DNA of 64,000 nucleotides from Candidatus Hydrogenedentota bacterium. Lineage in GTDB: Bacteria > Hydrogenedentota > Hydrogenedentia > Hydrogenedentales > SLHB01. A program made the translations under genes and the position numbers. The stretch lies in NCBI GenBank assembly GCA_963668025.2, contig CAXXTH010000017.1, positions 672,001-736,000 on the forward strand. The letters are read 5' to 3'. The notes under the pieces were generated by a model, which worked only from the letters and a program-made list of their open reading frames with translations, ran no database searches and was not told the origin of the DNA. This document shows, piece after piece, positions 1-64,000 of this stretch (positions are counted from its first letter, which is position 1; the number at the start of each line of letters is the position of its first letter).

Positions 1-6
1 TTCTAT

Positions 7-103
7 TGTGGACAACCTTCCGCCAGGAGGGCTCCGATATGCGATTTTCCCTTATTCCACCGCAAAAATCACGCAAAGCGGGCTGTGGATAACTTGTGGA
101 TAA
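7..103. promoter_or_regulatory. DnaA-box cluster (possible oriC or datA-like region edge)
   Basis: Perfect TGTGGATAA at 84-92 and 95-103 (11-bp period) and a 1-mismatch TGTGGACAA at 7-15, all in non-coding DNA. Confidence 0.65.
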
Positions 104-206
104 CTTGCTCATCCGCACACTCCGCAGAACTCGCAGTTTCCGCTTTTTTGGCCAGATAGTCAGGCACCTGCATTCCCTGATTCTCGAATGCCACGCGCGG
201 TGCGAA

Positions 207-1736
207 TCAATGTTGTGTGCCTGCCGCGCGGGCGGTCTTAATCGTATCAAGACGCGGAATAGAGTATGTGCCCATAATCATTTGATCCACCAAGCTCTGC
301 TCGGTGGCGTATTCCTGGGCATGCTCGACCGAGATGCTGCCTTTTCGATATAAGCGGTGCAAGTATTCCTCGAACAAGAACGAATGCGAGACCGATTGTT
401 GCATGCCGATGCGCATGGCGTCCGTATCACCTGCCACAATGGCGTCATTTATGGGTTTGATATCGTTGAACATGAATTCGAGCGCGGGAACCCGGCCGCC
501 GCCGACTCGAGGCACCAGGCGCTGGCAGATGACGCAGCGCATGCAGTCGCGCAATTGGAGCTTGACGAGGTCGCGCTCGACAGGATCGAAGAAGCTGATG
601 ATGCGGTTGACGACCTCGGACGCCGTGTTGGCGTGGAGCGTGCTGATGACGAGGTGGCCGGTGGCTGCGGCATTGATGGCGGCGCGAATGGTGTCGGGAT
701 CGCGCATTTCACCGATGACGATAACATCGGGGTCGTGGCGCAACGCGCCGGTGACCGCATCGCGGAAATCGATCACATCCTTGCCTGTATTGCGCTGGGA
801 GATCACGGCGCGTTTGTTCCGATGCACATACTCGATGGGATTTTCGATGGTTAAGATATGCACGTTCTTCGTGGAGTTGATCCAATCCACCAGGGCGGCG
901 ACGGTCGTGGATTTGCCGCTGCCCGTCATGCCGGTCACCAGCAAAAGCCCCCGGTGCATTTCGCCGAGTTTTTTCATAGTGTCCGTCGGGATATTGAGTT
1001 CTTCGAAGGAGGGTATGATTTCAGGAAGAAAGCGGAATGTGATATGCGGAGCGCCCTGCTTCATGAACGCGGAAACGCGGGAATATCCAAGGCCTACTTG
1101 GTGGAAATTAAAACTCGTCTGCATCGTCTCATGGAATTCTTTCCATTCGACTTCCGCCGTAATCCGCTGGATAAGGTCTAGGATTTGCACGGCGGAAATA
1201 TCGCCGATAAGTTCGGAATTGCGGATGTCGTTATCCACACGAAATACGGGAGGCTGGCCCGGGCATAGATGGACATCGCTTGCTTTATATTGGAGCATGG
1301 CCAAAAAGAGCAACTCGACGCTGATGGGTTCGACGCGATAATCTTCCCCATGCACGCGCCAGATTTCCGGGAGCGCCAAGGCGCTCGAGAACGTCTCGAT
1401 GGCGGCGCCAATGCGTTTTTCATCGGAAGCGTCTTTGCCTGCGCCAGGGCATTCGAATATGCGCCATTCGTTATCCGGCAGGAATGTGCAGACATCCGCA
1501 TACTGTTCCACGATGGGCTTTAGCTGTTCATCTAGTTCTTTGCTGGCCAGGACGCGCAACTGGTACCACTCGAATGGCCCCTTGAATTGTGGCCGGGTGG
1601 CGGTGATCTCCGCAGTAGCGCCGTGTGCGATGATTTTGCGTGGAAAGCCTTCCACCTTGCCCAATATCTCGAGGCTAAGGGAGATAATCTCCCGGACGCT
1701 TTTCTTGGTTCCCATGCCGAGAATATGCTCTGCCAT
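207..1736 (-). CDS. pilT: PilT/PilU family type IV pilus retraction ATPase with ~140-aa N-terminal extension
   Basis: ASDVHL, Walker A GMTGSGKST, TIENPIE, ALRHDPDVIVIGEMRD, TGHLVISTLH motifs; GGAGG RBS. Confidence 0.85.
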   Translation of the reverse strand: MAEHILGMGTKKSVREIISLSLEILGKVEGFPRKIIAHGATAEITATRPQFKGPFEWYQLRVLASKELDEQLKPIVEQYADVCTFLPDNEWRIFECPGAGKDASDEKRIGAAIETFSSALALPEIWRVHGEDYRVEPISVELLFLAMLQYKASDVHLCPGQPPVFRVDNDIRNSELIGDISAVQILDLIQRITAEVEWKEFHETMQTSFNFHQVGLGYSRVSAFMKQGAPHITFRFLPEIIPSFEELNIPTDTMKKLGEMHRGLLLVTGMTGSGKSTTVAALVDWINSTKNVHILTIENPIEYVHRNKRAVISQRNTGKDVIDFRDAVTGALRHDPDVIVIGEMRDPDTIRAAINAAATGHLVISTLHANTASEVVNRIISFFDPVERDLVKLQLRDCMRCVICQRLVPRVGGGRVPALEFMFNDIKPINDAIVAGDTDAMRIGMQQSVSHSFLFEEYLHRLYRKGSISVEHAQEYATEQSLVDQMIMGTYSIPRLDTIKTARAAGTQH

Positions 1737-1785
1737 CGCGCCTCCCCTTTTGCAGCCTCGCTCGCGCCCTATCGAACATTACCCA

Positions 1786-4353
1786 TTACTTCTTAATCGT
1801 AACCTTCTCTCCCACCTTGATGACATGCTTCTTATCCCAGGCGTTCCACTGGGTCAAATCGGCTACTTTAACTCCATACTGCTTGGCGATGCCCGAGGGC
1901 GTGTCGCCAGCGGCTACGATATGAACCGCGGAAGCGGGAGAGGCCTCTGCCTTGCTTGGTTCTGCCTTGCTTGGTTCTGCCTTGCTTGGTTCTGCCTTGC
2001 TTGGTTCTGCCTTGCTTGGTTCCGCCTTGCTTGGTTCCGCCTTGCTTGGTTCCGCCTTGCTTGGTTCCGCTGCGGGCGCTGTTTCGGAAGCGCCGCCCTG
2101 AAGGGCATATGCATCTCCTACTTTGAGCACTTTCTTGGCGTCCCAGCCATTCCACTTACAGAGGTCTTCGACGCTTACGCCATGCTTCTTCGCAATGGTC
2201 CACGCGCTTTCACCCGAGGCAACCTGGAAAGCCCCTTCTTTCTTCGATACGGGTTCCGCTTTTTCTTTCTTCTCCGGTTCTTGCGCCGCAGGCGAAGCCG
2301 CCGATTTCGGATCAGAAACGTAATACTCTTTGCCTGCTTGGATGTTCGAGGAACGGGCCAGCCCGTTCCAAGCCAAAAAGTCGGAGGTTTTGATGTTGTA
2401 TTTTTGCGCGATGCAGCCCGGAGTCTCTCCGGAAGCGACTTTGTGCATCTGGGTGGATGAAGATGAAGCGGGAGTCGATTTCTCGACGGAAGCCGTTTGT
2501 ATCTCGTCCGGTTTAGGTGTTTCGGGTGCGGCGGCAGGAGCCGCATACACCACCAGTTTATCGTTCGCCCGAATGACGGATTTATTGGTCATGTTGTTCC
2601 ATTTGAGCAACTCATCCACGGATACGCCATATTTCGCGGCAATGGTGCCGGGGAATTCGCCTGCTTTCACGACATGCAACCGCTTTTCTTGCCCGGCGGA
2701 AGCGGATTTTTTCTCTTGCGTATCGCTTGGAGGGGCGACGCGCAATTCCTGGTTCACTTGGATATTGTGATCATCCAAGCCATTCCATTGCTTCAGGTCG
2801 CCCGTGGAAATATCGTATTTATCGGCAATTTTGGAAAGGGTGTCGCCTTTTCGGACCTGATGGATATCCACGCCTTTTGCGGAAGCCAGCTCGACTTCTT
2901 CGGGGGCATCGCCATCTTTCCCCGGGATTGTGAGCGTTTTGCCTGCCGCCAGATTCTTTGACGAACGCAATTGATTGGTTTTCATCAAATCTTTGAGCGG
3001 CACACGGAACCGGGAGGCGATGCCGGCCAGCGTGTCTCCCCGGCGCACTTTGTACTTCATGGTCGATTGGGTCGAACGGCTTGTGGTGACGCTCGATTCG
3101 TCGTCAATCGAAGCCAGCGCGACGCCGCCGCGTTCTTCGGGGATTTCACTCAATGCGGTAATCAGGCGTGCATTCGCCTCTCCCGGAACCGCCAGGGCGA
3201 ATTCGCCCGAAGGGGGAGTCACGCCGCGTACGAGATCCGGGTTGAGGCTTTTCAGGGTGTCATCGGGAAGCCCGCACGCCTTTTCGAGCTTGGCGAGGGA
3301 ATACATGCCTTTGACCGGCACGCGGAGATATTGATCGGGCGGCTGGGGATTGACCTCGAAACCGTAGCGTTCTGGGCTGCTCGCCACTACGACGCTAGCC
3401 ACCAGCTTGGGGAAAAATTTTTGCGTCTCGCGCTGCATCCGGTCGGCGGCGGGGCCCTCGAGGATCTTCCACAAATCCTTCTCCCCTCCCGCCATGGCGA
3501 CGGTGCGCTCCATGCCGTATTCGCCGCAATTGTAAGCCGAAATGGCCAGCGGCCACTCGCCAAACATCTGGTATAAGTCTTTCAGATAGGTGACCGCCGC
3601 ATCGGTGGCTTTTTCCCAATTCCGGCGCTCATCCACATAATTATCGACACGCAAGCCGTAGCGGCGTCCGGTGGCGGGCATAAATTGCCACATGCCCACC
3701 GCGCCTGCGGTAGACTTTGCTTGATTCTTAAATTGGCTTTCGACCATGGCCAGCCAGACTAAGTCTTGCGGCAGACCGGCCTCGGCCAGTTTATGGCGCA
3801 CCATGGGCGCATATTTGAAGCTGCGATCAAGACCTGATTGATATCCATTCCGATAGACTTCTTGGATCTCTTCGATCTCGGCGATAATGCGTTCGTTCAG
3901 TGGAAATGGAATCGGCAGATCCCCCACCACGCCCGTGTCGGACATGGCGACATCGCTATATTCACGAGGGCGGCCTTTTTCGAGAATATAGGCCTGCTGC
4001 GTCGTGTTATCTAGTATGCGGCCGAATTCGTTACGCAGATTATAAAAAATGACGGGATCAGGATCGGCCTCGATGAGGAGCTCGAGCATCTGCTTGTAGT
4101 TGCGCAAAGCGGCTTCGGTATCCCCGGATTCCTGGGCTTTATTGCCTTCCTGGAAGGCCCGGTCGGCAGCGCGCAACAGCTCCGTGGTGGAACGAGGCTT
4201 TGCGGGTTCTAAATTGGCTGTTTTAACTTGAGGAGTTGGAAGTGGAGTGAAACGGTGTGTCTTGGCTTGCTGAGGGGTCGAGGCGCAACCGGCCACGGCG
4301 ATAATAGACCCCACGGCAAACAGACGAGTGCATAATCCGAATACGCTCTTCAC
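1786..4353 (-). CDS. MltD-like membrane-bound lytic murein transglycosylase lipoprotein (SLT domain + six LysM)
   Basis: Lipobox VAGC; SLT motifs MVESQF, AVGMWQFM, AYNCGE; six V..G(D/E)(T/S/F)...IA LysM repeats; GTG start with GGAGG. Confidence 0.9.
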   Translation of the reverse strand: MKSVFGLCTRLFAVGSIIAVAGCASTPQQAKTHRFTPLPTPQVKTANLEPAKPRSTTELLRAADRAFQEGNKAQESGDTEAALRNYKQMLELLIEADPDPVIFYNLRNEFGRILDNTTQQAYILEKGRPREYSDVAMSDTGVVGDLPIPFPLNERIIAEIEEIQEVYRNGYQSGLDRSFKYAPMVRHKLAEAGLPQDLVWLAMVESQFKNQAKSTAGAVGMWQFMPATGRRYGLRVDNYVDERRNWEKATDAAVTYLKDLYQMFGEWPLAISAYNCGEYGMERTVAMAGGEKDLWKILEGPAADRMQRETQKFFPKLVASVVVASSPERYGFEVNPQPPDQYLRVPVKGMYSLAKLEKACGLPDDTLKSLNPDLVRGVTPPSGEFALAVPGEANARLITALSEIPEERGGVALASIDDESSVTTSRSTQSTMKYKVRRGDTLAGIASRFRVPLKDLMKTNQLRSSKNLAAGKTLTIPGKDGDAPEEVELASAKGVDIHQVRKGDTLSKIADKYDISTGDLKQWNGLDDHNIQVNQELRVAPPSDTQEKKSASAGQEKRLHVVKAGEFPGTIAAKYGVSVDELLKWNNMTNKSVIRANDKLVVYAAPAAAPETPKPDEIQTASVEKSTPASSSSTQMHKVASGETPGCIAQKYNIKTSDFLAWNGLARSSNIQAGKEYYVSDPKSAASPAAQEPEKKEKAEPVSKKEGAFQVASGESAWTIAKKHGVSVEDLCKWNGWDAKKVLKVGDAYALQGGASETAPAAEPSKAEPSKAEPSKAEPSKAEPSKAEPSKAEPSKAEPSKAEASPASAVHIVAAGDTPSGIAKQYGVKVADLTQWNAWDKKHVIKVGEKVTIKK
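1946..2070. repeat. 15-bp coding tandem repeat (VNTR), 8 full units encoding AEPSK
   Basis: (TCTGCCTTGCTTGGT)x5 then (TCCGCCTTGCTTGGT)x3 plus a partial unit. Confidence 0.97.
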
Positions 4354-4592
4354 TGGGCAAATACCTCCCGAAACGCTACAGGCTCTTGTGTTCTGTTGTC
4401 AGAAACAACAAGATGTTCCTGATTACGTAGTGTAAACATCAATCTGTGGTGTGTCAAGGATTATCCCTGCTAGATGCGGTATATGACACACTCGTGGACC
4501 CCCGTGCGCGGTCCATTATGAACCCCAACTACGGTATATAACGCTTATTACACGTAAAAAAGCGACTTCCCCTTTTCCTCCAAAACGTATGT

Positions 4593-5471
4593 TTACTTAG
4601 GCGCTTTCATGCGCCATATAGCAGACTTGCCTTCAGCTCCTTGCCGTTTCGTAAAATAAATGTAGTCCTCCCGGCTCCAGGAGGGTTGCATTTCATCCGC
4701 CGGGTCCGCTGTCAATTGGCGCACGCTACCGCCCGTGGCGTCCATCACGTACAAGTCTAAATTGCCTGTGCGTTTCGTGGCAAAAATAATCTGGCTGCCA
4801 TCTGGGGAAAAACTGGGATTGATGTCGTCGCCCGGGCTGGAGGTGAGCTGGGTTTGCATGCTGCCGTCGGCATTCATGATCCATATTTCATTATCTTTGG
4901 TGCGGCGCGATACGAATACAATTCTTTTGCCGTCGGGACTGAACCGAGGTTCATCCCCATCCGCCAAAATAATGCCCGGAGCCAGCGACGCATCGTCCTG
5001 GAATACGATGCGCATATCATGGCGTATCAAGTTGCGGGCCACGGCGCGGGCAAAGAGGAGGCCTTTGCCCTTGGGCGCATAGGAGGGAAACTCCTCCATG
5101 CCTTTTTGGTCTGAAAGCTGAAGGTATCCCGAACGGCCCTTGGCGCTCACCTCGTATATATCGCCGCCGCCTGTGCGTTTGGAGGAAAAGAGGATCTTCG
5201 AGTTATCCGGCGACCAACTGGGATAGCGGTCGTCTTTTGGGCTTTCCGTCACTTGATAGGTGCCGCCGGTCCGATAGTCAAAGATATAGATGTCGTGATT
5301 GCCTGTCTGGTCGCTCGCAAAAGCCAGCATATTTCCATCCGGCGAGATCATGGGGTCCACCTCGCGGTGTACGCCCGATGTCATTTGCCGGGGCTCCTGG
5401 CCCAAGGCGTGGATGGAGCACAGTAAGCCGCCTATCATAGCGGCTATAAAAACGTATGGCGCTCGGTTCAT
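4593..5471 (-). CDS. Secreted TolB-like beta-propeller (PD40 repeats)
   Basis: Signal peptide; repeated P.(W/F)SPDG..(I/L).F motifs. Confidence 0.85.
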   Translation of the reverse strand: MNRAPYVFIAAMIGGLLCSIHALGQEPRQMTSGVHREVDPMISPDGNMLAFASDQTGNHDIYIFDYRTGGTYQVTESPKDDRYPSWSPDNSKILFSSKRTGGGDIYEVSAKGRSGYLQLSDQKGMEEFPSYAPKGKGLLFARAVARNLIRHDMRIVFQDDASLAPGIILADGDEPRFSPDGKRIVFVSRRTKDNEIWIMNADGSMQTQLTSSPGDDINPSFSPDGSQIIFATKRTGNLDLYVMDATGGSVRQLTADPADEMQPSWSREDYIYFTKRQGAEGKSAIWRMKAPK

Positions 5472-5852
5472 GACAGCCCTCCGATCTTCAGGCCGGATAC
5501 TTCATCAACTTAAGAGGGTAGCAAGCAAGCGCTTCTCTGTCAAGCTTTCCTTTCGAGAAAAATCTTGCCGTGCGTGCGGCGCCATCTGCACGTGCGGTGT
5601 CCTCATTGCATTCACCCGCTGGATACAGAAACCGCATGGGCGTATCGAGCAAGCAGCGCAGGCTCGATGGCCGTTTTTTTGGGGGCGGTATGGCCATGCG
5701 CTGATTAGCCAAGTGGAGAACAACAAAAAGGCGGTTGATGAAACGCATGTAACGTTGCGCAACTATGCAAATTTGCAAGTCCGAATGGAACGCTAATCAG
5801 AAAAAATAATATAAATCTTTATAAAAAAAGACGTTATATAAAATATGGTTCG

Positions 5853-5868
5853 TGGCACAACATTTGCT
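5853..5868 (+). promoter_or_regulatory. sigma54 (-24/-12) promoter
   Basis: TGGCACAACATTTGCT matches TGGCAC-N5-TTGC exactly; AT-rich tract directly upstream. Confidence 0.85.
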
Positions 5869-5879
5869 TACTTACCGGT

Positions 5880-6036
5880 AGGGTAGAATAGTTGTCCCTC
5901 CCTCTCCTCGTTCTAGGAGCCAGCCCCCCTGATGGCTTCTAGGCAAGTGAGCGCAAGCTTGCTTTTTGGAGAGTTCTTGAGCCAGGCGGGGTACGCCTCG
6001 ATGTTATCGAGCGATACCCCGCCTTGGTTCTTATAT
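5880..6036 (+). ncRNA. Candidate sigma54-dependent small RNA (anti-SD C/U tract + three hairpins)
   Basis: Begins at expected sigma54 +1; no credible ORF; CCCTCCCTCTCCTC at 5896-5909; hairpins CTAGGAGCCA/TGGCTTCTAG, AAGTGAGC-GCAA-GCTTGCTT, GAGCCAGGCGGGGTA/TACCCCGCCTTGGTTC. Confidence 0.55.
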
Positions 6037-6175
6037 GGACCCGCCAATACGTAACGTTACATGTGTTGCGCAACGCTTCTGAACGTTACCTCTCATTTGA
6101 CGTCTTCTCCTACTTTCAAAAGGCTACACTCGTAAATCCTTATAAAAAAGCGTTTTACGTATCAATATGCCGGAT

Positions 6176-6191
6176 TGGCACACATCATGCT
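6176..6191 (+). promoter_or_regulatory. sigma54 promoter for the thioredoxin-MMPL operon
   Basis: TGGCACACATCATGCT, GG-N10-GC spacing, ~45 bp upstream of the start codon. Confidence 0.7.
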
Positions 6192-6237
6192 TTAGTTATA
6201 TTGAAAGCCGGATACCAACTCGATGTATAGGTGAAAT

Positions 6238-6558
6238 GTGTTGCTTCTTGAGGAATGGACGGAAACCATATTGGCGCGCATGTTGTGCGAGCCTCGGTTG
6301 GTAATGGTGGAATTTTTCGCCCACTGGTGCGCGCAAAGCGCGGCGCAAGAGCCGGTCATGCGCGCGCTGGCCCAGAAGTGGAGCGGGCAAAGCGTTTTCG
6401 GTCGGGTAGAGGTCGAACGCTGGCCCGGGGCGATGGAGCGCCACCATGTATCGAGCATTCCGACATTGATTATTTTTAAAAACGGGGAAGAGTTGAGCCG
6501 GTTTGTCGGCGTTCAGCCCCAAGACACGCTGGAGGCCGCATTACGGTCTTGCATGTGA
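6238..6558 (+). CDS. Thioredoxin-like protein with atypical WCAQS (CxxS) active site
   Basis: VEFFAHWCAQS, VSSIPTLIIFKNG, RFVG thioredoxin fold motifs; 106 aa. Confidence 0.8.
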   Translation: MLLLEEWTETILARMLCEPRLVMVEFFAHWCAQSAAQEPVMRALAQKWSGQSVFGRVEVERWPGAMERHHVSSIPTLIIFKNGEELSRFVGVQPQDTLEAALRSCM

Positions 6559-6619
6559 ACCAACTGGCGGATAGGGCAGCATCGCCTTTCGGGCGAGCCA
6601 TCCAAGAAGGAGAGTGAAC

Positions 6620-9457
6620 ATGAAATTCAGCGACCGTATCGTTGAAGCGTCTGTAGACAGGCCCGTGCTAGTGACTGCGGGCATGGTGCTGCTCACACTG
6701 GCGCTGGCGCTGCTGGCGGCATTGCCATCGCTGGCCCCCCAGACATTTTCGATGCTGTATCCGCTCAAGGTCGATACGGACCCGGAGAACATGCTCAGCA
6801 AGAGCGAACCGGTGCGGATTTTCCACGAACAGATGCGCGAAGCGTTGAGCCTGTACGACATGGTGGTGCTGGGCGTCGTCAACGAGAAGGATCCGAACGG
6901 CGTGTTCACGCCGGCATCGCTGGGGCGCATTTATGAGCTGGCCCAATATGCCAAGACTTTGCGGGGCGAGGCGCTGGGCGTGAAAGATCCCGATGCGGGC
7001 GTCATAGAAGTGGATGTGATCGCCCCTTCGACCGTGGACAATATCGAGCAGGGCGGGCCGGGGGAAGTGAAATTCGAGTGGCTGATGCCACAGCCTCCAA
7101 AAACCGAGGAAGAGGCCGTGGCCGTGCGGACGAAAGCGCAGCGAGTCCCGTTTCTCGATGGCACACTGGTCTCGGAAGACGGCAAAGCCCTTTGCCTGTA
7201 TCTGCCGCTCACCTCCAAGGACCTTAGTTACAAGGTCTACCGGAAGCTGAACGCGAAGATTGACGAGATCAAGGCGCGGAACACCGTTCTTGGCGATGAG
7301 GAGCAATACTATATCACCGGCCTGCCGGTGGCGGAGGATACGTTCGGGGTCGAGATGTTCATCCAGATGGCGATCTCGGCCCCCACTGCCATGCTGGTTA
7401 TTTTTTTGCTGATGCTATATTTCTTCCGCAAGCTGGCGCTGATCATCGCGCCAATGATTTTGGCGGTGGTATCGTGCATTATCACGATGGGACTGCTGAT
7501 CGCCACGGGCAACACGATCCATATCATGAGTTCGATGATCCCGATTTTTATCATGCCCATCGCGGTGCTGGACTCGATCCATATCTTGTCGGAGTTTTTC
7601 GACCACTATCAGCGAACACGCGACCGGCGCAAGACCATCATCGAGGTCATGCGATCATTATATACGCCCATGCTGTACACCTCGCTGACTTCGATGGCGG
7701 GCTTCGCATCGCTGGCGCTGACACCCATTCCGCCGGTGCAGGTGTTTGGCCTCTATGTGGCCTTCGGCATCATGATCGCCTGGGTTTTCACCGTGACCTT
7801 CATCCCGGCGTACGTCATGTTCATCCCAGAGCGGCGGCTGCAAAACTTCGGCACCGCCCACGTGGAAGGCGAAGACACCCATGCCAAGACCTTCGTGGGG
7901 CGGCTCCTGCATGGAGCGGGGGAATTCACCTATAACCATGCCAAACTTATTATTGGCGCGAGCGCCGTGATCGCGGCCGTAGCCATCTATGGCATCAGCT
8001 TGATCCATGTCAACGACAATCCGACGAAATGGTTCCGCGCCTCGCATCCCATCCGCGTGGCTGACCGGGTATTGAACGCCCACTTCGGCGGCACATATAT
8101 GGCGTATCTGGCGCTGTTTCCTCAAGGGGAATCCGTGGAGGACATTTTAGCGAATCCGCAAAAGCCTATGGCGGATACCAAAACCACACCCGCAAAGGCG
8201 GAGCCTTCCGTGCCGCAATTGCCGGGCGGCTTAGGCGGCGCATCGGAAATGCCCGCTTTGCCGGGCGGACTCGGAGGCGCGCAGGAAAGCGCCGCACCCA
8301 CGCCTGCACCCTCGGCCACACCCGCAAAGGCGGAAATATTTAAAAATCCAGAAGTGCTCCGGTATATGAACGAGCTCCAACAGTCCATGCTGGATTCGGG
8401 GATGGTGGGCAAATCGAATTCGCTGGCGGATATCGTGAAAACGGTCCACCGGGAATTGATCGACGGCAAACCGGAATCATTCCGCGTGCCGGAGACCTCG
8501 AGCGGCGTGGCGCAATGCCTGCTGCAATATCAAAGCAGCCATCGCCCCAACGACTTGTGGCACTTCACCACGCCCGATTACCGCGTCTCGAGCATTTGGG
8601 TGCAACTCCAAAGCGGAGATAACCTGGATATGCAAAAAGTCGTGGCAGTGGTGGCAGATTATATGAAAGCGCATCCGCCTGTCTTCACCATTGATGGCCA
8701 GCAAGTAGCGCTGCGCGGTGAATGGTTCGGCTCGACTTATATCAATGTCATTTGGCAGGAGAAAATGGTCAAGGGCATGCTCACTACGTTCCTGGGCAGT
8801 TTCCTGGTCGTGCTGCTCATGATGATCATCCTGTTCCGGTCGGGCCTATGGGGGATCCTGTCCATGATACCGCTCACGATCACGATCGGGTTGATCTACA
8901 GCGTCATCGGCTTCATTGGAAAAGACTATGATATGCCGGTGGCCGTGCTGTCGTCGCTGACGCTCGGGCTTGCGGTGGATTTCGCCATTCACTTTCTTGT
9001 GCGGGCGCGCGCCCTCTACGCCGAACATGGAAGCTGGGAAGCCACGCACGCCCACGCCTTCGGCGAACCGGCCCGGGCCATCACGCGCAACATCATTGTG
9101 ATCGCCGTAGGATTCCTGCCGCTGCTCCTGGCGCCGCTGGTGCCGTATAACACCGTGGGAATTTTTCTTGCGGCGATTTTGTCGGTCTCGGGTGTAGGCA
9201 CGTTGTTGCTGTTGCCCGCCTTGGTGCGCGTATTCGAGCCCTTGCTGTTCCCGAAGAGCCGTGTAGCGGGAATCACGTGCCGCTGCGGCACATGCATGCT
9301 TACGGCGGTAGTCGCGGTGGGGACGGTTTGGGTCAACGTGGTGCAGTTTTTAACAAAAGGCGTGACCACGTTTACGATAGCCTCGATCATCGCTGTCCCC
9401 GTGCTGTTGCTGGTTTGTTTCGTGGCGGGACGCCGTTCGAGCTGCAAGACGCCATGA
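6620..9457 (+). CDS. MMPL/RND (HAE3-like) family transporter
   Basis: Two hydrophobic halves with PIAVLDSIH and GLAVDFAIH motifs and large periplasmic loops; AAGGAG RBS. Confidence 0.9.
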   Translation: MKFSDRIVEASVDRPVLVTAGMVLLTLALALLAALPSLAPQTFSMLYPLKVDTDPENMLSKSEPVRIFHEQMREALSLYDMVVLGVVNEKDPNGVFTPASLGRIYELAQYAKTLRGEALGVKDPDAGVIEVDVIAPSTVDNIEQGGPGEVKFEWLMPQPPKTEEEAVAVRTKAQRVPFLDGTLVSEDGKALCLYLPLTSKDLSYKVYRKLNAKIDEIKARNTVLGDEEQYYITGLPVAEDTFGVEMFIQMAISAPTAMLVIFLLMLYFFRKLALIIAPMILAVVSCIITMGLLIATGNTIHIMSSMIPIFIMPIAVLDSIHILSEFFDHYQRTRDRRKTIIEVMRSLYTPMLYTSLTSMAGFASLALTPIPPVQVFGLYVAFGIMIAWVFTVTFIPAYVMFIPERRLQNFGTAHVEGEDTHAKTFVGRLLHGAGEFTYNHAKLIIGASAVIAAVAIYGISLIHVNDNPTKWFRASHPIRVADRVLNAHFGGTYMAYLALFPQGESVEDILANPQKPMADTKTTPAKAEPSVPQLPGGLGGASEMPALPGGLGGAQESAAPTPAPSATPAKAEIFKNPEVLRYMNELQQSMLDSGMVGKSNSLADIVKTVHRELIDGKPESFRVPETSSGVAQCLLQYQSSHRPNDLWHFTTPDYRVSSIWVQLQSGDNLDMQKVVAVVADYMKAHPPVFTIDGQQVALRGEWFGSTYINVIWQEKMVKGMLTTFLGSFLVVLLMMIILFRSGLWGILSMIPLTITIGLIYSVIGFIGKDYDMPVAVLSSLTLGLAVDFAIHFLVRARALYAEHGSWEATHAHAFGEPARAITRNIIVIAVGFLPLLLAPLVPYNTVGIFLAAILSVSGVGTLLLLPALVRVFEPLLFPKSRVAGITCRCGTCMLTAVVAVGTVWVNVVQFLTKGVTTFTIASIIAVPVLLLVCFVAGRRSSCKTP

Positions 9458-9505
9458 CATGGATTTTTGAATCACGTAATACATAGCGCGACATGGCCGC
9501 AACCA

Positions 9506-9590
9506 AAGATCTGGATTTGAGACCACTAAATACACCAAACACACGAAGATTTGTAGGGAGGGGCTTGCCCCACCGCTCAAGGCTAATACG
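9506..9590. repeat. ~85-bp dispersed intergenic repeat containing a GTAG-type REP palindrome (second copy 23116-23199)
   Basis: AAGATC(T/C)GGATTTG.GACCAC.AAA.ACAC.AAA.ACAC.AA..TTTGTAGGG.GGGGCT.GCCCC.CC shared between the two sites. Confidence 0.8.
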
Positions 9591-9614
9591 GTAAGTAACC
9601 AAAGGAGCCAAATC

Positions 9615-10415
9615 ATGAGGCATCTTAACTGGATCACGTGTTCAGCGGTCTTCGCCCTGCTGGGAATCACCGCCGCGGCGCAGGACGCGCCATCAGTGGA
9701 TGAGATCGTCAAGAAGACCAACCATATGGCGTATTACCAAGGCGCGGATGGCCGGGCGCAGGTGAAAATGACCATCACGGACTCGCAAGCCCGGACCCGC
9801 GAGAAGGCCTTCACTATCTTGCGCAAAAACATGGACGACAAGGAAGAAGCGCAGGATTTCTATGTGTATTTCACCGAACCGTCGGACGAACGCGGTACGG
9901 TCTTCATGGTGCATAAGTTCATGGACAAGGATGACGACCGCTGGCTGTATCTGCCCGCCCTTGATGTGGTGAAGCGCATCGCCGCTTCGGACAAGCGCAC
10001 CAGCTTCGCGGGGTCCACATTCTTTTACGAGGACGTGACGGGCCGAAACATCAACGCGGACACCCATGAACTCTTGCAGACCACGGACGTGTATTACGTC
10101 TTGAAAAACACCCCGAAAGATCCCATCACGGTGGAGTTCGACTCGTACACCATGTATATTCACAAGGAGACCTTTATACCGGTGCAGATCACGTTCGAGA
10201 AAGGCGGCGAGATTTACCGCACGGCCACGACGCTGGACGTGAAGGATATCCAGGGTCATAAAACGGTCGTTAAAGGTAAAATGGAAGACAAGAAGATGGG
10301 CACGACGACCGTGCTCGAATACCCGAGCGTCGAGTACGATGTAAACTTGCCCGCGGATATCTATACGGAACGGTATCTGCGCAACGCGCCGGTGGATCAA
10401 CTGAATCTGAAGTAG
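9615..10415 (+). CDS. LolA-like outer-membrane lipoprotein-sorting family protein
   Basis: Signal peptide AAA-Q; DDRWLYLPAL..VKRI...KRTSFAGSTFFYED motif typical of MMPL-associated LolA-like proteins. Confidence 0.85.
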   Translation: MRHLNWITCSAVFALLGITAAAQDAPSVDEIVKKTNHMAYYQGADGRAQVKMTITDSQARTREKAFTILRKNMDDKEEAQDFYVYFTEPSDERGTVFMVHKFMDKDDDRWLYLPALDVVKRIAASDKRTSFAGSTFFYEDVTGRNINADTHELLQTTDVYYVLKNTPKDPITVEFDSYTMYIHKETFIPVQITFEKGGEIYRTATTLDVKDIQGHKTVVKGKMEDKKMGTTTVLEYPSVEYDVNLPADIYTERYLRNAPVDQLNLK

Positions 10416-10451
10416 GACGTTATGTCCCGCTGGACATAACAGGAGACGGAC

Positions 10452-11747
10452 ATGCTGAATCATCTGGAATTGAAGCATGTTGGCCCCGCGACGGAAATGA
10501 CGATTGACTTCGCGCCAAGGCTTAACATCCTTACCGGAGACAACGGCCTCGGCAAGACGTTTGTTTTGGATGTCGCCTGGTGGGCGCTCACCGGTTGTTG
10601 GGCCACGCAGCCCGCGTGGCCCCAACCGGGCAAGGCCCGAGAAGCTGAAATCTCTTACGATTTTCAAACGCTGCCGGAAGCCAAGTGTCACGGCACAAGT
10701 CATTATGATATCAAGTATGAGGACTGGCGAGAGATTGGCAAAGGACCGGATAAACATGGCCTTGCGCTCTATATTCGTGCGGATGGCGGTTTCTCTGTTT
10801 GGGATCCAGCGCGGGATCGTGGGAGAGGAACGCCTTTATCCACGTACGATAGTGAGGAATTCCCCGCCACATATGATTTTACTGCGCGGGAAGTATGGGA
10901 TGGGTTGCCCGGTCCAAAAGGAATACCTGTTTGTAATGGGCTCATACGCGACTGGGTTTCATGGCAAGATAGAGATGATATCGAATTTGAAAAACTCCGC
11001 GAAGTACTTCACGTCCTTTCCTCAATTAAAGAAGAGAACCCTGAACCCGGTGAAGAGAACCTAGAACCCGGTAAGCACACACGCGTTTATGTGAACGACG
11101 CCCGAGATCATCCCACCATCAAGCTGCCATACGGCGAAATCCCTGTGGTATTCGCTTCGGCTGGCATGAAGCGCATTCTGGCGCTCGCATACCTCATTGT
11201 ATGGGCGCAAAGGGAGCATGTTAGCGCGTCCAAGCTACTAGGCGATGCCCCTGCGGAAAATGTCACCATACTGATTGATGAGGTGGAGGCGCATCTCCAT
11301 CCACAATGGCAGCGAATGATCCTGCCTGCCTTACTGAGCACCTTTACTGGCATGAAGCATCAGATCATCGCCAGCACACATGCGCCTTTGGTGATGGCTT
11401 CCGCCGAGCCCATTTTCCAAGAAAATAACGACAAGGTATTGAGCTTCGACGTTGAAGAAAATGAAGTGCGCGTGAAGGAGGTGGGGTGGAGGAGGCGTGG
11501 CGACGCCACCGCATGGCTAACGAGCGAAGTCTTTGGGCTTGAATACGCTCGTTCGCGTAAAGCAGAAGAGGTCATGGAAGAAGCATTCCAAATCATGAAG
11601 AGCGACGTGATAGATGTGGTGAAGGCGCGGCAAGTTCATGAAAAGCTATCAAATCTGCTGAGCGACATCGATCCTTTCTGGATTCGCTGGCGGTATGTGG
11701 GGGAAAAGAAGGGGTGGCTGCATGATACCGGTACATCCGAAGCCTGA
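10452..11747 (+). CDS. ABC-like (AAA_21) ATPase, PtuA/Septu-like defence component
   Basis: Walker A GDNGLGKT, signature SAGMKR, Walker B LIDEVEAHLHPQWQ, H-loop STHAP; no TM segments; overlaps an HNH gene. Confidence 0.8.
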   Translation: MLNHLELKHVGPATEMTIDFAPRLNILTGDNGLGKTFVLDVAWWALTGCWATQPAWPQPGKAREAEISYDFQTLPEAKCHGTSHYDIKYEDWREIGKGPDKHGLALYIRADGGFSVWDPARDRGRGTPLSTYDSEEFPATYDFTAREVWDGLPGPKGIPVCNGLIRDWVSWQDRDDIEFEKLREVLHVLSSIKEENPEPGEENLEPGKHTRVYVNDARDHPTIKLPYGEIPVVFASAGMKRILALAYLIVWAQREHVSASKLLGDAPAENVTILIDEVEAHLHPQWQRMILPALLSTFTGMKHQIIASTHAPLVMASAEPIFQENNDKVLSFDVEENEVRVKEVGWRRRGDATAWLTSEVFGLEYARSRKAEEVMEEAFQIMKSDVIDVVKARQVHEKLSNLLSDIDPFWIRWRYVGEKKGWLHDTGTSEA

Positions 11748-12384
11748 ACCGGCGGATTTTGATGCAAAGGTGCGCCAAAAGGGCTTGGCGTGGCTCAACA
11801 AGAATGGATTTCTTGTTTCTGGACCCATTCCCGCTGGCACCAAATTGCCTTCATATTGGAGAGACTGCCTAAAAGAGCTGCATGCCGCTTATAATGGCAT
11901 TTGCGCGTATGTCTGTATCTATATCGAGCCCGTTACTGGCTCTAGAACCGTCGAGCATTTCGTAGCAAAATCTAAAGACATTGGCCTTGCATATGAATGG
12001 AGCAATTACAGACTCGCATGCGGCAAGATGAACAGCCGCAAATGTGACTTCGACGATGTTCTAGATCCTTTCCTTATTCAAGATAAGATTCAAGATAAGA
12101 CTTTCTTTCTTGATTTGGTGACGGGAGGGATCTTCTCCAATCCGGCATTGGAAGCGGAAACCAAGCAAAAGGCAGATGACACCATTAAGCGTTTGGGGCT
12201 TGATGATCCCGAATGCCGTCAAGTGAGATCCGCTTACTTCGACGATTATATCAATGGCCAAATAACCAGTGATTACCTGCGACGAAAAAATCCTTTTGTA
12301 TGGATAGAAGCATTCAGGCAGAATCTACTCAAACCGGAAGATCTAGCATATGACTACTTCGACGCTTTACAGAATATCAAGTAG
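11722..12384 (+). CDS. HNH endonuclease, PtuB-like
   Basis: CAYVC...VEHFVAKS....AYEWSNYRLAC..MNSRK motif; start overlaps the ATPase 3' end; lower GC than flanks. Confidence 0.8.
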   Translation: MIPVHPKPEPADFDAKVRQKGLAWLNKNGFLVSGPIPAGTKLPSYWRDCLKELHAAYNGICAYVCIYIEPVTGSRTVEHFVAKSKDIGLAYEWSNYRLACGKMNSRKCDFDDVLDPFLIQDKIQDKTFFLDLVTGGIFSNPALEAETKQKADDTIKRLGLDDPECRQVRSAYFDDYINGQITSDYLRRKNPFVWIEAFRQNLLKPEDLAYDYFDALQNIK

Positions 12385-13852
12385 CGTGATTAGTCTGTGT
12401 CTCCTACTCTTCTGCTCAACGCAGGCGGGGTTCGCAGAAGACGCGCCGCCCTTGCCGCCGGGACTCGGCGGTGGCGCGTCGGATGCCGGTCCGGCGTTGC
12501 CTGCGGGACTGGGCGATAGCGCCTCCTCGACGACACCGTCGCTCCCACCGGGCCTAGGCGGAGGCGAGACCAACGGACCTGCGTTGCCGCCTGGACTTGG
12601 CGCTGAAAGCGCCGATTCGGCGAAAGAAGCGCAAACAGCGGGACCGCAAACACTGTTCGAGCGGCTGAGGCTGCATGGATTCTGGGAGGCGCGCGGGGGC
12701 GTCCGCACGCAGGAAGACGCCGCGCAACCCGCTGACGCCATCATCGGTGAAACGCGTTTGCAGTTAAAGTCTCGCTATGATTTCGAGGCCCATGCCAACG
12801 CGCGCATCGAAGCCACCGCGGACCTGTATCTCGACGGCGTCCTCGAGGACCCCGAGGCGGACTTGCGGATGCTGCGGCTCACATGGCCCGTGTCGGACAC
12901 CGTGGACGTGCGCATCGGACGGCAAGTGCTCACGTGGGGTACGGGCGACATGCTGTTCATCAACGATTTGTTCCCGAAGGACTGGCCGTCGTTTTTCATG
13001 GGGCGCGACGCCGAATATCTCAAAGCGCCTTCGGATACGGTGCGCATCGGCTGGTATCCGGGGCCTGTAAATATCGAGTTTGTCTACACGCCGCAGTTCA
13101 CGCCGGACCGTTTCATCACGGGCGAACGGATTAGCTACTGGAATCCGCTCCTCGGGCGGCATGGCGGCCAGCACGAGCAGGTGGATTACAACGCCCCGAG
13201 CACGTGGTTCGAGGACGATGAATTCGCCCTGCGGATTTATAAGAACATCGGGGGCTATGAATTCGCGGTCTACGGATACTCTGGTTACTGGAAAAGCCCC
13301 GGCGGGCAGCGGTTGATTCCGCTCATGCAGGCGTCGTTCCCGAAATTGAACGTCTATGGGGCCAGCGTGCGCGGCACGGTGGGGCGGGGCATTGGCAACA
13401 TCGAGGTGGGTTATTACGATTCTAGGCAAGACCGCCCGGGCGGCAATCCGCTTATCAACAACAGCGAATTCCGCCTGCTGGCAGGATATGAACAGGAACT
13501 AGCGAAGGAATTCACCGGCGCGTTCCAATATTATCTGGAACATATGATGGACTATGGCGAGTACGAGCGCGCCCGGTTCTTCTTCGAGCCGAAACGCCAT
13601 CAAAACCGCCAGGTGCTCACGGTCCGTTTGACGAAGCTGCTCATGAACCAAAATCTGACGCTGTCACTATTCATGTATTACAGCCCCACAGATGGCGACG
13701 CGTATTTGCGCCCGCTCACTCAATACAAGATGAACGATCATTGGACCTTCGAGCTGGGCGGGAATGTGTTTGTGGGCAGGTTGGATACGTCCTTCTTCGG
13801 CCAATTCGAGGACAACACGAATGTGTATGCCTCGGCGCGGTATTCCTTTTGA
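12350..13852 (+). CDS. Outer-membrane beta-barrel protein (DUF1302-like, MMPL-associated) with N-terminal LPxGLG repeats
   Basis: Signal peptide AGFA; RIGRQVLTWGTGD motif; alternating beta-strand pattern; C-terminal ARYSF barrel signature; start uncertain. Confidence 0.75.
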   Translation: MTTSTLYRISSSVISLCLLLFCSTQAGFAEDAPPLPPGLGGGASDAGPALPAGLGDSASSTTPSLPPGLGGGETNGPALPPGLGAESADSAKEAQTAGPQTLFERLRLHGFWEARGGVRTQEDAAQPADAIIGETRLQLKSRYDFEAHANARIEATADLYLDGVLEDPEADLRMLRLTWPVSDTVDVRIGRQVLTWGTGDMLFINDLFPKDWPSFFMGRDAEYLKAPSDTVRIGWYPGPVNIEFVYTPQFTPDRFITGERISYWNPLLGRHGGQHEQVDYNAPSTWFEDDEFALRIYKNIGGYEFAVYGYSGYWKSPGGQRLIPLMQASFPKLNVYGASVRGTVGRGIGNIEVGYYDSRQDRPGGNPLINNSEFRLLAGYEQELAKEFTGAFQYYLEHMMDYGEYERARFFFEPKRHQNRQVLTVRLTKLLMNQNLTLSLFMYYSPTDGDAYLRPLTQYKMNDHWTFELGGNVFVGRLDTSFFGQFEDNTNVYASARYSF

Positions 13853-13860
13853 AAAAACAT

Positions 13861-13896
13861 ATCCGGGGAGCCGATAAATCAGTAAGCTCCCCGGAT
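13861..13896. terminator. Hairpin between convergent transcription units
   Basis: ATCCGGGGAGC / GCTCCCCGGAT 11-bp stem just after the stop at 13852; poor U tail. Confidence 0.5.
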
Positions 13897-13940
13897 TTGG
13901 CGGCGCAGTTGCGCCGAAGGGCCTGTATTCCCCACGCGAT

Positions 13941-14054
13941 TTATACGCTGGCTTTTAATTTGTTAACGTCTTCGGTGGAATAAAGGTATTTGCCGGAATC
14001 ACATTCGGCTTTAGATGGGATGGAAGTGACACTCATGGGACGGACATGCTTCAT
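13941..14054 (-). CDS. Unannotated 37-aa small protein MKHVRPMSVTSIPSKAECDSGKYLYSTEDVNKLKASV
   Basis: ATG at 14054 with AGAGGAGA RBS ~7 nt upstream, TAA at 13941-13943; TTGACA-N18-CACAAT upstream on minus strand. Confidence 0.6.
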   Translation of the reverse strand: MKHVRPMSVTSIPSKAECDSGKYLYSTEDVNKLKASV

Positions 14055-14204
14055 TAGATAATTCTCCTCTTTTTCAGATGCAGCGGCAACTACACAAAAA
14101 ACATTGCCCCAAACAAATTGTGCGCCATAAGAAGGCGGCTTGTCAAGAAGTAAATAATTTACTTCAACATATATGTCTCAAATACATATGGAACGGTGTG
14201 GCTG

Positions 14205-17200
14205 TTATGGCTGTTTCTCCGCTTCATGCAAACATTCATTCAGCCGCTGGGTGAGCACCTCGACATAGGGGGAGGCGAAAATCGCGGCATGGTTGCCGGG
14301 GATGGATATTTGGGTGACGCCGCCGTGTGCATAGTCGCGCCATCCGCAGGCCGTAGCTTCCATTATAGCCGCATAAGCGGGTTCGGGGGCCGTGTGCATC
14401 AGCGTGATGGAGCCGCCGTAAGGCTTTGGCTGGTAGGCGTTGTACTCGCGGGTGTTGGCCCGAAGAGTCGAGAAAACTTGGCGCGTCTCGGGTATGTCTA
14501 TCATCGACAGGCGCTCACTATTGGAGAGCGTGTCGGCCACATTCGCTTTGCGGCGCAGAATGCGGTATACGCCATCGAGCAAGGCCCAATTCAGAAAATC
14601 CCAGAATGCCATGCGATTGCCTTGGCCTTGCATACGCTTCTGTAGCACCTGTAGCATCATGTAAATCCCGTCGCGGATGTACGGTATGGAGTCGCGCGTG
14701 TAGGCGGCGGTGACGTGTAGTATGCGCCAGATTCGCCCGAGGCGTCCCAGTATGCCTCGAGGAGGCTGCATGATGTCATGCTTCAACACGGCATCAAACA
14801 GGATGAGGCTGTCCACGCGCTCGCCTTCGGCTTCGAGCTGGCGCGCCATTTCGAATGCCACGACGCCGCCATAAGACCAGCCCCCGAGAAAATACGGCCC
14901 GTGCGGCTGCACACGCCGCATCGCGGCGATGTAGTGCGTGGCCAGTTCCTCGATGCTGGATATGGATACGGGCTGGCTGCCCACGCGCGGATCTTGCAGG
15001 GCGTAGAAGGGCCTGCCCGGCTCGATATGCAAGGCCATGCCATAATAAGGAAACGCAACGCCAGTGGCGGGAGCGGCGCAGAAAAATGGGCGCTTGCCGC
15101 CTTCGGCGCGCAGGGGGACCAGCACCCCGCCTTCGACCACGGGAGCAGAATCAGGCGCATCCGGGCCGCCCGACAGTGACGCGGCGAGGCCTTCGACCGT
15201 GGGAGTCGAGAACAGCGCCTGGATGGATACTTCCATCCCCGTGGCTTCCTTGAGGCGGGACAGCAACTGTATGGCGGTGAGGGAATGCCCGCCTAACTCG
15301 AAATAATTATCATGCACGCCCACGCGCTCGACACCGAGGACTTCTTGCCATACACGCGCGATGGTTTCTTCCTCGGGCGTTCGCGGGGCCACATAGGCGC
15401 GCGTGGCGGCCAGAGGCTCATCGAGTTCGGGCAGCGCCCGCCGGTCCACTTTGCCGTTGGGCGTGAGGGGGATGCGTTCGATGGCCATGTAGCGGGCCGG
15501 AACCATGTGGTCCGGCAGGGCCGCGCGGAGATGGGCCGCCAAGTCTTGCGGCGCGGGCGCGCACCCTTCCGGTGCATAATAAGCGACAAGCTGTTTGCCG
15601 CCGCGCCCGTCGTCGCGTGCGTCCACCACGGCCTCGCGCACTTGCGGGTGGCTGGCCAGCACGGCCTCGATTTCACCTAGTTCGATGCGGTAGCCGCGCA
15701 CTTTTACTTGCGTGTCGATGCGGCCCAGGAACTCGATTTGGCCGTCGCTCCGGTATCGGACCAAGTCGCCCGTGCGGTACATGCGCGCGCCGGGCGTGTT
15801 CGAGAAGAGATCTGGCACAAAGGCTTTCGCGGTCAAGTCCGGGCGGTTCAAATAACCGCGCGCAAGGCCATATCCGGTGATGTGGAGTTCGCCCGGCACG
15901 CCGATGGGCGTGGGGCGGCCATGCGTATCGAGAATGTAGACGCGCACGTTGGACATGGGGCGTCCGATACTGGGTGCGCCATCGATGCCCGGTTCGAGAA
16001 TGCTGCCTGTCGCCATGACCGTATTTTCCGTGGGGCCATATAAATTCGCGAATTGGGATGGAAACGATTTGGGCGGATAGCGGTGGAGCGTGTCGCCGCC
16101 AGTATAGATAAACCGCATCGAAACCGAAGTGGGCCATTCCAGGCCGAGTATGCCTTCCGCGATGGAGGTCGGCAAGAAGCAACCTGTTAGCCGTTCCGAC
16201 AGGATCCAATCGCGCACGGCTTCATATGACGATAAGGAATTCAGATCCTGGACGTGCAGGCTGCCGCCCGCCGTGAGGGCCCACCACGTTTCATACGTTG
16301 CCGCATCGAATGCGGGGCCGGAGACGCAGGTCGAGCGGTCTTCAGGCGTACAGGCGAATGTCTCATGGTGCCACTGCAACAGATGCCGGAGCGGGCCGTG
16401 GTTAATCTCGACTCCCTTGGGCTGGCCCGTCGAGCCGCTGGTGTAAATGACATACGAGCGGTCCTCGGGGCCTATCGGAATATTCAGCTCCGAATCCGGC
16501 TCTTGGGCGAAGGCCGTCCATTCGGGGTCCACGGAGAACATGCGTACGCCGCTTCCCTCGAACTGGGCGGCGCATTCCGGCCCGGCCAGGAGCGCACGTG
16601 CGGCGGAATCCTCGAGCATAAAGGCGATACGGCTAGGGGGATAGGCGGGGTCGATGGCCACATAGGCCGCTCCGGCTTTCCATACCCCCAGCCACGCCAC
16701 AGGCAATTCCGGGCAGCGTTTCATACACACCGCCACGAGATCGCCGGGTTGCACGCCATGGCGGCGCAGCGTATGGGCGATCTGGTTCGCGCGGGCGTTC
16801 AGTTCGCCATAGGTGAGGCGGCGTCCGCGCCCTTCGATGGCCAGCGCCTCGGGGCGGGCCATGGCGTTGTCGCGCACCCAATCGGGCGGGCATGGCGCAT
16901 CAGGATATGTACGCTCCGTGGCGTTCCATTCGACCAGCACGCGGTGGCGTTCCGCTTCGGACAGCGTGGCAATGGTTCCCAAAGGCGCGTCTTCATTTGC
17001 GGCGATGTGTTCGAGCGCCGTGCGCCATTGTCCAAGAACGCGCTCCACTTCCGCTTCGCTGAAATAGCGGCGGTCGTATACCAGCCGGAGCAGAAGGGTT
17101 TGCCCGACGGCCACGGCGGTGAGGGGATAATTGGTGCGTTCATACATGCCGTGTTCGAGGAGCCGCAGATCGCCCATGCCATCTCGGAGGGAATCATCCA

Positions 17201-20200
17201 TGGGGTAATTCTCGAACACCAAAATACTGTCGAACAGGGATTTCGAGGCCGGGATTCCGCTCCAGCGCTGGATATGCGCCAGCGGGGCGAAATCAAACGC
17301 GCCCGATTCGATGGCGCGTTCATGCAGGGAGCGCAGCCACGCGGATGCCGGCTCGTCTTCCGGAATGGACACCCGCACGGGGATAGTGTTGATGAATAGG
17401 CCCACCATGGACTCGATGCCGGGAATTTCCGGTGGGCGGGAGGTCACGGTGGCTCCGAAAACGATATCGTCTTCATCGCTCCGGCGCGCCAGCACAAGCG
17501 CCCATGCGCCTTGGAGTATCGTATTGAGCGTGATGCGATGCCGCCGCGCCAAGGCATTCAACGATTCGCGCATTTCCGGCGGCAGCGTGGCCTGCATGTT
17601 TCCCCGCCCTGCGTCCGCACCCGCCGCGCCTGCGCGGTCCGCGCACAATGGCGTGGGATGGGTGAAACCATCCAATACGCCCCGCCAATACGATTCGGCG
17701 GCGGCGTGGTCTTGAGATTCGAGCCATGCAATATAATCGCCGTAAGGTGGAGCAGCAGAGCGCGCGCCCGCGCCGCCTTGGCGCATGGCTTCGTAATCAG
17801 CCAGCGTTTCCCGCAGCAGGACGGGCATGCTCCACCCGTCAATCAATAGATGGTGAGTGGTCCATACGAGCCGCCAGGCAGTGTCGCGCAGGTGCAGCAA
17901 GGTGAACCGGGTCAGCGGCGCGCGTTCGAGTGCAAACCCGCGTGCGCGGTCGGCCTCGATGAAGGATTCGAGGCGAGTAGCTTGTTCTATTTCGTCAACG
18001 CCGCGCCAGTCTTGCACGGTAAACTCGGGTTCGGCGCGGCGGAACACCACTTGGCGGGGTTCGCCCGCGCCTTCATACACAAAAGCCGTGCGCAGAATGG
18101 AATGGCGGGCGCAGGCGTTGCGCCAGGCTTGTTGGAATGCCGCCACATCAAGGACGCCGCTCAACAGGCCGTTCCACTGCTCGATGTACATGGCTTCCGA
18201 GGGAGCAAGAAGCGTGTGGAAGAGCATGCCTTCCTGCATGGGTGACAGGGGGTAGATATCTTCGATATCACGCGGGCCTGCCACGCCTTCAAAACGCGCG
18301 ATGAGGCGGTCGAGCTGTTCCACATCCAGGTGGGATCGAGGGAAATCGGAAGGCGTGCACCCCCCTGAAGCGGGGTCTTGGCAATGGGCGATCAAGGCGC
18401 GCAAGGCGTTCATGTAGTATTCGGCCCATTGCGCTATCGTTTCGGTGCGATGCAGGTTCTCACTATAGCTCCATTCCAATCCCAAGCGGCCATTGAGCAT
18501 CATGGCGTTAATGACGATGGCATGAGTCCGGCGGTTTCTCGGATCGTGCATCGGGCCGGCCGACTCATCCGCTAGAGACATCTGGGGCGCATCGAACTGG
18601 CCTAAGTAATTGAACGCCACATCTGGCTCGGGGGTTGAAGCGAGAGCGTCACGGTACGTGGATTCTTTACGGAGATACCGCAGCAATCCATATGGCGCGC
18701 CATGCCCTGGTATGTGGCGAAGCTGTTCTTTGATAGACTTGATGCGCTTTCCGAGGTTTGCGCCAGGCAACGTTTTCAGTAGGACAGGATACGCGGACGT
18801 GAACCAGCCCACCGTGCGCGAACAATCCGGCCCATCGGGCAAAACGTCGCGCCCATGGCCCTCGATAGTTAAGGAAACGGCCCGTGAACCTGTCCATGCG
18901 GTTAAGGTATCCGCCAACGCCGTGAGCAACAGATCATTAATCTGCGTGCGATACGCCCGTGAGATGTCCTGAAATAAAACGCGGTTCTCTTCGGGATTGA
19001 GGAAAACCAAATGCACTCGAGCCGAGGCTTCGGAATTCCCTCCCCCAGGAAAATCGAGTGGAAGGAGCGCGGCCTGTTTCCAGGAGGCATCCAGCCAATA
19101 TGCAGCGCAAGCAGCCACTGTCTCGGACTCGGCGTATTCGGCCAAGGCGTCCGCCCAACATTTATACGAGGCTGTTTTCGAAGGGAGCACAATTGCCCGG
19201 CCTTCCCGGACTTGGGCGTATGCGGATTGCAGATCCTCGATCAGGATACGCCAAGAGACGCCATCCACAACCAAGTGATGCGCCGCCAGCAGCAGCCGCG
19301 AAGAGCGTTCCGCGCCAAGGTTCATGTATAACGCCCGGAACATGGGGCCGCGTGTGATATGAAGGGTTGCTTGGAACGCGGAAGCGGCAGCCTCGATGGC
19401 GGCGGGCAGGCGTTCGGAATCCCATTCCGATAAATCGCACGTTTCCAGCAAGCCATCGAATGAAGGCTCCGCATATGACTGGACCCATCCATCCACGGAT
19501 GGCGCATACCTCAGCCGCAAGGCGTCGTGATGCTCGACCAAGGCCTGCAATGCTTTTTGCAATGCTTCCGATTCAAATCTCTCCCGAATCTCAATCAGGG
19601 GCGCTTGGTTCCAATAATGCTGTGTTTGGGCGTCCGCGCCCGGGCCTTCGAAGAACCAGCGCTGGATAGGCGTCAGCGGGACGGTTCCCGATGCGAGGCC
19701 CTGTTCCGCGGCGGGCAGCGCTTCGCGCCCGCCCATGGCCGCGGCGAGGCCCGCCACCGTCTGATGCTGAAAAAACAACTTGGGCGTGATGGCCAGCCCG
19801 GTTTGATTGGCCCGGGCCACGACCTGAATGCTCAAAATTGAATCGCCGCCCAGCTCGAAGAAGTTGTCGCGCCTTCCCACACGCTCGACGCCGAGCACTT
19901 CGCGCCAGATGCCCGCGAGACGCTCCTCGGCGGCATTGCGCGGGGCTTCGTAGGCATCGGATTCGCGTGCGTCATAATCGGGGGCAGGCAGCGCGCGGCG
20001 GTCAATCTTGCCGCTTGCCATTAGCGGCATGGCGTCGAGAAAGACGAAGTGCGCGGGAATCATATACGTGGGCAGGCTCGATTCGAGAAACGCACGCAAA
20101 ACCAGCACATCGAGCGGCGCGCCCTTTGATACGGCATACGCCACGAGACGCTTGCCGCCGGATGCGTCCTCGAGCGCCACGACGGCGGCTTCGCGCACGT

Positions 20201-23012
20201 CCGGATGGCGCTGCAACGCCGTTTCGATTTCGCCCAATTCGATGCGGAACCCACGTATTTTGACTTGGAAGTCCGCGCGCCCGGTGAATTCAATCTGCCC
20301 ATCCGGCAGGAAGCGCACCACGTCGCCGCTTCGGTAGAGCCGTGCGCCTGGGGCGTCTGAGAACGGATGAGGCACGAAGCGTTCCGCAGTGAGTTCGGGC
20401 CGGTTCAAATATCCTCGTGCGAGATTCGCGCCGCCGAGATAGAGTTCGCCCGGCACGCCCATCGGAACGGGCTGCATCTGGGCATCGAGGATGTACGCCT
20501 GTGTGTTGGCGATGGGGCGTCCGATGGTGGGCGCGCCATGGGTGGCTCCGGGTGGAAGATCGAGGTACGTCGAGACAATGGTGTTTTCCGTCGGCCCGTA
20601 ATTGTTGCCCACATGGGCGCGGAATGAGGAGGGCGGTCCGAAATGGAGCTTGTCGCCCCCCGTGAGCAAGAGGCGCAAAGCGGCGTGCGGAGGCCATTCG
20701 GCCACGAGGGCTTGTTCGGCCATGACCGACGGCATCGTGGCGATCGTGAGGCGCTCGCGCGCAATCCAGTCGATCAAGTCCGGCAAGGAAGTGCGAAGCG
20801 TCTCGGGCATTATCACCAGCGACGCGCCCGCGCACAACGTGGGCCAGATCTCCGACGCCGAGGCGTCGAACGTCATGCTAATGAACTGCGTTTGCCGTTC
20901 GCCCGGGGCAAGGCCGTAGGTTTCAATGGCCCAATGCACGAGATTGAGCAGGCCGCCATGTTCGACTTCGACGCCCTTCGGGACGCCCGTCGAACCGGAA
21001 GTGTAGATGACATACGCGCGGTTGGACGGCGACAGTGCGGCGCCTATATTTCCGGCGCTTTCACCCTCGAAGGCGGACCAGTCCGGCCCGAAGCGCACTA
21101 GGGGGCCGCATCCCGCAGGGAGTTCCACCGAGACGCCTTCGTATGCGAGCACCACGGCGGGGCGGGCATCCTCAAGTATCGTCTGAATGCGGCCCGGCGG
21201 GTACGCCGGGTCGATGGGCACATAGGCTCCGCCCGCTTTGAAAATCGCCAGGTACGCTACGATTAAGTCGGCGGAGCGCGGCGCGCATACCGCCGCCAGG
21301 GATTCCGGCCCCACGCCGAGGCGCAGTAAATGATGGGCCAATTGGTTGGCCCGTGCGTTCAGTTCCCGGTATGTGATGCGGCGGCCTTCGTCCGCCAAGG
21401 CTTCGGCGTCCGGCATGGACAGGGCGAGGGCTTCGATGCAGCCAGGAACGAGCGGCGTAGTGGAATACGGCTTGGCCGTTTGATTCCATTCCACCATGAT
21501 GCGCCGCCATTCGGCATCCGGCAATAGCGGCAGCCGCGCGATGGAGCAATCGGGGTCCGTGGCGGCGGCTTCGAGCAGGCGCATGAAATGCCCCGCCATT
21601 CGCGCGATCGTGTCTTCGCGGAACAAGTCAGAATTGTATTCGATATGGGCGTTGAGGTGATCCTCGAATTGCACGAGCGAAAGGCTCAAGTCGAATTTGG
21701 TGGTCGAGCGCTCTTGGGCCATGGTTTCGAGCGCAAGCCCCGCGAAGCGCATGGGGGGCAGCGCCATGTTTTGCAGCACGAACATGGCCTGGAACAAGGG
21801 CGGATGGGCAGGCTCGCGCGGGATGCGCAGATGATCCACCAGCGTCTCGAAAGGCGTATCCTGGTGGGCGAACGCGCCGAGGGCGGTTTCGCGCGCGCGG
21901 GCCACGAGAGCGCGGAACGTCGGTTCGCCTGATATGTCCATGCGCAGCGGCAGCACATTCACGAAGAAGCCGATCAATTGCTCCGTTCCGGGCCGGGTGC
22001 GGCCTGCGACGGGAGAGCCCACCACGATGTCGTCTTGGCGCGAATAGCGGTGGAGCAGCACGTTGAACGCGGAAAGCAAGGTCATGAACAGTGTCACGTG
22101 TTCGCTACGGCTGAAGGCTTTCAACTGCTCCACGAGGGGGGCGTCCACCTGGAAGCGGTGCGCCGCTCCCGCGAAAGATTGGGCTTGGGGGCGGGGAAAA
22201 TCCGTGGGCAGTTCGAGCAGCGGCGGTGCGCCTTTGAGCTGTTCCCGCCAATACTCGATTTGTTCGCTGATTTCCTGTCCCGAAATATGGCGGCGCTGCC
22301 ATTGGGCGAAATCGGCGTACTGGCTGGCTAGCGGGGCATCCAACGCCTCGCGGCCCGCCGTGAAGGCCTCGTAGTACCGCGCCAATTCCTGCACCAGCAC
22401 GACCAGCGACGAACCGTCCGAAATGATATGGTGCAAGGTGACAAAAAGCCCATATGCCGCTTCGCCGGTTTGCACAAGCGTAAAACGGACTAAGGGGCCT
22501 TTGGCCAGATCAAATGGGCGGGACGCCTCTTCGCGTGCGAGGCGGCGCAGGCGTTCCTGCCGCTCGATTTCGGGTAATTCACGGATATCCAGATATGCCA
22601 GGGGCACATCCAAGGAGGGATGAATGAGCTGGGCCGGCTCGCCGCCCACGTCGATAAAGGTCGTGCGCAGGGCTTCATGGCGCGCGGCTACGCGCTGGAT
22701 ACTCGATGACAAGGCGTCCCGGTGGACACGCCCGCTGACCTGAAGGGCAATCGGCGTGCTATAGGCCGTGCCGATGGACTCGAATTGTTCGAGAAACCAG
22801 AGGCCGCGCTGGGCGAAAGACGCGGGGGCCACTTTGTAGCCGCCTGCGAGAAAATCGAGCAATTCCGGTTTGTTTTCGGCCAGCGCCTTGCGCAATGGCC
22901 CACTGAGCGCGCCTTCGGGCGCACGAAAACACAAGCCGCCCGCATCGGTCCATAACTGCACATTTTGGCGTATCACTTCTCCCAGCACGCTGGGAATCGC
23001 GGCGACAGTCAT
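14205..23012 (-). CDS. Two-module NRPS: betaHD(TubC-N)-C-A-PCP-E-C-A-PCP-TE
   Basis: HHIISDG (C1), YTSGSTG x2 (A), GGDSI (PCP before E), HHLVVDGVSW (E), HHLLIDGWS (C2), GGHSL (PCP), GWSYGG (TE); start reassigned to ATG 23012 with AAGGAAG RBS. Confidence 0.95.
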   Translation of the reverse strand: MTVAAIPSVLGEVIRQNVQLWTDAGGLCFRAPEGALSGPLRKALAENKPELLDFLAGGYKVAPASFAQRGLWFLEQFESIGTAYSTPIALQVSGRVHRDALSSSIQRVAARHEALRTTFIDVGGEPAQLIHPSLDVPLAYLDIRELPEIERQERLRRLAREEASRPFDLAKGPLVRFTLVQTGEAAYGLFVTLHHIISDGSSLVVLVQELARYYEAFTAGREALDAPLASQYADFAQWQRRHISGQEISEQIEYWREQLKGAPPLLELPTDFPRPQAQSFAGAAHRFQVDAPLVEQLKAFSRSEHVTLFMTLLSAFNVLLHRYSRQDDIVVGSPVAGRTRPGTEQLIGFFVNVLPLRMDISGEPTFRALVARARETALGAFAHQDTPFETLVDHLRIPREPAHPPLFQAMFVLQNMALPPMRFAGLALETMAQERSTTKFDLSLSLVQFEDHLNAHIEYNSDLFREDTIARMAGHFMRLLEAAATDPDCSIARLPLLPDAEWRRIMVEWNQTAKPYSTTPLVPGCIEALALSMPDAEALADEGRRITYRELNARANQLAHHLLRLGVGPESLAAVCAPRSADLIVAYLAIFKAGGAYVPIDPAYPPGRIQTILEDARPAVVLAYEGVSVELPAGCGPLVRFGPDWSAFEGESAGNIGAALSPSNRAYVIYTSGSTGVPKGVEVEHGGLLNLVHWAIETYGLAPGERQTQFISMTFDASASEIWPTLCAGASLVIMPETLRTSLPDLIDWIARERLTIATMPSVMAEQALVAEWPPHAALRLLLTGGDKLHFGPPSSFRAHVGNNYGPTENTIVSTYLDLPPGATHGAPTIGRPIANTQAYILDAQMQPVPMGVPGELYLGGANLARGYLNRPELTAERFVPHPFSDAPGARLYRSGDVVRFLPDGQIEFTGRADFQVKIRGFRIELGEIETALQRHPDVREAAVVALEDASGGKRLVAYAVSKGAPLDVLVLRAFLESSLPTYMIPAHFVFLDAMPLMASGKIDRRALPAPDYDARESDAYEAPRNAAEERLAGIWREVLGVERVGRRDNFFELGGDSILSIQVVARANQTGLAITPKLFFQHQTVAGLAAAMGGREALPAAEQGLASGTVPLTPIQRWFFEGPGADAQTQHYWNQAPLIEIRERFESEALQKALQALVEHHDALRLRYAPSVDGWVQSYAEPSFDGLLETCDLSEWDSERLPAAIEAAASAFQATLHITRGPMFRALYMNLGAERSSRLLLAAHHLVVDGVSWRILIEDLQSAYAQVREGRAIVLPSKTASYKCWADALAEYAESETVAACAAYWLDASWKQAALLPLDFPGGGNSEASARVHLVFLNPEENRVLFQDISRAYRTQINDLLLTALADTLTAWTGSRAVSLTIEGHGRDVLPDGPDCSRTVGWFTSAYPVLLKTLPGANLGKRIKSIKEQLRHIPGHGAPYGLLRYLRKESTYRDALASTPEPDVAFNYLGQFDAPQMSLADESAGPMHDPRNRRTHAIVINAMMLNGRLGLEWSYSENLHRTETIAQWAEYYMNALRALIAHCQDPASGGCTPSDFPRSHLDVEQLDRLIARFEGVAGPRDIEDIYPLSPMQEGMLFHTLLAPSEAMYIEQWNGLLSGVLDVAAFQQAWRNACARHSILRTAFVYEGAGEPRQVVFRRAEPEFTVQDWRGVDEIEQATRLESFIEADRARGFALERAPLTRFTLLHLRDTAWRLVWTTHHLLIDGWSMPVLLRETLADYEAMRQGGAGARSAAPPYGDYIAWLESQDHAAAESYWRGVLDGFTHPTPLCADRAGAAGADAGRGNMQATLPPEMRESLNALARRHRITLNTILQGAWALVLARRSDEDDIVFGATVTSRPPEIPGIESMVGLFINTIPVRVSIPEDEPASAWLRSLHERAIESGAFDFAPLAHIQRWSGIPASKSLFDSILVFENYPMDDSLRDGMGDLRLLEHGMYERTNYPLTAVAVGQTLLLRLVYDRRYFSEAEVERVLGQWRTALEHIAANEDAPLGTIATLSEAERHRVLVEWNATERTYPDAPCPPDWVRDNAMARPEALAIEGRGRRLTYGELNARANQIAHTLRRHGVQPGDLVAVCMKRCPELPVAWLGVWKAGAAYVAIDPAYPPSRIAFMLEDSAARALLAGPECAAQFEGSGVRMFSVDPEWTAFAQEPDSELNIPIGPEDRSYVIYTSGSTGQPKGVEINHGPLRHLLQWHHETFACTPEDRSTCVSGPAFDAATYETWWALTAGGSLHVQDLNSLSSYEAVRDWILSERLTGCFLPTSIAEGILGLEWPTSVSMRFIYTGGDTLHRYPPKSFPSQFANLYGPTENTVMATGSILEPGIDGAPSIGRPMSNVRVYILDTHGRPTPIGVPGELHITGYGLARGYLNRPDLTAKAFVPDLFSNTPGARMYRTGDLVRYRSDGQIEFLGRIDTQVKVRGYRIELGEIEAVLASHPQVREAVVDARDDGRGGKQLVAYYAPEGCAPAPQDLAAHLRAALPDHMVPARYMAIERIPLTPNGKVDRRALPELDEPLAATRAYVAPRTPEEETIARVWQEVLGVERVGVHDNYFELGGHSLTAIQLLSRLKEATGMEVSIQALFSTPTVEGLAASLSGGPDAPDSAPVVEGGVLVPLRAEGGKRPFFCAAPATGVAFPYYGMALHIEPGRPFYALQDPRVGSQPVSISSIEELATHYIAAMRRVQPHGPYFLGGWSYGGVVAFEMARQLEAEGERVDSLILFDAVLKHDIMQPPRGILGRLGRIWRILHVTAAYTRDSIPYIRDGIYMMLQVLQKRMQGQGNRMAFWDFLNWALLDGVYRILRRKANVADTLSNSERLSMIDIPETRQVFSTLRANTREYNAYQPKPYGGSITLMHTAPEPAYAAIMEATACGWRDYAHGGVTQISIPGNHAAIFASPYVEVLTQRLNECLHEAEKQP

Positions 23013-23115
23013 TGTAAACTTCCTTGCCTGCCCCAGATGAACCAGAGCCAACTGCCGATATATTGGAAACCGCGAATGGATGCCAATAAACTTATCGCAG
23101 TATAGCTGCAATTAA

Positions 23116-23690
23116 AGATCCGGATTTGGGGACCACGAAACACACGAAATACACTAAACTTTTGTAGGGCGGGGCTGGCCCCGCCACTTAAAAGATACGC
23201 TCAAACAAAATTTTACTCAGGTTTTTACACGGATATATGGAAACATATAGATTTACGGAGTAAAACATCCGAGTATTCATCATGTGGTGAAAGCGTCATA
23301 AAAGAAACAATCTTGTTTATTCTTTTTCGCCGACCTTGAATTGAGCCATTTTCAACGCAAGGCGCAGAGGCGCGGAGAACGCAAAGTATCGCAGAGATCC
23401 ACTTTTCTCTATTCTCGAATGTGCGAATAAGCGGTTCGAGAGTATTTTCTCTACTTTGCGGATCTCTGCGTTCTCCGCGCCTCTGCGTTGATAATAACCG
23501 TCCACCGGCCGTTCTTCACCACTGGGCTAAATTGTTACAATGTTTTTTCGTGCAGCGGAATTGCCATTAACGAATCTTGTCCATCTTGTAAATCATGTCG
23601 AAAAAAAATCTCCTCTTCACGGAGGTTTGCCATGTATTCGTGCCATGTATTTACGTTTATTCGAATCCATTCGCGGTTCAAGAATCGGCC
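23116..23690. repeat. Mosaic of short dispersed repeats in the NRPS-TEII gap (REP-like, MITE-end-like, AACGCA..GCGCAGAG inverted pair)
   Basis: Copy of the 9506 repeat; inverted pair 23354-23384 / 23463-23489; segments shared with 49475-49510 and 49588-49605; ATTCG..TCCATTCGCGGT shared with 62808-62837. Confidence 0.7.
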
Positions 23691-23788
23691 CGGTGCTTGA
23701 AAGGGCAAATACCGGAACAGAAGCTCGGTTCGTCGTACGGCCATTTGCTCCCCTGGAGCGAATGTCGTAAGAGAACCGGCATGCGGAT

Positions 23789-24577
23789 TCAAGCGACGTT
23801 CCGGGCCTCCTGGGCCAATATGCGCGCAAGCGTCCATAAGAGTAATTGGGGGCGTTCGAGCAGGTAGAAATGGTCGCCGGGGAACATATGCTTGTCAAAT
23901 GCCGCGCAAGTTTGTTCGGACCAAGCCCGAATGCTCTGTTCCGGCACCATGGAATCTTGCAGGCCGCCTAATGCCGTGATTGGGCACTCGAGGGGCGCTT
24001 CGTCCGTATACGAATAGGTTTCACACACCTCGAAATCGGCCCGTAACACAGGCAACAGCAATTCGAGCCATTCTTCATGTTGCAACGCTTCTTCGGGCGT
24101 GCCGTTGTAGCCGCGCACGCATTCGAGGAAAGTCTCGTCGGGCAAGCCGTGTATGGGCGGGCCTGGATACGGCAGTTGCGGCGCGGAATGGCCGGATACC
24201 AGCAGCCGCATAGGTAATGACGCGCCTTGGCGGCGCAGATGCCGCGCCAGCTCGAAACCGATCAATGCACCCATGCTGTGCCCGAAAAAAATGAACGGTT
24301 TATCTAAAAATGGCTCGATAGTTCGCGCGAGGGAGTCGACCAGCGGGGCCATGCGCGTGAAAGGCGCTTCATGGGCTTGCCCGCAGCGCCCGGGAAGCTG
24401 CATGCAGCAAAGCTCGATGGACTCGGGCAGATGCTCCGCCCATGGCCGGAAAACAGAAGGATTGCCCCCTGCGTGGTGGAAGCAGAAAAGACGCATGGCC
24501 GCCGACGGATTCGGCTTGACCATGCTCCCTGGCTGGCTAATCCACTGCGAAGACTTCATGCGTTTCCTTTTCGGCAC
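23789..24577 (-). CDS. Type II (editing) thioesterase
   Basis: LFCFHHAGG, QLPGR, GHSMG, LRADF, PGDHFY motifs. Confidence 0.92.
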   Translation of the reverse strand: MPKRKRMKSSQWISQPGSMVKPNPSAAMRLFCFHHAGGNPSVFRPWAEHLPESIELCCMQLPGRCGQAHEAPFTRMAPLVDSLARTIEPFLDKPFIFFGHSMGALIGFELARHLRRQGASLPMRLLVSGHSAPQLPYPGPPIHGLPDETFLECVRGYNGTPEEALQHEEWLELLLPVLRADFEVCETYSYTDEAPLECPITALGGLQDSMVPEQSIRAWSEQTCAAFDKHMFPGDHFYLLERPQLLLWTLARILAQEARNVA

Positions 24578-24638
24578 ACCGCTTCTAGCCTGCTAGGCTT
24601 GGCGACGCGCCATCCTCGTTTCAACGTTGGCGCAATTA

Positions 24639-27600
24639 TTATATGCGCCCTTCCTCGAATACTTCCGTTTCCGTGGGATGCACCCTAGCATCCGCTTCGG
24701 CGGGAAGCTCATAACCTAATTCCACCGCAATCTGGCGGGCAGCTTCTCCCAGCGGATTCGGCAGATGAATACGCCGCCACGCTTCGCCCAAGCCGCCTTC
24801 GATGCGGCTGCGCGCGAGAAAGTTTGGATCGCCAATACCTAGCGACGATTCCTTGACGCCGTCGGTCATTCGTTTCCCATTATACGGTTCCAGCACCGCT
24901 GGATCGAATAAAATATCTAAAAAGCCGCATACTCGGCGCATCACTATTTCGGGAGCGCTCACGAGTTCTTCATATTTCACAAGCAAACAACGTTCTTTAC
25001 CGACACTTCGTCCAAATTCGAGGAGGTTTCGGTTGCTGCGAACCCATACTTCTTCCGCGAGTGCATAGGGATCCACCCCGCCCGCTCCGATCAATTTGTC
25101 GAAACGGTTTCGCACAAATGACTCTATCACCGCATACGGGTGCCGCGCCAGATGTATATATCGAGCCCCCTCGAACCACATCTCCGCCCGCAAGAGCGTA
25201 CCCTGTTCTACCGCGTACGACGGTGATTTGTCCAATAACAGTTTTGGGGCCGCCGCTTCCAGAAGGAGGCGGTACATTTCCCATGTGGGCTGCTCCGCCG
25301 CCACCTGCTCGGATACGAGTGCTTCGGCGGATGCCAGGGCGCGGCCGTCCAACTCCATCAGCGCCCGCTGAAGGCCTTCTCCAAGATAGCTCAAACCCAG
25401 TGCTTCTTGCCGTTCGCTCATGGTCGCGAAGGGCAGCAAATGCAATTCCGGCGGGCAAAATAGCCCGGGATGCCCCGCCAGCATGACGCGCATGAGCGTC
25501 GAACCCGAACGTGGGCTCGATAGCAAGAACGCCGCACCTGGAAGCCGCCGTGGCGGAGCTTCATCTGGCGTGCCGCCGCCCCGCACCCAGCGGGCCAGCG
25601 ATTCGCTGTCAATGGCTCCCGAGGATGCGCCGCCCCGGCCTTCGGCGCGCTCTAGTTCTTCCGATAAATAAGCCGCCAGCTCGGCGACAACGGGGCGCTC
25701 GAAGACTTCGCGCGGATGCACGCGGAATCGCAGATCGTGCTCGAGTGTCCGCACAATCTCCATAACCATAATAGAGTCAAGGCCCAACTCGAGCACGTTT
25801 TGCTCATCGGGTATCGCGGAACCCGCCATACCCAATACGCGGGCCAGTTGCACCCGAATATAACCCCGAAGGAGGGCGATTCGTTCCATTGGAGCCGCCG
25901 TGCGAATAGCTTGCGGGCTGGGGCCTTCTTCTTCCAGCACCGGCGCGGATAGAAGGCTGTCCAAAAATCCCGAATCCGCCAGCGCATGGCTTGCATGGGC
26001 CAGTTTTTCCCAATCGGCGCGAAAAACGCATACATGCGTCCAGTCGGCTTCGAGGGCGCGCCAGAGCGCCGCCATGGCTTCTTGGGGCGGAAGGCCGGTG
26101 ACGCCCCGGCGTTCGAGCTGGGCGTTCATGCCCGTCTCGACGGCCATGCCCACTTCGGACCATGGCCCCCAATTCATCGCCAAAGCGTGCAGGCCTTGGG
26201 CGCGCCGCCATTGGACAAAGGCGTCGAGCCAGGCGTTGGCCGCCGCGTAATTGCCTTGTCCCGGCGAACCCAGGAGCGAAGCGGCGGATGAATATACGAT
26301 GAAGAAATCGAGGGGCTGGCCCTGAAATAGCTGATGGAGCGCCCATGCCCCCGCAGCCTTGGGCTTGATCACGGACGCCAGCGACGCGGCGTCCAGATGA
26401 AGCAGGAGCTTGTCGTCTAGAATCCCCGCGCCGTGCAACACACCGGCGATGGGCGGGGCTGGGGCCTGGAGGAAGCCCGCATGCCACGCGCGTAGCGCTT
26501 CGAGTTCCGACACATCCACTGAGGCCGTATACACGGTTGCGCCTAGGGCTTCGATGCTCCGGACCGCCGCCACGCGCAATCCGTCCCGGCTATTCGGCTC
26601 CAAGGCGTTCCACGCTTCGCGCGGGGGGAGAGGCGTGCGCCCGAGTAAAATAATATGCCGTGCGCCTTGTTCCGCCAGGCCGCGCGCCGCTTCGAGGCCC
26701 AAACCGCCCAATCCGCCGGTGATGAGATAGCTGGCGTCCGGGCGTATCCGCATCGGCGGCATGGGAGCATTGGACGTTTGTTTACGGGCCAAACGCGCTT
26801 CATACCGCACCGCGCCGCGCCAGGCGGCTTGCCGTGCGCCGGGGGCGTTCATGGATTCGCGCCATAATGCTTCCACTTCCGGCGGTGCGCTCATCGGATC
26901 GAGGTCAACGAGCACCGGCCCGAATTCGGGATGCTCCTGCATGACCACCCGTCCCAGCCCCCATAATAGCGATTGCGCCAGCGCCGGCGACTCCAAGCTA
27001 TCCGCGACGGCTTGCGCGCCGCGCGTCACGATCATCAGGCGCGCATCGGTCACGATGGGGCGCGTCAGCAGGGCTTGGAGCAGATAGACCAGGCCCTCCG
27101 CCGCCGTGTGGTGCGCAAAACCCTCGGAATGCGCATCGAGGCCCCACGCATAAAGCACGGCGCATGCGGCGGCATCGCCGAGTGCCTTGTCGAGCAATTG
27201 CCGGTATTGCATGGGGGAGGCGGACGCAAGCTCCGCGCGTTCGCCCTGATACGTAAATGCAGCGCCGGGATAGGCCACGACACATCGCCCGCCCGCCGCG
27301 CGCGCTTGCGCCGCGAATGCCTCCGCCACGCCAGACGCATCGGCGAAAATCAACCAGGGCGCTTCGGTGAGGAAAGCGCCGTTCCCTGCGGACGCGCCGG
27401 TTTGTTTCCATTGCAATTCATATAACAGCCCATCCACATCGAGCGCCGCCTTCGGCGGTGGTGTGGCTTGCCGGGCGGCGGTGCGCGCCTGCCCATCGGC
27501 GATCCAATAGCGTTGCCGTTGGAAGGGATACGTGGGCAGCGCCATGCGGCGTCCTGGGCGAGCCTGCTCGAAGGCCGCCCAATCCACGGGCGCGCCTTGC

Positions 27601-30404
27601 ACATATAGCGCCGCCAGCGAAGGCAGCAAGGATTCCCAATCGCCGCGTCCTTGTTTGAGCGATGGCAGCCAGGAAGCCGTGTTTTCTGGCAGACAACGGC
27701 GGCCCATCGGAAGCAACGCGGGCGTAGGGCCGATTTCGAGATAGGTGTCTATACCCGATGCGGCAAGCGATTCAATACCCGCCTGGAAGCGCACGGCGGC
27801 CCGGGCGTGACGCCGCCAATACGCGGCGTCGAGGACGGTTCCCGGCGGCAGCAGCGTCCCATCCACATTGGACGCCAGCGGCATCGTGAGCGGGTGATAC
27901 GCCACGCGCTGGGCGAACGACTCGAAGGCGTCCAGCATAGGTTCGATGCAGCGGGAATGGAAGGCGTGCGACACATCCAGGCTTTTCGTGCGTATCGCAC
28001 GCACTTTGGCTTCCTGCAACACGGCTTCTAGCGCGTCCGAACGCCCGGAAATGACGGTGAGGTCCGGGGCGTTCACGCCCGCGATGGACATATCCGCCCC
28101 ATGGGGTGCGAGCAATTCGGCGGCGGCATCTTCGCTGGCATACACCACGGCCATGCCGCCTTCGCGGGGCAAGGCGTCCATCAGCCGGGCGCGTTCCGCC
28201 ACGAGGCGCAGGCCGTCTTCTAATGAAAACGCCCCCGCCACGCAGGCCGCCAAATATTCGCCCAAGCTGTGTCCAAGCGCCGCCACGGGCTGGACGCCCC
28301 AGGCGAGTCCGCATTGGGCCAGGGCGTATTCGAGGGCGAACAACGCGGGCTGCGCCCAAGCAGTCTGGCTAATAATCGAGGGGTCTGGGCATGCGCCGAA
28401 CAGCACATCCCGCAGCAGCAGGGTCCGATGCGGGCGCAAGATTTCTTCGCACTGCGCGATGATTTGGCGGAACCGGGGCTCGGTTTCGTACAACTGCCGC
28501 CCCATGCCCGCGTATTGCGCGCCTTGCCCCGTGAACAGAAATGCGATATGGCGCGAATGGGCGTCCGTACGCGCCATCGTGCGCGCATCCGTCTCGCCAC
28601 ACGCCAGGGCTTCGAGGCGCTGGGCAAGGGCCGCCATGTCTTCACCGGGCGCGAGCAATAGCGCCGCACGGCGTTCATGGTGCGTGCGCCCCGCCGCGAC
28701 GGTATGGCAAACGTCGCGCGCGCTTATATCGGGATGCTGTTTAAAATATCGGGCGTAGACGCGTGCGAGGGCGTTCAACGCGGGTTCGGTCTTCGCGGAA
28801 AGAAGCAACACCTCGCTGGGCCGGGCAGGCAAAACCTCCTTCACGGTCGTTTCGGGCGCTTCCTCGATGATGACATGAGCGTTCGAGCCGCCGAATCCGA
28901 AAGCGCTCACGCCCGCGCGGCGGGGCTTTTCGCTCTTGGGCCATGCGGCGGCTTCTGAAGAAACCGCTAATCCGGCGCCGAGTGCAATTAAGGGATTAAT
29001 GTCCTTAAAATGTAGATGCGCGGGAATAAGTTCGTGTTGCATCGCGAGCACGGTTTTGATGAGGCCCGCCATGCCCGCCGCGGATTCGAGGTGCCCGATA
29101 TTGGTTTTCACGGACCCGACGAGGCAAGGCTTGCCAGGCGCGCGCCCTTCGGCATACACGCGCTGGATCGATTCCATCTCGATGGGATCACCCAGCGAGG
29201 TGCCCGTACCGTGGGCTTCTATGTACTCCACGTCCGAAGCGTCCACGCCCGCGCGCGCGAGGGCGTCGCGCATGACGGATTGCTGCGCCGCGCCATTGGG
29301 GGCAGTCAGGCCATTGGTGCGCCCGTCGTGGTTGACCGCCGCACCGCGAATGATCGCCGCGATGGGATCACCATCGGCGAGGGCGTCGCGCAGGCGTTTC
29401 AACACCACCACGCCACAGCCTTCCGAGCGCACATAGCCGTTTGCGCTGGCGTCGAAGGTTTTGCATCGGCCATCTGGGGCGAGCATGCCCGCCTCGGAAA
29501 AGGCGATGGTGATATCCGGCGTCAGGATCAGGTTGACGCCCGCCGCCAAGGCGCAATCCGCATCGCCGTAGCGCAGGCTTTGACAGGCCTGATGCACCGC
29601 CGCGAGCGAAGCCGAACAGGCCGTATCAAGGGCCACGCTGGGGCCATGCAAATCGAGCAAATAGGACAGCCGGTTCGCCGCGATGCTGAAGGCGCTGCCC
29701 GTGGACGTATAGACGCTCAACGGCCCGCCGCCAAATTGGAATTGAGAGTAATCGCTGCTGCTGATGCCCACGAAAACCCCCGTGCGCGAGCCCGCCAGCT
29801 TGGTGGCTGGAATGCCGGCGTCTTCGAGGGCCGCCCAGGCCGTCTCGAGCAGGATGCGCTGTTGCGGGTCCATGGCCGTGGCTTCGCGGGGGGATATGCC
29901 GAAAAAAGCGGCGTCGAATTGGTCCACGCCGTCCAAATATCCACCGAAACGGGTGCAGGTTTTGCCGGGCGTTCCCGGTTTTGGGTCATAGAGCGCATCG
30001 GCGTCCCAACGGTCCGGGGGCGTTTCACGGATGGCGTCACGGCCGCCGCATAACAGCTCCCAGAATTCTTGAGGGGAAGAAGCGCCGGGGAACCGGCAGC
30101 CTATGCCAATGATGGCGATGGCGTCCTCGATGGCCCCGTTACTGGAAGCGGAATGGGCGGATGATTCCGCTTCACCGGCGAGATGGGCGGCCAGCGCGGC
30201 TACCGAAGGATAATTGTATACGATGGTAGGCGACAAGCTGCGGTCCAGCAAATCCTCGAGGTCGCCTGATAACGTTACGGCGTCGCGTGACGACAAGCCA
30301 TAGCTCTCGAAGGGGGCGCCGGGATCGATGGCTTCAGGGGGAATGTCCAGTTCGGATGCAATCTGGGCGGTGAGCCATGCCTGGATGTCTGCTTTGCTCT
30401 TCAC
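24639..30404 (-). CDS. Type I PKS: ACP-KS-AT-KR-ACP-sulfotransferase (Ols/CurM-like, no fused TE)
   Basis: GLSS ACP; KS DTACS/HGTGT/NIGH; AT GHSLG + HAFH (malonyl); KR TGGLGGLG, LDD, YAAAN; ACP GLDS; PAPS loop SPRSGSTL; ends FEEGRI. Confidence 0.93.
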   Translation of the reverse strand: MKSKADIQAWLTAQIASELDIPPEAIDPGAPFESYGLSSRDAVTLSGDLEDLLDRSLSPTIVYNYPSVAALAAHLAGEAESSAHSASSNGAIEDAIAIIGIGCRFPGASSPQEFWELLCGGRDAIRETPPDRWDADALYDPKPGTPGKTCTRFGGYLDGVDQFDAAFFGISPREATAMDPQQRILLETAWAALEDAGIPATKLAGSRTGVFVGISSSDYSQFQFGGGPLSVYTSTGSAFSIAANRLSYLLDLHGPSVALDTACSASLAAVHQACQSLRYGDADCALAAGVNLILTPDITIAFSEAGMLAPDGRCKTFDASANGYVRSEGCGVVVLKRLRDALADGDPIAAIIRGAAVNHDGRTNGLTAPNGAAQQSVMRDALARAGVDASDVEYIEAHGTGTSLGDPIEMESIQRVYAEGRAPGKPCLVGSVKTNIGHLESAAGMAGLIKTVLAMQHELIPAHLHFKDINPLIALGAGLAVSSEAAAWPKSEKPRRAGVSAFGFGGSNAHVIIEEAPETTVKEVLPARPSEVLLLSAKTEPALNALARVYARYFKQHPDISARDVCHTVAAGRTHHERRAALLLAPGEDMAALAQRLEALACGETDARTMARTDAHSRHIAFLFTGQGAQYAGMGRQLYETEPRFRQIIAQCEEILRPHRTLLLRDVLFGACPDPSIISQTAWAQPALFALEYALAQCGLAWGVQPVAALGHSLGEYLAACVAGAFSLEDGLRLVAERARLMDALPREGGMAVVYASEDAAAELLAPHGADMSIAGVNAPDLTVISGRSDALEAVLQEAKVRAIRTKSLDVSHAFHSRCIEPMLDAFESFAQRVAYHPLTMPLASNVDGTLLPPGTVLDAAYWRRHARAAVRFQAGIESLAASGIDTYLEIGPTPALLPMGRRCLPENTASWLPSLKQGRGDWESLLPSLAALYVQGAPVDWAAFEQARPGRRMALPTYPFQRQRYWIADGQARTAARQATPPPKAALDVDGLLYELQWKQTGASAGNGAFLTEAPWLIFADASGVAEAFAAQARAAGGRCVVAYPGAAFTYQGERAELASASPMQYRQLLDKALGDAAACAVLYAWGLDAHSEGFAHHTAAEGLVYLLQALLTRPIVTDARLMIVTRGAQAVADSLESPALAQSLLWGLGRVVMQEHPEFGPVLVDLDPMSAPPEVEALWRESMNAPGARQAAWRGAVRYEARLARKQTSNAPMPPMRIRPDASYLITGGLGGLGLEAARGLAEQGARHIILLGRTPLPPREAWNALEPNSRDGLRVAAVRSIEALGATVYTASVDVSELEALRAWHAGFLQAPAPPIAGVLHGAGILDDKLLLHLDAASLASVIKPKAAGAWALHQLFQGQPLDFFIVYSSAASLLGSPGQGNYAAANAWLDAFVQWRRAQGLHALAMNWGPWSEVGMAVETGMNAQLERRGVTGLPPQEAMAALWRALEADWTHVCVFRADWEKLAHASHALADSGFLDSLLSAPVLEEEGPSPQAIRTAAPMERIALLRGYIRVQLARVLGMAGSAIPDEQNVLELGLDSIMVMEIVRTLEHDLRFRVHPREVFERPVVAELAAYLSEELERAEGRGGASSGAIDSESLARWVRGGGTPDEAPPRRLPGAAFLLSSPRSGSTLMRVMLAGHPGLFCPPELHLLPFATMSERQEALGLSYLGEGLQRALMELDGRALASAEALVSEQVAAEQPTWEMYRLLLEAAAPKLLLDKSPSYAVEQGTLLRAEMWFEGARYIHLARHPYAVIESFVRNRFDKLIGAGGVDPYALAEEVWVRSNRNLLEFGRSVGKERCLLVKYEELVSAPEIVMRRVCGFLDILFDPAVLEPYNGKRMTDGVKESSLGIGDPNFLARSRIEGGLGEAWRRIHLPNPLGEAARQIAVELGYELPAEADARVHPTETEVFEEGRI

Positions 30405-32128
30405 GTCGCCGCCCGGACTCCTTCCAATGCTCCCGATAGATATAGCGCCTTGCAGGCGCGCCGCTGGAGTTTGCCACTGGTGGTCATGGGGACGCTGCCC
30501 GTTTTCACGAGCACGATGTCATGAACATGCAGTTCATGAACTTGATTTACTGCCGTGCGGACCGCGCGTTCGACTTCCTCCGCGTTCAGGTTGCGCAAAT
30601 AAGGCAAGGCGACTTCCTGTATGATGACGAGCAGTTCCTGGCCGTCTTCTTCGATGGAGAAGGCGGTTCCTATCGCGCCCTCGAGGGCGGGGTGGCTTTG
30701 GGAGGAGGTTAATTCGATGTCTTGCGGATAATGGTTCACGCCATCAATAATGATGAGATCCTTGATGCGCCCCGCTACAAAGAGCTCGCCGTCGTGCATA
30801 AAGCCCAGATCGCCGGAGCGAAGATAGGGGCCTTCGCCCGTATCGGAGATATAGGTGTTGACGACGCGGGCCGATTCTTCCGGCGCTTCCCAATAACTGG
30901 ACATCACACACGGCCCGGCCACCCAAATCTCGCCTACGCGCCCCTCGGGGCAGCGCGCCAAGGTTTCCGGGTCCACGATGGCCAGTTTCGTTTCGGGCGA
31001 TGGCTGCCCGGAACCGGCATGGATGCGCCCCGTTCCTGGCGCGGCAAGGACGACTTCCCGGCGCGTGAGGGCTTCGGGATCGACTTCGAGCCCCACGGGG
31101 CGTTTCGGCCCGCCACCCGCGACAAACAGCGTAGCTTCGGCCAGCCCGTAGCAGGGCAAAAACGCCTCCTTGCGGAATCCGCATGGAGCGAATTTCTCGG
31201 AGAATCGCTCGATGGTGCTGTATTGCACCGGCTCCGCGCCATTGAACGCCACTTTCCACGAGCTGAGGTCGAGCTCCTTGAGTTGCTCGGGCTTGACTTT
31301 GCGCACGCAGAGGTCATACGAGAAATTCGGCCCGCCGCCGGTGCGCCCTTGATAGCGAGTAATGGCCCGCAGCCAGCGTATCGGGCGCTGCAAAAACGCC
31401 AAAGGCGACATGACCACGCCAAAAGAACCGAGATACATGGGCTGCAAAATATTCCCGATAAGGCCCATATCGTGGTAATAAGGCGTCCAACTGATGACCG
31501 AGGATTCTTCGGTGTGCTGGAAGGCCTGTTGGATCATCACCTGGTTATGCAGAATGTTGCCATGGGTGACTTGCACGCCCTTCGGGAAGGCGGTCGAGCC
31601 GGAAGTATATTGTAGAAACGCCAGCGTATCTGGTTCCGAGCAGGGGTCTTCCCATGGCTCGTCCGGCAGGCTGTCCACATCTTCCATGAACAACCATTCG
31701 AGGCCGGCGGCCATACCAGTCTCTTCACGCAAGGGAATGAGCCGCTCAAAAATGCCGTGTTCCGTAAGGGCGAAGCGCGCCCGGGAATTGTTCAGGATAT
31801 TTTGCAATCGAGGCATGGTGCGGTTGTTATGGGGCGGGCACACGGGCACCGCCACCACGCCGCCATATAAACATCCGAAGAATGCGAGGATGAAGTTCAG
31901 TCCCGGTGTGAACAGGAGCACGGCCCGTTCACCATGGCCGCCCCGGCGGGCCAATTCCGCTCCGAGCGCCCGGGCGCGCCGGTCCAGTTCGGCATAGGTT
32001 AACCGGCTTTCATCTTGTTCGCCATCATTCAAAAATATATACGCTATTTGATCCGGCTGATGGAGCACCCGCTCGCGCAATAATTCGACAAGCGTACGGT
32101 ATCCGACCTGCCGCCGAGAATCCATCAT
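30401..32128 (-). CDS. Fatty acyl-AMP ligase (FAAL)
   Basis: LQYTSGST, HDMGLIG, CYGLAEATL, FAAL insertion, SGDLGF, TTSGKLQR; GTGA overlap with PKS start. Confidence 0.92.
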   Translation of the reverse strand: MMDSRRQVGYRTLVELLRERVLHQPDQIAYIFLNDGEQDESRLTYAELDRRARALGAELARRGGHGERAVLLFTPGLNFILAFFGCLYGGVVAVPVCPPHNNRTMPRLQNILNNSRARFALTEHGIFERLIPLREETGMAAGLEWLFMEDVDSLPDEPWEDPCSEPDTLAFLQYTSGSTAFPKGVQVTHGNILHNQVMIQQAFQHTEESSVISWTPYYHDMGLIGNILQPMYLGSFGVVMSPLAFLQRPIRWLRAITRYQGRTGGGPNFSYDLCVRKVKPEQLKELDLSSWKVAFNGAEPVQYSTIERFSEKFAPCGFRKEAFLPCYGLAEATLFVAGGGPKRPVGLEVDPEALTRREVVLAAPGTGRIHAGSGQPSPETKLAIVDPETLARCPEGRVGEIWVAGPCVMSSYWEAPEESARVVNTYISDTGEGPYLRSGDLGFMHDGELFVAGRIKDLIIIDGVNHYPQDIELTSSQSHPALEGAIGTAFSIEEDGQELLVIIQEVALPYLRNLNAEEVERAVRTAVNQVHELHVHDIVLVKTGSVPMTTSGKLQRRACKALYLSGALEGVRAAT

Positions 32129-32344
32129 CGGCGCTATTCTCCTGTTTGGATGTGTTCACCCGCTGGCATGCAGACGGGCATTTTACCATTTTCAGGCATG
32201 GAATTCACTAAAAACGCGCAAGCTGCCATATTGGACAACTTGATCCGACCCGGCCATAAATCAATACAAACTAGAATACAATTCGAGTGGCTTTCGGTTA
32301 CAGGCTTGATACAAAAAAAGGTTTTAGTTATACTCCCTCGCATT

Positions 32345-32869
32345 ATGCGAGATGAAATGACATTATCGATACCGGTATGGGCGGATGCGCATGAGCGGAG
32401 CGTTGTGTCCGCTGTAATGGAATCGATTGCGGTGGCGGGCGCAATGGCGCTGGCCGCACGGGTTCAGTTTTCGCTGATGCCATTTTCCCCAGCGCCACTC
32501 ACGTTGCAGACGTTTGTGGTGTTGTTGGCGGGATATATGGTAGGCCCTCGGCGCGCATCGGCGGGCCTGATGGCGTTCGCGGTCCTTGGCGCGTTTGGCG
32601 CGCCCATCCTTGCCGCGCCGCTCGGCGTGACGCTGGGTTATCTGGCGGCGTTTTTAGCCGTGCCATGGGTGGCCACCCGGTTCCGCAACACCGTCGTAGG
32701 CGTGGCGGCCGGGACGCTCCTGATTTATGTCCTCGGTGCAGCCTGGATGGCCCTCTACACCCATTCGCTTCAAACAGCTATCGTTGCGGGCGTATTACCT
32801 TTCTTGCCCGGTGACGCCCTGAAAGCAGCCGCAGCCGCAAAACTGGCGGAGCGCTATCGCCGCGACTAA
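32345..32869 (+). CDS. bioY: BioY biotin transporter S-component
   Basis: P.TLQTF, LG..G.P, T.GYL, GVLPFLPGDALK motifs. Confidence 0.88.
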   Translation: MRDEMTLSIPVWADAHERSVVSAVMESIAVAGAMALAARVQFSLMPFSPAPLTLQTFVVLLAGYMVGPRRASAGLMAFAVLGAFGAPILAAPLGVTLGYLAAFLAVPWVATRFRNTVVGVAAGTLLIYVLGAAWMALYTHSLQTAIVAGVLPFLPGDALKAAAAAKLAERYRRD

Positions 32870-32877
32870 CCAACACA

Positions 32878-33550
32878 TGGGACTACAGCTACCGGTATGG
32901 CGGTAAATTCTATGGGTTTACATCAAGCACAGGAAGCGACACGGTGTATGATTATTGCGGAGACGGGACGCGATGGAAGCGCTCTGTGGATGGAACGGTG
33001 ACGAATGTGTATTATTGGGATGAGAACTATACAGTCGTGAATGAGGAGATAGGCGTACGTGGGTTTATGCATGTAGGCAGGACGCTGGCGTATCGGGATT
33101 TTGATGCGGGAGCGCAAACCACCACGTGGATATATTACTACGGCGACCAGCTTGGTTCCACGCGGCGGCTTAGAGATAGCGCGAAGAATTCCATGGCCCA
33201 GTTTGAGTTCGATCCATACGGTCTTTTTTATGCACAGTCGGAAACGATCAACGCCACCACCCACCTCTATGCCGGCCTTGACTATGACTCCGTGGCCGCG
33301 TTCCATTTTGCGCCTTACAGAATTTGCGCCTTACAGGACTTACAAAGCTCACTGGGGCCGATGGTTCTCTCGTGATCCGCTCGGTATGGTCGATGGGCCA
33401 AATGTATATGCGTATGTGAAAGGAGCATCTTTGAATAGACGCGATTTTACAGGGCTTTATCGCAAGGCAATTGCCCTGAAATGCCCCTTTTTAGGCCGTT
33501 GGGGGCTCTGTAGACGTTCCACGAGGGGTTCCGTAATTTGGACAGGCTAA
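32878..33550 (+). pseudogene. Truncated, frameshifted RHS-repeat-associated core fragment
   Basis: YYGDQLGSTR, FDPYG, HFAPYR in one frame; GRWFSRDPLGMVDGPNVYAYV...DFTGL in the next; 16-bp duplication at 33307-33338 explains the shift. Confidence 0.85.
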
Positions 33551-33708
33551 CGCGCCGCTCGGTAGACCTCATCCTGAAAATCAGGAAAACGGACCGAAAA
33601 CCTGTCCAAAAGACTAACGAATTCAACTATACAGGTCCGATGGCGGCGCTAATTTGGATAGCAGTGTCATCGGGCGAATGCTCGGAGAAATAAAGCGAGA
33701 AAAGCGGA

Positions 33709-34467
33709 GTGCAGTGTATGTTTCCTTGTGGAACTGATTTGGCTAACGGAACTAGTGTCTTGAGGTGGGCTGCGGTATGGATCATAATTTTGTTGTTGGG
33801 GTTTGGTAAGAGGAATGGAATTTGTTGGATTGTCGGAGTTTCCATATGCCTCATTTCTACGTGGTTTTTTGACGAGATCATAAATGACATATTATTCTAT
33901 ATTGATGGTGAACGACAAACGCCTAATGTAGGATCTACAGTGTTGTATGCTTTTCCATTGGCAATAGCATTAGTAATACTTGTTTCGCCATATATTTTTC
34001 TGGTAAGACAATTTTTTGGCAATCGTTTTATTGTACCAGCGCTACAATATTTCTTTTTACTATCTATTGACTTTTCTTATACAGCTTTGTTGGTGCCAAA
34101 ATCTATTCCACTTTCCAGTGTTTTTAGGTTATTAGTAGATTTTAGGTTCTACTGCATACCTGCTCTTGTATTGGTTTCTTTCTACTTATACGCGAAAAGA
34201 ACGATACCTTCCAATACTACGATTCTGAAAAGAGCTAAGCCTCTTGCTATACTTCTGTCAATACCAATAGGGCAGTTGGTTTTGCTGGTTTGTTCGGGGG
34301 TTTTGTGTTCGGTTTTTGCAGATGGTATATTTTATGCGTGTGTCGTAGGGTTACAATTGGCATTATTAGTTTGTGTTTTTCATGCAGCAATCTTGCTCGT
34401 GCCATATTGTATTTGGAACATCTTCAATGTAGGTTTGCTAGAGAGGTTTAGAGCTATCTACTCATAA
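33709..34467 (+). CDS. Low-GC multi-pass membrane protein (possible Rhs immunity protein)
   Basis: 252-aa hydrophobic ORF, strongly AT-rich, directly downstream of the Rhs remnant; start uncertain. Confidence 0.5.
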   Translation: MQCMFPCGTDLANGTSVLRWAAVWIIILLLGFGKRNGICWIVGVSICLISTWFFDEIINDILFYIDGERQTPNVGSTVLYAFPLAIALVILVSPYIFLVRQFFGNRFIVPALQYFFLLSIDFSYTALLVPKSIPLSSVFRLLVDFRFYCIPALVLVSFYLYAKRTIPSNTTILKRAKPLAILLSIPIGQLVLLVCSGVLCSVFADGIFYACVVGLQLALLVCVFHAAILLVPYCIWNIFNVGLLERFRAIYS

Positions 34468-34742
34468 TTGCAGACGGACATCCGCCTGTCTCGGCGAAAT
34501 TCAACATGAAGATATGCGGTCGCTTCTATCAGTAAATCTACGTGTGCTTTTCCTATGACCTGGAATCATAGGGCCGTGTTCCGGCACATATCCTGTTATA
34601 GAAGGCGTTGCCAGGATGTTGGGTACCGGGATATTGGGTATTTCAGCGGTGAAGAACCGCTTTTTTTCGCGTAGAAGCAGTTGAATGAGTTGAGGATGCG
34701 CCGGTGCGGGGAGTTTTTTCTTCGCATCGGCGCTTTTTTTTG

Positions 34743-34778
34743 TTGACTTCTGGTACGGAAGTATATATACTTCCGTAC
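34743..34778 (+). promoter_or_regulatory. IS sigma70 promoter overlapped by a 26-bp perfect palindrome
   Basis: TTGACT (34743-34748)-N17-TATACT (34766-34771); palindrome GTACGGAAGTATATATACTTCCGTAC 34753-34778. Confidence 0.8.
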
Positions 34779-35126
34779 ATGGAAGGGAAACCTGTCACGA
34801 ACTCGGCGGGACGCAAGGTCCAGGCGCGCCTGGCGCGTCTGGGGCCCTTTCTTCCCGCCACGCTCACCATCACCCGCAGCCGCTGCGGGAACCCGCGCTG
34901 CCGGTGCGTCCAGGAAGGGCCGATCCATGAAACGGCCCTGCTGACGTGGAAGGAGGGCGGGAAGACCCGCACCCTCCACGTGCCCCGTGAATTGCGCCGC
35001 GAAGTGGCGCAATGGATTGAGGAATGGAAAAAGCTCAAGAAGCTCGTCGAGGCCATGGGCGCGGCCCAACGGCAGTTCCTGCAAACCCGCAAGAAGAGCA
35101 TCCGGAAATCATCCGGGCCTTCTTGA
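34779..35126 (+). CDS. DUF6788-like small zinc-binding IS accessory protein
   Basis: RCGNPRCRC....IH motif, GKTRT.HV, basic C-terminal helix; located upstream of the transposase. Confidence 0.75.
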   Translation: MEGKPVTNSAGRKVQARLARLGPFLPATLTITRSRCGNPRCRCVQEGPIHETALLTWKEGGKTRTLHVPRELRREVAQWIEEWKKLKKLVEAMGAAQRQFLQTRKKSIRKSSGPS

Positions 35127-36460
35127 GGACGTTCACCCACTTCTTTGGCCCGGTGCGCAAGCGCTTTGCGGGCTTGCCCGATCCCCGCAAACCCGAGCAA
35201 GCCGGCGACGTGGACTACAGTGTCGCGTCGCTGGTGTTCTTGGGAGTGCTGATGTTCGCATGCCGGCTCGGGGCGCGCCGGCAAGTCCGCCTGCAGTTGT
35301 ACACGACGTTCATGGTCCATCTGTACAAGGTCTTGTTTGACGTGGACAGCGTGCCGCATGGCGATACGATGAACGGGGTATTTCGCGGTTTGCCGTTCGA
35401 GGCGGTCCAGGAACTCGTTTCCGGCATGACGCAGACGCTCATCGACAAGAAGGTGTTGTACCCCCACCGCCTGTTCGGGCGCTACTACGTGGCGGCCATC
35501 GACGCCACGGGGACACGCAGTTATGATCATCGCCACTGCGCCCATTGCCTCACGCGCAAGCACAAGAGCGGCAAGATCACCTACTACCATCCCGTGCTGG
35601 AGTCCAAGATCGTCACGCCAAACGGGTGGGTCTTTTCGCTCATGACGGAGTTCATTGAGAATCTAGAGGAAGACCTGGCGAAAAGCGAGCAACAACGCAA
35701 GCAGGATTGCGAGACCAAAGCCTTCTACCGGCTGGCCCCACGCCTGCATGCCCGATTCCCCCGCTTGCCGCTGCTGTTGGCGATGGACGGCCTGTACGCC
35801 ACGGGACCGGTGTTTCGGCTGTGCCAGCAATATGGCTGGAAGTTCATGATTACGCTCACGGACGGCCAATTGGCCACCGTGAACGAAGAATTCGAGAGCC
35901 TCGCGGCCGCGACGCCCGAAAACCAGCTTACGTGGCGTTGCGGCAACAAGAAGGAAATCCACCAGCAGTTTCGCTGGGTCAACGACATCCCCTACCGCGA
36001 TTCCGAGCGGCGTGAACACATCCTGTCCGTGCTCGAATGCGTGGACACCCGCCCGGACGCGGAAGGCATGATAAAGAAAACCAAGTTCAAATGGGTGACC
36101 AACGTATCCGTATCCGCGCACAATGCGGCCGCCTTGGCCAATGAAGGAGGACGCTTACGCTGGAAGATTGAAAATGAAGCATTCAACGTGCAGAAAAACG
36201 GCGGCTACAACCTCGAACACGCCTATACCCAAAACGAACAGGCCAGTAAGATCTACTACCTCTTGATGCAGATAGCCCATCTGCTCATGCAACTCCTGGA
36301 GGATGGCAGCCTTCTGGCCGCCCACTTTCCAAAAGGATTCGGCTCCGCCAGAAACCTTGCCCATCGCCTCCTCGAAGCCCTGCGCAACGCCACCCTGTCC
36401 CGCGAACAATATGACGCCCTCTGCACCGAGGCCATCCAGATCCGCTTCAGTTCCGCGTAG
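35024..36460 (+). CDS. DDE transposase
   Basis: AIDATG, AMDGLYA, RWKIENEAFNVQKNGGYNLEH catalytic motifs; lies within terminal IRs; start uncertain. Confidence 0.9.
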   Translation: MEKAQEARRGHGRGPTAVPANPQEEHPEIIRAFLRTFTHFFGPVRKRFAGLPDPRKPEQAGDVDYSVASLVFLGVLMFACRLGARRQVRLQLYTTFMVHLYKVLFDVDSVPHGDTMNGVFRGLPFEAVQELVSGMTQTLIDKKVLYPHRLFGRYYVAAIDATGTRSYDHRHCAHCLTRKHKSGKITYYHPVLESKIVTPNGWVFSLMTEFIENLEEDLAKSEQQRKQDCETKAFYRLAPRLHARFPRLPLLLAMDGLYATGPVFRLCQQYGWKFMITLTDGQLATVNEEFESLAAATPENQLTWRCGNKKEIHQQFRWVNDIPYRDSERREHILSVLECVDTRPDAEGMIKKTKFKWVTNVSVSAHNAAALANEGGRLRWKIENEAFNVQKNGGYNLEHAYTQNEQASKIYYLLMQIAHLLMQLLEDGSLLAAHFPKGFGSARNLAHRLLEALRNATLSREQYDALCTEAIQIRFSSA

Positions 36461-36675
36461 AGAGCCCGCGAGTTCCCGGTTGCGCCGCCCACCCTGCACG
36501 TCACGCCCCCCGTTCACCGGCTTCTACGCATAGCCCACGCTACTCCTATTGCCCGTCGGCCTCGCCACCCCCCGTCTAACCCGCATCACCTCAACGCCTG
36601 ACCCTGGGGCGCCGCTATTCTTCACCGCTGTGCGCTAAGGCATTGTTATGTTTGTCCTCTATATGATTAAATACT

Positions 36676-36698
36676 GTAGGGTGGGGCTTGCCCCACCG
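36676..36698. repeat. GTAG-type REP-like palindrome
   Basis: GTAGGGTGGGGCTTGCCCCACCG; related copies at 9553, 23164, 47070-47092 (inverted). Confidence 0.75.
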
Positions 36699-36848
36699 GA
36701 CTGCGGAGCGCTCACATTAAAGGGTCTTCGTATTACTATCTGGCATAATGTTGTTTTCTTGCGAAGATTCTCGATGCAAATCCAGCCACATCACGTAGTT
36801 GCATATCTCGGCTCTTTACAGGGCGTTTTGCTTGAGCCTTACTCATCA

Positions 36849-36872
36849 CATGGGCGAGACGCCCATGCTACG
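36849..36872. repeat. REP-like palindrome CATGGGCGAGACGCCCATGCTACG
   Basis: Identical core at 62757-62780; diverged inverted pair at 43046-43095. Confidence 0.75.
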
Positions 36873-37087
36873 GAAGCCAAAGCATCAAGTGATGATTTAT
36901 TGGCGTTCATTTGCGGCCATACCGCGTTAAGATATCTATGCTCTCTCATATGTATTACTCAAAATACATATAACCTGCATTGCCTTATCTTCCGCCGAAA
37001 CAAATATCGGCGGAAGATAAGGCTCACAGAGCAGATACGAATCCTATGGACGAGACGGGATTTGTCTTTTCGGATTCTCGTCCTCCT

Positions 37088-39448
37088 TTATTGAACGGTC
37101 TTTGCGCATTCCTCAAAAAGCGCTTTCGCGGCCCCTGCCTTGCCGACAAAATATACCGGTGAACTGGTGAGGCGAACACTGGGTCCCTTCACGGTACGGC
37201 CCATAATGTCGAGGCAAGCCGCTCCTTCCGGCACATTTACGGTTGCTGTTTCATCCGGATCCCACAGCACGAGGACGGACTGGCTTCCGGTCTCAAAAGC
37301 GAAAACAAGGCCCCCTTCAGTCTTATCCGCCACATGCTTCGGACTGGTCCCCATGAGTTCCGTGAACACGGCCACGGCAGGGAATACCTTGCGCACGGCG
37401 CCATCGGCAAACATGCAGCTTTCCGTGCCCGGTTTATTGACCGATCCGGTGCTTCCCGAATGCAGGAAGATGCGTTCTCCACCACGGCCAAGGAAGATCG
37501 TGCAATAGCGGACGGTATAACCCGCGACATCTTTTTCACTGAGGAACTTGTCTTCAGACCATAAGCCGGGAATGGGTATGAATGGATCGCGAGGCAGGTC
37601 GTCGGAGCCGAAATAGGAGAACTCCGTCATCCACATGGGCTTGGGGCCGCCGTACTCCTTCATGACCGCCAGCAGTTCGTCGTATGGGGCGATCCGCTCT
37701 TCGGGCTTGGCCTTGACGGGATAGTCATGAACGCCGTAGATATCGACCAAATCCAACACTCCGGCTTTTAACATCAAGGTAGTGTATTCACCCGTGGAAG
37801 CCATTCCAGGGCCGCCCATGATGCGGGCTTTGGGATTGGCGGAGCGAATAGCGGGTGCGGCCTCCTTGAGCAGTGTCAGGTAATCATCCACCGTGTGGCC
37901 TTTGATCGTCTCGCTACTCAAGGTATTTGCATCCGGTAGCGAGTAGGAAGTGTAGAGAGGTTCGTTCAAGAACTCCCACACTTGAATCTGCTTCTGATAT
38001 CGGCTGACGACGGTGGAGACAAAACCCGACAATTCCTTCACATCCCGGGGCATCCATGCCCAGCGCGCCCGAAGGAGCAGTTCGCGCTCATCGCCTTTGC
38101 CCCCGCTTTTATAGCGCGGCGATTGGGCCATGAGGGTATCGAGAGCCGGAGCGGTCGAGTTCCATTCCGCCGAGGGAAAAGGAATCATGGCCATCAGGTT
38201 CACATCCTGGTCGGCAATGCGATTCATCTGCGGGTCGCTGATTTGCCATTGATAGTTTCCCGGCTCCGGCTCGATGTGCTGCCATTTGAGCGACCAGTCG
38301 CGGTACCAGCTCACACCGGCTTTTTTCGCTATCGAGATCAAGAATGCCGTGGGATACGCGTGGTTCACTCCGATGACCGTATCACGGGTGGTGCGAGGAG
38401 GCACAATCGCCACACGCAACAGGTGCTTCTCCTCCGCTTCGCCACTTTTACACAATGCCACGACCCGGTAAAAACCTTGCCATTCCGCAGGCAAGGGCAT
38501 CTGTTTCTCGCTTACGGACCCTGCCGGAACCTCCAAAGAAACGGCGGGTAGCTCGACAGGCTCATCAAAGAAATCGGCCACTTGAAAACGAATGTCCGCC
38601 CGCGCTGGCGCAGCACTGTTGTTATAGGCCGTAATCGTGAGGCCCGCTTCACCTGTGGTGAATACCCCGGCGGGAGCAGATGGAACAACGCCTATTTCCA
38701 ACTCACTGCGAGGTGCAAAGCTGGTGGCTGTGGCGCCTTTTTCGAGCTGGATGGCGTCCACATCCACCAAGACATCTTCCTCAAACGTCAGGTCTGGCCC
38801 AGCCAATACAAAAAGAAAGGGATACTTGGGCACGAAGGAGTGCGTGTACCGTTTCCACTCCGTGGTAAGGAGCACCTTCGTGAGAATCTCCTCTTGCGCG
38901 CCATTCCAGCCTTGGCCCGCGTCTTCACTCTGCACGCCAAAAGATGCAGGTACTCCATCACGCGACGCACGCATATCGACGGAGATCACGTAGGGCTGGC
39001 CTGGCGCCACCTCGATCCATCCGAGATTCGCGGCCAGTGGCCGAAGCTCCCGGTGAACAACCGGCTGGAAATAATCGTAATTGAAAACAGGGGTATTCTC
39101 ACCTCCCAAGGGTATGCGCAAAAAGGCCCCGCCATGAGAACCACCGAATTTCTCGACTGCGCCATGCAGGGATGCAAAATTACCCCAGTTGTGAACGAGG
39201 CACGCCCAAAGATTTTGATAGCCGACACCATGCCCCAGAGATGACCAATCCGCTTGGCCCAATTCAAAGGAACCGTTGGGCACTAGGTTTTTGCCTCCTA
39301 ACGCGGGAACCGTATCGGTGAAACGCACCATTTCCGTCGTTTCGCCTCCCCATGAAGTGCCTGCACCGCAGTAAATCAAGAGCGTACACAGAAAAAACGC
39401 AGTGGCAAGACAAGGTTTTTTTTGAGCTTGGCGCATGGTTATTTCCAT
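37088..39448 (-). CDS. Secreted clan GH-A glycoside hydrolase (GH39/GH5-like) with N-terminal carbohydrate-binding-like module
   Basis: Signal peptide; NLVPNGSFE; acid/base WEFLNEP; nucleophile MWMTEF; VHDY. Confidence 0.75.
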   Translation of the reverse strand: MEITMRQAQKKPCLATAFFLCTLLIYCGAGTSWGGETTEMVRFTDTVPALGGKNLVPNGSFELGQADWSSLGHGVGYQNLWACLVHNWGNFASLHGAVEKFGGSHGGAFLRIPLGGENTPVFNYDYFQPVVHRELRPLAANLGWIEVAPGQPYVISVDMRASRDGVPASFGVQSEDAGQGWNGAQEEILTKVLLTTEWKRYTHSFVPKYPFLFVLAGPDLTFEEDVLVDVDAIQLEKGATATSFAPRSELEIGVVPSAPAGVFTTGEAGLTITAYNNSAAPARADIRFQVADFFDEPVELPAVSLEVPAGSVSEKQMPLPAEWQGFYRVVALCKSGEAEEKHLLRVAIVPPRTTRDTVIGVNHAYPTAFLISIAKKAGVSWYRDWSLKWQHIEPEPGNYQWQISDPQMNRIADQDVNLMAMIPFPSAEWNSTAPALDTLMAQSPRYKSGGKGDERELLLRARWAWMPRDVKELSGFVSTVVSRYQKQIQVWEFLNEPLYTSYSLPDANTLSSETIKGHTVDDYLTLLKEAAPAIRSANPKARIMGGPGMASTGEYTTLMLKAGVLDLVDIYGVHDYPVKAKPEERIAPYDELLAVMKEYGGPKPMWMTEFSYFGSDDLPRDPFIPIPGLWSEDKFLSEKDVAGYTVRYCTIFLGRGGERIFLHSGSTGSVNKPGTESCMFADGAVRKVFPAVAVFTELMGTSPKHVADKTEGGLVFAFETGSQSVLVLWDPDETATVNVPEGAACLDIMGRTVKGPSVRLTSSPVYFVGKAGAAKALFEECAKTVQ

Positions 39449-39712
39449 CCCCTTTTGTTCAAATCAGGTAATCCTCTCAAATATACTCCTAGAAAACGCC
39501 GATAAATACCCGGAAGTCAGGTGCTTTTTTTAACCAAAAGAGAATAGATCAGCACATTTGAGATGTCAAAAAATCGCGGTGGTTCTGAGTCACAAGAGAA
39601 AAAAGAACGCTAGTGGAAGGGCCAGTCTTCTGAAACGGCTCACGAAAGAGTCCATCATGTGGAATATTCAGTTTTGCGCAGCCGTAGCATAGGTAGAATA
39701 GAATAAAAACGC

Positions 39713-41290
39713 TCAAAGTCCTTGCGCGTCCCCCGGCGGAGGAGCCAATTGAAGCGCCATCGCGAAAATCGTCATCCCCCCTCCATCCGGTTCGAGTTCG
39801 AGCTTGCCGTTATGGGCGCGGATGATCTCGCGGGCAAGGCTGAGGCCGAGGCCCATGCCGTCCACGGCGCGATTATGGGCCTTATCGCCGCGATAGAATC
39901 GTTCGAATACCCGCTCGCGGTCCTCTGTCGGAATACCCGGGCCGGTATTGCCAATCCGGAAAAAGGCATGCTGGTTCGCCTTGCGCAGTTCAAGGGCCAC
40001 CTTGCCATCAGGATGGTTATATTTGATGGCGTTACTGGCGAGATTCTGAAGCACTTGGTTGAGCAGATCCGGGTCCGCCATGACGAAGACATCCGGCTCA
40101 AGACTCGCCTTTAGGGTCAAGCCCGGTGCAAGAATCTGGATATCATCAACCATGGACTCGATCGCTTCGCTTATATTGACCGGTTCGAGGTGCAGCCGCA
40201 ATTGCCCGGTGTCGGCCAGCGACAGCAAGAGGAGTTTGCGGCTAATGGACTTGAGCCGCTGGACTTCTCCCAGAAGCTGCGAATAGCGCTGTTGATGCGG
40301 CGAGCCGGCCTTCGCCGCTTGCAGCGCCTGTTCGAGTTCGCCTTGCAAGATGGTAAGGGGCGTCTTGAGTTCGTGCGCTGCGTCCGCGCTGAACCGCGTG
40401 GCTTGATGGAAGCTTTTTTCAAGCCGGTCCATCATTTCATTGAACACGGTAATCAGCCGCATGAATTCGGGGTCCGCGTGCTCGAGGGGGATGCGCTGGC
40501 TAAGGCCTTTGGCGGTGATGCCTTCCACGGTCATGCTGAGCGTTTGCACGGGGCGCAGTGCGCGCTGCGATAGCAGCCATCCGCCGCCCGCGATTAGAAA
40601 CAGCGCCGCGCCGAATGCAATGCCGAAAGACAAGCGCAAGTAGCGTGCTCGGGCCATGTACTCTTTCAGATTGAGGCCGAGCACAAGCGTGATGTCTGAA
40701 TTGCCCAGAACGGCTATGCGCCAAGACTGGCCATTGGCTTCGCGGGTCAGGAATCCCGGCGGCGAGGGTGGAAGCATTACCGGCGGGCCCATGCGTTCGC
40801 CTGGCGGGCCGCCAGGCCCCTGGCGCATGCGGACACCGCCCTCGTCACCCCCAAATGGCCCCTGGTCTCGAGGGCCTTCAGGCGGCCCAGCAAACATCGG
40901 CGCATCCGGCGGTTCTGGCATTTCGAACTTCGATGGGACTAATGCTTCCGGAGTGAGGCTTTCAGGCCAATTGGGAGATTGATATAACGTTTTGCCATCT
41001 CGATCTCGCACATAAAGGATGAACGCGTCATTCTCGCCTTCTCCATAAAGGAATTGAAGGGATTGCCCCATGCGTGACCAATATTCCGTCGAGCGCCGTA
41101 TTTCAATATGGCGTCCTGCTATGTGTTGGATATCTCCATCGACGCGGGTAAGCTCCATGCGTAGGATAATCGCCAGCGCCCACCCGCCAAACGCCGCCAG
41201 CACGACTCCCGAAAGCGCCATGGACAACAGCGCAATCCGGAGCTTGAAGCTCAAGCGGGGAAGATGAAAGGTTTGCATGATGTTCCGCAT
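39713..41290 (-). CDS. HAMP sensor histidine kinase (CusS-like) with Pro/Gly-rich periplasmic insert
   Basis: Two TM segments; AAHELKTPL H-box, NLASNAIKY N-box, GPGI, FERFYR, GMGLGL. Confidence 0.92.
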   Translation of the reverse strand: MRNIMQTFHLPRLSFKLRIALLSMALSGVVLAAFGGWALAIILRMELTRVDGDIQHIAGRHIEIRRSTEYWSRMGQSLQFLYGEGENDAFILYVRDRDGKTLYQSPNWPESLTPEALVPSKFEMPEPPDAPMFAGPPEGPRDQGPFGGDEGGVRMRQGPGGPPGERMGPPVMLPPSPPGFLTREANGQSWRIAVLGNSDITLVLGLNLKEYMARARYLRLSFGIAFGAALFLIAGGGWLLSQRALRPVQTLSMTVEGITAKGLSQRIPLEHADPEFMRLITVFNEMMDRLEKSFHQATRFSADAAHELKTPLTILQGELEQALQAAKAGSPHQQRYSQLLGEVQRLKSISRKLLLLSLADTGQLRLHLEPVNISEAIESMVDDIQILAPGLTLKASLEPDVFVMADPDLLNQVLQNLASNAIKYNHPDGKVALELRKANQHAFFRIGNTGPGIPTEDRERVFERFYRGDKAHNRAVDGMGLGLSLAREIIRAHNGKLELEPDGGGMTIFAMALQLAPPPGDAQGL

Positions 41291-41539
41291 TGGCGAACGC
41301 GCATCCTCTTGTGCCTGTAATCATAGTAGCTGCACGCAGGTGGAGAATTACAGCCTGGATTCTATAAATAAGTGTGATTAATGACTGGCGAGGGCGCAGA
41401 CATATGGAATATCGATTATTGCACTCCGTGAGCCGTTGCGATAAAAACAAGCGTATGCTTCAGAAAAACAGCATATAGGTTGCCCTTATCTGGCGCGGTT
41501 TGTTATCGTGCCGTGCGGCAACGCTGGAGGAGTATCCCG

Positions 41540-42460
41540 ATGCGAATCGACATAGCGGCGCAGAGCGATGTAGGACGGCGTAAAAAAAACAACGAGGATA
41601 GCTATGGCGTGGTCCGCGAAGGCGCGCCAGGCGTTCAATTGTTTCAAGAAGGCGCATTTTTATGCGTCGCCGACGGCCTTGGCGGGCATATTGGCGGGGA
41701 GATCGCGAGCAAGCTCGCGGTGACGCTCGTGCGTGAAGCCTTGAAAGAGCCTTGCCCGCCGCCTCCGCCGGATGCGGAAGAACTCGATGAGCAAGGCCCG
41801 ATTCCCGTGCTCCGGGATGCGTGCGGGCGGGCCAATGAGAATATCTACCGGACCAATCAAGATCTGATCACCAAAGGGCGGCCCATGGGCACCACGCTGC
41901 TCGCCGCAGTCGTGATGCCGAAGAAAGCCTATCTCGCCAATGCGGGCGATTCCCGGGCGTACCATATCCGCGAAAGCGGCATCATCGCCCGCACGGAAGA
42001 TCACTCGTGGGTCGATGAACAAGTGAAACAAGGCCTGATGTCGAAAGATGAGGCGGAAAAAGACGCACGAAAAAATGTCGTGACCCGCTGCATTGGCACC
42101 CATCCCCAGGTCGAGATCGATACCTACACCTGGCATATCGTGCCAGGCGACATGCTGCTGCTCTGCACCGACGGGCTGGTGAACATGGTGCGCGACACCG
42201 AGATTTCCGCCGAGTTCCGCAAAGGCGGCAGCCCCGCCGAAATCGCACACCGCCTGGTGGCGCTGGCGAATGAGAATGGCGGCAAGGACAATATCACGGT
42301 GGTGGTGGCGGATATCGAACCGAGCCCGCTGACGGTGTTCATGCGCCGCTTCAAAGCGTTTCTTCGCGGGCCGGGAGCAAAACTGTTTTGGGTGCTTGCG
42401 GCCCTCCTGTACGGAGGATTATGGTTCCTCGGGGGCCTGCTCACGGGGCGTTCATTATAA
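41540..42460 (+). CDS. PP2C-family Ser/Thr protein phosphatase with C-terminal TM helix
   Basis: NED, VADGLGGH, MGTT, GDSR, LCTDGL, GGKDNIT motifs; GGAGG RBS. Confidence 0.92.
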   Translation: MRIDIAAQSDVGRRKKNNEDSYGVVREGAPGVQLFQEGAFLCVADGLGGHIGGEIASKLAVTLVREALKEPCPPPPPDAEELDEQGPIPVLRDACGRANENIYRTNQDLITKGRPMGTTLLAAVVMPKKAYLANAGDSRAYHIRESGIIARTEDHSWVDEQVKQGLMSKDEAEKDARKNVVTRCIGTHPQVEIDTYTWHIVPGDMLLLCTDGLVNMVRDTEISAEFRKGGSPAEIAHRLVALANENGGKDNITVVVADIEPSPLTVFMRRFKAFLRGPGAKLFWVLAALLYGGLWFLGGLLTGRSL

Positions 42461-42495
42461 ATAGATAGAATAGTAAGCCGTTTTTGGAGGCATGC

Positions 42496-42999
42496 ATGAT
42501 CAATCGGGAATATTTGAATGTCATTTCATGGGAGCAGGTGCATGCGGACGTGTATACGCTGGCGGAGCGCATCACCAGTTCCGGTTATACGCCCGATGTG
42601 ATTGTGGGCATCGGGTATGGCGGCATTATTCCCGCGACGCTGCTCTATTTCGCCCTGCCCGAAGTGCGGTTCCGCATTGCCTATCCCACGGCAAGCCAGC
42701 ATGGCGTGATTGAGCCCCTCGAGGGCATCGAAGGCAAAAAAGTATTGCTTGCGGACGACCTGGCGATCTCGGGCGACAGCCTGATGGAAATCCGTGCGGA
42801 AATTCAACGTCGCGGCGCAAGCGAGATCGCGGCGGCCTGCCTGTATTGTTCAGAAGATTACCATGGCTTGGAGCATTATGTGCGGCGGCTCCTCCCTGGA
42901 GAATTGATGGTTTTTCCCTGGTATGCCCGGGCCGGCGGCGGCGGCGTCAAGGTGTTCAAATACAAGAACCGGTTTGGCAAGCACGAGCCGATGCTCTAG
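42496..42999 (+). CDS. Type I phosphoribosyltransferase family protein
   Basis: IVGIGYGGIIPA, PRPP loop VLLADDLAISGDS, C-terminal VFPW. Confidence 0.8.
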   Translation: MINREYLNVISWEQVHADVYTLAERITSSGYTPDVIVGIGYGGIIPATLLYFALPEVRFRIAYPTASQHGVIEPLEGIEGKKVLLADDLAISGDSLMEIRAEIQRRGASEIAAACLYCSEDYHGLEHYVRRLLPGELMVFPWYARAGGGGVKVFKYKNRFGKHEPML

Positions 43000-43045
43000 A
43001 ACGATTCAAGATTGAGTATAGCAAAGCGAATGAATTCACCTCTCC

Positions 43046-43095
43046 CGTGGCATGGACGTCCCGGCCATGCGCATGAGCGGGGACGCCATGCCACG
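43046..43095. repeat. REP-like inverted pair
   Basis: CGTGGCATGG...CCATGCCACG terminal inverted arms with internal palindromes. Confidence 0.7.
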
Positions 43096-43208
43096 ACATT
43101 TAAAACCGGCTTGGATTTGATAGTGCGATGGGTGCCGCATCGTTGCAAATAATGTAGATCCGATCGAGGTATAAAATTCGCTGTAATATGTAAACAGTGA
43201 GGAGAAGC

Positions 43209-43838
43209 ATGGACATGCCGGAGCGCCCCGTATATCCGCTTACGCTGTACTTCATGCGGCATGCCCATTCCGTTTCACAAGAAGATCGAAGCATCGTCAT
43301 CGGCCGGGCTGCATCGCGCCCCTTGAGCGCCGAGGGCCGCAGGCAGGCCGAATCCGCCGCGAAATCCGCGCACCTATTGGGAGCCACGCGCGTATATGCC
43401 TCCACGTGCGTCCGGGCGCTGCAAACGGCAAGCTTCATGGGCCGCGCCTTCCAGATGCCTGTCATCGTAGATGAATTGCTCATCGAACGCTCGCACGGCG
43501 AACTCGATGGCCGCAAAAAAACGGAAGCATATACGCCCGAGCTAGTGGCGGAAATCCATGCGGATCAATTGCATTGGCGACCAGCAGGCGGCGAGTCCTT
43601 GGCGGATGTGGAAGAGCGAATCAAGCGCTTCCTATCCAAAATCGCAGTATCTCCGCCAGAAGGCCCTTGCCTTATCGTCACGCACCTGATGGTGTTGTGG
43701 GCCTTATTCCATCTATGCACCCAATGCAGCCATGCCATTTTGCCTTTCTTGCATGTGGATAATGCCGGTTTGGTGGAAGTGGAAATGCACAGCCTCGATT
43801 CGCTGCGCTTGATTCGCTGGAACAGGCCGTTTATATGA
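43209..43838 (+). CDS. Histidine phosphatase (phosphoglycerate mutase) family protein
   Basis: YFMRHA, PLS.EG..QA, RA.QTA, GGES, IVTH motifs. Confidence 0.85.
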   Translation: MDMPERPVYPLTLYFMRHAHSVSQEDRSIVIGRAASRPLSAEGRRQAESAAKSAHLLGATRVYASTCVRALQTASFMGRAFQMPVIVDELLIERSHGELDGRKKTEAYTPELVAEIHADQLHWRPAGGESLADVEERIKRFLSKIAVSPPEGPCLIVTHLMVLWALFHLCTQCSHAILPFLHVDNAGLVEVEMHSLDSLRLIRWNRPFI

Positions 43839-44223
43839 TATGCATACGCTTTTTACGGCGCGCCCCGGTATAGGGGAGGAGAGGGAGGGGCCAAACGGCG
43901 CGAATAACCGAACACTCCGGGCATAGCATCCGATTATGGGAGCCTTAGGTGCGCGGTCCGGCCCCTACCCTCTGGTGGTGGCATTGCAAACAGGCTGGCC
44001 AGCCCAGTATACCGGCGCTGGCGGCGTCTTCCGGCCACGACTCTTTTCGCAGGAATACCCACAAAAACCAGCCATGCCACTCCAAGGCGGAAAAATGACT
44101 CTTCCCTGGCCTTGGGCGTCAAAACCCATTCATGGGCGCTCTATTCTTCTGCTCCTATGTGTGCTCGCTTGCCGCGGTTCTCATGTAGCCGGATTACTCA
44201 TTCAGCCTAACGGCATATCATTA

Positions 44224-44239
44224 AGCAGATCTTATGCCA
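44224..44239 (-). promoter_or_regulatory. sigma54 promoter firing leftwards into a non-coding region
   Basis: Minus strand TGGCATAAGATCTGCT, GG-N10-GC; AT-rich tract at ~44268-44292 upstream. Confidence 0.65.
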
Positions 44240-44600
44240 GCATTGGCCTCAAGCGGTTTTATTGCGTAAATACTTATAGTTAAATAACTTACAAGCATAT
44301 ATCGCCTGCGCGCCCATGCATCTCGGGCAATGCCTGCTACCAAATTGTATTATTTACAAGCATAAAAAACGGATATGTAGCCTCGCCGAAGTAACTGCTA
44401 TATCAATCGCGTCCTACCTGCAGAAGGTTTCTCTTTGGACGGTTAAATTGTTACAGAGGTGAGAAAATGACTCAATACAGGCGGCTTGCCTCAAATGAGG
44501 AGAAACTTCAGGCGGCACAGGGGCCGCATATACGCTATCATTTTGTGTAAATATATGTAAATAGGCAACATAGGAGTTGATTGCAGCAGCCAGAGAGAAT

Positions 44601-44616
44601 TGGCACGGACCATGCT
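44601..44616 (+). promoter_or_regulatory. sigma54 promoter
   Basis: TGGCACGGACCATGCT, GG-N10-GC; AT-rich tract upstream. Confidence 0.75.
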
Positions 44617-44754
44617 CTTATTCATGGCATGCGGCGTTAGGAATGTAGATGCCTACCGCCGCGGGAGCGAGAAGGCGCCGCTTGCGTAGTGTGTGTGCTA
44701 CGGGGGCGTGAAGCGCTTTGGTCCTGTCCAACAGCAAATCGAAAGGGTAGTAAG

Positions 44755-45180
44755 ATGAAGAAGACTGTATTGGCGCTAGGTCTGGCAATCGCATTGTGCA
44801 TGGTTACTATGGCTGGCGCGTATGCCCAAGCCGCAGCACCGGCTCCGGAAGCGAAAGCTCCTGCCGCAGCGGCTGCAAAAGAGATCAATGTAACGATCAC
44901 GGGCAAAATCGAAGTCAAGACGGAAACCAAGGACGGCAAAGAAGTGAAGACGGTTTCGGTCGTCGTAGCGGATGCAAAAGGCGCGGACGGCAAAGAAGTG
45001 GCTTCGCTTAAAGGCAAGACCTTGACCGTAGTCGGCGCGAAGTGCGCGGATGTCGAGAAAGTTGCCGGCAAAGACGCTTCTATCGTTGGCAAGATGAAGG
45101 AAGGCTCGACGGAACTGCAAGCGGTTAGTTGCATTGAAAAGCCGGTTGAAACTCCTGCGGCTGCTCCTGCTGCGAAGTAA
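44755..45180 (+). CDS. Small secreted Lys/Ala-rich hypothetical protein
   Basis: MKK signal peptide with AYA cleavage site; own promoter and terminator. Confidence 0.75.
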   Translation: MKKTVLALGLAIALCMVTMAGAYAQAAAPAPEAKAPAAAAAKEINVTITGKIEVKTETKDGKEVKTVSVVVADAKGADGKEVASLKGKTLTVVGAKCADVEKVAGKDASIVGKMKEGSTELQAVSCIEKPVETPAAAPAAK

Positions 45181-45218
45181 GTAGAACCCAGTTTTTGCGC
45201 CAAACGGCAGTAAATATA

Positions 45219-45262
45219 ATGCCCGTGGAAGATGGATGTCTTCCACGGGCATCTATGTTTTT
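45219..45262 (+). terminator. Intrinsic terminator
   Basis: 14-bp stem ATGCCCGTGGAAGA/TCTTCCACGGGCAT followed by CTATGTTTTT. Confidence 0.8.
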
Positions 45263-45273
45263 GGGCGACATTT

Positions 45274-45461
45274 GTAACACTTTAGCCCAGTAGCGAAGAA
45301 TGACCGGCGAGGGCGCCGGTCCCACACATGGCATAGTAGAAAAAATGTGGGACCGACGCCCACATCGATCGATATATGGAATATAATGTATCGACCTCGC
45401 TGCGGCGCAATACACAAGGCTAAAAACCAACAGATACTGCTTTACTTTGCTACAATGTTAA
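45274..45461. mobile_element. MITE-like element, copy 1
   Basis: Ends GTAACACTTTAGCCCAGT and ACTTTGCTACAATGTTA; right ~95 bp closely matches 49510-49605. Confidence 0.65.
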
Positions 45462-45651
45462 AGAATAGTTATGAATGTCAAATAGAAATGAAGGATAGCC
45501 TCTCTGCGAAATTCTGCGTTCTTAGCGCTTCTGCGTTGAACTGGTTTTCGAATGCTTGCATGCCTGAATAGGAGGCCGTACACTGGCGGCAAGATGTGCA
45601 TATTTTTGCGTTTGATGGCAATTCAATATTGAGCTAGGAGCTGCGCCGCGG

Positions 45652-46941
45652 ATGCAAGAAGAACCAATCGAGGCGGAGCTGCGTTCCCCATTTCGCCGCC
45701 GGGCGGCGGCGATGTTTCCTGCCCTGCGCCACCGGAACTACCAGCTCTTTTTCTTCGGCCAAGGCGTATCTCTCATCGGCACCTGGATGCAACTGATCGC
45801 CTTGAGCTGGCTAGTCTACCGGCTCACCGGTTCGGGATTCATGCTGGGCGTCGTGAATTTCACGGGCCGGGTGTTCACCTTTATCATCGCCCCCTTCGCC
45901 GGAACTATCGCCGACCGGGTCGAACGCCGCCGCCTGCTCATTGCCATTCAATCGCTGGCCATGCTGCAAGCCTTCATGATGGCCGCCCTGGTGCTGGGCG
46001 GCGTGATCACCGTCTGGCAGATTATTCTGCTTAGCATCATGCTGGGCATCGTCAGCGCCGTGGATGTCCCCGTCCGGCAGTCGTTCATGATGGAGATGGT
46101 GGAAAGCCGCGCCGAGCTGCCCAGCGCCATCGCCCTCAATTCTTTTTTGGTGAATGGGGCCAAGCTCGTGGGCCCAGCCATGGCGGGTGTCATCGTGGGA
46201 ATAGTGGGTGAAGGCGTCTGCTTTTTACTCAACGGCCTCAGCTTCATCACGGTGATTGCCGCCCTGCTCTACATGAAAATACCTGCTATCCCCCGCCAGA
46301 CTTCCCAAGAACGGGTGTTGGAAAACCTAAAAGAAGGCGTCGCCTACGCATTCCACCATAAACCCATCCGCGCCCTGCTCATTCTGCTGGTCATGATTAA
46401 CCTCATTGGCACGCCCAATGTGATAGTCCTCCTCCCCATCTTCGCACGGGACATTCTCGGCGGCCACGCGGATACAATGGGATTTCTGATGGCCGCCGCA
46501 GGTGCGGGGGCCGTATTGGGGGCGCTATTTTTGGCGTTGCGGAAGTCCGTGCTCGGCCTTGAACGCATGCTGGTGCTGGCCACCATCCTGCTGGGGCTGT
46601 CCATGGTCGTATTCGCATGGTCAACGAGCCTGATGCTGTCGCTGGCCATGCAGATGCTCATCGGATTCGCCACCATGTCCGTAATGGCCTCCTGCAACAC
46701 CCTGCTCCAAACCTTATCGGATGACGATAAACGGGGCCGCATCATGGGATTTTACACCGTGGCCTTCATGGGCATGGCCCCCTTCGGAAGCCTGCTCGCG
46801 GGGGTGTTCTCGTCGCGGTTAGGCGCACCCTGGGCGGTCGTGTTGGGCGGCATGGGCTGCCTGCTCGCCGCACTCGTGTTCGCCCGGCAACTGAGCGTGT
46901 TCAAACCCGCCAACACGAAAGAATCGGAGATGCCGGTGTAA
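45652..46941 (+). CDS. MFS transporter (MFS_3/DHA3-like)
   Basis: 12 hydrophobic segments; GQGVSLIGTWMQ, GTIADRVERRR motif A, RGRIMG. Confidence 0.9.
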   Translation: MQEEPIEAELRSPFRRRAAAMFPALRHRNYQLFFFGQGVSLIGTWMQLIALSWLVYRLTGSGFMLGVVNFTGRVFTFIIAPFAGTIADRVERRRLLIAIQSLAMLQAFMMAALVLGGVITVWQIILLSIMLGIVSAVDVPVRQSFMMEMVESRAELPSAIALNSFLVNGAKLVGPAMAGVIVGIVGEGVCFLLNGLSFITVIAALLYMKIPAIPRQTSQERVLENLKEGVAYAFHHKPIRALLILLVMINLIGTPNVIVLLPIFARDILGGHADTMGFLMAAAGAGAVLGALFLALRKSVLGLERMLVLATILLGLSMVVFAWSTSLMLSLAMQMLIGFATMSVMASCNTLLQTLSDDDKRGRIMGFYTVAFMGMAPFGSLLAGVFSSRLGAPWAVVLGGMGCLLAALVFARQLSVFKPANTKESEMPV

Positions 46942-47048
46942 GGCGCATCCATGCAATTATCCGTCAAATGCCGTTTTTCTGGCGAAGCTTTTGCATAGAA
47001 CTCATATCATATCAAATAGTTACGGTATTCGCCCTTTCGTGTGCCGTT

Positions 47049-47092
47049 GTAGGGGCGAACCGCCCTGATCGGTGGGGCAAGCCCCACCCTAC
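47049..47092. repeat. Inverted REP-like pair
   Basis: GTAGGGGCG...CGGTGGGGCAAGCCCCACCCTAC. Confidence 0.7.
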
Positions 47093-47132
47093 TGTTCGTC
47101 TCGATCCATCTTAACCTGAACGGCTTTAAATG

Positions 47133-47165
47133 AAGAACCCGCCCAAGCGCATTGGGCGGGTTCTT
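47133..47165. terminator. Bidirectional terminator hairpin after glnA
   Basis: 14-bp stem AAGAACCCGCCCAA/TTGGGCGGGTTCTT between convergent genes. Confidence 0.85.
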
Positions 47166-47192
47166 TTCTGGCATATCGGTGTTTGAGTTTGC

Positions 47193-48617
47193 TTAGATAT
47201 CGTAATACAGCATGAACTCATACGGATGGGGCCGGATCGCAACTTGCTCGACTTCTTCTTTGGTCTTGTACTCGATCCAGGTGTCCAGCACGTCTTTCGT
47301 GAACACATCGCCTTTGAGCAGGTAATCGTGGTCGTTTTCCAGATTCTTCAAGGCTTCCGCAAGGCTGCCCGGAGTTTGTTCGATGGTGGCTTTGATCTCG
47401 GGGGGCAAATCGTAGAGATTCTTGTCCATGGGCTCGCCGGGATCAATTTTGTTCTGGATGCCATCAAGGCCCGCCATCAACATGGCCGAGAAGGCGAGAT
47501 ACGGATTGCAGCTCGGATCCGGCACGCGGAATTCAACACGCTTGGCTTTCGGGCTGGGTGAATACATCGGGATGCGGCAGCACGCGCTGCGGTTGCGGCT
47601 GGAATACGCCAAGTTCACCGGGGCTTCATAACCCGGCACGAGGCGCTTGTAGGAGTTGGTCGTGGGGTTCGTGAAGGCCACGAGGGACTTGGCGTGTTTG
47701 AGCAAGCCGCCGATGTACCAAATGGCTTCCTGGCTCAGACCGGCGTATTTGTCGCCCGCGAAGAGCGGCTTGCCGCTCTTCCACAAGCTCTGGTGGCAAT
47801 GCATGCCGGAACCGTTATCCTGGAAGAGGGGCTTGGGCATGAAGGTGACGGTCTTGCCAGCGGCCTTGGCGGTGTTTTTGATGATATATTTGTACAGGGT
47901 GAGCTGGTCGGCCATCTTGGTCATGGGCGAAAAGCGCAGGTCGATCTCCGCCTGGCCTGCCGTGGCCACTTCATGGTGGTGGCACTCGACATCCAGCCCG
48001 CACTCGAGCATGGTGGCGACCATCTTGCTGCGGAGATTCTGTTGCGAATCCGCAGGAGGAACGGGGAAATAGCCTTCCTTGAAGCGAAGCTTGTAACCCA
48101 GGTTGGGCATTTCGTCGCGGCCGCTGTTCCAGATGCCTTCCACGCTGTCTACTTCGTAGTAGCCGCTATAGGGAGTCTGGTCATACCGCACGTCATCAAA
48201 GATGAAGAATTCCGCTTCCGGCCCGAAATAACACAGGTCGGCGATCCCGGTCGAGATCAGGTAATTTTCCGCTTTTTGCGAGATATTCCGAGGGCAGCGC
48301 GAATAACGCTCCTTGGTGATGGGGTCGAGAATGTTCGAATACAGAATCATGGTGGGGATGTCCGTGAACGGATCGAGCGTAGCCGTTGTCGGGTCGGGCA
48401 TGACTAGCATGTCGCTTTCATTGATGGCCTGCCAGCCACGCATGCTGGAGCCGTCAAAGCCCAGTCCGTCTTCGAACATGTCTTCCGACAATTCCGATAC
48501 GGGCACCGTGAAGTGCTGCATCAAGCCGGGGAAGTCCATGAACCGGAAGTCCACGAACTGAACCGCATGTTCTTTAGCGAATTGAACGACGTCTTTTGGG
48601 GTGAAATCCTTGTGCAT
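47193..48617 (-). CDS. glnA: Glutamine synthetase type I (GSI-beta)
   Basis: FDGSS, HHEVA, FMPKP...[21 protein letters not shown], adenylylation site DKNLYDLP. Confidence 0.98.
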
Positions 48618-48759
48618 TGCAACCTCCGTGCCTCACGCAGTCTTCGTGTCGTATATGTGCCGCGGAAACAACCCGCACTGGCGGGCCGCCCGCATGCTCC
48701 CAACCGGCTGTGGCGCATCACATTGCGCCGCGAAACCACCGGCATGCTGTAACTTGGCC

Positions 48760-49223
<464 letters not shown>

Positions 49224-49431
49224 ATAAAATCCCCCACACCGGCGGAAGACCCTCATCGGACGTAACACCTTGTCTTAGAGCATATTATGCGCCACGGCAC
49301 TTTTTCGGGCGCATGACTTTCCTTTTATACAAACAACATTTGTGTGTATTTTATTTTTCGATTCCTACCAAATGGTATCCCGTGGATGGAGCTGGGCTTA
49401 TCCCATCACGAGCGCCACGTTATGAAAATCG

Positions 49432-49605
49432 GTAATACTTTAGCCGACTGAAGTAGCATCTTGTATTTGGCTGCTTTGTTTATTTCTTTTCTCCGGCCTT
49501 GAATTGAGTCGGTCGATACATGGAATATAATGTATCGGTCTCGCTGCGGCGCAATACACAAGGTAAAAAACCATCAGATACTGCTTCACTGGGCTAAAGT
49601 GTTAC
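49432..49605. mobile_element. MITE-like element, copy 2 (174 bp, ~30-bp imperfect TIRs)
   Basis: GTAATACTTTAGCCGACTGAAGTAGCATCT versus AGATACTGCTTCACTGGGCTAAAGTGTTAC; no coding capacity. Confidence 0.7.
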
Positions 49606-50121
49606 GAAAATTTTGTACAGCCAGGCGGCAGCGATACCTATCGCGCCCAATCGCCAAAACCACCGTATAAATGCCGCCGAATCAAATATTCGCCACCACC
49701 ATCCGGCCAGCGAAGAGGCGAAAAGCCCAGCCATGAAAAGAGCGGTTCCAAACGCCAGAAGCGCGCCTGCGGGCTGGGCGATGAAAGCGGCCCGCACTTG
49801 TCCGTGCGCCATGCAGGCAAAGGCGGTAGTCATGCCGCAAAACGGACAGGGAATCCCCAGCAGCGATTGTGTCATGCAGGGAGGCAGGAAGAACTGCTCA
49901 TGCGTGCCATATCCCCGAGGATCCGGATGAAGCCAGTATGCGGCGATGAAAAGAACTAGCAACCCACACGCCGCACCGAGCGCCATACGCCGCTCGATTG
50001 TATCCAAGCGCCGCCAGGCGCGATGGGAGATTGGAAGCCTGGCTTCCTTGCTTGCGGGTGGGCATGCCGGCATTTTAGCTATTCCTTCCCCCTTGGGGAG
50101 GCGGCTGTTCGGCGTTACCAC
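49594..50121 (-). CDS. DUF2752-like membrane protein
   Basis: GTHEQ..LPPC......GIPCPFCGMTTAF motif; hydrophobic segments; start uncertain. Confidence 0.8.
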   Translation of the reverse strand: MVTPNSRLPKGEGIAKMPACPPASKEARLPISHRAWRRLDTIERRMALGAACGLLVLFIAAYWLHPDPRGYGTHEQFFLPPCMTQSLLGIPCPFCGMTTAFACMAHGQVRAAFIAQPAGALLAFGTALFMAGLFASSLAGWWWRIFDSAAFIRWFWRLGAIGIAAAWLYKIFVTL

Positions 50122-51176
50122 TTGGCGTTACGCCGGGCTTGTACAATCGCCGTGCGCGTATGCAGATCCACGTCACTCAGGAAATGGAATCGCGGCGCTA
50201 AACCTTCCCGCCCGATGCCTGCATCGCCCCGCGCGCAATCCTCCCGCACGATAGTGAATCCCGTCTGCCGCATGAGGCGGATATGGACGCTATGCGGCTG
50301 GCGGTTCAGCAAATACGGCCGGTTGCCCGAGATGCAGCGCCACACCAGGTCGCCATATCCCCAGTGTCCATTCCAGGTATTGGCGAGATTATGGCATTTA
50401 TAGTCAATATGGTGTGAGGCGATGCATCCCGGCTTGAGCGCCCGGTGGATGGTTTCATATGCATGCGGCAATTCGGTCACATGCTCCATGACGTTATGCG
50501 AGAATAAGAATTCCACTTGGCCTTCTGGGAAATCCTTCGTGTCATACCATGGCGCGCAATAGCGCACCATGATGCCGTCCGCAGGCTTGCCCGGATTCGA
50601 CAACGCGGCGCGAATGGCTTGCAGGCGGGCGGGCGCCAGCGCCGCAACCAAATTCGGCTCCGCGAGGATGGAGCTAGGAAATGCATACCCAGGCAGCTCG
50701 GGCAGCAAAATGGGATCTTGAAATTCGTTGGGAATCGGAGCGCGCGCATCGAAAAGGGCATGAATTTCGTCGAAATAGGCGAGGTTGCGTTCCGTATCGC
50801 TGAAGGCTACGGCGTCAAAGGCATGGTATTCGCGCGCGCCGGAAAACAACGCCGCGATGCCAGCCCCCAATGAATCGCCCGGCCCGAGTTCAGCGACAAC
50901 CGAGGGCATCGCCTGGAGCCCGCGTTCATGGGCAAGCGTTAGGTGGCGCATCCATATGGAATAGCATCGCCGGGCTGAGGTGCGCCCTCCTGCGGTATTG
51001 CGTTTAAACCAGGGCTTGATGATGCGCCATCCTGGCAAAAATGTGGCAAGTCCTGTGGCGCAACGGTATAGAGTCAGCCGATCCACGCAGTGCCGCCTTT
51101 CTGGTCCGGAAGGGATTGAATTCATTCCATGCACGGGCGGGATCGTATGCCATACGCCACGTGGAATCAACCGCAT
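50115..51176 (-). CDS. Class I SAM-dependent methyltransferase-like protein
   Basis: VAELGPGDSLG motif I; FSHNVMEHV; RALKPG. Confidence 0.75.
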   Translation of the reverse strand: MRLIPRGVWHTIPPVHGMNSIPSGPERRHCVDRLTLYRCATGLATFLPGWRIIKPWFKRNTAGGRTSARRCYSIWMRHLTLAHERGLQAMPSVVAELGPGDSLGAGIAALFSGAREYHAFDAVAFSDTERNLAYFDEIHALFDARAPIPNEFQDPILLPELPGYAFPSSILAEPNLVAALAPARLQAIRAALSNPGKPADGIMVRYCAPWYDTKDFPEGQVEFLFSHNVMEHVTELPHAYETIHRALKPGCIASHHIDYKCHNLANTWNGHWGYGDLVWRCISGNRPYLLNRQPHSVHIRLMRQTGFTIVREDCARGDAGIGREGLAPRFHFLSDVDLHTRTAIVQARRNAKW

Positions 51177-51638
51177 GCCCCGTGCGTTGAATGAAATTCA
51201 ACGGTTCATTCCTGAACGAGGGGATTTCCAAAAATGGAGCAAGTAAGCCAAAACAAGAAAATCCCAGTGAAATACGCCGAAGAGAACAAGAAAGCGGCAG
51301 CAATGGCGTGAAAAGAATGACTTTTGGGATGCCCATACAGGGCATTTCGGGGGAGCATTTGTACCCAGGGGCTCCCTTGCCCTTCGGGCGGCGGTCGGCC
51401 CTGGGCTGTGCTGGGATGTCCCTTCGGGACACGCTTACATTACCGGCATGATTCAACATATATACCCGCATGATTTGGCATACACGAAAATGAAATGAAC
51501 CAGTAGTAGGGGCAAGAAACCAACAGAAAATACTGCATTGACAGTTTTCCAGAGGAGAAGTAGAATTAAGCAGTATTCTTATTTTATCCGAATGGGGTGG
51601 CTTGTCGATTTCTTGAACTGGAGCAAGGAGGACGGGGC

Positions 51639-54230
51639 ATGTACAGGCTGCTTGCGTCTGGATGGTTGATATTGGCGGTTTCGTTCGGCGCGTACGCGGT
51701 GACGGGGAGCGGTGATTCGGGCACAAGTCCGCTGGAGACCGTGCCGCCGATGTTGCAATCCGTTTCGGCGGTGACGGAGCGGAGCTTATCCGTGACGTTC
51801 AGTGAGGCGATGGGAACGCCAAGCATCACCACGCCGGGGAATTACGCGGTATTCGGTGACGGCTCAGGCAGTCTTTCACCGAATCCGGACAGCATCTCCG
51901 GCAACGGTCCGTATGTGTTGACTTGGTCCGCAGGCGAAATGCGCCATGGAGAGACCGTCACCCTTGTCGCGGACGTGCAGGACGCGGTGGGCAATCCCAT
52001 CGATCCCTTCAATAGCAGCGCCTCGACTTCCGGAATCGGCGTGGCTCCGGTCTTTGATAACTTGGTGGTAAATCCAGCCCAAGCTTCCATCGGCGGTGTT
52101 GTCGACATTTCATTCTCCTCCTCCGAAGCGCTAAACGGTAATCCGAACGTTACCGTGAACGGCCATGCGGCGACGCTCGCCAACACCGGTAAATCTGTTA
52201 ATTTCACCTATGAGTACACGGTCCAGGAAGAGGACGCACCCGGCGCAGCCAGTATTCTTATCAGCGGAATTGACGAGGCGGGCAACTCCGGTTCTCTGGA
52301 AAACACCACTCTTCTCGATATTGTGGAAGGAGAACTAGAGCTACCCTTACGCTGGTTTCCATCCGCCCTTGTGCTGGCGTTAGCAATCATCGCCGCACTA
52401 GCATTCCGCCGGCGCAAAGGGGTGGGCCTGCTGGTTCTGCTCGTTCTTGCCGCGCCTATGGCGCTGGGCCAAGCGCCGACGGTCTCCAACGTGGAATTCG
52501 TGCAGCAGGACAATGGCGAAGGGGGTACGGAAGTCGTTATCACCTATGATCTCGACGCGCCAAATGCTCCTTGTGATATCACCGTTGCCCTGTCGAAAGA
52601 CGGCGGCGCGGACGGCTTCATTTATCCAGTAACGAGCGTTACGGGCGGCCTTGCCGGTGTGGCCACTGGCGCGGGCCACACCATTACTTGGGATATCGCC
52701 AGCGATTACTCCAACGAGGAAATTCCGAATGCGCGGATTCGCGTGACAGCGGATGACGGACTCGAGCTCTACACTCTTGTCTATACCGCAAGCGCCGGAG
52801 GAAGCATCCGGGGCGATTCGCCGCAATATGTGGCGGAGGGGAACGACGGCGCGGAAGTGACCGCCGAGGCGGATGCAAACTACCACTTCGTAAGCTGGTC
52901 GGACGGCATATTGACGGCGACGCGGCAGGATTTGGACGTGGACGCGGATATCAACGTAACGGCCAACTTCGTATCCGATTTTCTGACGGAAATCACATCG
53001 TTTGCAATCAACACCGGCTCGGTAACGACAATGGCGCTGGGGGTGACGCTCGACAACACGGCGACGAACAGCCCAACCGAGTACATGGCGAGCGAATCTT
53101 CCGACTTCAGCGATGCGTCGTGGACCGCTTACAATACCGCGCCGTCATTCGCACTTTCTTTCGGCGTCGGAACGCGCACCGTGTACTTCAAGGTGCGCAA
53201 TGCGAGCAGCGAATCGGGGGTAATAAGCGACACTATCTTTATTGTACCAGACACGATCTCGATATCAGCGGGAACGTTCGAGATGGGGCGGACCTTGCTG
53301 GGCGACGATGCGAACGGCTACAGCGATGAATTACCGGTGCATTCGGTCGAGTTGTCCGCATACCAGATCGGCAGATATGAAGTGACGAGCAAGGAGTATT
53401 GCGACGTATTGGGCTGGGCGCTCGCGCGGGGCTACCTGATGGACAGCGAGGGCGGGGAATGGCTGAATTCTGGGGACAGCATTTATGCGGGCGGCCCTTC
53501 GGCGCGATATCGAATCGTCGTGAATGATTCAACGGATTGTAATATCCAGTATGCGGGAGAAGGCGTGTTCACGCCCAGGAAGAGGGTGGGTTTGCCGGGC
53601 ACGACCAAATACTTGATGTCCACACATCCGATGGACATGGAATCGTGGTATGGTGCGGTGGCGTTCTGTAACTGGCTCAGCGAGATGCAAGGCTTGACAC
53701 CCTGTTACGACATGACGGCTGAAAACTGGCCGTTGATAGTAGCGCCGCCCACATCGGGCGGATATCGATTACCCACCGAAGCGGAATGGGAACGGGCAGC
53801 CGCTTGGGACGGCGAGAAACACTGGATTTATGGCTTCACGAGCGATTTGATCTCCTCAAATTGCTGCAACTACAAAGGTTCGACTTGGACGAATCCGTTG
53901 GGCCTGACCACGACACCCTACACCTCGCCGCGCGCCTGGTTTGACGGCGTGAACGTCAGCCCGAACGGGAACGTGACGACAGTGAACAGCGCCAGCCCGG
54001 TGGGCGCTTACGATATGAGTGGGAACGTATGGGAATGGTGTCATGACTGGTACTCGTCGACGTATTACCGTGGCGGCTCGATGACGAATCCAACAGGACC
54101 AGATTCCGGTGAGCAACGCGTAATACGGGGCGGCGGTTGGTACGACGGCAGTTGCCGTTCCGCGCACCGCGGCATCACCAGCCCATCGAGCACGTTCAAC
54201 AGCATTGGCTTCCGCATCGCCAAGTCTTAA
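51639..54230 (+). CDS. Exported multidomain protein: Ig-like domains, internal TM pair, C-terminal FGE-sulfatase/CLec domain
   Basis: Signal peptide AYA; GTFEMG, YEVT, YRLPTEAEWERAA, YDMSGNVWEWC, RGGGW, IGFR motifs; AAGGAGG RBS. Confidence 0.85.
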   Translation: MYRLLASGWLILAVSFGAYAVTGSGDSGTSPLETVPPMLQSVSAVTERSLSVTFSEAMGTPSITTPGNYAVFGDGSGSLSPNPDSISGNGPYVLTWSAGEMRHGETVTLVADVQDAVGNPIDPFNSSASTSGIGVAPVFDNLVVNPAQASIGGVVDISFSSSEALNGNPNVTVNGHAATLANTGKSVNFTYEYTVQEEDAPGAASILISGIDEAGNSGSLENTTLLDIVEGELELPLRWFPSALVLALAIIAALAFRRRKGVGLLVLLVLAAPMALGQAPTVSNVEFVQQDNGEGGTEVVITYDLDAPNAPCDITVALSKDGGADGFIYPVTSVTGGLAGVATGAGHTITWDIASDYSNEEIPNARIRVTADDGLELYTLVYTASAGGSIRGDSPQYVAEGNDGAEVTAEADANYHFVSWSDGILTATRQDLDVDADINVTANFVSDFLTEITSFAINTGSVTTMALGVTLDNTATNSPTEYMASESSDFSDASWTAYNTAPSFALSFGVGTRTVYFKVRNASSESGVISDTIFIVPDTISISAGTFEMGRTLLGDDANGYSDELPVHSVELSAYQIGRYEVTSKEYCDVLGWALARGYLMDSEGGEWLNSGDSIYAGGPSARYRIVVNDSTDCNIQYAGEGVFTPRKRVGLPGTTKYLMSTHPMDMESWYGAVAFCNWLSEMQGLTPCYDMTAENWPLIVAPPTSGGYRLPTEAEWERAAAWDGEKHWIYGFTSDLISSNCCNYKGSTWTNPLGLTTTPYTSPRAWFDGVNVSPNGNVTTVNSASPVGAYDMSGNVWEWCHDWYSSTYYRGGSMTNPTGPDSGEQRVIRGGGWYDGSCRSAHRGITSPSSTFNSIGFRIAKS

Positions 54231-54265
54231 TATATGCCGTCTGCATTGCTGGAACGGTTGCGTGT

Positions 54266-55636
54266 TCAATTACGCTCGGGGGCCGGGATCACGCCCGCCA
54301 TGCGCCCCATCCAATACGGGAGAAACACATCGATACCGGGATACTCGAAGGGGATATCGCTGTTCCCATACAATATGCATGGGCTGCGCTGCCAGAGAAA
54401 ATCAGAAGGCACGCGCTCGCTGGGCAACAACGCGAATCGTGCGAAGCGTCCATGCAAATACAGATGGTCCGGATCGCCCCGGTGATCCACCCAATGCCTA
54501 AATTTGGGTGGTTCGGGATAATCCAGCAGCAAACCCTGCACGCATGCACGCGCCGCCAGGCTGTTCGTGCAGCCCGTAGCGGCTAGGTATAGGGCAGCAA
54601 AATGGGCATTTAGGTGGGGCTCGGTCTTGCGCTGCATACGGTCGAATGTACGGCGCAGCAGCGCTTTACGCTCGGGGGCATCTTCCAGCGCGTACATGCT
54701 GAACACCCGGGCGTACGATAGGTTGTTGGCGTAGTATTGGAAATCCCACCGGCCATGGAGGAGAAACCAGCTATTCGGCAGCCAGCGGCAATCCCGCACG
54801 TAGGATGCTTCGAACGAGGCGTATTTCACCGGATTCACGGAAAGGCATAGGCGGCGCACGGCCATGCGGAGCGTACGCCCGCAGCGCCAAGCGCTTCCTT
54901 TGCCATCCATGATGCGGAAGCCATCGGCCAATAACCGGTCAGCGATGCATTCAGCAAGCAAGCGGACTCGTTCACGCACTTCAGCATCGTCCACATACGC
55001 CCATGCGGCAGCCAAACCAAAAACGACACCGGAATAGGTGTCGGGCGAACTGCCGCCCAGCCAGACCCAATCGGCATATTTGCCTTCGCCCCGGTGTGCG
55101 CGGCGGCCAAAACCAGGCCGTTTGGGGTCCGCGCCGTAAAATTGCACATATGTCGCATGATAGGCGGGATCATCAGCCAGCCCCGCATACCGGGGCATGT
55201 ATCCCACCCGCCCGCTCACTCGGGACAAGTCATCAAAGGCGTCCAGCACATCGAATATGCGTCCGCGAACAGCGGATTCACCCGTGGCGCGGTATTGGCA
55301 CGCCAGGGCGGCAAGGTAATGGCCCGTCCATAGGGCGCTATCGGCGAGGCCCGATAAGCGCCGTATACTCGAGCGTTCATAATCATTCCACCAGACATCG
55401 ACGGCCATGCCTTGCGGCATATGATGCCGCTCGAGTAAATCCTGGTACGCCGCTGCTTTCTGGTATATGGCATCCGCTTGCGCGGGGGTGATTTCCGGCC
55501 AGTCGAACGGCGCACGGCGGGCGATGGCGCGCAGTGCGTCACGCTGTGGAGCGGAAAGCCCGGTTTCGGCATTTGATGTGGCGCAAAACACCAGCGCCAG
55601 ACATACCAGCGGCATTCGGAGATGGAAATTAATCAT
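54266..55636 (-). CDS. Secreted hypothetical protein (possible alpha/alpha-barrel enzyme)
   Basis: 456-aa ORF with signal peptide; DSALWTGHYLA motif; overlaps the end of the upstream permease gene. Confidence 0.65.
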   Translation of the reverse strand: MINFHLRMPLVCLALVFCATSNAETGLSAPQRDALRAIARRAPFDWPEITPAQADAIYQKAAAYQDLLERHHMPQGMAVDVWWNDYERSSIRRLSGLADSALWTGHYLAALACQYRATGESAVRGRIFDVLDAFDDLSRVSGRVGYMPRYAGLADDPAYHATYVQFYGADPKRPGFGRRAHRGEGKYADWVWLGGSSPDTYSGVVFGLAAAWAYVDDAEVRERVRLLAECIADRLLADGFRIMDGKGSAWRCGRTLRMAVRRLCLSVNPVKYASFEASYVRDCRWLPNSWFLLHGRWDFQYYANNLSYARVFSMYALEDAPERKALLRRTFDRMQRKTEPHLNAHFAALYLAATGCTNSLAARACVQGLLLDYPEPPKFRHWVDHRGDPDHLYLHGRFARFALLPSERVPSDFLWQRSPCILYGNSDIPFEYPGIDVFLPYWMGRMAGVIPAPERN

Positions 55637-56450
55637 GCATTTTCCTTGCTACAATAAATCCGCTCTTGAGCTGGTGCTTTGTATTGAAACATTGATGGAA
55701 GACCAGCAAGGCCATAAGCATGCAGCCCAGCGAGGTGGCGGCGGCTATCATGAACATCACGACAATCTGGTATTTGACCGCGACCAGGGGATCATCGCTG
55801 GCTAAAATCTGGCCAGTCATCATACCGGGCAGCGATACGATGCCGACAACCATCATCGAATTGATGATGGGCACCATGCCTTTCCGGACGCCATCCGCCA
55901 GCGGGCCGCGCGCCGCTTCCCACCGGGAGGCCCCGTGGGCCAGTTCCATCTCGACTTCCGCCCGCCGCTCGGCAAAAGACTCGAGAATCTGGTCGAGGCA
56001 AAGCGAGATGCCCGTAAGGCCATTGCCCAGAATCATGCCCAGGAGGGGAATGGCGTATTGCGGGCGATACCAAGGCTCGACGCGGATAATCGCGCCAGTC
56101 ACTAAAAAAGTGACGAAAAAACCGCTGGCCACGAGTGTGATGAACGACATCAAATGCACGCCAGGAAAAGTGCGGATTGAACGCCCGACGGCGGCTCGTC
56201 CGGCGATCACCACCATGGACGCCATGAGCAACAGCACCAGCAGCGGCGAATCGAGCGCGAATACGAACTGAAGCACATAACCGACGGCGAAGAGCTGGAT
56301 TACCGTGCGCACGGCGGCGATGGCCAGGCGGCGTTCGAGCCGGAGCCCCAGGCCCAGGCTAACCCCGCCCGCCATCAGAATCAGCGCCGCGGCAATGGAC
56401 ATATCCATGAGATCAAGAGGTATAACGCCGCTCGATACGGGCTCAGCCAT
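55629..56450 (-). CDS. fetB: ABC transporter permease, FetB/UPF0014 family
   Basis: RTVIQL..VGY, PQYAIPLLGMILGN, GIVSLPGMMTGQIL, AVKYQIV motifs. Confidence 0.88.
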   Translation of the reverse strand: MAEPVSSGVIPLDLMDMSIAAALILMAGGVSLGLGLRLERRLAIAAVRTVIQLFAVGYVLQFVFALDSPLLVLLLMASMVVIAGRAAVGRSIRTFPGVHLMSFITLVASGFFVTFLVTGAIIRVEPWYRPQYAIPLLGMILGNGLTGISLCLDQILESFAERRAEVEMELAHGASRWEAARGPLADGVRKGMVPIINSMMVVGIVSLPGMMTGQILASDDPLVAVKYQIVVMFMIAAATSLGCMLMALLVFHQCFNTKHQLKSGFIVARKMHD

Positions 56451-57123
56451 GGGCTTCTTCCTTCCCGGCAGGGGCTGCCGCATACGGCGCAAGGTCCAGC
56501 ACACGAGGCCCCCACCGTTCCGCCAGCGCCCGGTCATGCGTGGCGACAAGAACCGCCAAGCCATGCGTGGCGGCTTCCATTCGTAAAAAATCAGCCACTC
56601 GCTCGGCGGAGGCTTCATCCAACGCGCTGGTGGGCTCGTCAAGAAATAAGAGGCCGGGTTCGAGAAGCAGCGCGCGCGCGAGGCACACCCGCAATTGCTG
56701 GCCCACGGATAGGGAACGGGCGGCCTGCTCCATACGGTGCGCCCCCACGCCGAGGGCTTCCAGCACGGTTTTGGCTTTTTCTGGGTCGAATGCGGCGGCA
56801 GCGGTGCGATAGCGAAACGGGCGGGCCAGATTTTCCGCCACGGTCGTATCAAACACCACGGGGCGTTGTTCCACCAAGATGGCAGTGCGCCGGTATCGGG
56901 GCCAGCCCATCGCCTCAGGAAAGACGCCCTTGAATCGGAACATGCCCTCGGCAGGGTCAATTAGGCCCGACAAGGTGCGCAACAGGGTCGTTTTGCCGCA
57001 GCCGGACGGCCCCGCCAAGGCCATAATCTCGCCTGCTTCGAGGCGAAAATCGAGACCGTGCAGAAGCCGGACGCCGTTCGAGGCTACTGACAAGCCGATG
57101 ATTTCCAGGAGCGTTTCCGCCAT
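56443..57123 (-). CDS. ABC transporter ATP-binding protein (FetA-like)
   Basis: GPSGCGKT, LSVGQ, LDEPTSALD, ATHD; overlaps fetB. Confidence 0.88.
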   Translation of the reverse strand: MAETLLEIIGLSVASNGVRLLHGLDFRLEAGEIMALAGPSGCGKTTLLRTLSGLIDPAEGMFRFKGVFPEAMGWPRYRRTAILVEQRPVVFDTTVAENLARPFRYRTAAAAFDPEKAKTVLEALGVGAHRMEQAARSLSVGQQLRVCLARALLLEPGLLFLDEPTSALDEASAERVADFLRMEAATHGLAVLVATHDRALAERWGPRVLDLAPYAAAPAGKEEAHG

Positions 57124-57368
57124 GCCCACGCCTTTCTCATGCCGTATGCGAAGCGCATCACGACATGCGGTCCGCCGGCCCATTTAGTATGCCGGATTCC
57201 CTTCGAGAATTAACAGAAAGGAAAAGCCCGTTCTTCCACATATGGTTTCAGTTTCATACTGGAGGCACACACGTTGCGTTTTTGAAAAAGGAGAGGTAGT
57301 ATTGTTGTGAAAGGGTGGTCCCACCCGGAAATGATGCCCACGAAAAATAAGTGACCTCGAGGGATGCC

Positions 57369-57815
57369 ATGAAAACAGACAAACCGCAAGTGCTGGCGTC
57401 ATGCGCTCGATGCAACCGCTTATTTACTAGAATAAACTACGCGGTTTGTCCGACCTGCCAGGAAGTGGAACGGGCCGATTTTGATAAAATCAGGGACATC
57501 CTGGCGCAAAACCCGGGATTGACCTTGGAGCAGCTCGCGGAACAAGCGGGCGTGTCCGCAGCTTGCGTGATGCGCATGATAGAAACCGGCATCGCCCGCA
57601 TGGAAACGATCAACGAACTAGATCCCCCCATCTGCGGCATGTGCGGCGCACCGGCCATCAGTTATTCAAAGCGCATCTGCGAGTCGTGCCTAAACCGGCT
57701 CGACTCGCAGGTGGCTTCCATTTTATGTAACACCCGGCTGGGGAAAAAGAAACCATTCAAATCCACCATATCGGGCGTGCATGCGGCCGTACGGAAAAAA
57801 CGCAAGGGAGAGTAG
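57369..57815 (+). CDS. Zinc-ribbon/HTH protein, YvyF (flagellar operon protein)-like
   Basis: CARCNRLF......CPTC...E..DF.KIRD.L..NPG, second CxxC...CxxC cluster. Confidence 0.7.
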   Translation: MKTDKPQVLASCARCNRLFTRINYAVCPTCQEVERADFDKIRDILAQNPGLTLEQLAEQAGVSAACVMRMIETGIARMETINELDPPICGMCGAPAISYSKRICESCLNRLDSQVASILCNTRLGKKKPFKSTISGVHAAVRKKRKGE

Positions 57816-57837
57816 CATCTCCTCCCCAAGCGTTTCA

Positions 57838-58770
57838 TTACCGGTCCGTTCTGCGGCGGTCATAGAAAATGGCGCTCTTGCTGTCCGGCTGGGCCATCTG
57901 GCGCACTTGGGCCAGCACTTCAAACATTCGCTTCGCGCTTTTAAATTGCCGGTACTGATTGTTGGCGACGCCGATGGACAATGCCATCAGCGGATGGCGA
58001 ACCAGATTACCCGAACGGTCTTTGCATTTCACGCGGCCTTTTTGGGCGTCCTCGGGATTGTAGAGCTGCTTCACGTTGGCGTCGAAAGATTGCATTAATG
58101 CATTACAAAAGCGTTCGGAATCCTCTAGATTTAAAATCACGACAAAATGTTCGCCGCCCAAATGGGAGATAAAGCTCTCGTAAATGCCCATATTCCGGAT
58201 AAGTTGCCGGAGAAGCTGCGCAATGTACTGCAACGCGCGATGCTGGCCTTCCCGCCCGTATGCGGAGCAATACGGTTTGAAACCGGCCATATCCATGTAA
58301 CAAACGCTGATAGGCGCATTCCGGGCGAGACGATGGTTCAACTCCCGTTTAACCGCTTCCGTGCCGGGCAAGTCTGTTATCGAATGTTTCTCCCGGACCG
58401 CTTGTAATAATGATTGCAGCCCCGCTACTTTTTCCATCAGATGCTCAAGCTTGAATGGCTTCGCCAGGTAGTCGTCGGCCCCTTGTTCGAGACCATGAAG
58501 CATCTCCGGTTCTTCACCCAGTGCGGTAAGTAGTAAGATAGCGACAGGATATAGCTCTGGGTCTTTGCGGAGGCGCCTGCAGATTTGGTAGCCCGTAACG
58601 CCAGGAAGCATGATATCTAATAGAATAATGTCTGGTTTGATTTGTTTTGCGGCTTCGAAAGCTCCTTCCCCCGAGTGTATCGAAAAGACTTCATGTCTTT
58701 CCGCCACCAGTTTCATTTTGATAAGTTCCGCCAGATCGGCATCGTCGTCAACTACTAATATTTTACTCAT
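57838..58770 (-). CDS. Response regulator with degenerate GGDEF domain (GGEHF)
   Basis: REC: ILVVDDD, LLDIMLP, DYLAKPF; GGDEF-like ITDLPG, LGGEHF, LSIGVA. Confidence 0.85.
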   Translation of the reverse strand: MSKILVVDDDADLAELIKMKLVAERHEVFSIHSGEGAFEAAKQIKPDIILLDIMLPGVTGYQICRRLRKDPELYPVAILLLTALGEEPEMLHGLEQGADDYLAKPFKLEHLMEKVAGLQSLLQAVREKHSITDLPGTEAVKRELNHRLARNAPISVCYMDMAGFKPYCSAYGREGQHRALQYIAQLLRQLIRNMGIYESFISHLGGEHFVVILNLEDSERFCNALMQSFDANVKQLYNPEDAQKGRVKCKDRSGNLVRHPLMALSIGVANNQYRQFKSAKRMFEVLAQVRQMAQPDSKSAIFYDRRRTDR

Positions 58771-58892
58771 GGTTCTCCTCGCGCCACAGGCCCTTCCCGC
58801 AGCGTTCTACTGTTTTGATAATTATACCCGGAAATGTCTTCTTCCTGCATCAATCAGGGCAATCGCACTAAAAACAACCCCGAAGAGGCCTC

Positions 58893-58951
58893 AAGAGGCA
58901 CAAAAGACGCGAGAATCAGTTCATTTTTGCGTCTTTTGCGTCTTTTGTGGC
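58893..58951. repeat. Short inverted/tandem intergenic repeat
   Basis: CACAAAAGACGC paired with TTTTGCGTCTTTTGCGTCTTTTGTG. Confidence 0.6.
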
Positions 58952-59132
58952 CCATTCTCTGGAAATGTGGGGAGTGGATTTTCAGATATGTTTGGACAAA
59001 CAAACACCAATACTCTGATGAGAGGAAAGAGCACCGCTTTTTTAATGCGATTGCCGTGCTGCATCAATTGGCGCGCCGCGTGGTGAGGCTGGTATACTGT
59101 CTACCTGAATAGTGCCGCGTTAGCGAAGAGGA

Positions 59133-60506
59133 GTGAATCCCTTGCATAAGCATTTGGTATTGCTGCTGCCGCTGCTGGGTGTGCTGGCGGCGGGGTGCAT
59201 GACTGTGGGCCCAGCTTCCGAGCGGGCTGTCATTCAGGCGAAAGATAAAGTCGCCCCCGCATTGGTCCATATCCGCCCCGTAAAAGAAGTATACGCCGGA
59301 GGAAAGCGCGAAGAAATTGTCGTCGAGGGAAGCGGCTTCATCATCTCGCCGGATGGCTATGTGGTGACCAATGAGCATGTGGCGGGCGAAAGCCGGGTAG
59401 TGCGGTGCGTCCTGTTTGCTAAAGAAGAGATGGACGCCAAAGTCGTGGGTGTAGATGGGCTCACCGATATCGCGGTGATCAAGCTCGATACCGCCCGGAA
59501 GGATTTGCCTTATGTGAAGCTGGGGCGTTCAGACAATTTGGTGGCGGGGCAAACCGTTCTGGCGCTCGGCAGCCCCCACGGGCTGGCGCGCTCCGTATCG
59601 CAAGGCATCGTCAGCGTGCCGGATCGTTTTTTGGATGATGGGGGCGGCATGACATCGCCGTATAACAACTGGATCCAGACCGACGCCGCTATCAATCCGG
59701 GCAATAGTGGAGGCCCGCTGGTTAATCTGAAGGGCGAGGTCATCGGCGTGAATGCCCGCCGGTTGAACGGAGCGGATAATGTAGGTTTCGCCATTCCCGT
59801 GGATGTGGCCAAACAAGTCGTTGAAGCCATCATCCGCGACGGGCGCGTGCGCCGGAGCTGGGCCGGGGTGTCCCTGCAAGAAATGATGAGCAAGACGGAT
59901 GACCCCTCCATCAAGGGCGTCGTGATTGGCAATGTGGATCCGCTGTCACCAGCCGCGGAGGCGGGCGTCAAGCCGGGCGATACGCTCCTGGCCGTGAATG
60001 GCGCGCCCGTGGATGCGCGATATGCGGAGGATCTTCCCGCCGTACGCCGGCTCATCGCCAGCCTGCCCGTGGGGGAAGAAGCCGTATTCCAGATTTCCCG
60101 GGGCGGGGAAACCACGGAACTGAAGGTGAAGACCGAGGAAGAAGCGGAGCTTCAAGGCGCTGAAGTAGAATTCAAGGATTGGGGTTTCACGGCCACGGAT
60201 TTGACTCCTGAGATTATGCGCCGCGCCCAGTTGCCATCGAGAAATGGCGTCATGATTACCGGCACGCAAGACGGCGAATTGGCCCAAAACGCCGGGCTTG
60301 GCCAATCGGATATTATCCTTGGCTTTGATGGGCAGGAAATCACGAATATGGCCGCGTTTAAACGGCTGGTGGAAGAGGCAGTGGCCTCGAAGAAACCGTT
60401 GGTGCTGCTGGATGTGAAGCGGGGCGCATTGACGCGCTACGTGCTGCTCAAGCAGGATGGCGAGGAGATGACAAATGAAGGCGAGGCCGACGATGCGGGC
60501 CTGTAA
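59133..60506 (+). CDS. HtrA/DegP-like serine protease lipoprotein (trypsin + 2 PDZ)
   Basis: Lipobox LAAGC; TNEHV, TDIAV, QTDAAINPGNSGGPL triad. Confidence 0.93.
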   Translation: MNPLHKHLVLLLPLLGVLAAGCMTVGPASERAVIQAKDKVAPALVHIRPVKEVYAGGKREEIVVEGSGFIISPDGYVVTNEHVAGESRVVRCVLFAKEEMDAKVVGVDGLTDIAVIKLDTARKDLPYVKLGRSDNLVAGQTVLALGSPHGLARSVSQGIVSVPDRFLDDGGGMTSPYNNWIQTDAAINPGNSGGPLVNLKGEVIGVNARRLNGADNVGFAIPVDVAKQVVEAIIRDGRVRRSWAGVSLQEMMSKTDDPSIKGVVIGNVDPLSPAAEAGVKPGDTLLAVNGAPVDARYAEDLPAVRRLIASLPVGEEAVFQISRGGETTELKVKTEEEAELQGAEVEFKDWGFTATDLTPEIMRRAQLPSRNGVMITGTQDGELAQNAGLGQSDIILGFDGQEITNMAAFKRLVEEAVASKKPLVLLDVKRGALTRYVLLKQDGEEMTNEGEADDAGL

Positions 60507-61899
60507 TCCTATCGGAATCGGCGTATGCCTGGCCTTGGCGGCGGGGCTGGCGGCGGGGCGCGCCTACGCGGATAGTCTGCCGCAGTCCGTTATCGACGCC
60601 CAATATGCGCGCATCTCCCCCGCATTATGTATCGTTTCGTATGCCTCCGAGATCACGAACGAACGCACCGGCGACACCAATAAACGCCAAACACGCGCCA
60701 TGGGCGTCATCGTTTCACCGGAAGGACTCGTGATTGGGCCCGGCCATATGCAGCTTGATTACAGCAAACCGCTCAACGTGCGGATAAGCGTGGGCCAGGG
60801 CGATGCGGAGAAAGAGTATCCGGCGGAAGTCCTGACGAAGCCTGAAGACGTGAATTTATGTTTCATGCGCATCAAACCCGAGACGCCCGAAAAATTTCCA
60901 TATGTCCGCTTTGCTCCAAACGCCCGGCTGTCTATCGGCGAGCCTCTTATGGTATTGGGTCTCTTCGGAGAAAATCTGGATTTTGCACACGCGGCGCAAT
61001 TTCGCTCCATCGGGGCGATCCTGGAAAAACCACGCACGACATATTGCCTGGATGAACCCGTTCCGCTGGGATTTGTCGCGGGCCCAGTAGTCAACGCCCA
61101 GGGCGAGGCGGTTGGGGTCATCGGCCTTGACTTGTCTCCGCAAGAAGGCGGGGAACTATATACGCACGGCGGGCATCCGCTGGTGTATCAAACCAGCCTG
61201 TTTCAACACTATATCGAGCAGCCTCCCGGTTTGCAGGAAGAACAGACCAACGCCTGGATCGGCGTATTCTCGCAGCCTCTTTCGGATGACCTTGCGGAAT
61301 ATTGGGGCCTTCCAAAAGAAGGCGGTGTGGTGGTGAGCACGGTCGTGCCCGATGCGCCCGCCGCGAAAGCGGGGATCCAACGCGGCGACATCATCATTGA
61401 ATTCAATAACACCCCCATTCATTCCAAACTCGACCGGGATATCGCCGGATTCACCAAGCTCGTACGGGAATGCCAGCCTGGACAGGAGATTTCCATCCGC
61501 CTGCTGCGTAATGAAACGCCCATGGATGTGAAAGCCACCTTGACGGAACTGCCCAAGAGCGGCAAGGAAGCGGGCGAATATGAAGATTCCGTGTTCGGAT
61601 TCACCGTGCAAGAACTCACGCGCGATCTGCGCATCCGGCTGAATTTGGATGAAGACCTCCAGGGCGTCATCGTATTCCGCGTCAAATCGGGCAGCGACGC
61701 CCAATTGGCGGGATTCCGGCCCGGCGTCATCATCCTGCGATTCGGCGAACATCCCATCGCAAGTATTGATGATTTTAAAGCAGCGGTTGAAAAAGTCGCC
61801 GCGGACAAGCCTGGCGAAATTCCTATTTTCTGCCGCGTGGGGCCGCGCACCGGATTCTTCCGGCTCATTCCCAACTGGAACCGGGGCGAGGAGGGTTGA
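60493..61899 (+). CDS. HtrA-like protein with degenerate catalytic triad + 2 PDZ
   Basis: Signal peptide AYA; GPGHM, DVNLCF and LGFVAGPV in place of TNxHV, DIAV, GNSGGP; two PDZ domains. Confidence 0.8.
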   Translation: MRACNPIGIGVCLALAAGLAAGRAYADSLPQSVIDAQYARISPALCIVSYASEITNERTGDTNKRQTRAMGVIVSPEGLVIGPGHMQLDYSKPLNVRISVGQGDAEKEYPAEVLTKPEDVNLCFMRIKPETPEKFPYVRFAPNARLSIGEPLMVLGLFGENLDFAHAAQFRSIGAILEKPRTTYCLDEPVPLGFVAGPVVNAQGEAVGVIGLDLSPQEGGELYTHGGHPLVYQTSLFQHYIEQPPGLQEEQTNAWIGVFSQPLSDDLAEYWGLPKEGGVVVSTVVPDAPAAKAGIQRGDIIIEFNNTPIHSKLDRDIAGFTKLVRECQPGQEISIRLLRNETPMDVKATLTELPKSGKEAGEYEDSVFGFTVQELTRDLRIRLNLDEDLQGVIVFRVKSGSDAQLAGFRPGVIILRFGEHPIASIDDFKAAVEKVAADKPGEIPIFCRVGPRTGFFRLIPNWNRGEEG

Positions 61900-61900
61900 C

Positions 61901-62512
61901 GTGCGCGGGTGGATAAGCGCGGGATTCGCGTTAGTAGCGGTGTGTGCGTGCGCCGGGTGTCCGAGTCCGGCTCCCGTCGACAAACGCTTCGAGCAAGCGG
62001 AATACCTGTTGCTCGAACAGCGATATGTGGAAGCGCGGACGCTCCTCAAGGAGTTTTTGCTTGATAATCCCACCCACTCGGGCGCGCACTATTATTTGGG
62101 CCGCAGTTACCTGGGTTCGGAAGATTTTTCGCTGGCCATTGCGGAAGGCGAGATCGTCACCGGACTCGATTTCTTTTTACAGCAAGACAAGCATAGCGCC
62201 ATTTCCCGGTTTCCGGATGGATATTTTGAATTGATTTGCCATGTGGATATTACGCGAATCAAATGCCTGCAAGCGCGGGTGGTCATTGAGAAAAATTTGC
62301 CTCCGGCTCTCGCGCGTGCATGCATTACCGAGGCGGAGGAAGCCGTCGCACACGCACGCGCAGTGAGTCCGGACGCGGGAGAAACAGCGGCGGCACAGGC
62401 CGAATTAGAACATACGAAAGCGCTTCTCGCGCAGTACCTGCATATGCCTGCGGTTCCTTCCGTTCCCGATGCGCCCGAGCATCCCGCATCCTCCCCCTCT
62501 ACGATGGTTTGA
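61901..62512 (+). CDS. TPR-containing putative lipoprotein
   Basis: GTG right after the upstream stop; CAGC lipobox-like; AHYYLGRSY TPR motif. Confidence 0.7.
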   Translation: MRGWISAGFALVAVCACAGCPSPAPVDKRFEQAEYLLLEQRYVEARTLLKEFLLDNPTHSGAHYYLGRSYLGSEDFSLAIAEGEIVTGLDFFLQQDKHSAISRFPDGYFELICHVDITRIKCLQARVVIEKNLPPALARACITEAEEAVAHARAVSPDAGETAAAQAELEHTKALLAQYLHMPAVPSVPDAPEHPASSPSTMV

Positions 62513-62721
62513 TCCGTAATCCCATTTGAGGGGATTACCGCAAATGACCATCGAGGACGCATGTCCCTTAATTAGGCACTGGCAAACGCGTTAAGCCCCG
62601 CCCCCAGTTCTCCCCTTTTCTCTATTGGAAGTGAGTGATGGATCCGTACTATTTGGCAAAGCGTTGTTTTCTTGCGAATATCTGGAGCAAATAGTTTCGG
62701 GATATGCTTTCATGTGCCGTT

Positions 62722-62840
62722 GTAGGGGCGTGTTGCACGCGCCCTCCCCTTTCCCGCATGGGCGAGACGCCCATGCTACGGGAGTTGCATGAATAGTGTA
62801 GAGGATATATTCGCGTTCATTCGCGTCCATTCGCGGTAAA
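62722..62840. repeat. Cluster of REP-like and ATTCGCGTxC-type repeats
   Basis: GTAGGGGCG..CGCCC, GCATGGGCGAGACGCCCATGCTACG, ATTCGCGTTCATTCGCGTCCATTCGCGG. Confidence 0.7.
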
Positions 62841-62891
62841 AAACGAAACACTTTGGTTGCGGCCAAGCAGCGTTATGCCTATTCATAGTCA

Positions 62892-62927
62892 AAAAAAATA
62901 CGCGGGGAGAAAAAGCTCCTCCCCGCG
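62892..62927 (-). terminator. Intrinsic terminator
   Basis: CGCGGGGAG/CTCCCCGCG stem followed by a T run on the minus strand, just after the stop at 62934. Confidence 0.8.
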
Positions 62928-62933
62928 CAATGA

Positions 62934-64000
62934 TTACTTCTCCAACGGATGCTTGAATGGTTCTACTTTCTTCGGTTCTTCCTTGGGTGCTTTCTTGGCT
63001 TCATCCGCCGGAGATTGTTCTTCTTTCTTTTCCTCTACGATATTCAGCGAACGCAACGCCCGATCGGGAAACGGCGGGAATGGATTCGTGGGCAGCAACT
63101 GGTACCAGTAGGCCGTTGCGCAGACATCATCCGAGCGCTCGTGCAATCCGCTGAATTTGATGCGATCCCATTCGCCGCGCTTGTAAAATTCATAGTACGG
63201 ATTGCCCTCTTCCGGGATCGCGCCATTTAATAAATCATAACCCATCTGCTGGATGGTGACCTTGATGTTCTCGTGGAAATACACCGGATCGAGGCAATGA
63301 TACCGGTACATGGACATGTATTTAGTCGTATTGGAGTCGAGCAGCGAGCCGGAGTATTGGTTTTGCCACACGCCCAATCCCCATGCGGAAAGGACGTAAT
63401 CTTCCGCCCCGGTGCCGCAGATCGTGGGGAAGTCCTTGTCTCCGTCAATATACATTTTGACTTCGCCCTCTCCCCACCACTGCCGAATACCATTGAACCG
63501 GTCGATAACGCCGATATTCGCGCCCATATAGCGCCCCTTGCCCTTGGTCTCTAAGATCACAAAATCTTCCCGGAGCTTGGTCACGGCCGTGCGGCGAAAT
63601 TGGGAGTGGAAATAGGGCGTGTTTTCATCGACTTTGTCGCCAAGGGTGTAGTCAAATTGGAAAAATACCGCACCGATGTCTTCACCCACGTCGTTACAAA
63701 TCTCGACGCGCGCTTTTTTGGCGAACGGCATCGGGAAAAAGCAGTTGAATCCGCGCGCCTCGGGCACCGCAAAAAATGCGCACTCGTATGCGACGCCATG
63801 TCCATGCGACATGCCGAAGAAATCACCAAACGGAGCTTCCACTGACGGAATTTTCTGGTCATCCCAGTAAAACCGTATAATCAGGTTGCGCAGGACCAGC
63901 GGATCATGCCGCCGCGCGATGGTGAACCAAATATGGCGGATGCACCCCGGGCCTTCGATTTCCGCGACCGTCCGCACCTCATCTTTTACCAGGTTGTAGA
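62934..64000 (-). CDS. DUF2961 / GH172-like protein (5' end outside window)
   Basis: GPGCIRHIW, PSVEAPFGDFF, FPMPF, WWGEGEVK, GTGAEDY, YWYQ motifs; frame open to the window edge. Confidence 0.85.
   Translation of the reverse strand, partial: YNLVKDEVRTVAEIEGPGCIRHIWFTIARRHDPLVLRNLIIRFYWDDQKIPSVEAPFGDFFGMSHGHGVAYECAFFAVPEARGFNCFFPMPFAKKARVEICNDVGEDIGAVFFQFDYTLGDKVDENTPYFHSQFRRTAVTKLREDFVILETKGKGRYMGANIGVIDRFNGIRQWWGEGEVKMYIDGDKDFPTICGTGAEDYVLSAWGLGVWQNQYSGSLLDSNTTKYMSMYRYHCLDPVYFHENIKVTIQQMGYDLLNGAIPEEGNPYYEFYKRGEWDRIKFSGLHERSDDVCATAYWYQLLPTNPFPPFPDRALRSLNIVEEKKEEQSPADEAKKAPKEEPKKVEPFKHPLEK

Follow-up and report, generated by a model that had tools for sequence, protein, structure and literature searches.

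A predicted small RNA family of Candidatus Hydrogenedentota with a putative sigma-54-dependent member

Small RNAs (sRNAs) that depend on sigma-54 and an activator include Qrr1-5 (LuxO), GlmY (GlrR), NrsZ (NtrC), Pxr and CJnc230. Other sRNAs, among them RsaE/RoxS, RepG and the cuckoo RNAs of alphaproteobacteria, cover G-rich ribosome-binding sites with a C-rich or C/U-rich seed; cuckoo RNAs occur in several copies per genome and display CCUCCUCCC in hairpin loops, and C-rich-seed regulators are also present in bacteria that lack Hfq. A third kind derives from the 3'-UTR of an mRNA, as do CpxQ and GlnZ (from glnA). The locus described here, in a genome of Candidatus Hydrogenedentota, resembles each of these in part. 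In the titles and abstract openings searched nothing was found on this RNA, and no regulatory RNA of Hydrogenedentota is described in them.

Promoter P1, TGGCACAACATTTGCT at 5853..5868 (+), is an exact match to the sigma-54 consensus TGGCAC-N5-TTGCW, the sole one within the window (the 64-kb stretch of DNA that was analysed); the 6.1-Mb genome, which contains an rpoN gene, has 12 such matches in all. An upstream activator-type site, GTAACGTTGCGCAACT, lies about 100 nt before it (site 1, 5749..5764, +); it holds the palindrome GTTGCGCAAC, to which an activator would bind. Between site 1 and the promoter, an A/T-rich block, TAAATCTTTATAAAAAAAG... (5813..5846, +), may serve as a DNA-bending site. 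A small RNA of about 150 nt is predicted at 5879..6032 (+), with its 5' end placed from the promoter geometry and its 3' end from a terminal hairpin; this segment is matched by the covariance models described below with 81.7-92.2 bits. The overlapping ORFs between this promoter and the next (promoter P2) reach only 40-44 aa and are unconserved, none being common to the seven homologues. Transcription of the RNA in the present genome is, judging from its promoter, quite likely to be sigma-54-dependent; the locus was found in four sequencing runs, none of which is an RNA run. It would then share with Qrr, GlmY, NrsZ, Pxr and CJnc230 a stand-alone gene, a -24/-12 promoter and an activator site about 100 nt upstream (here predicted). 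Unlike the Qrr/GlmY class, it has no Rfam match, comes from another phylum and is present in a single copy per genome, and it has its sigma-54 promoter in only one of three carrier genera. In a further departure from Qrr, Hfq was not found by a PF17209 search of the present genome, which is 93.75% complete. On the other side of the locus, three genes are divergent from the RNA (237-5471, -): one for a TolB-like PD40 protein (4593-5471), one for an MltD-like lytic transglycosylase (1786-4353) that contains six LysM domains and eight EPSKA repeats, and one for a PilT/PilU-family ATPase (237-1736) with an N-terminal extension of about 140 aa, of which 49 of the 54 family genomes have a single-copy ortholog.

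The segment 5878-6040 folds at -75 kcal/mol, compared with -52.6 +/- 4.5 kcal/mol for shuffled sequences (z -4.98; 0 of 200 shuffles as good). The predicted fold starts with a weak 5' hairpin (5880..5899, +) in which AGGG (5880-5883) pairs with CCCU (5896-5899); the homologue of genus g5 has an analogous one. An invariant 12-mer, CCCUCCCUCUCC (5896..5907, +), is identical in all seven homologues. It is followed by hairpin P2 (5912..5943, +), whose C-rich loop GCCCCCCUGA (5923-5932) contains the CCCCC found in all homologues and, with a predicted unpaired probability of 0.63-1.0, is the only reliably open C-rich element in the present genome. Hairpin P3 (5945..5964, +) has a GCAA tetraloop. The second invariant strand, GGAGAGUU (5968..5975, +; GGAGRGUU across the family), pairs through GGAGAG with CUCUCC at 5902-5907 to form helix P1, and a long G+C-rich terminal hairpin, P4, follows at 5979..6030 (+). 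Behind it the tail is UUAUAU, with no U run, and a terminator scan called no canonical U-tract terminator. The RNA would thus form a junction closed by CUCUCC:GGAGAG, with two hairpins, one of them carrying the open CCCCC loop, and the long terminal hairpin. The first-pass annotation, made from the bare sequence, had read a perfect sigma-54 promoter, about 155 nt free of ORFs and the same succession of a C-rich-loop hairpin, a GCAA-tetraloop hairpin and a long terminal hairpin; all of these were recovered, the ORF-free interval over about 150 nt.

The whole window had no match in Rfam 15 at the gathering score, and for 5700-6240 a search at E up to 10 gave only three chance-level matches (mir-789, a plastid 3' UTR and an lncRNA). 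Homologues were sought by two routes. Comparison of the 191-nt region at the DNA level with 61 related genomes gave, outside its own genome, three short matches of 22-52 nt; since one of them lay in coding-looking sequence, all three were treated as chance. The productive route went through the MMPL transporter gene near the RNA: orthologs were identified in 29 of 54 family genomes (E <= 1e-30) and their upstream regions were inspected. In genus g6 an element was found in the same slot upstream of the MMPL gene, beginning with the same CCCTCCCTCTCC and having the same layout. A covariance model built from the present genome's copy and three g6 copies (R1) detected one locus in each of seven of the 54 family genomes, and a model built from those seven sequences (R2) found the same seven, one copy each, among 135 genomes of the phylum. 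The carriers belong to three genera: the present genome (genus g1), the single g5 genome and five of the six g6 genomes, the sixth being not judgeable as its contig begins 148 nt before the MMPL gene.

Three elements are invariant in all seven sequences: CCCUCCCUCUCC, the CCCCC of the P2 loop and GGAGRGUU. The stems of hairpins P2, P3 and P4 differ in sequence among g1, g5 and the two g6 subgroups (g6a and g6b), yet they pair. In the seven-sequence alignment 90.4% of the pair cells hold standard pairs, versus 38-52% when the partners are slid, and in 19 of 48 pairs both partners are changed, a count that none of 500 shuffles attained (shuffle mean 6.9) and that draws on roughly four independent lineages and an alignment that had itself been fitted to the model. 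The compensatory changes fall on six of eight pairs in hairpin P2, two of the five modelled pairs in hairpin P3 and nine of 23 in hairpin P4. G-U pairs are frequent, and the reverse strand scores at most 23 bits against 92-179 bits for the forward strand, for which reasons the RNA was assigned to the + strand. That a real, conserved structured RNA is encoded here is very likely. The covariation among relatives that the first-pass annotation had named as a check is thus present, and its suggestion of a new sRNA family agrees with the conserved structure, the lack of an Rfam match and the literature searched.

The distribution was extended to public collections with the pattern CCCTCCCTCTCC-N10-24-CCCCC-N30-55-GGAGRGTT. 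Public genome contigs gave 11 loci, namely six genomes already found and five chance matches; the six matching records are labelled Candidatus Hydrogenedentota/Hydrogenedentes (five) and Nitrospiraceae (one). Public metagenome contigs gave five loci, of which one was real, with a score identical to that of the g5 copy, and four were rejected as chance, one of them a tRNA 3' end. No lineage beyond the known carriers appeared in either collection. An origin of the tract from a tRNA, an idea that came from locus L057, was rejected because the RNA is without a T-arm. Genus g4 has, in the slot between the DUF2892 gene and the activator site, an element that resembles the RNA in its start (UUCCCUCCCU) and its layout. 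It was undetected by R1 and R2, even with filters off, and a MAFFT alignment that included the g4 elements was structurally wrong and was discarded; the g4 element is therefore taken as similar in position and layout, not as an established homologue.

Although the RNA itself is kept, its surroundings are not. In the five g6 genomes it begins 6-35 nt past the stop codon of a DUF2892 gene with no promoter between the two, and in g6b the sole promoter-like site is of the sigma-70 type and stands before the DUF2892 gene. In g5 the RNA is an intergenic orphan flanked by unrelated genes; upstream of this copy neither a -24/-12 element with the right spacing nor, in the scan, a sigma-70 consensus was found, and a possible extended -10 was spotted by eye in TGGTAGAAT. 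In the present genome the DUF2892 gene is on another contig and is without the RNA. The genes downstream differ too, others following in g5 and g6b. Sequence and fold are thus retained while the mode of transcription and the neighbours change, which speaks for a function of its own rather than for a leader or a simple terminator. The view of the first-pass annotation that the RNA is sigma-54-driven agrees with the promoter that it has in the present genome, and does not extend to the family, the g6 copies lying behind DUF2892 and the g5 copy being without a correctly spaced -24/-12 element.

The g6 arrangement also admits a different reading, in which the element would belong to the 3' end of the DUF2892 transcript and act in cis only, whether as a stabiliser, as a terminator or as an insulator that shields the activator sites of the following promoter from read-through; the copy in the present genome would be a leftover whose upstream promoter was kept after the DUF2892 ORF moved away. 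We regard this as unlikely. It fits five of the seven genomes (all g6), the sigma-70-like promoter of the g6b DUF2892 gene, the g4 element of similar layout that fills the slot between DUF2892 and the activator site, and the long G+C-rich hairpin that always ends the element. A terminator or stabiliser, however, has no need of an invariant 12-mer, GGAGRGUU and CCCCC loop while the other helices vary, and the RNA is intact away from DUF2892 in both the present genome and g5, in the former with a full promoter set of its own. The g6 RNA would, like GlnZ and CpxQ, come from the 3' end of the mRNA whose stop codon it directly follows; the RNA of the present genome, unlike these, has no preceding ORF and is provided with its own promoter.

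The best reading of the segment at about 5879-6032 (+), put forward tentatively and from sequence comparison, is a non-coding RNA that acts in trans and independently of Hfq. Against it stands the state of its C/U tract, which in the predicted fold departs from a typical open seed. The first-pass annotation had described a single-stranded UCCCUCCCUCUCCUC of 15 nt (5895-5909) as an exposed anti-Shine-Dalgarno sequence; the predicted fold contradicts this, as the tract is mostly paired. Both halves are predicted to be paired in the present genome, CCCU (5896-5899) with AGGG (5880-5883) and CUCUCC (5902-5907) with GGAGAG (5968-5973), and both are predicted to be paired in the g5 copy too. With a 5' end at 5876-5880 the prediction leaves two to four of the 15 tract nucleotides open; if the RNA began at 5882, the first half would be free. 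In the predicted folds one half of the 12-mer is open in g6, and the CCCCC loop is conserved and open. Like RsaE/RoxS, RepG and the cuckoo RNAs, the present RNA has a conserved, unpaired CCCCC loop, a C/U tract complementary to Shine-Dalgarno-like sequences and a host in which Hfq is apparently absent; unlike them, its longest C/U tract is predicted to be a helix strand and largely paired. It further differs from the cuckoo RNAs in having CCCUCCCUCUCC rather than CCUCCUCCC as its motif, one copy per genome and no Rfam match.

The register of helix P1 varies: in g6 it is formed by GGAGGG and the first half of the 12-mer, in the present genome and g5 by GGAGAG and the second half. The helix is without covariation, five of its seven pairs never varying. 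As all 12 nt are invariant and only six are needed for helix P1, the tract and GGAGRG seem to be constrained by more than this helix, which could be a partner in trans or a protein. A protein or the 30S subunit might bind the invariant C/U strand and the Shine-Dalgarno-like GGAGRG strand, singly or as a duplex, with no pairing to mRNA, the RNA then being a decoy. The invariance of both helix P1 strands among freely covarying helices, and the fixation of all 12 nt despite a pairing register that shifts between lineages, are compatible with such a decoy, and CsrA is encoded in the present genome. The RNA has only two GGA motifs, though, unlike known CsrA sponges, and none of the genomes examined has a partner protein linked to the RNA; we hold the decoy to be quite improbable.

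Returning to the RNA as a trans-acting regulator, its transcriptional control is predicted to be shared with the adjacent operon. This operon (6238..10415, +) encodes, by Pfam and NCBIfam assignments, a thioredoxin-like protein (Trx, 6238-6558), an MMPL/RND-type transporter (6614-9457) and a LolA-like protein (9615-10415). A second sigma-54-type promoter, P2, TGGCACACATCATGCT at 6176..6191 (+), has one mismatch to the consensus and ends 47 nt before the Trx-like ORF; the next gene therefore has its own promoter, separate from promoter P1, as the first-pass annotation had proposed. About 112 nt before promoter P2 lies activator-type site 2 (6051..6089, +), made up of GTAACGTTAC, GTTGCGCAAC and AACGTTAC. 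Alignment of the upstream regions of the two promoters shows three common blocks: besides the promoter itself, these are the palindrome GTTGCGCAAC and TAAATC(T/C)TTATAAAAAA. The A/T-rich block before promoter P1 is shared with promoter P2. The motif CGTTGCGCAACG occurs with one mismatch each at -100 of promoter P1 (as CGTTGCGCAACT) and at -112 of promoter P2. Sigma-54 sites with at most one mismatch number four in the window versus 2.47 expected, a count that is not significant on its own. Genome-wide, promoters P1 and P2 are the only ones with at most one mismatch that are paired with a CGTTGCGCAACG of at most one mismatch about 100-112 nt upstream. As no other good promoter in the genome has a CGTTGCGCAACG site, the predicted regulon consists of two transcription units. 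Among the relatives, CGTTGCGCAACG (at most two mismatches) is present 89-146 nt upstream of the sigma-54 promoter at seven of 21 loci examined (L007, L012, L018, L021, L022, L023 and L026), and the genes behind these seven promoters are orthologous Trx/MMPL or DUF2892 genes.

Two further sigma-54-type promoters were noted in the course of these scans. At 44601-45180 (+) of the window a one-mismatch promoter, TGGCACGGACCATGCT, is followed after about 140 nt by a small ORF that is rich in Ala and Lys and looks secreted, and a gene-poor region of 900 nt lies upstream. Outside the window, an exact promoter, TGGCACATGCATTGCT, at C18:279869 (+) is located in an A/T-rich intergenic region and is followed by at least 300 nt without an ORF of 80 aa or more; it could belong to a second sigma-54-driven non-coding RNA or to a long leader.

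A gene for an activator with PAS, Sigma54_activat (AAA+) and HTH_8 domains lies beside the cluster in two of the five relatives' genomes checked (G076 and G014). Its ortholog in the present genome is C10:9868-11286 (62.7% identity over 475 aa; next best paralog 40%), and from this orthology C10:9868-11286 is likely to be the activator of the RNA promoter. The genome has 16 strong sigma-54 activator genes. In the proposed scheme this PAS-domain activator would bind the palindrome about 100 nt upstream, whereupon promoter P1 would fire and the RNA would be made as its own transcription unit. Because the same activator site precedes promoter P2, we propose that the RNA and the Trx-MMPL-LolA-like operon are switched on together; that the two share one activator appears, from their upstream sites, somewhat more probable than separate control. 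Such co-regulation with protein-coding genes of the same activator, predicted here, is again a trait of the Qrr/GlmY class.

That promoters P1 and P2 are instead tandem sigma-54 promoters of the operon, with the RNA as a leader tuning read-through or translation in cis, is very unlikely: the common strand, the mere 200 nt or so from the RNA end to the Trx start, the same upstream site at both promoters and the lack of a canonical intrinsic terminator after the terminal hairpin, which would allow read-through into promoter P2 and the Trx gene, would suit a leader, but a complete activator site and promoter P2 stand downstream of the RNA, other genes follow it in g5 and g6b, and the Trx, MMPL and LolA-like starts are not notably complementary to its C-rich elements. 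The first-pass annotation had likewise thought a leader unlikely, and the separate promoters agree with it.

At locus L061 (G014:C9:1342500-1352000) the PAS-type activator gene is followed by a gene for a CoA-disulfide-reductase-like oxidoreductase-rhodanese fusion, a DUF302 gene and the MMPL ortholog, and a response-regulator-type sigma-54 activator is encoded upstream of the PAS-type one. The thioredoxin, DUF2892, and the CoA-disulfide-reductase/rhodanese and DUF302 proteins of G014 presumably hint, as a weak inference of ours, at thiol or sulfur stress; the titles and abstract openings searched held nothing specific on a sulfur-stress link of this cluster.

Downstream of the operon, an AAA_15/AAA_21 ATPase gene (431 aa) is followed by ORFs of 229 and 500 aa without a Pfam match (10452-13852, +); this gene set may be a defence-type module. 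On the opposite strand (14205-23111, -), a non-ribosomal peptide synthetase of 2968 aa has three condensation domains, two adenylation domains, two carrier domains, a thioesterase and a docking domain of the TubC type. Two repeats were also observed. A 60-nt stretch around ...CCAGAGGGAGGAATGGGTC... is identical at at least seven places in the genome (e.g. C10:91163, C10:251563, C11:159540, C14:100727, C18:8262, C6:116179 and C8:16594), and ...GGTTCGGAGGGAGGGGAGACCGG... occurs at four; they are probably a mobile element and its ends.

If the RNA acts by base pairing, its invariant C-rich loop, together with the C/U tract after the short clamping helices have opened, would bind mRNAs at G-rich ribosome-binding regions and reduce the translation of these mRNAs under the inducing stress. 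The host uses Shine-Dalgarno pairing: the 3' end of its 16S is canonical, and ORF starts are preceded by an enrichment of G at -8 to -13. A base-pairing regulator acting in trans is a possibility that we favour with reserve, somewhat below an even chance. Our scans for targets, a check of the kind that the first-pass annotation had proposed, yielded no specific, conserved target. RNAduplex was used against 7361 crude start regions of the present genome: the 16 best duplexes had no common theme, and the start regions of the regulon itself were unremarkable (quantiles of 0.86 for Trx, 0.28 for MMPL and 0.68 for LolA-like). Sites complementary to the invariant tract over 9 nt number 56 in the genome, and additional genomic copies of the complement of the 12-mer are as frequent as those of a reversed-pattern control.

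One candidate was followed across the carriers. In the two g6b genomes the PilT/PilU-family ATPase gene has a 13-nt perfect complement 5 nt before its ATG, and its ortholog lies at 237-1736 (-) in the window, 4 kb from the RNA, and 6 kb from the RNA in g6a. Ranked against the start regions of the present genome as background, the ATPase start region has a rank of 0.002 in the present genome, of 0.016-0.088 in g6a and of 0.28 in g5, and it is in the top 0.2-9% in six of the seven RNA-carrying genomes. As a target the ATPase failed its control, the start region being equally G/A-rich in many genomes without the RNA: 23 orthologs from RNA-less genomes gave a mean energy of -13.3 versus -17.7 for genomes with the RNA, with overlapping ranges, the difference stems from g6b, and several of the 23 are equally complementary, three g4 genomes for example reaching -20.1 kcal/mol. 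With the invariant 12-mer alone, the value in the present genome is an ordinary -13.4. We treat the ATPase as a lead rather than as a finding.

A 14-nt sequence perfectly complementary to the C/U tract, GAGGAGAGGGAGGG, was also observed at 43874-43888 (+) of the window, 36 nt past the stop of a 213-aa ORF (43197-43838) that is histidine-phosphatase-like by eye. Composition-matched 14-mers have a mean of 0.045 occurrences per genome, with 3.8% of them present at least once; on neither strand does the sequence around GAGGAGAGGGAGGG fold better than shuffles. The match may mark a target site or a sponge site, or be due to chance.

A further idea, which we rate as highly improbable, is that the RNA is no ordinary antisense regulator but a switchable mimic of the Shine-Dalgarno:anti-Shine-Dalgarno duplex, in which the strands CCCUCCCUCUCC and GGAGRG would be held in alternative registers and read in trans once the RNA is induced by the activator. 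Were it true, 30S subunits or an initiation-related protein, for example, would read the strands, and translation initiation would be retuned globally during the stress that induces the exporter.

The RNA belongs to a family of Hydrogenedentota that has not been described before, and the regulatory logic proposed for it is familiar. Its practical value is modest for now. Hydrogenedentota are known almost only from metagenomes, and the locus offers a small circuit open to testing: a PAS-type activator of sigma-54, two promoters, the RNA and the Trx-MMPL-LolA-like exporter operon. In its three genera the same RNA appears as a stand-alone sigma-54 gene, as an orphan and at the 3' end of an mRNA, and these three contexts make it a useful case for sRNA genes that switch their mode of transcription.

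What the first reader, a model, noticed from the sequence alone, without database searches (positions are those of the whole stretch)
14205..32128. Olefin-synthase-like PKS rewired into an NRPS: predicted 3-O-sulfated acyl-dipeptide (sulfolipopeptide) assembly line
Seen: FAAL, then ACP-KS-AT(HAFH)-KR(LDD)-ACP-sulfotransferase (SPRSGSTL), then a TEII, then NRPS C-A-T-E-C-A-T-TE, all co-oriented. Established: in cyanobacterial Ols (FAAL-ACP-KS-AT-KR-ACP-ST-TE) and curacin CurM, the ST sulfates the beta-hydroxyl and a fused TE decarboxylates and eliminates to a terminal alkene. Here no TE follows the ST, and the only free TE is an ordinary type II enzyme. Inference: the sulfate is retained and the (n+2) 3-sulfooxy-acyl chain is condensed onto a D-aa/L-aa dipeptide, giving an anionic sulfated lipo-dipeptide (surfactant or envelope lipid). 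I know of no characterised cluster with this layout. No PAPS-synthesis or PPTase gene is in the window.
Basis: partly seen in the sequence, partly recalled or inferred. Interest (0 to 1): 0.92.

Follow-up and report, generated by a model that had tools for sequence, protein, structure and literature searches.

The report
Sulfotransferase PKS feeding a dipeptide NRPS
An intact four-gene assembly line joins an olefin-synthase-type fatty-acid extension module, which ends in a sulfotransferase but has no decarboxylating thioesterase, to a two-amino-acid peptide synthetase, so it probably makes a sulfated lipo-dipeptide; this is an uncharacterised but recurring cluster type in the uncultured phylum Hydrogenedentota.

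Summary
On the minus strand lie a FAAL, a PKS (ACP-KS-AT-KR-ACP-ST), a free thioesterase and an NRPS (dock-C-A-T-E-C-A-T-TE), all with open frames and intact motifs.

- **ST domain:** it is a close relative of the Ols and CurM ST domains (E 8e-96 and 3e-93). Only 16-17 residues follow it.
- **Free thioesterase:** it is an ordinary RifR/RedJ-type TEII (158 bits). It scores at most 24.7 bits against 104 ST-fused thioesterases.
- **Hand-off to the NRPS:** this is well supported.
  - Five other genomes of the phylum have an ST-terminated PKS directly followed by an NRPS, and two more fuse ST to a C domain.
  - The PKS tails share a C-terminal EE[G/E]R[L/I] motif, and the NRPSs share a TubC-type docking domain.
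- **PAPS supply:** the genome has ATP sulfurylase and APS kinase.
- **Fate of the sulfate:** retention is the simplest reading but is untested.

The layout is not unique. NRPS-embedded ST domains linked to sulfated products (oci, dys) are already in print, as is the expectation that TE-less ST homologues give sulfated products. I rate it a new variant of a known kind, of moderate interest.

The parts
30401..32128 (-). Fatty acyl-AMP ligase (FAAL), 575 aa; its stop overlaps the PKS start by 4 bases
   Evidence: Pfam AMP-binding 4.8e-64 and AMP-dom_DIP2-like. NCBIfam's best full-length matches are fatty-acid--AMP ligase families, e.g. PRK05850 at 448.7 bits, below its curated cut-off of 775; the top row aligns only to the N-terminal part of an NRPS/PKS model.
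24639..30404 (-). Type I PKS, 1921 aa: ACP-KS-AT-KR-ACP-ST with no thioesterase
   Evidence: Pfam; domain order by phmmer; translation.
29007..30125 (-). KS domain (residues 94-466)
   Evidence: PF00109 1.4e-99 and PF02801 1.4e-46.
27600..28541 (-). AT domain (residues 622-935) with an HAFH motif. Reading this motif as malonyl-specific is from memory.
   Evidence: PF00698 6.4e-56; motif seen in the translation.
26154..26735 (-). KR domain (residues 1224-1417) with an LDD motif. Reading this as B-type, giving a D-3-hydroxyl, is from memory.
   Evidence: PF08659 2e-59; motif in the translation.
25665..25859 (-). Second ACP (residues 1516-1580), the carrier on which the ST would act
   Evidence: PF00550 best stretch.
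24693..25553 (-). CurM/Ols-type sulfotransferase domain (about residues 1618-1904)
   Evidence: PDB 4gox (Ols ST) 7.8e-96 and 4gbm (CurM ST) 2.6e-93. PRSGST, PPELH, DKSP and RHP(Y/F/H) are conserved in 7 of 7 aligned STs of the phylum.
24642..24692 (-). 17-residue acidic C-terminal tail ending EEGRI; proposed short docking motif
   Evidence: The C-terminal EE[G/E]R[L/I] motif is shared by the ST-terminated PKSs of G086, G100, G105, G106 and G111 and by P0111 and P0116.
23789..24577 (-). Free type II thioesterase, 262 aa
   Evidence: PF00975 2.2e-48. PDB RifR 4.1e-45 and RedJ-like 3qmw 5e-45, with no CurM TE among the hits at E up to 0.01. At most 24.7 bits against 104 ST-fused TE tails.
23016..23788 (.). 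Non-coding spacer made of dispersed repeat elements between the TEII and the NRPS
   Evidence: No ORF with a family assignment. 60 matches in the own genome, up to 93% identity over 229 bases. No Rfam family at gathering threshold.
14205..23015 (-). NRPS, 2936 aa from the ATG (the longest ORF starts at TTG 23111): dock-C-A-T-E-C-A-T-TE
   Evidence: Pfam; HHxxxDG in all three C-type domains; 44% identical over its full length to the G086 NRPS, which has the same domain order.
22848..22988 (-). TubC_N-type N-terminal docking domain
   Evidence: PF18563 1.4e-11; conserved in the NRPSs that follow ST-terminated PKSs.
21498..22832 (-). C1, the condensation domain that would accept the PKS chain
   Evidence: PF00668 best stretch 94-538; normal HHIISDG motif; 40-45% identical to most of the other post-ST C domains (24% and 36% to two of them) and to internal L-type C domains.
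20007..21419 (-). A1 adenylation domain
   Evidence: PF00501 and PF13193; ten-residue signature extracted using a position mapping recalled from memory.
18354..19673 (-). Epimerisation domain
   Evidence: Second Condensation-family stretch with HHLVVDG. The E-type motifs were recognised from memory.
16932..18260 (-). C2, the condensation domain after the E domain
   Evidence: The assignment as D-donor type is from memory.
15435..16868 (-). A2 adenylation domain
   Evidence: signature.
14208..15110 (-). Terminal type I thioesterase with a long lid insert
   Evidence: PF00975 3.2e-23 over its first half. PDB best matches are NRPS TEs (4zxh 7.7e-25, NocB TE 1.6e-23), with no CurM TE at E up to 1.
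6614..13852 (+). Possible export unit: an MMPL/HAE3 RND transporter (6614-9457), a LolA-like protein (9615-10415) and a 500-aa protein (12350-13852). A PtuA/PtuB-like pair interrupts the unit. The link to the cluster is weak.
   Evidence: Pfam and NCBIfam. The same three genes lie next to the ACP-ST/NRPS genes in G086. The G086 homologue of the 500-aa protein has a sub-threshold DUF1302 match. In G105 the MMPL ortholog is on a different contig from the cluster.

Best explanation
This is a FAAL-primed hybrid PKS-NRPS assembly line.

1. The FAAL adenylates a fatty acid (Cn) and loads it on the first ACP.
2. KS and AT add one malonyl unit.
3. The KR reduces the 3-keto group to a 3-hydroxyl.
4. 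The CurM/Ols-type ST sulfates that hydroxyl with PAPS while the chain sits on the second ACP.
5. No decarboxylating TE follows. Instead, the PKS's short acidic C-terminal tail docks on the TubC-type domain of the NRPS.
6. C1 condenses the 3-sulfooxy-acyl chain onto amino acid 1, which the E domain epimerises to D. C2 adds amino acid 2 (L).
7. The terminal TE hydrolyses the product.

The predicted product is a (Cn+2) 3-sulfooxy-acyl-D-Xaa-L-Xaa acid, an anionic lipo-dipeptide. The free TEII is an editing enzyme.

What is shown: domain content, intactness, homology, and recurrence of the ST-to-C junction.
What is inferred: ST activity, hand-off of the sulfated chain, retention of the sulfate, and the identity of the amino acids (probably hydrophobic, uncertain).
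For: - **Domains and motifs** are intact.
- **ST:** about 55-60% identical to the solved Ols and CurM STs. The PAPS loop and the E-x-H and K-S positions are invariant in 7 of 7 phylum STs, which are only about 50% identical overall.
- **Hand-off:**
  - Of 19 other ST loci in the phylum, 5 are ST-terminated and directly followed by a dock-C NRPS, and 2 fuse ST to C.
  - The downstream NRPSs have 1, 2 or 3 modules plus a TE.
  - Among the 120 best database proteins, 6 ST domains are followed in the same protein by a C domain and 8 others end right after the ST.
  - A tail motif and docking domain are conserved.
- **TEII:** RifR/RedJ-like, unrelated to ST-fused TEs, and absent from the stretches downstream of the ST examined in 4 relatives.
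- **Terminal TE:** an ordinary NRPS TE.
- **PAPS supply:** ATP sulfurylase and APS kinase are present. No PAPS-reductase-family gene was found in the 93.75%-complete genome.
- **Precedent for retention:** the oci and dys NRPSs carry ST domains, and dys is tied in the passage read to a sulfated glyceric acid unit. A published statement says TE-less ST homologues likely give sulfated metabolites.
- **Chemical inference:** once C1 turns the thioester into an amide, the alpha protons are much less acidic, so elimination of the 3-sulfate becomes unlikely.
Against: - No product, expression or enzyme data exist.
- In the two biochemically studied members of this ST family (CurM, Ols) the sulfate is a leaving group. 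This is from memory, plus the Ols description read.
- In the ST tree the TE-less domains do not form their own clade. They are scattered among ST-TE domains, and the window's ST sits alone on a 0.39 branch. No sequence signature of a 'retaining' ST exists.
- I found no sulfate-binding signature in the post-ST C domains, although only 5 control domains were available.
- 771 bases of repeats separate the NRPS from the other three genes, so co-transcription is not assured.
- The A-domain signatures match no signature I could assign with confidence.
Confidence: 0.5

Rival explanations
1. The sulfate is a transient leaving group, as in CurM and Ols. During or after hand-off to the NRPS it is eliminated or displaced. 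Possible routes are a 2-enoyl chain, or ring closure by the incoming amine, an amide nitrogen or the released carboxylate. The final lipopeptide would then carry no sulfate.
For: The ST is 55-60% identical to the two studied leaving-group STs and nests among ST-TE domains in the tree. TE-less STs arose at least 3 times, which suggests a portable activating module. Relatives also place ST domains after NRPS T domains (P0028; L049). There, activation of a hydroxy-amino acid for elimination is conceivable.
Against: No partner enzyme for elimination is present. C1 has an ordinary HHxxxDG motif and no extra His. A DH domain would give an enoyl chain without spending PAPS. Amide formation disfavours E1cB elimination (inference). 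The published precedents for assembly-line STs without a TE are linked to sulfated products.
Confidence: 0.2
2. The ST is inactive, or is not used on this chain. The product is then a plain 3-hydroxyacyl-D-Xaa-L-Xaa, possibly lactonised by the TE through the free 3-hydroxyl.
For: No direct evidence of ST activity. 3-Hydroxy-acyl lipopeptides are common (from memory).
Against: 69 invariant columns, including the PAPS-loop and catalytic positions, across 7 STs that are about 50% identical. The ST is kept in every one of the 7 ST-to-C loci of the phylum. The genome makes PAPS.
Confidence: 0.1
3. The PKS and the NRPS are separate lines. The TEII (or spontaneous hydrolysis) releases a 3-sulfooxy fatty acid or a 1-alkene from the PKS, and the NRPS makes an unrelated product.
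For: The TEII gene lies directly after the PKS, and 771 bases of repeats separate it from the NRPS.
Against: The TEII is RifR-like and unrelated to decarboxylating ST-partner TEs. Relatives lack it in the stretches examined yet keep PKS-ST directly abutting the NRPS. A conserved tail and docking domain are present. ST-C fusions exist. The NRPS starts with a C domain and has no loading module of its own.
Confidence: 0.07

Closest known systems
Olefin synthase (Ols) of Picosynechococcus sp. PCC 7002 and its cyanobacterial homologues
   Same: FAAL, ACP-KS-AT-KR-ACP-ST order, and an ST highly similar to the solved Ols ST (4gox, 7.8e-96). The rare split form, with FAAL as a separate gene, is also described for Ols.
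   Different: Ols ends in a fused TE that decarboxylates and eliminates sulfate to give a 1-alkene. Here the protein stops 16-17 residues after the ST and an NRPS follows.
CurM, the terminal module of the curacin A synthase
   Same: KS-AT-KR-ACP-ST module; ST similarity 2.6e-93 to 4gbm.
   Different: CurM has the ST-TE pair for terminal-alkene off-loading (from memory). Neither thioesterase here matches CurM TE at the thresholds used.
NRPS-embedded sulfotransferase domains: OciA (Planktothrix cyanopeptolin/oscillapeptin) and DysB (dysinosin)
   Same: An ST domain sits inside a thiotemplate line and is followed by peptide extension. The dys cluster is linked to a sulfated glyceric acid unit (passages).
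   Different: There the substrate is a glyceric acid starter on an NRPS loading module. Here it would be the 3-hydroxyl of a PKS-extended fatty acyl chain. No glycerate-loading domain is found here. I did not compare their ST sequences with this one.
FAAL-PKS-NRPS lipopeptide lines that tailor the beta position before hand-off (mycosubtilin/iturin, microginin, puwainaphycin types; from memory)
   Same: A FAAL-loaded fatty acid, one PKS extension, beta-carbon tailoring on the ACP, then condensation onto amino acids.
   Different: Those lines use an aminotransferase to make a beta-amino acid. This one uses KR plus ST.
TubC-type beta-hairpin docking domains with C-terminal short linear motifs
   Same: PF18563 at the NRPS N-terminus and a conserved acidic C-terminal tail on the upstream protein.
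   Different: Here the motif follows a tailoring (ST) domain rather than a carrier protein. Binding was not shown.

Membership tests
CurM/Ols-type PKS sulfotransferase domain | Sequence similarity to the solved CurM and Ols ST domains | tested here: met
   4gox 7.8e-96 and 4gbm 2.6e-93, aligned over about 287 residues.
CurM/Ols-type PKS sulfotransferase domain | PAPS-binding loop and catalytic Glu/His and Lys/Ser positions (the residue roles are from memory; the structure paper is not held) | tested here: met
   PRSGST, PPELH and DKSP are identical to both solved chains and invariant in 7 of 7 phylum STs.
CurM/Ols-type PKS sulfotransferase domain | Position directly after KR-ACP of a malonyl-extending module | tested here: met
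Olefin synthase / ST-TE terminal-alkene off-loading system | A thioesterase fused after the ST that hydrolyses, decarboxylates and eliminates sulfate | tested here: not met
   16-17 residues after the ST. The free TE scores at most 24.7 bits against 104 ST-fused TEs. The NRPS TE matches ordinary NRPS TEs.
Olefin synthase / ST-TE terminal-alkene off-loading system | The product is a 1-alkene | not testable with these tools
   Needs GC-MS of an expressing strain.
Type II (editing) thioesterase | A free-standing PF00975 protein of about 250 aa, similar to characterised TEIIs | tested here: met
   PF00975 2.2e-48. RifR 157.8 bits; RedJ-like, SrfD and YbtT are also matched.
Assembly-line ST with retained sulfate (oci/dys type) | ST domain inside the line, followed by a condensation step | tested here: met
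   ST, then tail/dock, then C1 here. Fused ST-C in relatives.
Assembly-line ST with retained sulfate (oci/dys type) | Glyceric-acid loading (FkbH/GA) module as the ST substrate source | tested here: not met
   No such domain in the Pfam scan of the four proteins.
Assembly-line ST with retained sulfate (oci/dys type) | Sulfate ester present in the final product | not testable with these tools
   Needs LC-MS/MS.
TubC-type docking pair | N-terminal TubC_N domain on the acceptor protein | tested here: met
   PF18563 1.4e-11, 44.8 bits against a cut-off of 26.
TubC-type docking pair | Conserved short C-terminal motif on the donor protein | tested here: met
   EE[G/E]R[L/I] at the C-terminus in 5 of 5 aligned tails, and also in G106, P0111 and P0116.

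The most novel reading that the evidence does not exclude
The CurM-type ST has been recruited as a portable 'activate the beta-hydroxyl' module for NRPS-coupled chemistry. The downstream C domain or TE would use the 3-sulfate as a leaving group. Examples are elimination followed by aza-Michael addition and ring closure to a 4-alkyl beta-lactam, or displacement by the released carboxylate to give a small lactone. This would yield a lipopeptide scaffold class made by sulfate-assisted cyclisation. The ST domains that follow NRPS T domains in relatives (P0028, L049) would be the amino-acid version of the same logic.
Probability: 0.12. Interest if true: 0.85.

Novelty: new variant of a known kind. 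Interest (0 to 1): 0.55.

Why it matters
If the sulfate is retained, this would be the first PKS module I know of in which a CurM/Ols-type ST installs a permanent sulfate ester on a polyketide or fatty chain inside the assembly line. It would define a family of sulfated lipo-amino acids and lipopeptides with 1-3 residues in Hydrogenedentota, a phylum for which I know of no characterised natural products. It would also give engineers an in-line sulfation module. If the sulfate is instead used as a leaving group by the NRPS, that would be new assembly-line chemistry. Either way, the ST-to-C junction with its conserved docking pair is a compact four-gene target that can be tested directly.

Tried and rejected
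- **Docking test:** Complex prediction on the NRPS docking domain against the PKS tail (alignments A2 and A3) gave no verdict. It is evidence neither for nor against binding.
- **Expression:** The look-up of sequencing runs listed no RNA holder, so nothing can be said about expression. I did not lay reads.
- **Signature of post-ST C domains:** I compared 11 post-ST C domains with 5 control C domains. No clear sulfate-binding or other diagnostic column emerged, and the controls were too few. All post-ST C domains have a normal HHxxxDG.
- **A-domain specificity:** I extracted ten-residue signatures with regular expressions, using a position mapping recalled from memory. Several relatives were extracted imperfectly. 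The window's two signatures resemble hydrophobic (Leu-like) types only loosely, so no substrate is assigned.
- **TEII as a split-off ST partner:** rejected.
- **NRPS TE as a CurM-type TE:** rejected.
- **MbtH gene in the TEII-NRPS gap:** none found. The gap consists of repeats and has no Rfam match at gathering threshold. Promoter and terminator scans were at chance level.
- **Exporter link:** the MMPL/LolA-like/500-aa unit adjoins the cluster in the window and in G086. In G105 it lies on another contig, and it was not found in G100 with this query. This is suggestive only.
- **Literature:** six full-text searches found no paper describing a PKS ACP-ST feeding an NRPS C domain. 'Sulfated lipopeptide(s)' and 'sulfolipopeptide' had 0 occurrences. 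The library lacks most subscription journals, and MIBiG and antiSMASH were not available.
- **Papers, and what I saw of each:** for PMC5061366, PMC6520454, PMC4558948, PMC11730487 and PMC2533009 I read matched passages only. The CurM/Ols ST structure paper (McCarthy 2012) was not held, so the residue roles are from memory. Supplements were not opened. Tables S3 and S4 of PMC11730487, which list Ols homologues, may bear on how many TE-less homologues were already catalogued.
- **Unclassified matches:** of the 33 ST matches in the phylum, only 20 were given loci and classified. G106:C24 was fetched separately and classified. The other 12 were not classified.

Full report
**What is there.** Between 14205 and 32128, four co-oriented minus-strand ORFs fill the interval.

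- **FAAL (30401-32128).** Pfam gives AMP-binding plus a DIP2-like C-terminal domain. NCBIfam's best full-length matches are fatty-acid--AMP ligase families, all below their curated cut-offs.
- **PKS (24639-30404, 1921 aa).** It reads ACP-KS-AT-KR-ACP-ST.
- **Free thioesterase (23789-24577, 262 aa).**
- **NRPS.** Its longest ORF starts at TTG 23111, but it most likely starts at the ATG at 23015. It reads TubC_N dock-C-A-T-E-C-A-T-TE.

FAAL and PKS overlap by four bases, and the TEII starts 61 bases after the PKS. All frames are open and the core motifs are present.

**The ST and the two thioesterases.**

- The last 321 residues of the PKS match the solved Ols ST (4gox, 7.8e-96) and CurM ST (4gbm, 2.6e-93). 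The alignments are nearly full length.
- The PRSGST loop, the PPELH stretch and DKSP are identical to both solved chains. They are also invariant in seven STs of the phylum that are otherwise about 50% identical.
- The catalytic and PAPS-binding roles of these positions are from memory, because the structure paper is not held.
- The protein ends 16-17 residues after the ST.
- The free thioesterase is a standard type II enzyme. It scores 157.8 bits to RifR, with RedJ-like, SrfD and YbtT also matched, and no CurM TE match at E up to 0.01.
- Against 104 thioesterase regions that follow ST domains in database relatives, it reaches at most 24.7 bits. It is therefore not a detached ST partner.
- The NRPS's own TE matches ordinary NRPS TEs (AB3403, NocB TE) and has no CurM TE match at E up to 1.

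**Is the PKS really wired to the NRPS?** Comparative evidence says yes.

- *Protein database.* A search with the ACP-ST region found 804 proteins at E <= 1e-20. The best 120 proteins hold 122 ST domains. Of these, 105 are followed by a TE, 9 (including the window's) end right after the ST, 6 are followed in the same protein by a C domain, and 2 have other contexts.
- *Same phylum.* 26 of 135 genomes have such an ST. Of the 19 other loci that I could classify:
  - 12 are ST-TE;
  - 5 are ST-terminated and directly followed by an NRPS that begins with C, preceded in four by a detected docking domain;
  - 2 fuse ST to C.
- *Downstream NRPSs.* They have one module (G100), two modules with an E domain (G086, 44% identical to the window's NRPS over the full length) or three modules (G105, G106). 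All end in a TE.
- *TEII.* None of the four downstream stretches examined has a TEII. G086 has an Sfp-type PPTase instead.
- *Docking pair.* The ST-terminated PKSs share a C-terminal EE[G/E]R[L/I] motif, and the NRPSs share the TubC-type N-terminal domain.
- *GTDB species representatives.* At least 570 loci encode this ST type. Of the best 80, 77 are ST-TE and 3 are ST-to-C (one Anaerolineae, two Hydrogenedentota).

The record title and contig length of one of these loci place the window's family in Hydrogenedentota. The junction is therefore rare overall, but it recurs and is enriched in this phylum. Only in the window are a TEII gene and 771 bases of dispersed repeats (60 matches genome-wide) inserted between the PKS and the NRPS.

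**What happens to the sulfate.** This cannot be computed.

Points for retention:
- No decarboxylating TE is available.
- C1 is an ordinary C domain.
- Converting the thioester to an amide should stabilise a 3-sulfate against elimination (chemical inference).
- The genome encodes ATP sulfurylase and APS kinase. No PAPS-reductase-family gene was found at 93.75% completeness, so PAPS may serve mainly as a sulfuryl donor.
- The published assembly-line STs without a TE (oci, dys) are tied to sulfated glyceric acid units. A 2025 Ols paper states that TE-less homologues likely give sulfated metabolites (passages read).

Points against retention:
- The only biochemically studied members of this ST family make a leaving group.
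- TE-less STs do not form a clade. They arose at least three times within ST-TE lineages.

My estimates are retention about 0.5, leaving-group chemistry about 0.2, an inactive ST about 0.1 and separate lines about 0.07.

**Predicted product.** The predicted product is a (Cn+2) 3-sulfooxy-acyl-D-Xaa-L-Xaa acid. The (3R) configuration follows from the LDD-type KR, a reading I recalled from memory. The two A-domain signatures (using a mapping recalled from memory) look hydrophobic but could not be assigned.

An MMPL/HAE3 transporter, a LolA-like protein and a 500-aa protein lie next to the cluster, both here and in G086. The G086 homologue of the 500-aa protein has a sub-threshold DUF1302 match. 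Together they could be an export route. This is weak, because the unit is unlinked in G105.

**Comparison and novelty.**
- The line works like Ols or CurM up to the ST. It fails the defining ST-TE feature, so it is not an olefin synthase.
- It resembles the oci and dys lines in having an in-line ST followed by condensation. It lacks their glycerate loading module.
- Six full-text searches found no description of a PKS ACP-ST feeding an NRPS. The library is incomplete and MIBiG was not available.

I rate it a new variant of a known kind.

**Limits.** There are no expression data (one search listed no RNA holder). Supplementary files were not seen.

Noticed in passing
window 23016-23788: The spacer between the TEII and the NRPS is built from at least three families of short dispersed repeats (about 130-230 bases). 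There are 60 matches across the genome, the best at 93% identity over 229 bases. They look like MITE- or REP-like intergenic elements.
   Followed up: partly
window 10452-12384: An AAA_15/AAA_21 ATPase and an HNH protein with sub-threshold PtuB matches form a Septu-like (PtuA/PtuB-like) defence pair. It is inserted between the LolA-like gene and the 500-aa gene; G086 lacks the insertion.
   Followed up: partly
window 6614-10415 and 12350-13852; L119 12103-17631: An MMPL/HAE3 RND transporter, a LolA-like (DUF1329-like) protein and a 500-aa protein (weak DUF1302 match in the G086 homologue) form a conserved three-gene unit. This may be an envelope lipid transport system.
   Followed up: partly
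L119 17820-19599 and L028 (G086): In G086 the NRPS is preceded only by a 441-aa ACP-ST protein and a 421-aa ORF with a sub-threshold GNAT match. No FAAL, KS, AT or KR was found in the 19 kb upstream. The ST there may act on a chain supplied in some other way.
   Followed up: partly
L049 (Anaerolineae MAG); P0028: ST domains also occur directly after NRPS T domains. L049 reads FAAL | KS-AT-KR-ACP-ST | C-A-T-ST | C-A-T. P0028 reads C-A-T-ST-C-A-T-ST-TE. P0002 has two ST domains in tandem before a C domain.
   Followed up: no
L007-L016, L020-L022 (Hydrogenedentota): The ST-TE lines of this phylum carry a PF00975-like TE after the ST, rather than the Ols-like alpha/beta hydrolase seen in cyanobacteria. 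Four of them (L010, L014, L016, L022) have a second TE gene immediately downstream.
   Followed up: no
own genome (G000), whole: ATP sulfurylase and APS kinase are present. No PF01507 (PAPS reductase family) match was found in a genome estimated 93.75% complete, although the family was found in 14 of 14 control genomes.
   Followed up: partly
window 35024-36460: A 478-aa ORF has a weak, sub-threshold DDE_Tnp_1-associated match. It may be a transposase-related gene near the cluster.
   Followed up: no

Follow-up and report, generated by a model that had tools for sequence, protein, structure and literature searches.

The window, meaning the whole 64,000-nucleotide stretch of Candidatus Hydrogenedentota DNA analysed here, carries on its minus strand a fatty acyl-AMP ligase (FAAL), a type I PKS, a stand-alone type II thioesterase (TEII) and an NRPS. 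The FAAL (30401..32128; 575 aa) was recognized by Pfam AMP-binding and AMP-dom_DIP2-like domains, and its best NCBIfam matches are fatty-acid--AMP ligase families, every one under its curated cut-off; judged by its family, it is the loading enzyme for the starter fatty acid. The FAAL stop overlaps the start of the PKS gene (24639..30404), whose 1921-aa translation has the domain order ACP-KS-AT-KR-ACP-ST, ST being a sulfotransferase domain, and ends in a 17-residue tail. The second carrier, ACP2 (residues 1516-1580, 25665..25859; the best Pfam PP-binding stretch), must bring the chain to the KR, to the ST and then to the first condensation domain of the NRPS, C1. The NRPS (14205..23012; 2935 aa) is organized as bHD-C-A-T-E-C-A-T-TE by Pfam, where bHD is an N-terminal beta-hairpin docking domain and the middle Condensation-family domain is one that we take to be an E domain by its HHLVVDGVSW motif.

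The PKS and NRPS genes are non-adjacent here, and between them lie the TEII gene (23789..24577) and a 776-bp repeat-rich spacer (23013..23788). The TEII (Pfam Thioesterase, 2.2e-48) is of the RifR/RedJ-like editing type, with PDB matches to RifR (3FLA, 4e-45) and 3QMW (5e-45), and the CurM TE is absent among those matches. The spacer is built from dispersed repeats, for which the rest of the genome gives 60 matches of up to 93% identity, includes inverted repeats (23363-23396/23454-23487 and 23068-23094/23652-23678), and plays no part in the docking logic.

The ST (residues about 1613-1904, 24693..25568) is of the CurM/Ols type. It shares about 55% identity with the STs of Ols and CurM, which phmmer retrieved from the PDB at E-values of 7.5e-96 (4GOX) and 2.6e-93 (4GBM) in an alignment that runs to ...GYELPAEA; the sequence features of those domains are found in it, it likewise follows KR-ACP, and the core blocks of its AF2 model mainly reach pLDDT 80-98. 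An assignment as a CurM/Ols ST-TE alkene-forming module was considered and rejected: translation and Pfam place no TE in cis in the PKS, 17 residues separate the ST fold from the stop codon, and the adjacent thioesterase is the separate TEII, so the PKS falls outside the ST-TE kind.

The PKS ends in ...HPTETEVFEEGRI, with the last residues reading ...TETEVFEEGRI before the stop codon (24639-24641). Alignment and AF2 divide this end into a variable, predicted disordered linker (DARVHPTETEV, residues 1905-1915, 24660..24692) and a conserved C-terminal short linear motif (SLiM), FEEGRI (residues 1916-1921, 24642..24659), which we propose as the docking peptide; in the AF2 model the final 18 residues stay under pLDDT 50. 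Among the ST-terminated PKSs of the phylum, mean pairwise identity is 0.45 at the ST end, 0.18 in the linker columns and 0.67 in the last six residues, and this far better retention of the motif than of the linker across 8 genera speaks for selection acting on the motif. Of the 20,922 stop-to-stop frames in the genome that are 100 aa or longer, one ends in the strict form of the motif, which was built from a set that contains the present PKS sequence, and six end in a looser form.

The NRPS begins with MTVAAIPSVLGEVIRQNVQLWTDAGGLCFRAPEGALSGPLRKALAENKPELLDFL..., most likely from the ATG at 23012, which has a purine-rich AAGGAAG a few bases upstream; the open frame reaches further, to a TTG at 23111. 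Residues 1-55 (22848..23012) form a TubC_N-type bHD of alpha-beta-beta-alpha-alpha topology. The original prediction had placed FEEGRI at the PKS C terminus on 24639-24665 and a TubC_N domain at the NRPS N terminus on 22850-23012, and both are where it put them, the first interval comprising the stop codon and the last eight residues. The HMM search by which the docking domain was to be checked returned Pfam TubC_N (PF18563) on residues 9-55 with 44.8 bits against a cut-off of 26 (E 1.4e-11), and the isolated N-terminal 71 aa scored 52.2 bits. A profile of 12 orthologues matches AerJ (8AQQ, 3e-12), TubC (2JUG, 5e-10), Bamb_5915 (6CGO, 3e-9), EpoB (5T7Z, 8e-8) and the Kj12 NDDs. The AF2 model (pLDDT 86.3) has helices at residues 5-15, 38-46 and 48-54 and strands at 19-23 and 26-30; solved bHD domains occupy all of its Foldseek ranks 1-10 at TMq 0.62-0.72 (TubC 2JUG, 0.46), with EpoB superposing at an rmsd of 0.8 Å over 52 columns, although the E-values of this small model were 0.009-0.3 and none was at or below 0.001. 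The docking domain directly precedes C1 (residues 61-505, 21498..22832; Pfam Condensation) with a short linker, and C1 would be the acceptor of the PKS-bound acyl chain.

The genomic setting leaves few candidates for partnership. This 6.1 Mb genome holds a single NRPS ORF, a single type I PKS with the one KS of that type, and a single TubC_N domain (a whole-genome search with the Pfam profile found no second one above the cut-off, the runners-up scoring 14.1 and 13.0 bits); its three Pfam Condensation-family matches all fall inside the NRPS ORF, and therefore no other partner is available. An APS kinase gene is also present in the genome.

We compared the two ends with the solved Kj12C-NDD/Kj12B-CDD complex (PDB 6EWV), setting the register by gapless HMM alignment and taking the contact rules from PMC6195595. 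In that complex two pairs of charged residues meet, a Gly packs against an aromatic residue, and the C-terminal Ile occupies a hydrophobic pocket (PMC6195595). Here the hairpin, placed by the alignment to Kj12B-NDD, spans residues 19-30 (QLWTDAGGLCFR, 22923..22958), and in its beta2 strand (LCFR) F29 and the invariant R30 are predicted to contact, respectively, G(-2) and E(-3) of the SLiM. The disordered PKS peptide is complementary to beta2 through predicted R30/E(-3), F29/G(-2) and Ile(0) contacts, all of which have counterparts in Kj12B/Kj12C. At the equivalent of Kj12 E28-R(-3), R30 (12/12 orthologues) stands opposite E(-3) (12/12); at that of R24-E(-1), E or D (9/12) stands opposite R(-1) (11/12), and L015 is the sole pair with S at (-1) and likewise the one with R at the bHD position. 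The Y27-G(-2) contact corresponds to F29-G(-2) in the present pair, L010 and L022, Leu in the F29 column accompanies E(-2) in six cases of six, and the C-terminal Ile/Leu is retained in the orthologues. Both salt bridges have the opposite polarity to those of Kj12, a reversal that occurs in other systems (PMC6195595). Two details go against the match: the present bHD has Gly (G26) at the Kj12C R24 equivalent, which leaves one of the two canonical salt bridges without an obvious partner, and position (-4), hydrophobic in Kj12B, is occupied by Glu here, the hydrophobic residue standing at (-5), which leaves the register uncertain at the strand's N-terminal end.

Comparison across the phylum points to the two ends belonging together. 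A search of 135 genomes gave 32 ST matches at E<=1e-40, with loci for 30 of them; 14 of these 30 CurM-like ST loci end 17-20 residues past the ST fold with a shared C-terminal motif, and another form, the true ST-TE, occurs as single ORFs without the tail in 14 loci. All 14 ST-terminated PKS loci have the tail [FILM]-[E/V]-E-[G/E/D/S]-[R/S]-[L/I]-stop, with a bHD-C NRPS gene downstream of every one. Because the loci are akin (8 genera in 3 families, six loci from one genus), the covariation between the two ends rests on few independent events. The downstream NRPSs have one module (G040, G114), two (the present genome) or three (G005). In every relative for which coordinates were computed (11/11), PKS stop and NRPS start codon overlap. 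A TEII between the two genes is confined to the present genome and missing there in 13/13 relatives, and this separation of PKS from NRPS by the TEII gene and 776 bp, unlike in the relatives, counts against a docking pair.

Elsewhere the same parts occur in one polypeptide. Carrier-ST-C lies within a single ORF in L009 (of the same phylum), P0006, P0058, P0098, L044, L045, L047 and L050, and does so in 7 of 13 Acidobacteriota loci on genome contigs. C1 shares 42-49% identity with C domains located after an ST in cis (P0098, L050, P0007, P0006, L045), compared with 29% with the C3 of its own NRPS and only 25% with the C domains of L009 and P0058. By domain order, the present system is what we would call a split form of the in-line carrier-ST-C architecture. 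The original prediction had read the pair as sequence evidence that the ST-bearing PKS hands off to the NRPS; the 14/14 loci, the complementary predicted contacts and the fusions elsewhere strongly support this reading.

We consider it highly likely that the FEEGRI tail and the NRPS N-terminal bHD are a cognate SLiM/bHD pair linking the FAAL-primed PKS, with its one module, to an NRPS of two modules, and the ST-ended PKS and the NRPS very probably work as one assembly line. The FAAL would put a fatty acid onto ACP1, KS-AT would add one malonyl unit, and the KR would reduce the product to 3-hydroxyacyl-ACP2, whose 3-hydroxyl the CurM/Ols-like ST may then sulfonate with PAPS. Reaching some 17 residues beyond the ST fold, the disordered tail would add a third strand to the bHD hairpin with its final 5-6 residues, and so the ACP2-ST end of the PKS would, we propose, be kept beside C1. 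ACP2 could then pass the 3-sulfooxyacyl chain, or some derivative of it, to C1, where it would be condensed with amino acid 1, after which the E domain, C2/A2 and finally TE release would yield an N-acyl dipeptide. In this scheme, binding, chain transfer, sulfation before transfer and the fate of the sulfate are all steps that we infer.

Docking might instead depend mainly on the bHD grasping ACP2, or the ST, with the FEEGRI tail minor and perhaps dispensable. According to PMC13324335, the FR-901375 bHD is required and touches the globular ACP, and the SLiM is dispensable in vivo with a modest effect in vitro, so conservation of a SLiM does not by itself make it the main determinant; the present bHD, moreover, lacks an acidic residue where R(-1) should pair. 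Yet the last six residues are conserved well beyond the linker (0.67 against 0.18 identity, 8 genera), all 12 pairs keep E(-3) and R30, and some 290 ST residues part ACP2 from the end of the subunit, where a tether seems more useful than for a SLiM directly after an ACP. On balance we think a dispensable tail unlikely.

Much less probable still is a split olefin synthase, in which KR-ACP-ST and the stand-alone thioesterase would make a terminal alkene and the NRPS would work independently with another acyl donor, the resemblance of tail and bHD being irrelevant. The ST identity of about 55% to the Ols and CurM domains, the Ols-type order of FAAL and ACP-KS-AT-KR-ACP-ST (such proteins make up most of the matches listed) and the thioesterase gene after the PKS would fit it, but that thioesterase is an editing TEII of RifR/RedJ type whose PDB matches do not include the CurM TE, the 13 relatives have the NRPS gene directly next with no TEII there, the genuine ST-TE loci of the phylum (14) are tailless single ORFs, and carrier-ST-C fusions exist. 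A chance resemblance, with the tail no more than the way an ST-terminated protein happens to end and the TubC_N domain vestigial or put to another use, is scarcely credible: short acidic C termini are common, as the six frames ending in the looser motif illustrate, but the strict motif ends a single frame, tail and bHD-C gene occur together at 14/14 loci, and the genome has no further bHD or megasynthase. The chance reading is already disfavoured.

The more interesting point is the apparent use of a CurM-type ST in-line and not as an ST-TE alkene former. We advance only tentatively, and with considerable doubt, the broader proposal that ST-SLiM/bHD-C marks a phylum-wide combinatorial lipopeptide family in which 3-sulfooxy acyl groups are delivered to NRPSs of 1-3 modules and sulfate acts as a leaving group on the NRPS. 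If so, a conserved FAAL-PKS-ST unit would build the 3-sulfooxy fatty acyl group of an uncharacterised lipopeptide family, and the sulfate would not simply be kept, giving way to elimination to an enoyl amide or to ring closure by the new amide nitrogen. The ‘activating sulfation’ logic of CurM would then reach from chain release to mid-line tailoring, and Acidobacteriota NRPSs, with their cis T-ST-C modules, would provide its amino-acid counterpart, for example in Ser/Thr sulfation and elimination. In the OciA cyanopeptolin, the sulfate reportedly stays in the product.

The CurM/Ols KR-ACP-ST-TE modules (4GBM, 4GOX) have the closely homologous ST in the same place after KR-ACP, and Ols-type proteins share the FAAL-primed single extension. 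In those modules a cis TE hydrolyses and decarboxylates the sulfated intermediate; here, with the stop 17 residues past the ST and no cis TE, that intermediate would instead be passed on to the NRPS. Planktothrix cyanopeptolin synthetase OciA, which combines an in-line sulfotransferase with glyceric-acid loading domains, resembles the present line in that an ST inside the assembly line modifies the N-terminal acyl cap, as we propose here (PMC2533009). The likeness to OciA noted here is one of architecture, its ST lying within the NRPS polypeptide with neither a split junction nor a docking pair.

As a docking system, the junction resembles TubB/TubC, EpoA/EpoB and Bamb_5917/Bamb_5915 (2JUG, 5T7Z, 6CGO), where a TubC_N-family domain before C/Cy likewise takes the chain from the carrier of another subunit; beta2 of Bamb_5915 (ELSFRAPKGAL) is closely like that of the present bHD. 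In those systems, as PMC13324335 describes them, the SLiM sits right on the ACP or PCP, and in the Kj12B/Kj12C rhabdopeptide NRPS it follows a T domain, whereas here it follows an ST at a PKS-NRPS junction. The depsipeptide HDAC-inhibitor lines (DepC/DepD, PcdC/PcdK) are described in that paper as using a conserved SLiM-bHD link between a conserved acyl-building PKS and variable peptide machinery, as here, but with other chemistry and with a largely dispensable SLiM after the ACP (PMC13324335). The original prediction had called a SLiM separated from its ACP by a whole tailoring domain an unusual geometry; uncommon it is, but the claim was overstated, since the review PMC9113145 lists SLiMs C-terminal to oxidase and heterocyclisation (Cy) domains and one that follows the TxlA E domain, in each case with a whole catalytic domain between carrier protein and docking peptide, as here. 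Sulfotransferases are not among the SLiM-bearing domains listed in PMC9113145, and set against that list the ST before the SLiM is a new domain context and not a new geometry. The docking system itself is known; its placement after an ST is new.

The genes for this pathway lie on the minus strand, where Pfam scans identified a fatty acyl-AMP ligase (FAAL; 30401-32128), a 1921-aa type I PKS (24639-30404) with the domain order ACP-KS-AT-KR-ACP-ST, in which ST is a sulfotransferase, and a 2935-aa NRPS (14205-23012) with the order TubC_N-C-A-T-E-like-C-A-T-TE, the E-like domain being of the condensation family. Translation placed both of the originally predicted docking sequences where expected, with coordinates right to within a few bases: the PKS ends in ...HPTETEVFEEGRI followed by a stop, and the NRPS begins with MTVAAIPSVLGEVIRQNVQLWTDAGGLCFRAPEGALSGPLRKALAENKPELLDFL. 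Between the two genes lie a minus-strand gene for a 262-aa thioesterase, identified by Pfam and homology matches as a RifR/RedJ-like type II enzyme (TEII; 23789-24577), and a 776-bp spacer (23013-23788). The spacer, which holds two inverted-repeat pairs, is built of dispersed repeats (60 matches at other sites in the genome, up to 93% identity) and looks like MITE/REP-type insertions into a once-compact operon. Only this locus has the TEII gene and spacer at this place; in all 13 relatives the NRPS gene directly follows the PKS gene.

The two halves of the putative pair are rare in the genome. PF18563 (TubC_N), the N-terminal β-hairpin docking domain (bHD), scored 44.8 bits on the NRPS against a curated cut-off of 26, and 52.2 bits on the isolated N-terminus, bearing out the predicted domain; the 6.1-Mb genome (93.75% complete) holds no other match above cut-off. 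All three Condensation matches in the genome fall within this one NRPS ORF, and its sole type I PKS ketosynthase is that of this PKS, the other KS match being a 422-aa frame of FabF size. A C-terminal motif built from a sequence set that includes this tail, [FILMV][EV]E[GEDS][RS][LI], closes one of the genome's 20,922 stop-to-stop frames (100 aa or longer), and a looser version closes six.

We then consider the tail itself. The last 333 PKS residues align with the crystallised sulfotransferases of Ols (4GOX, E 7.5e-96) and CurM (4GBM, E 2.6e-93), ending at ...GYELPAEA, and 17 residues remain past the ST fold. In an AF2 model built with 12 orthologues the ST core is confident, with pLDDT 80-98 in most ten-residue blocks from 31 to 310; the last 18 residues are modelled at pLDDT below 50 and without secondary structure, as expected of a disordered linear motif. 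Mean pairwise identity in the tail alignment is 0.45 at the end of the ST fold, 0.18 in the linker and 0.67 in the last six residues.

Using the ST plus tail as query, we searched 135 genomes of the phylum after a first pass on 41 relatives; 25 genomes gave 32 ST matches at E<=1e-40, 30 of them with loci (G023:C617 and G112:C396, matches without loci, were left out of the classes below). Fourteen of the 30 loci stop soon after the ST and share this kind of tail, ending in ...VFEEGRI (the window's own), IEEGRL, LEEERL, FEEERL, MEEDSL, FEESRL, MVEERL or MEEERL. In another 14 the ORF runs on for ~300 residues to a thioesterase-like end of the CurM/Ols type, a class set by ORF length past the ST and a ...PGNH... 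end rather than by Pfam. One locus (L009) joins the ST to a C domain through a Gly/Ser/Glu-rich linker, and one (L033), left outside these three classes, extends 490 aa or more beyond the ST. At four loci (L013, L028, L030, L035) another ORF opens directly past the stop of the ST-TE PKS and resembles a thioesterase start (...PFF/YLCAPAGGV...GGWSFGAMVALEMA...); the TE region of the window's NRPS starts in a similar way.

The tailed loci come from eight genera in three families, six of them from one genus, and in each of them the NRPS ORF downstream starts with bHD-like sequence ahead of a C domain. PKS stop and NRPS start codon overlap in 11/11 relatives with computed coordinates, and TubC_N was above cut-off in all three downstream NRPSs that were fully scanned (L056, L058 and L059, from genomes G005, G040 and G114). 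Behind the junction, G005 has three modules, G040 and G114 have one each, and the window has two and an E domain. The junction, with its TubC_N, is thus conserved where NRPS length differs: one acyl-building unit, itself conserved, is joined to peptide parts that vary.

A profile of 12 bHDs from these loci finds all solved bHD docking domains: AerJ (8AQQ, E 3e-12), TubC (2JUG, E 5e-10), Bamb_5915 (6CGO, E 3e-9), EpoB (5T7Z, E 8e-8), the Kj12B NDD (6EWT, E 2e-5), and the Kj12C NDD and its complex (6EWU and 6EWV, E 3e-4). AF2 models the bHD with an α-β-β-α-α fold (pLDDT 86.3). Solved bHD domains took Foldseek ranks 1-10 for this model, with E-values of only 0.009-0.3 and no match at E<=0.001; the ranking, and an rmsd of 0.8 Å to EpoB over 52 columns, are still informative.

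The available text of Hacker et al. (PMC6195595) describes how, in the Kj12 complex, just the last five Kj12B residues (L-R-G-E-I) bind, as a strand on β2, with salt bridges E28-R(-3) and R24-E(-1), Y27 packed against Gly(-2), and a hydrophobic pocket holding the terminal Ile (position 0); the Kd it gives for Kj12 is ~15 µM. Our profile aligns to the Kj12 NDDs without gaps, so that Kj12 positions 24, 27 and 28 correspond to G26, F29 and R30 of the window's bHD. At the first bridge the 12 pairs all have Arg at bHD residue 30 and E(-3); at the second, column 26 is Glu or Asp in 9/12 (Gly in the window, Gln in L010, Arg in L015) and R(-1) is present in 11/12. Where Tyr packs on Gly in Kj12, Phe at residue 29 accompanies G(-2) in the window, L010 and L022, and Ser in L036, and Leu accompanies E(-2) in 6/6. 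The sole pair without R(-1), L015 (Ser), is also the sole pair with Arg at column 26, a covariation that rests on few events, as the sequences are kin. Read from alignment, this contact pattern agrees with the published recognition rules once the charges of both pairs are swapped. The hydrophobic residue of the tail lies at (-5) rather than at (-4) as in Kj12. The window's own pair is predicted to form just one of the two salt bridges. Complex prediction with the bHD (70 aa) and tail (40 aa) alignments gave uncontrolled scores of 0.15 and 0.17, the mark being 0.32, which speak neither way on binding.

The FEEGRI tail and the bHD are thus very probably a docking pair that passes the PKS chain to the NRPS; the hand-off originally proposed gains support from the association of tail and bHD-C NRPS in 14/14 tailed loci and from residue complementarity. 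Two other readings were considered. The PKS and the neighbouring thioesterase might together form a split olefin synthase, which we consider unlikely since the thioesterase is RifR/RedJ-like, with the CurM TE not among its matches, and its gene is missing from this position in 13/13 relatives; on the same matches we rejected the stand-alone thioesterase as a CurM-type TE. A more serious alternative is a bHD that works chiefly on the ACP, with the short linear motif (SLiM) of the tail contributing little, as the accessible part of a study of FR-901375 biosynthesis reports for that system (PMC13324335). The strong conservation of the SLiM in the present family argues against so negligible a role.

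In the proposed route, FAAL would load a fatty acid, and one malonyl extension followed by reduction would give 3-hydroxyacyl-ACP2. An LDD motif in the KR is taken here to mean the hydroxyl configuration of CurM. The ST would then sulfonate this intermediate with PAPS; an APS kinase gene is present in the genome. Docking of the PKS tail on the bHD would be followed by condensation at C1, epimerisation and a further condensation. Release by the TE would yield an N-(3-sulfooxyacyl) dipeptide or, after sulfate loss, a derivative of it. Genes for an MMPL/RND-type transporter (6614-9457) and a LolA-like protein (9615-10415) lie ~4-7 kb from the NRPS end and may serve lipopeptide export.

A database search with the ST region, followed by Pfam scans, found single polypeptides in which an ST stands between carrier and C domain: P0006 (KS-AT...ACP-ST-C-A-T-TE), P0058 (ACP-ST-C-A-T-TE) and L009 (ACP-ST-C), with P0098 (ST-C-A-T) listed among them. 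A wider contig scan gave 13 loci: seven T-ST-C, one ST-C, four ST-TE and one stand-alone ST. The seven T-ST-C loci (L045-L050, L052) are A-T-ST-C NRPS modules of Acidobacteriota with a CurM-like ST in one ORF, suggesting that a carrier-bound amino acid is sulfated in mid-line; we know of no characterised module of this kind. No further split ST-SLiM/bHD locus outside the phylum appeared among these 13 loci, and because the scan patterns came from a single protein, distant split forms were possibly missed. The window's C1 shares 42-49% identity with five cis C domains and 36-45% with C1 of the split relatives; the figure is 29% for C3 of the same NRPS and 25% for the L009 and P0058 C domains. 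Placing an ST between a carrier and the C domain that follows is thus a recurrent architecture, which the window holds in split form. Two NRPSs (P0008, P0009) have two STs (A-T-ST-C-A-T-ST-TE), one mid-line and one ahead of the terminal TE. Further PKSs stop after the ST without a TE (P0020, P0021, P0073, P0015, P0101): three have a long basic tail, two of those with ...SERGELTIQ; P0015 ends differently; and P0101 (1924 aa, ACP-KS-AT-KR-ACP-ST) ends in an acidic, SLiM-like ...FSDFEDVTL.

To our knowledge, every characterised PKS ST domain (CurM, Ols) is paired with a thioesterase and releases its chain as a terminal alkene. The ST-TE fusion defines CurM and Ols, whereas the present PKS lacks it. 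The window's pair has the sequence and fold features of the SLiM/bHD class. A SLiM parted from its carrier by a whole domain is indeed unusual, as originally proposed, but not new, since the accessible text of PMC9113145 reports SLiMs after oxidase, Cy and E domains; ST is absent from its list, and the supplements of Kosol et al. (2019), with >1400 SLiM-bHD pairs, might list ST-SLiM cases. Among titles and abstracts on PKS/NRPS ST domains we found no ST-terminated PKS docking to an NRPS, and one precedent for an in-line ST, that of the Planktothrix cyanopeptolin synthetase OciA, described in the available text as decorating the N-terminal acyl cap (PMC2533009). Our model leads us to expect a family of acyl peptides, sulfated or sulfate-derived, from this poorly studied phylum. 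It would also provide a natural case of a docking peptide acting across an inserted tailoring domain, and offers the ST-SLiM/bHD-C junction as a portable part for engineering. The docking class is known, and the ST context of the SLiM is new; the more interesting implication is the non-terminal use of a CurM-type ST. Since an ST of the CurM/Ols kind ends a subunit that a conserved, putative docking pair links to a C domain, the intermediate, sulfated or sulfate-activated, would have to move down the line, where in CurM and Ols the chain is released.
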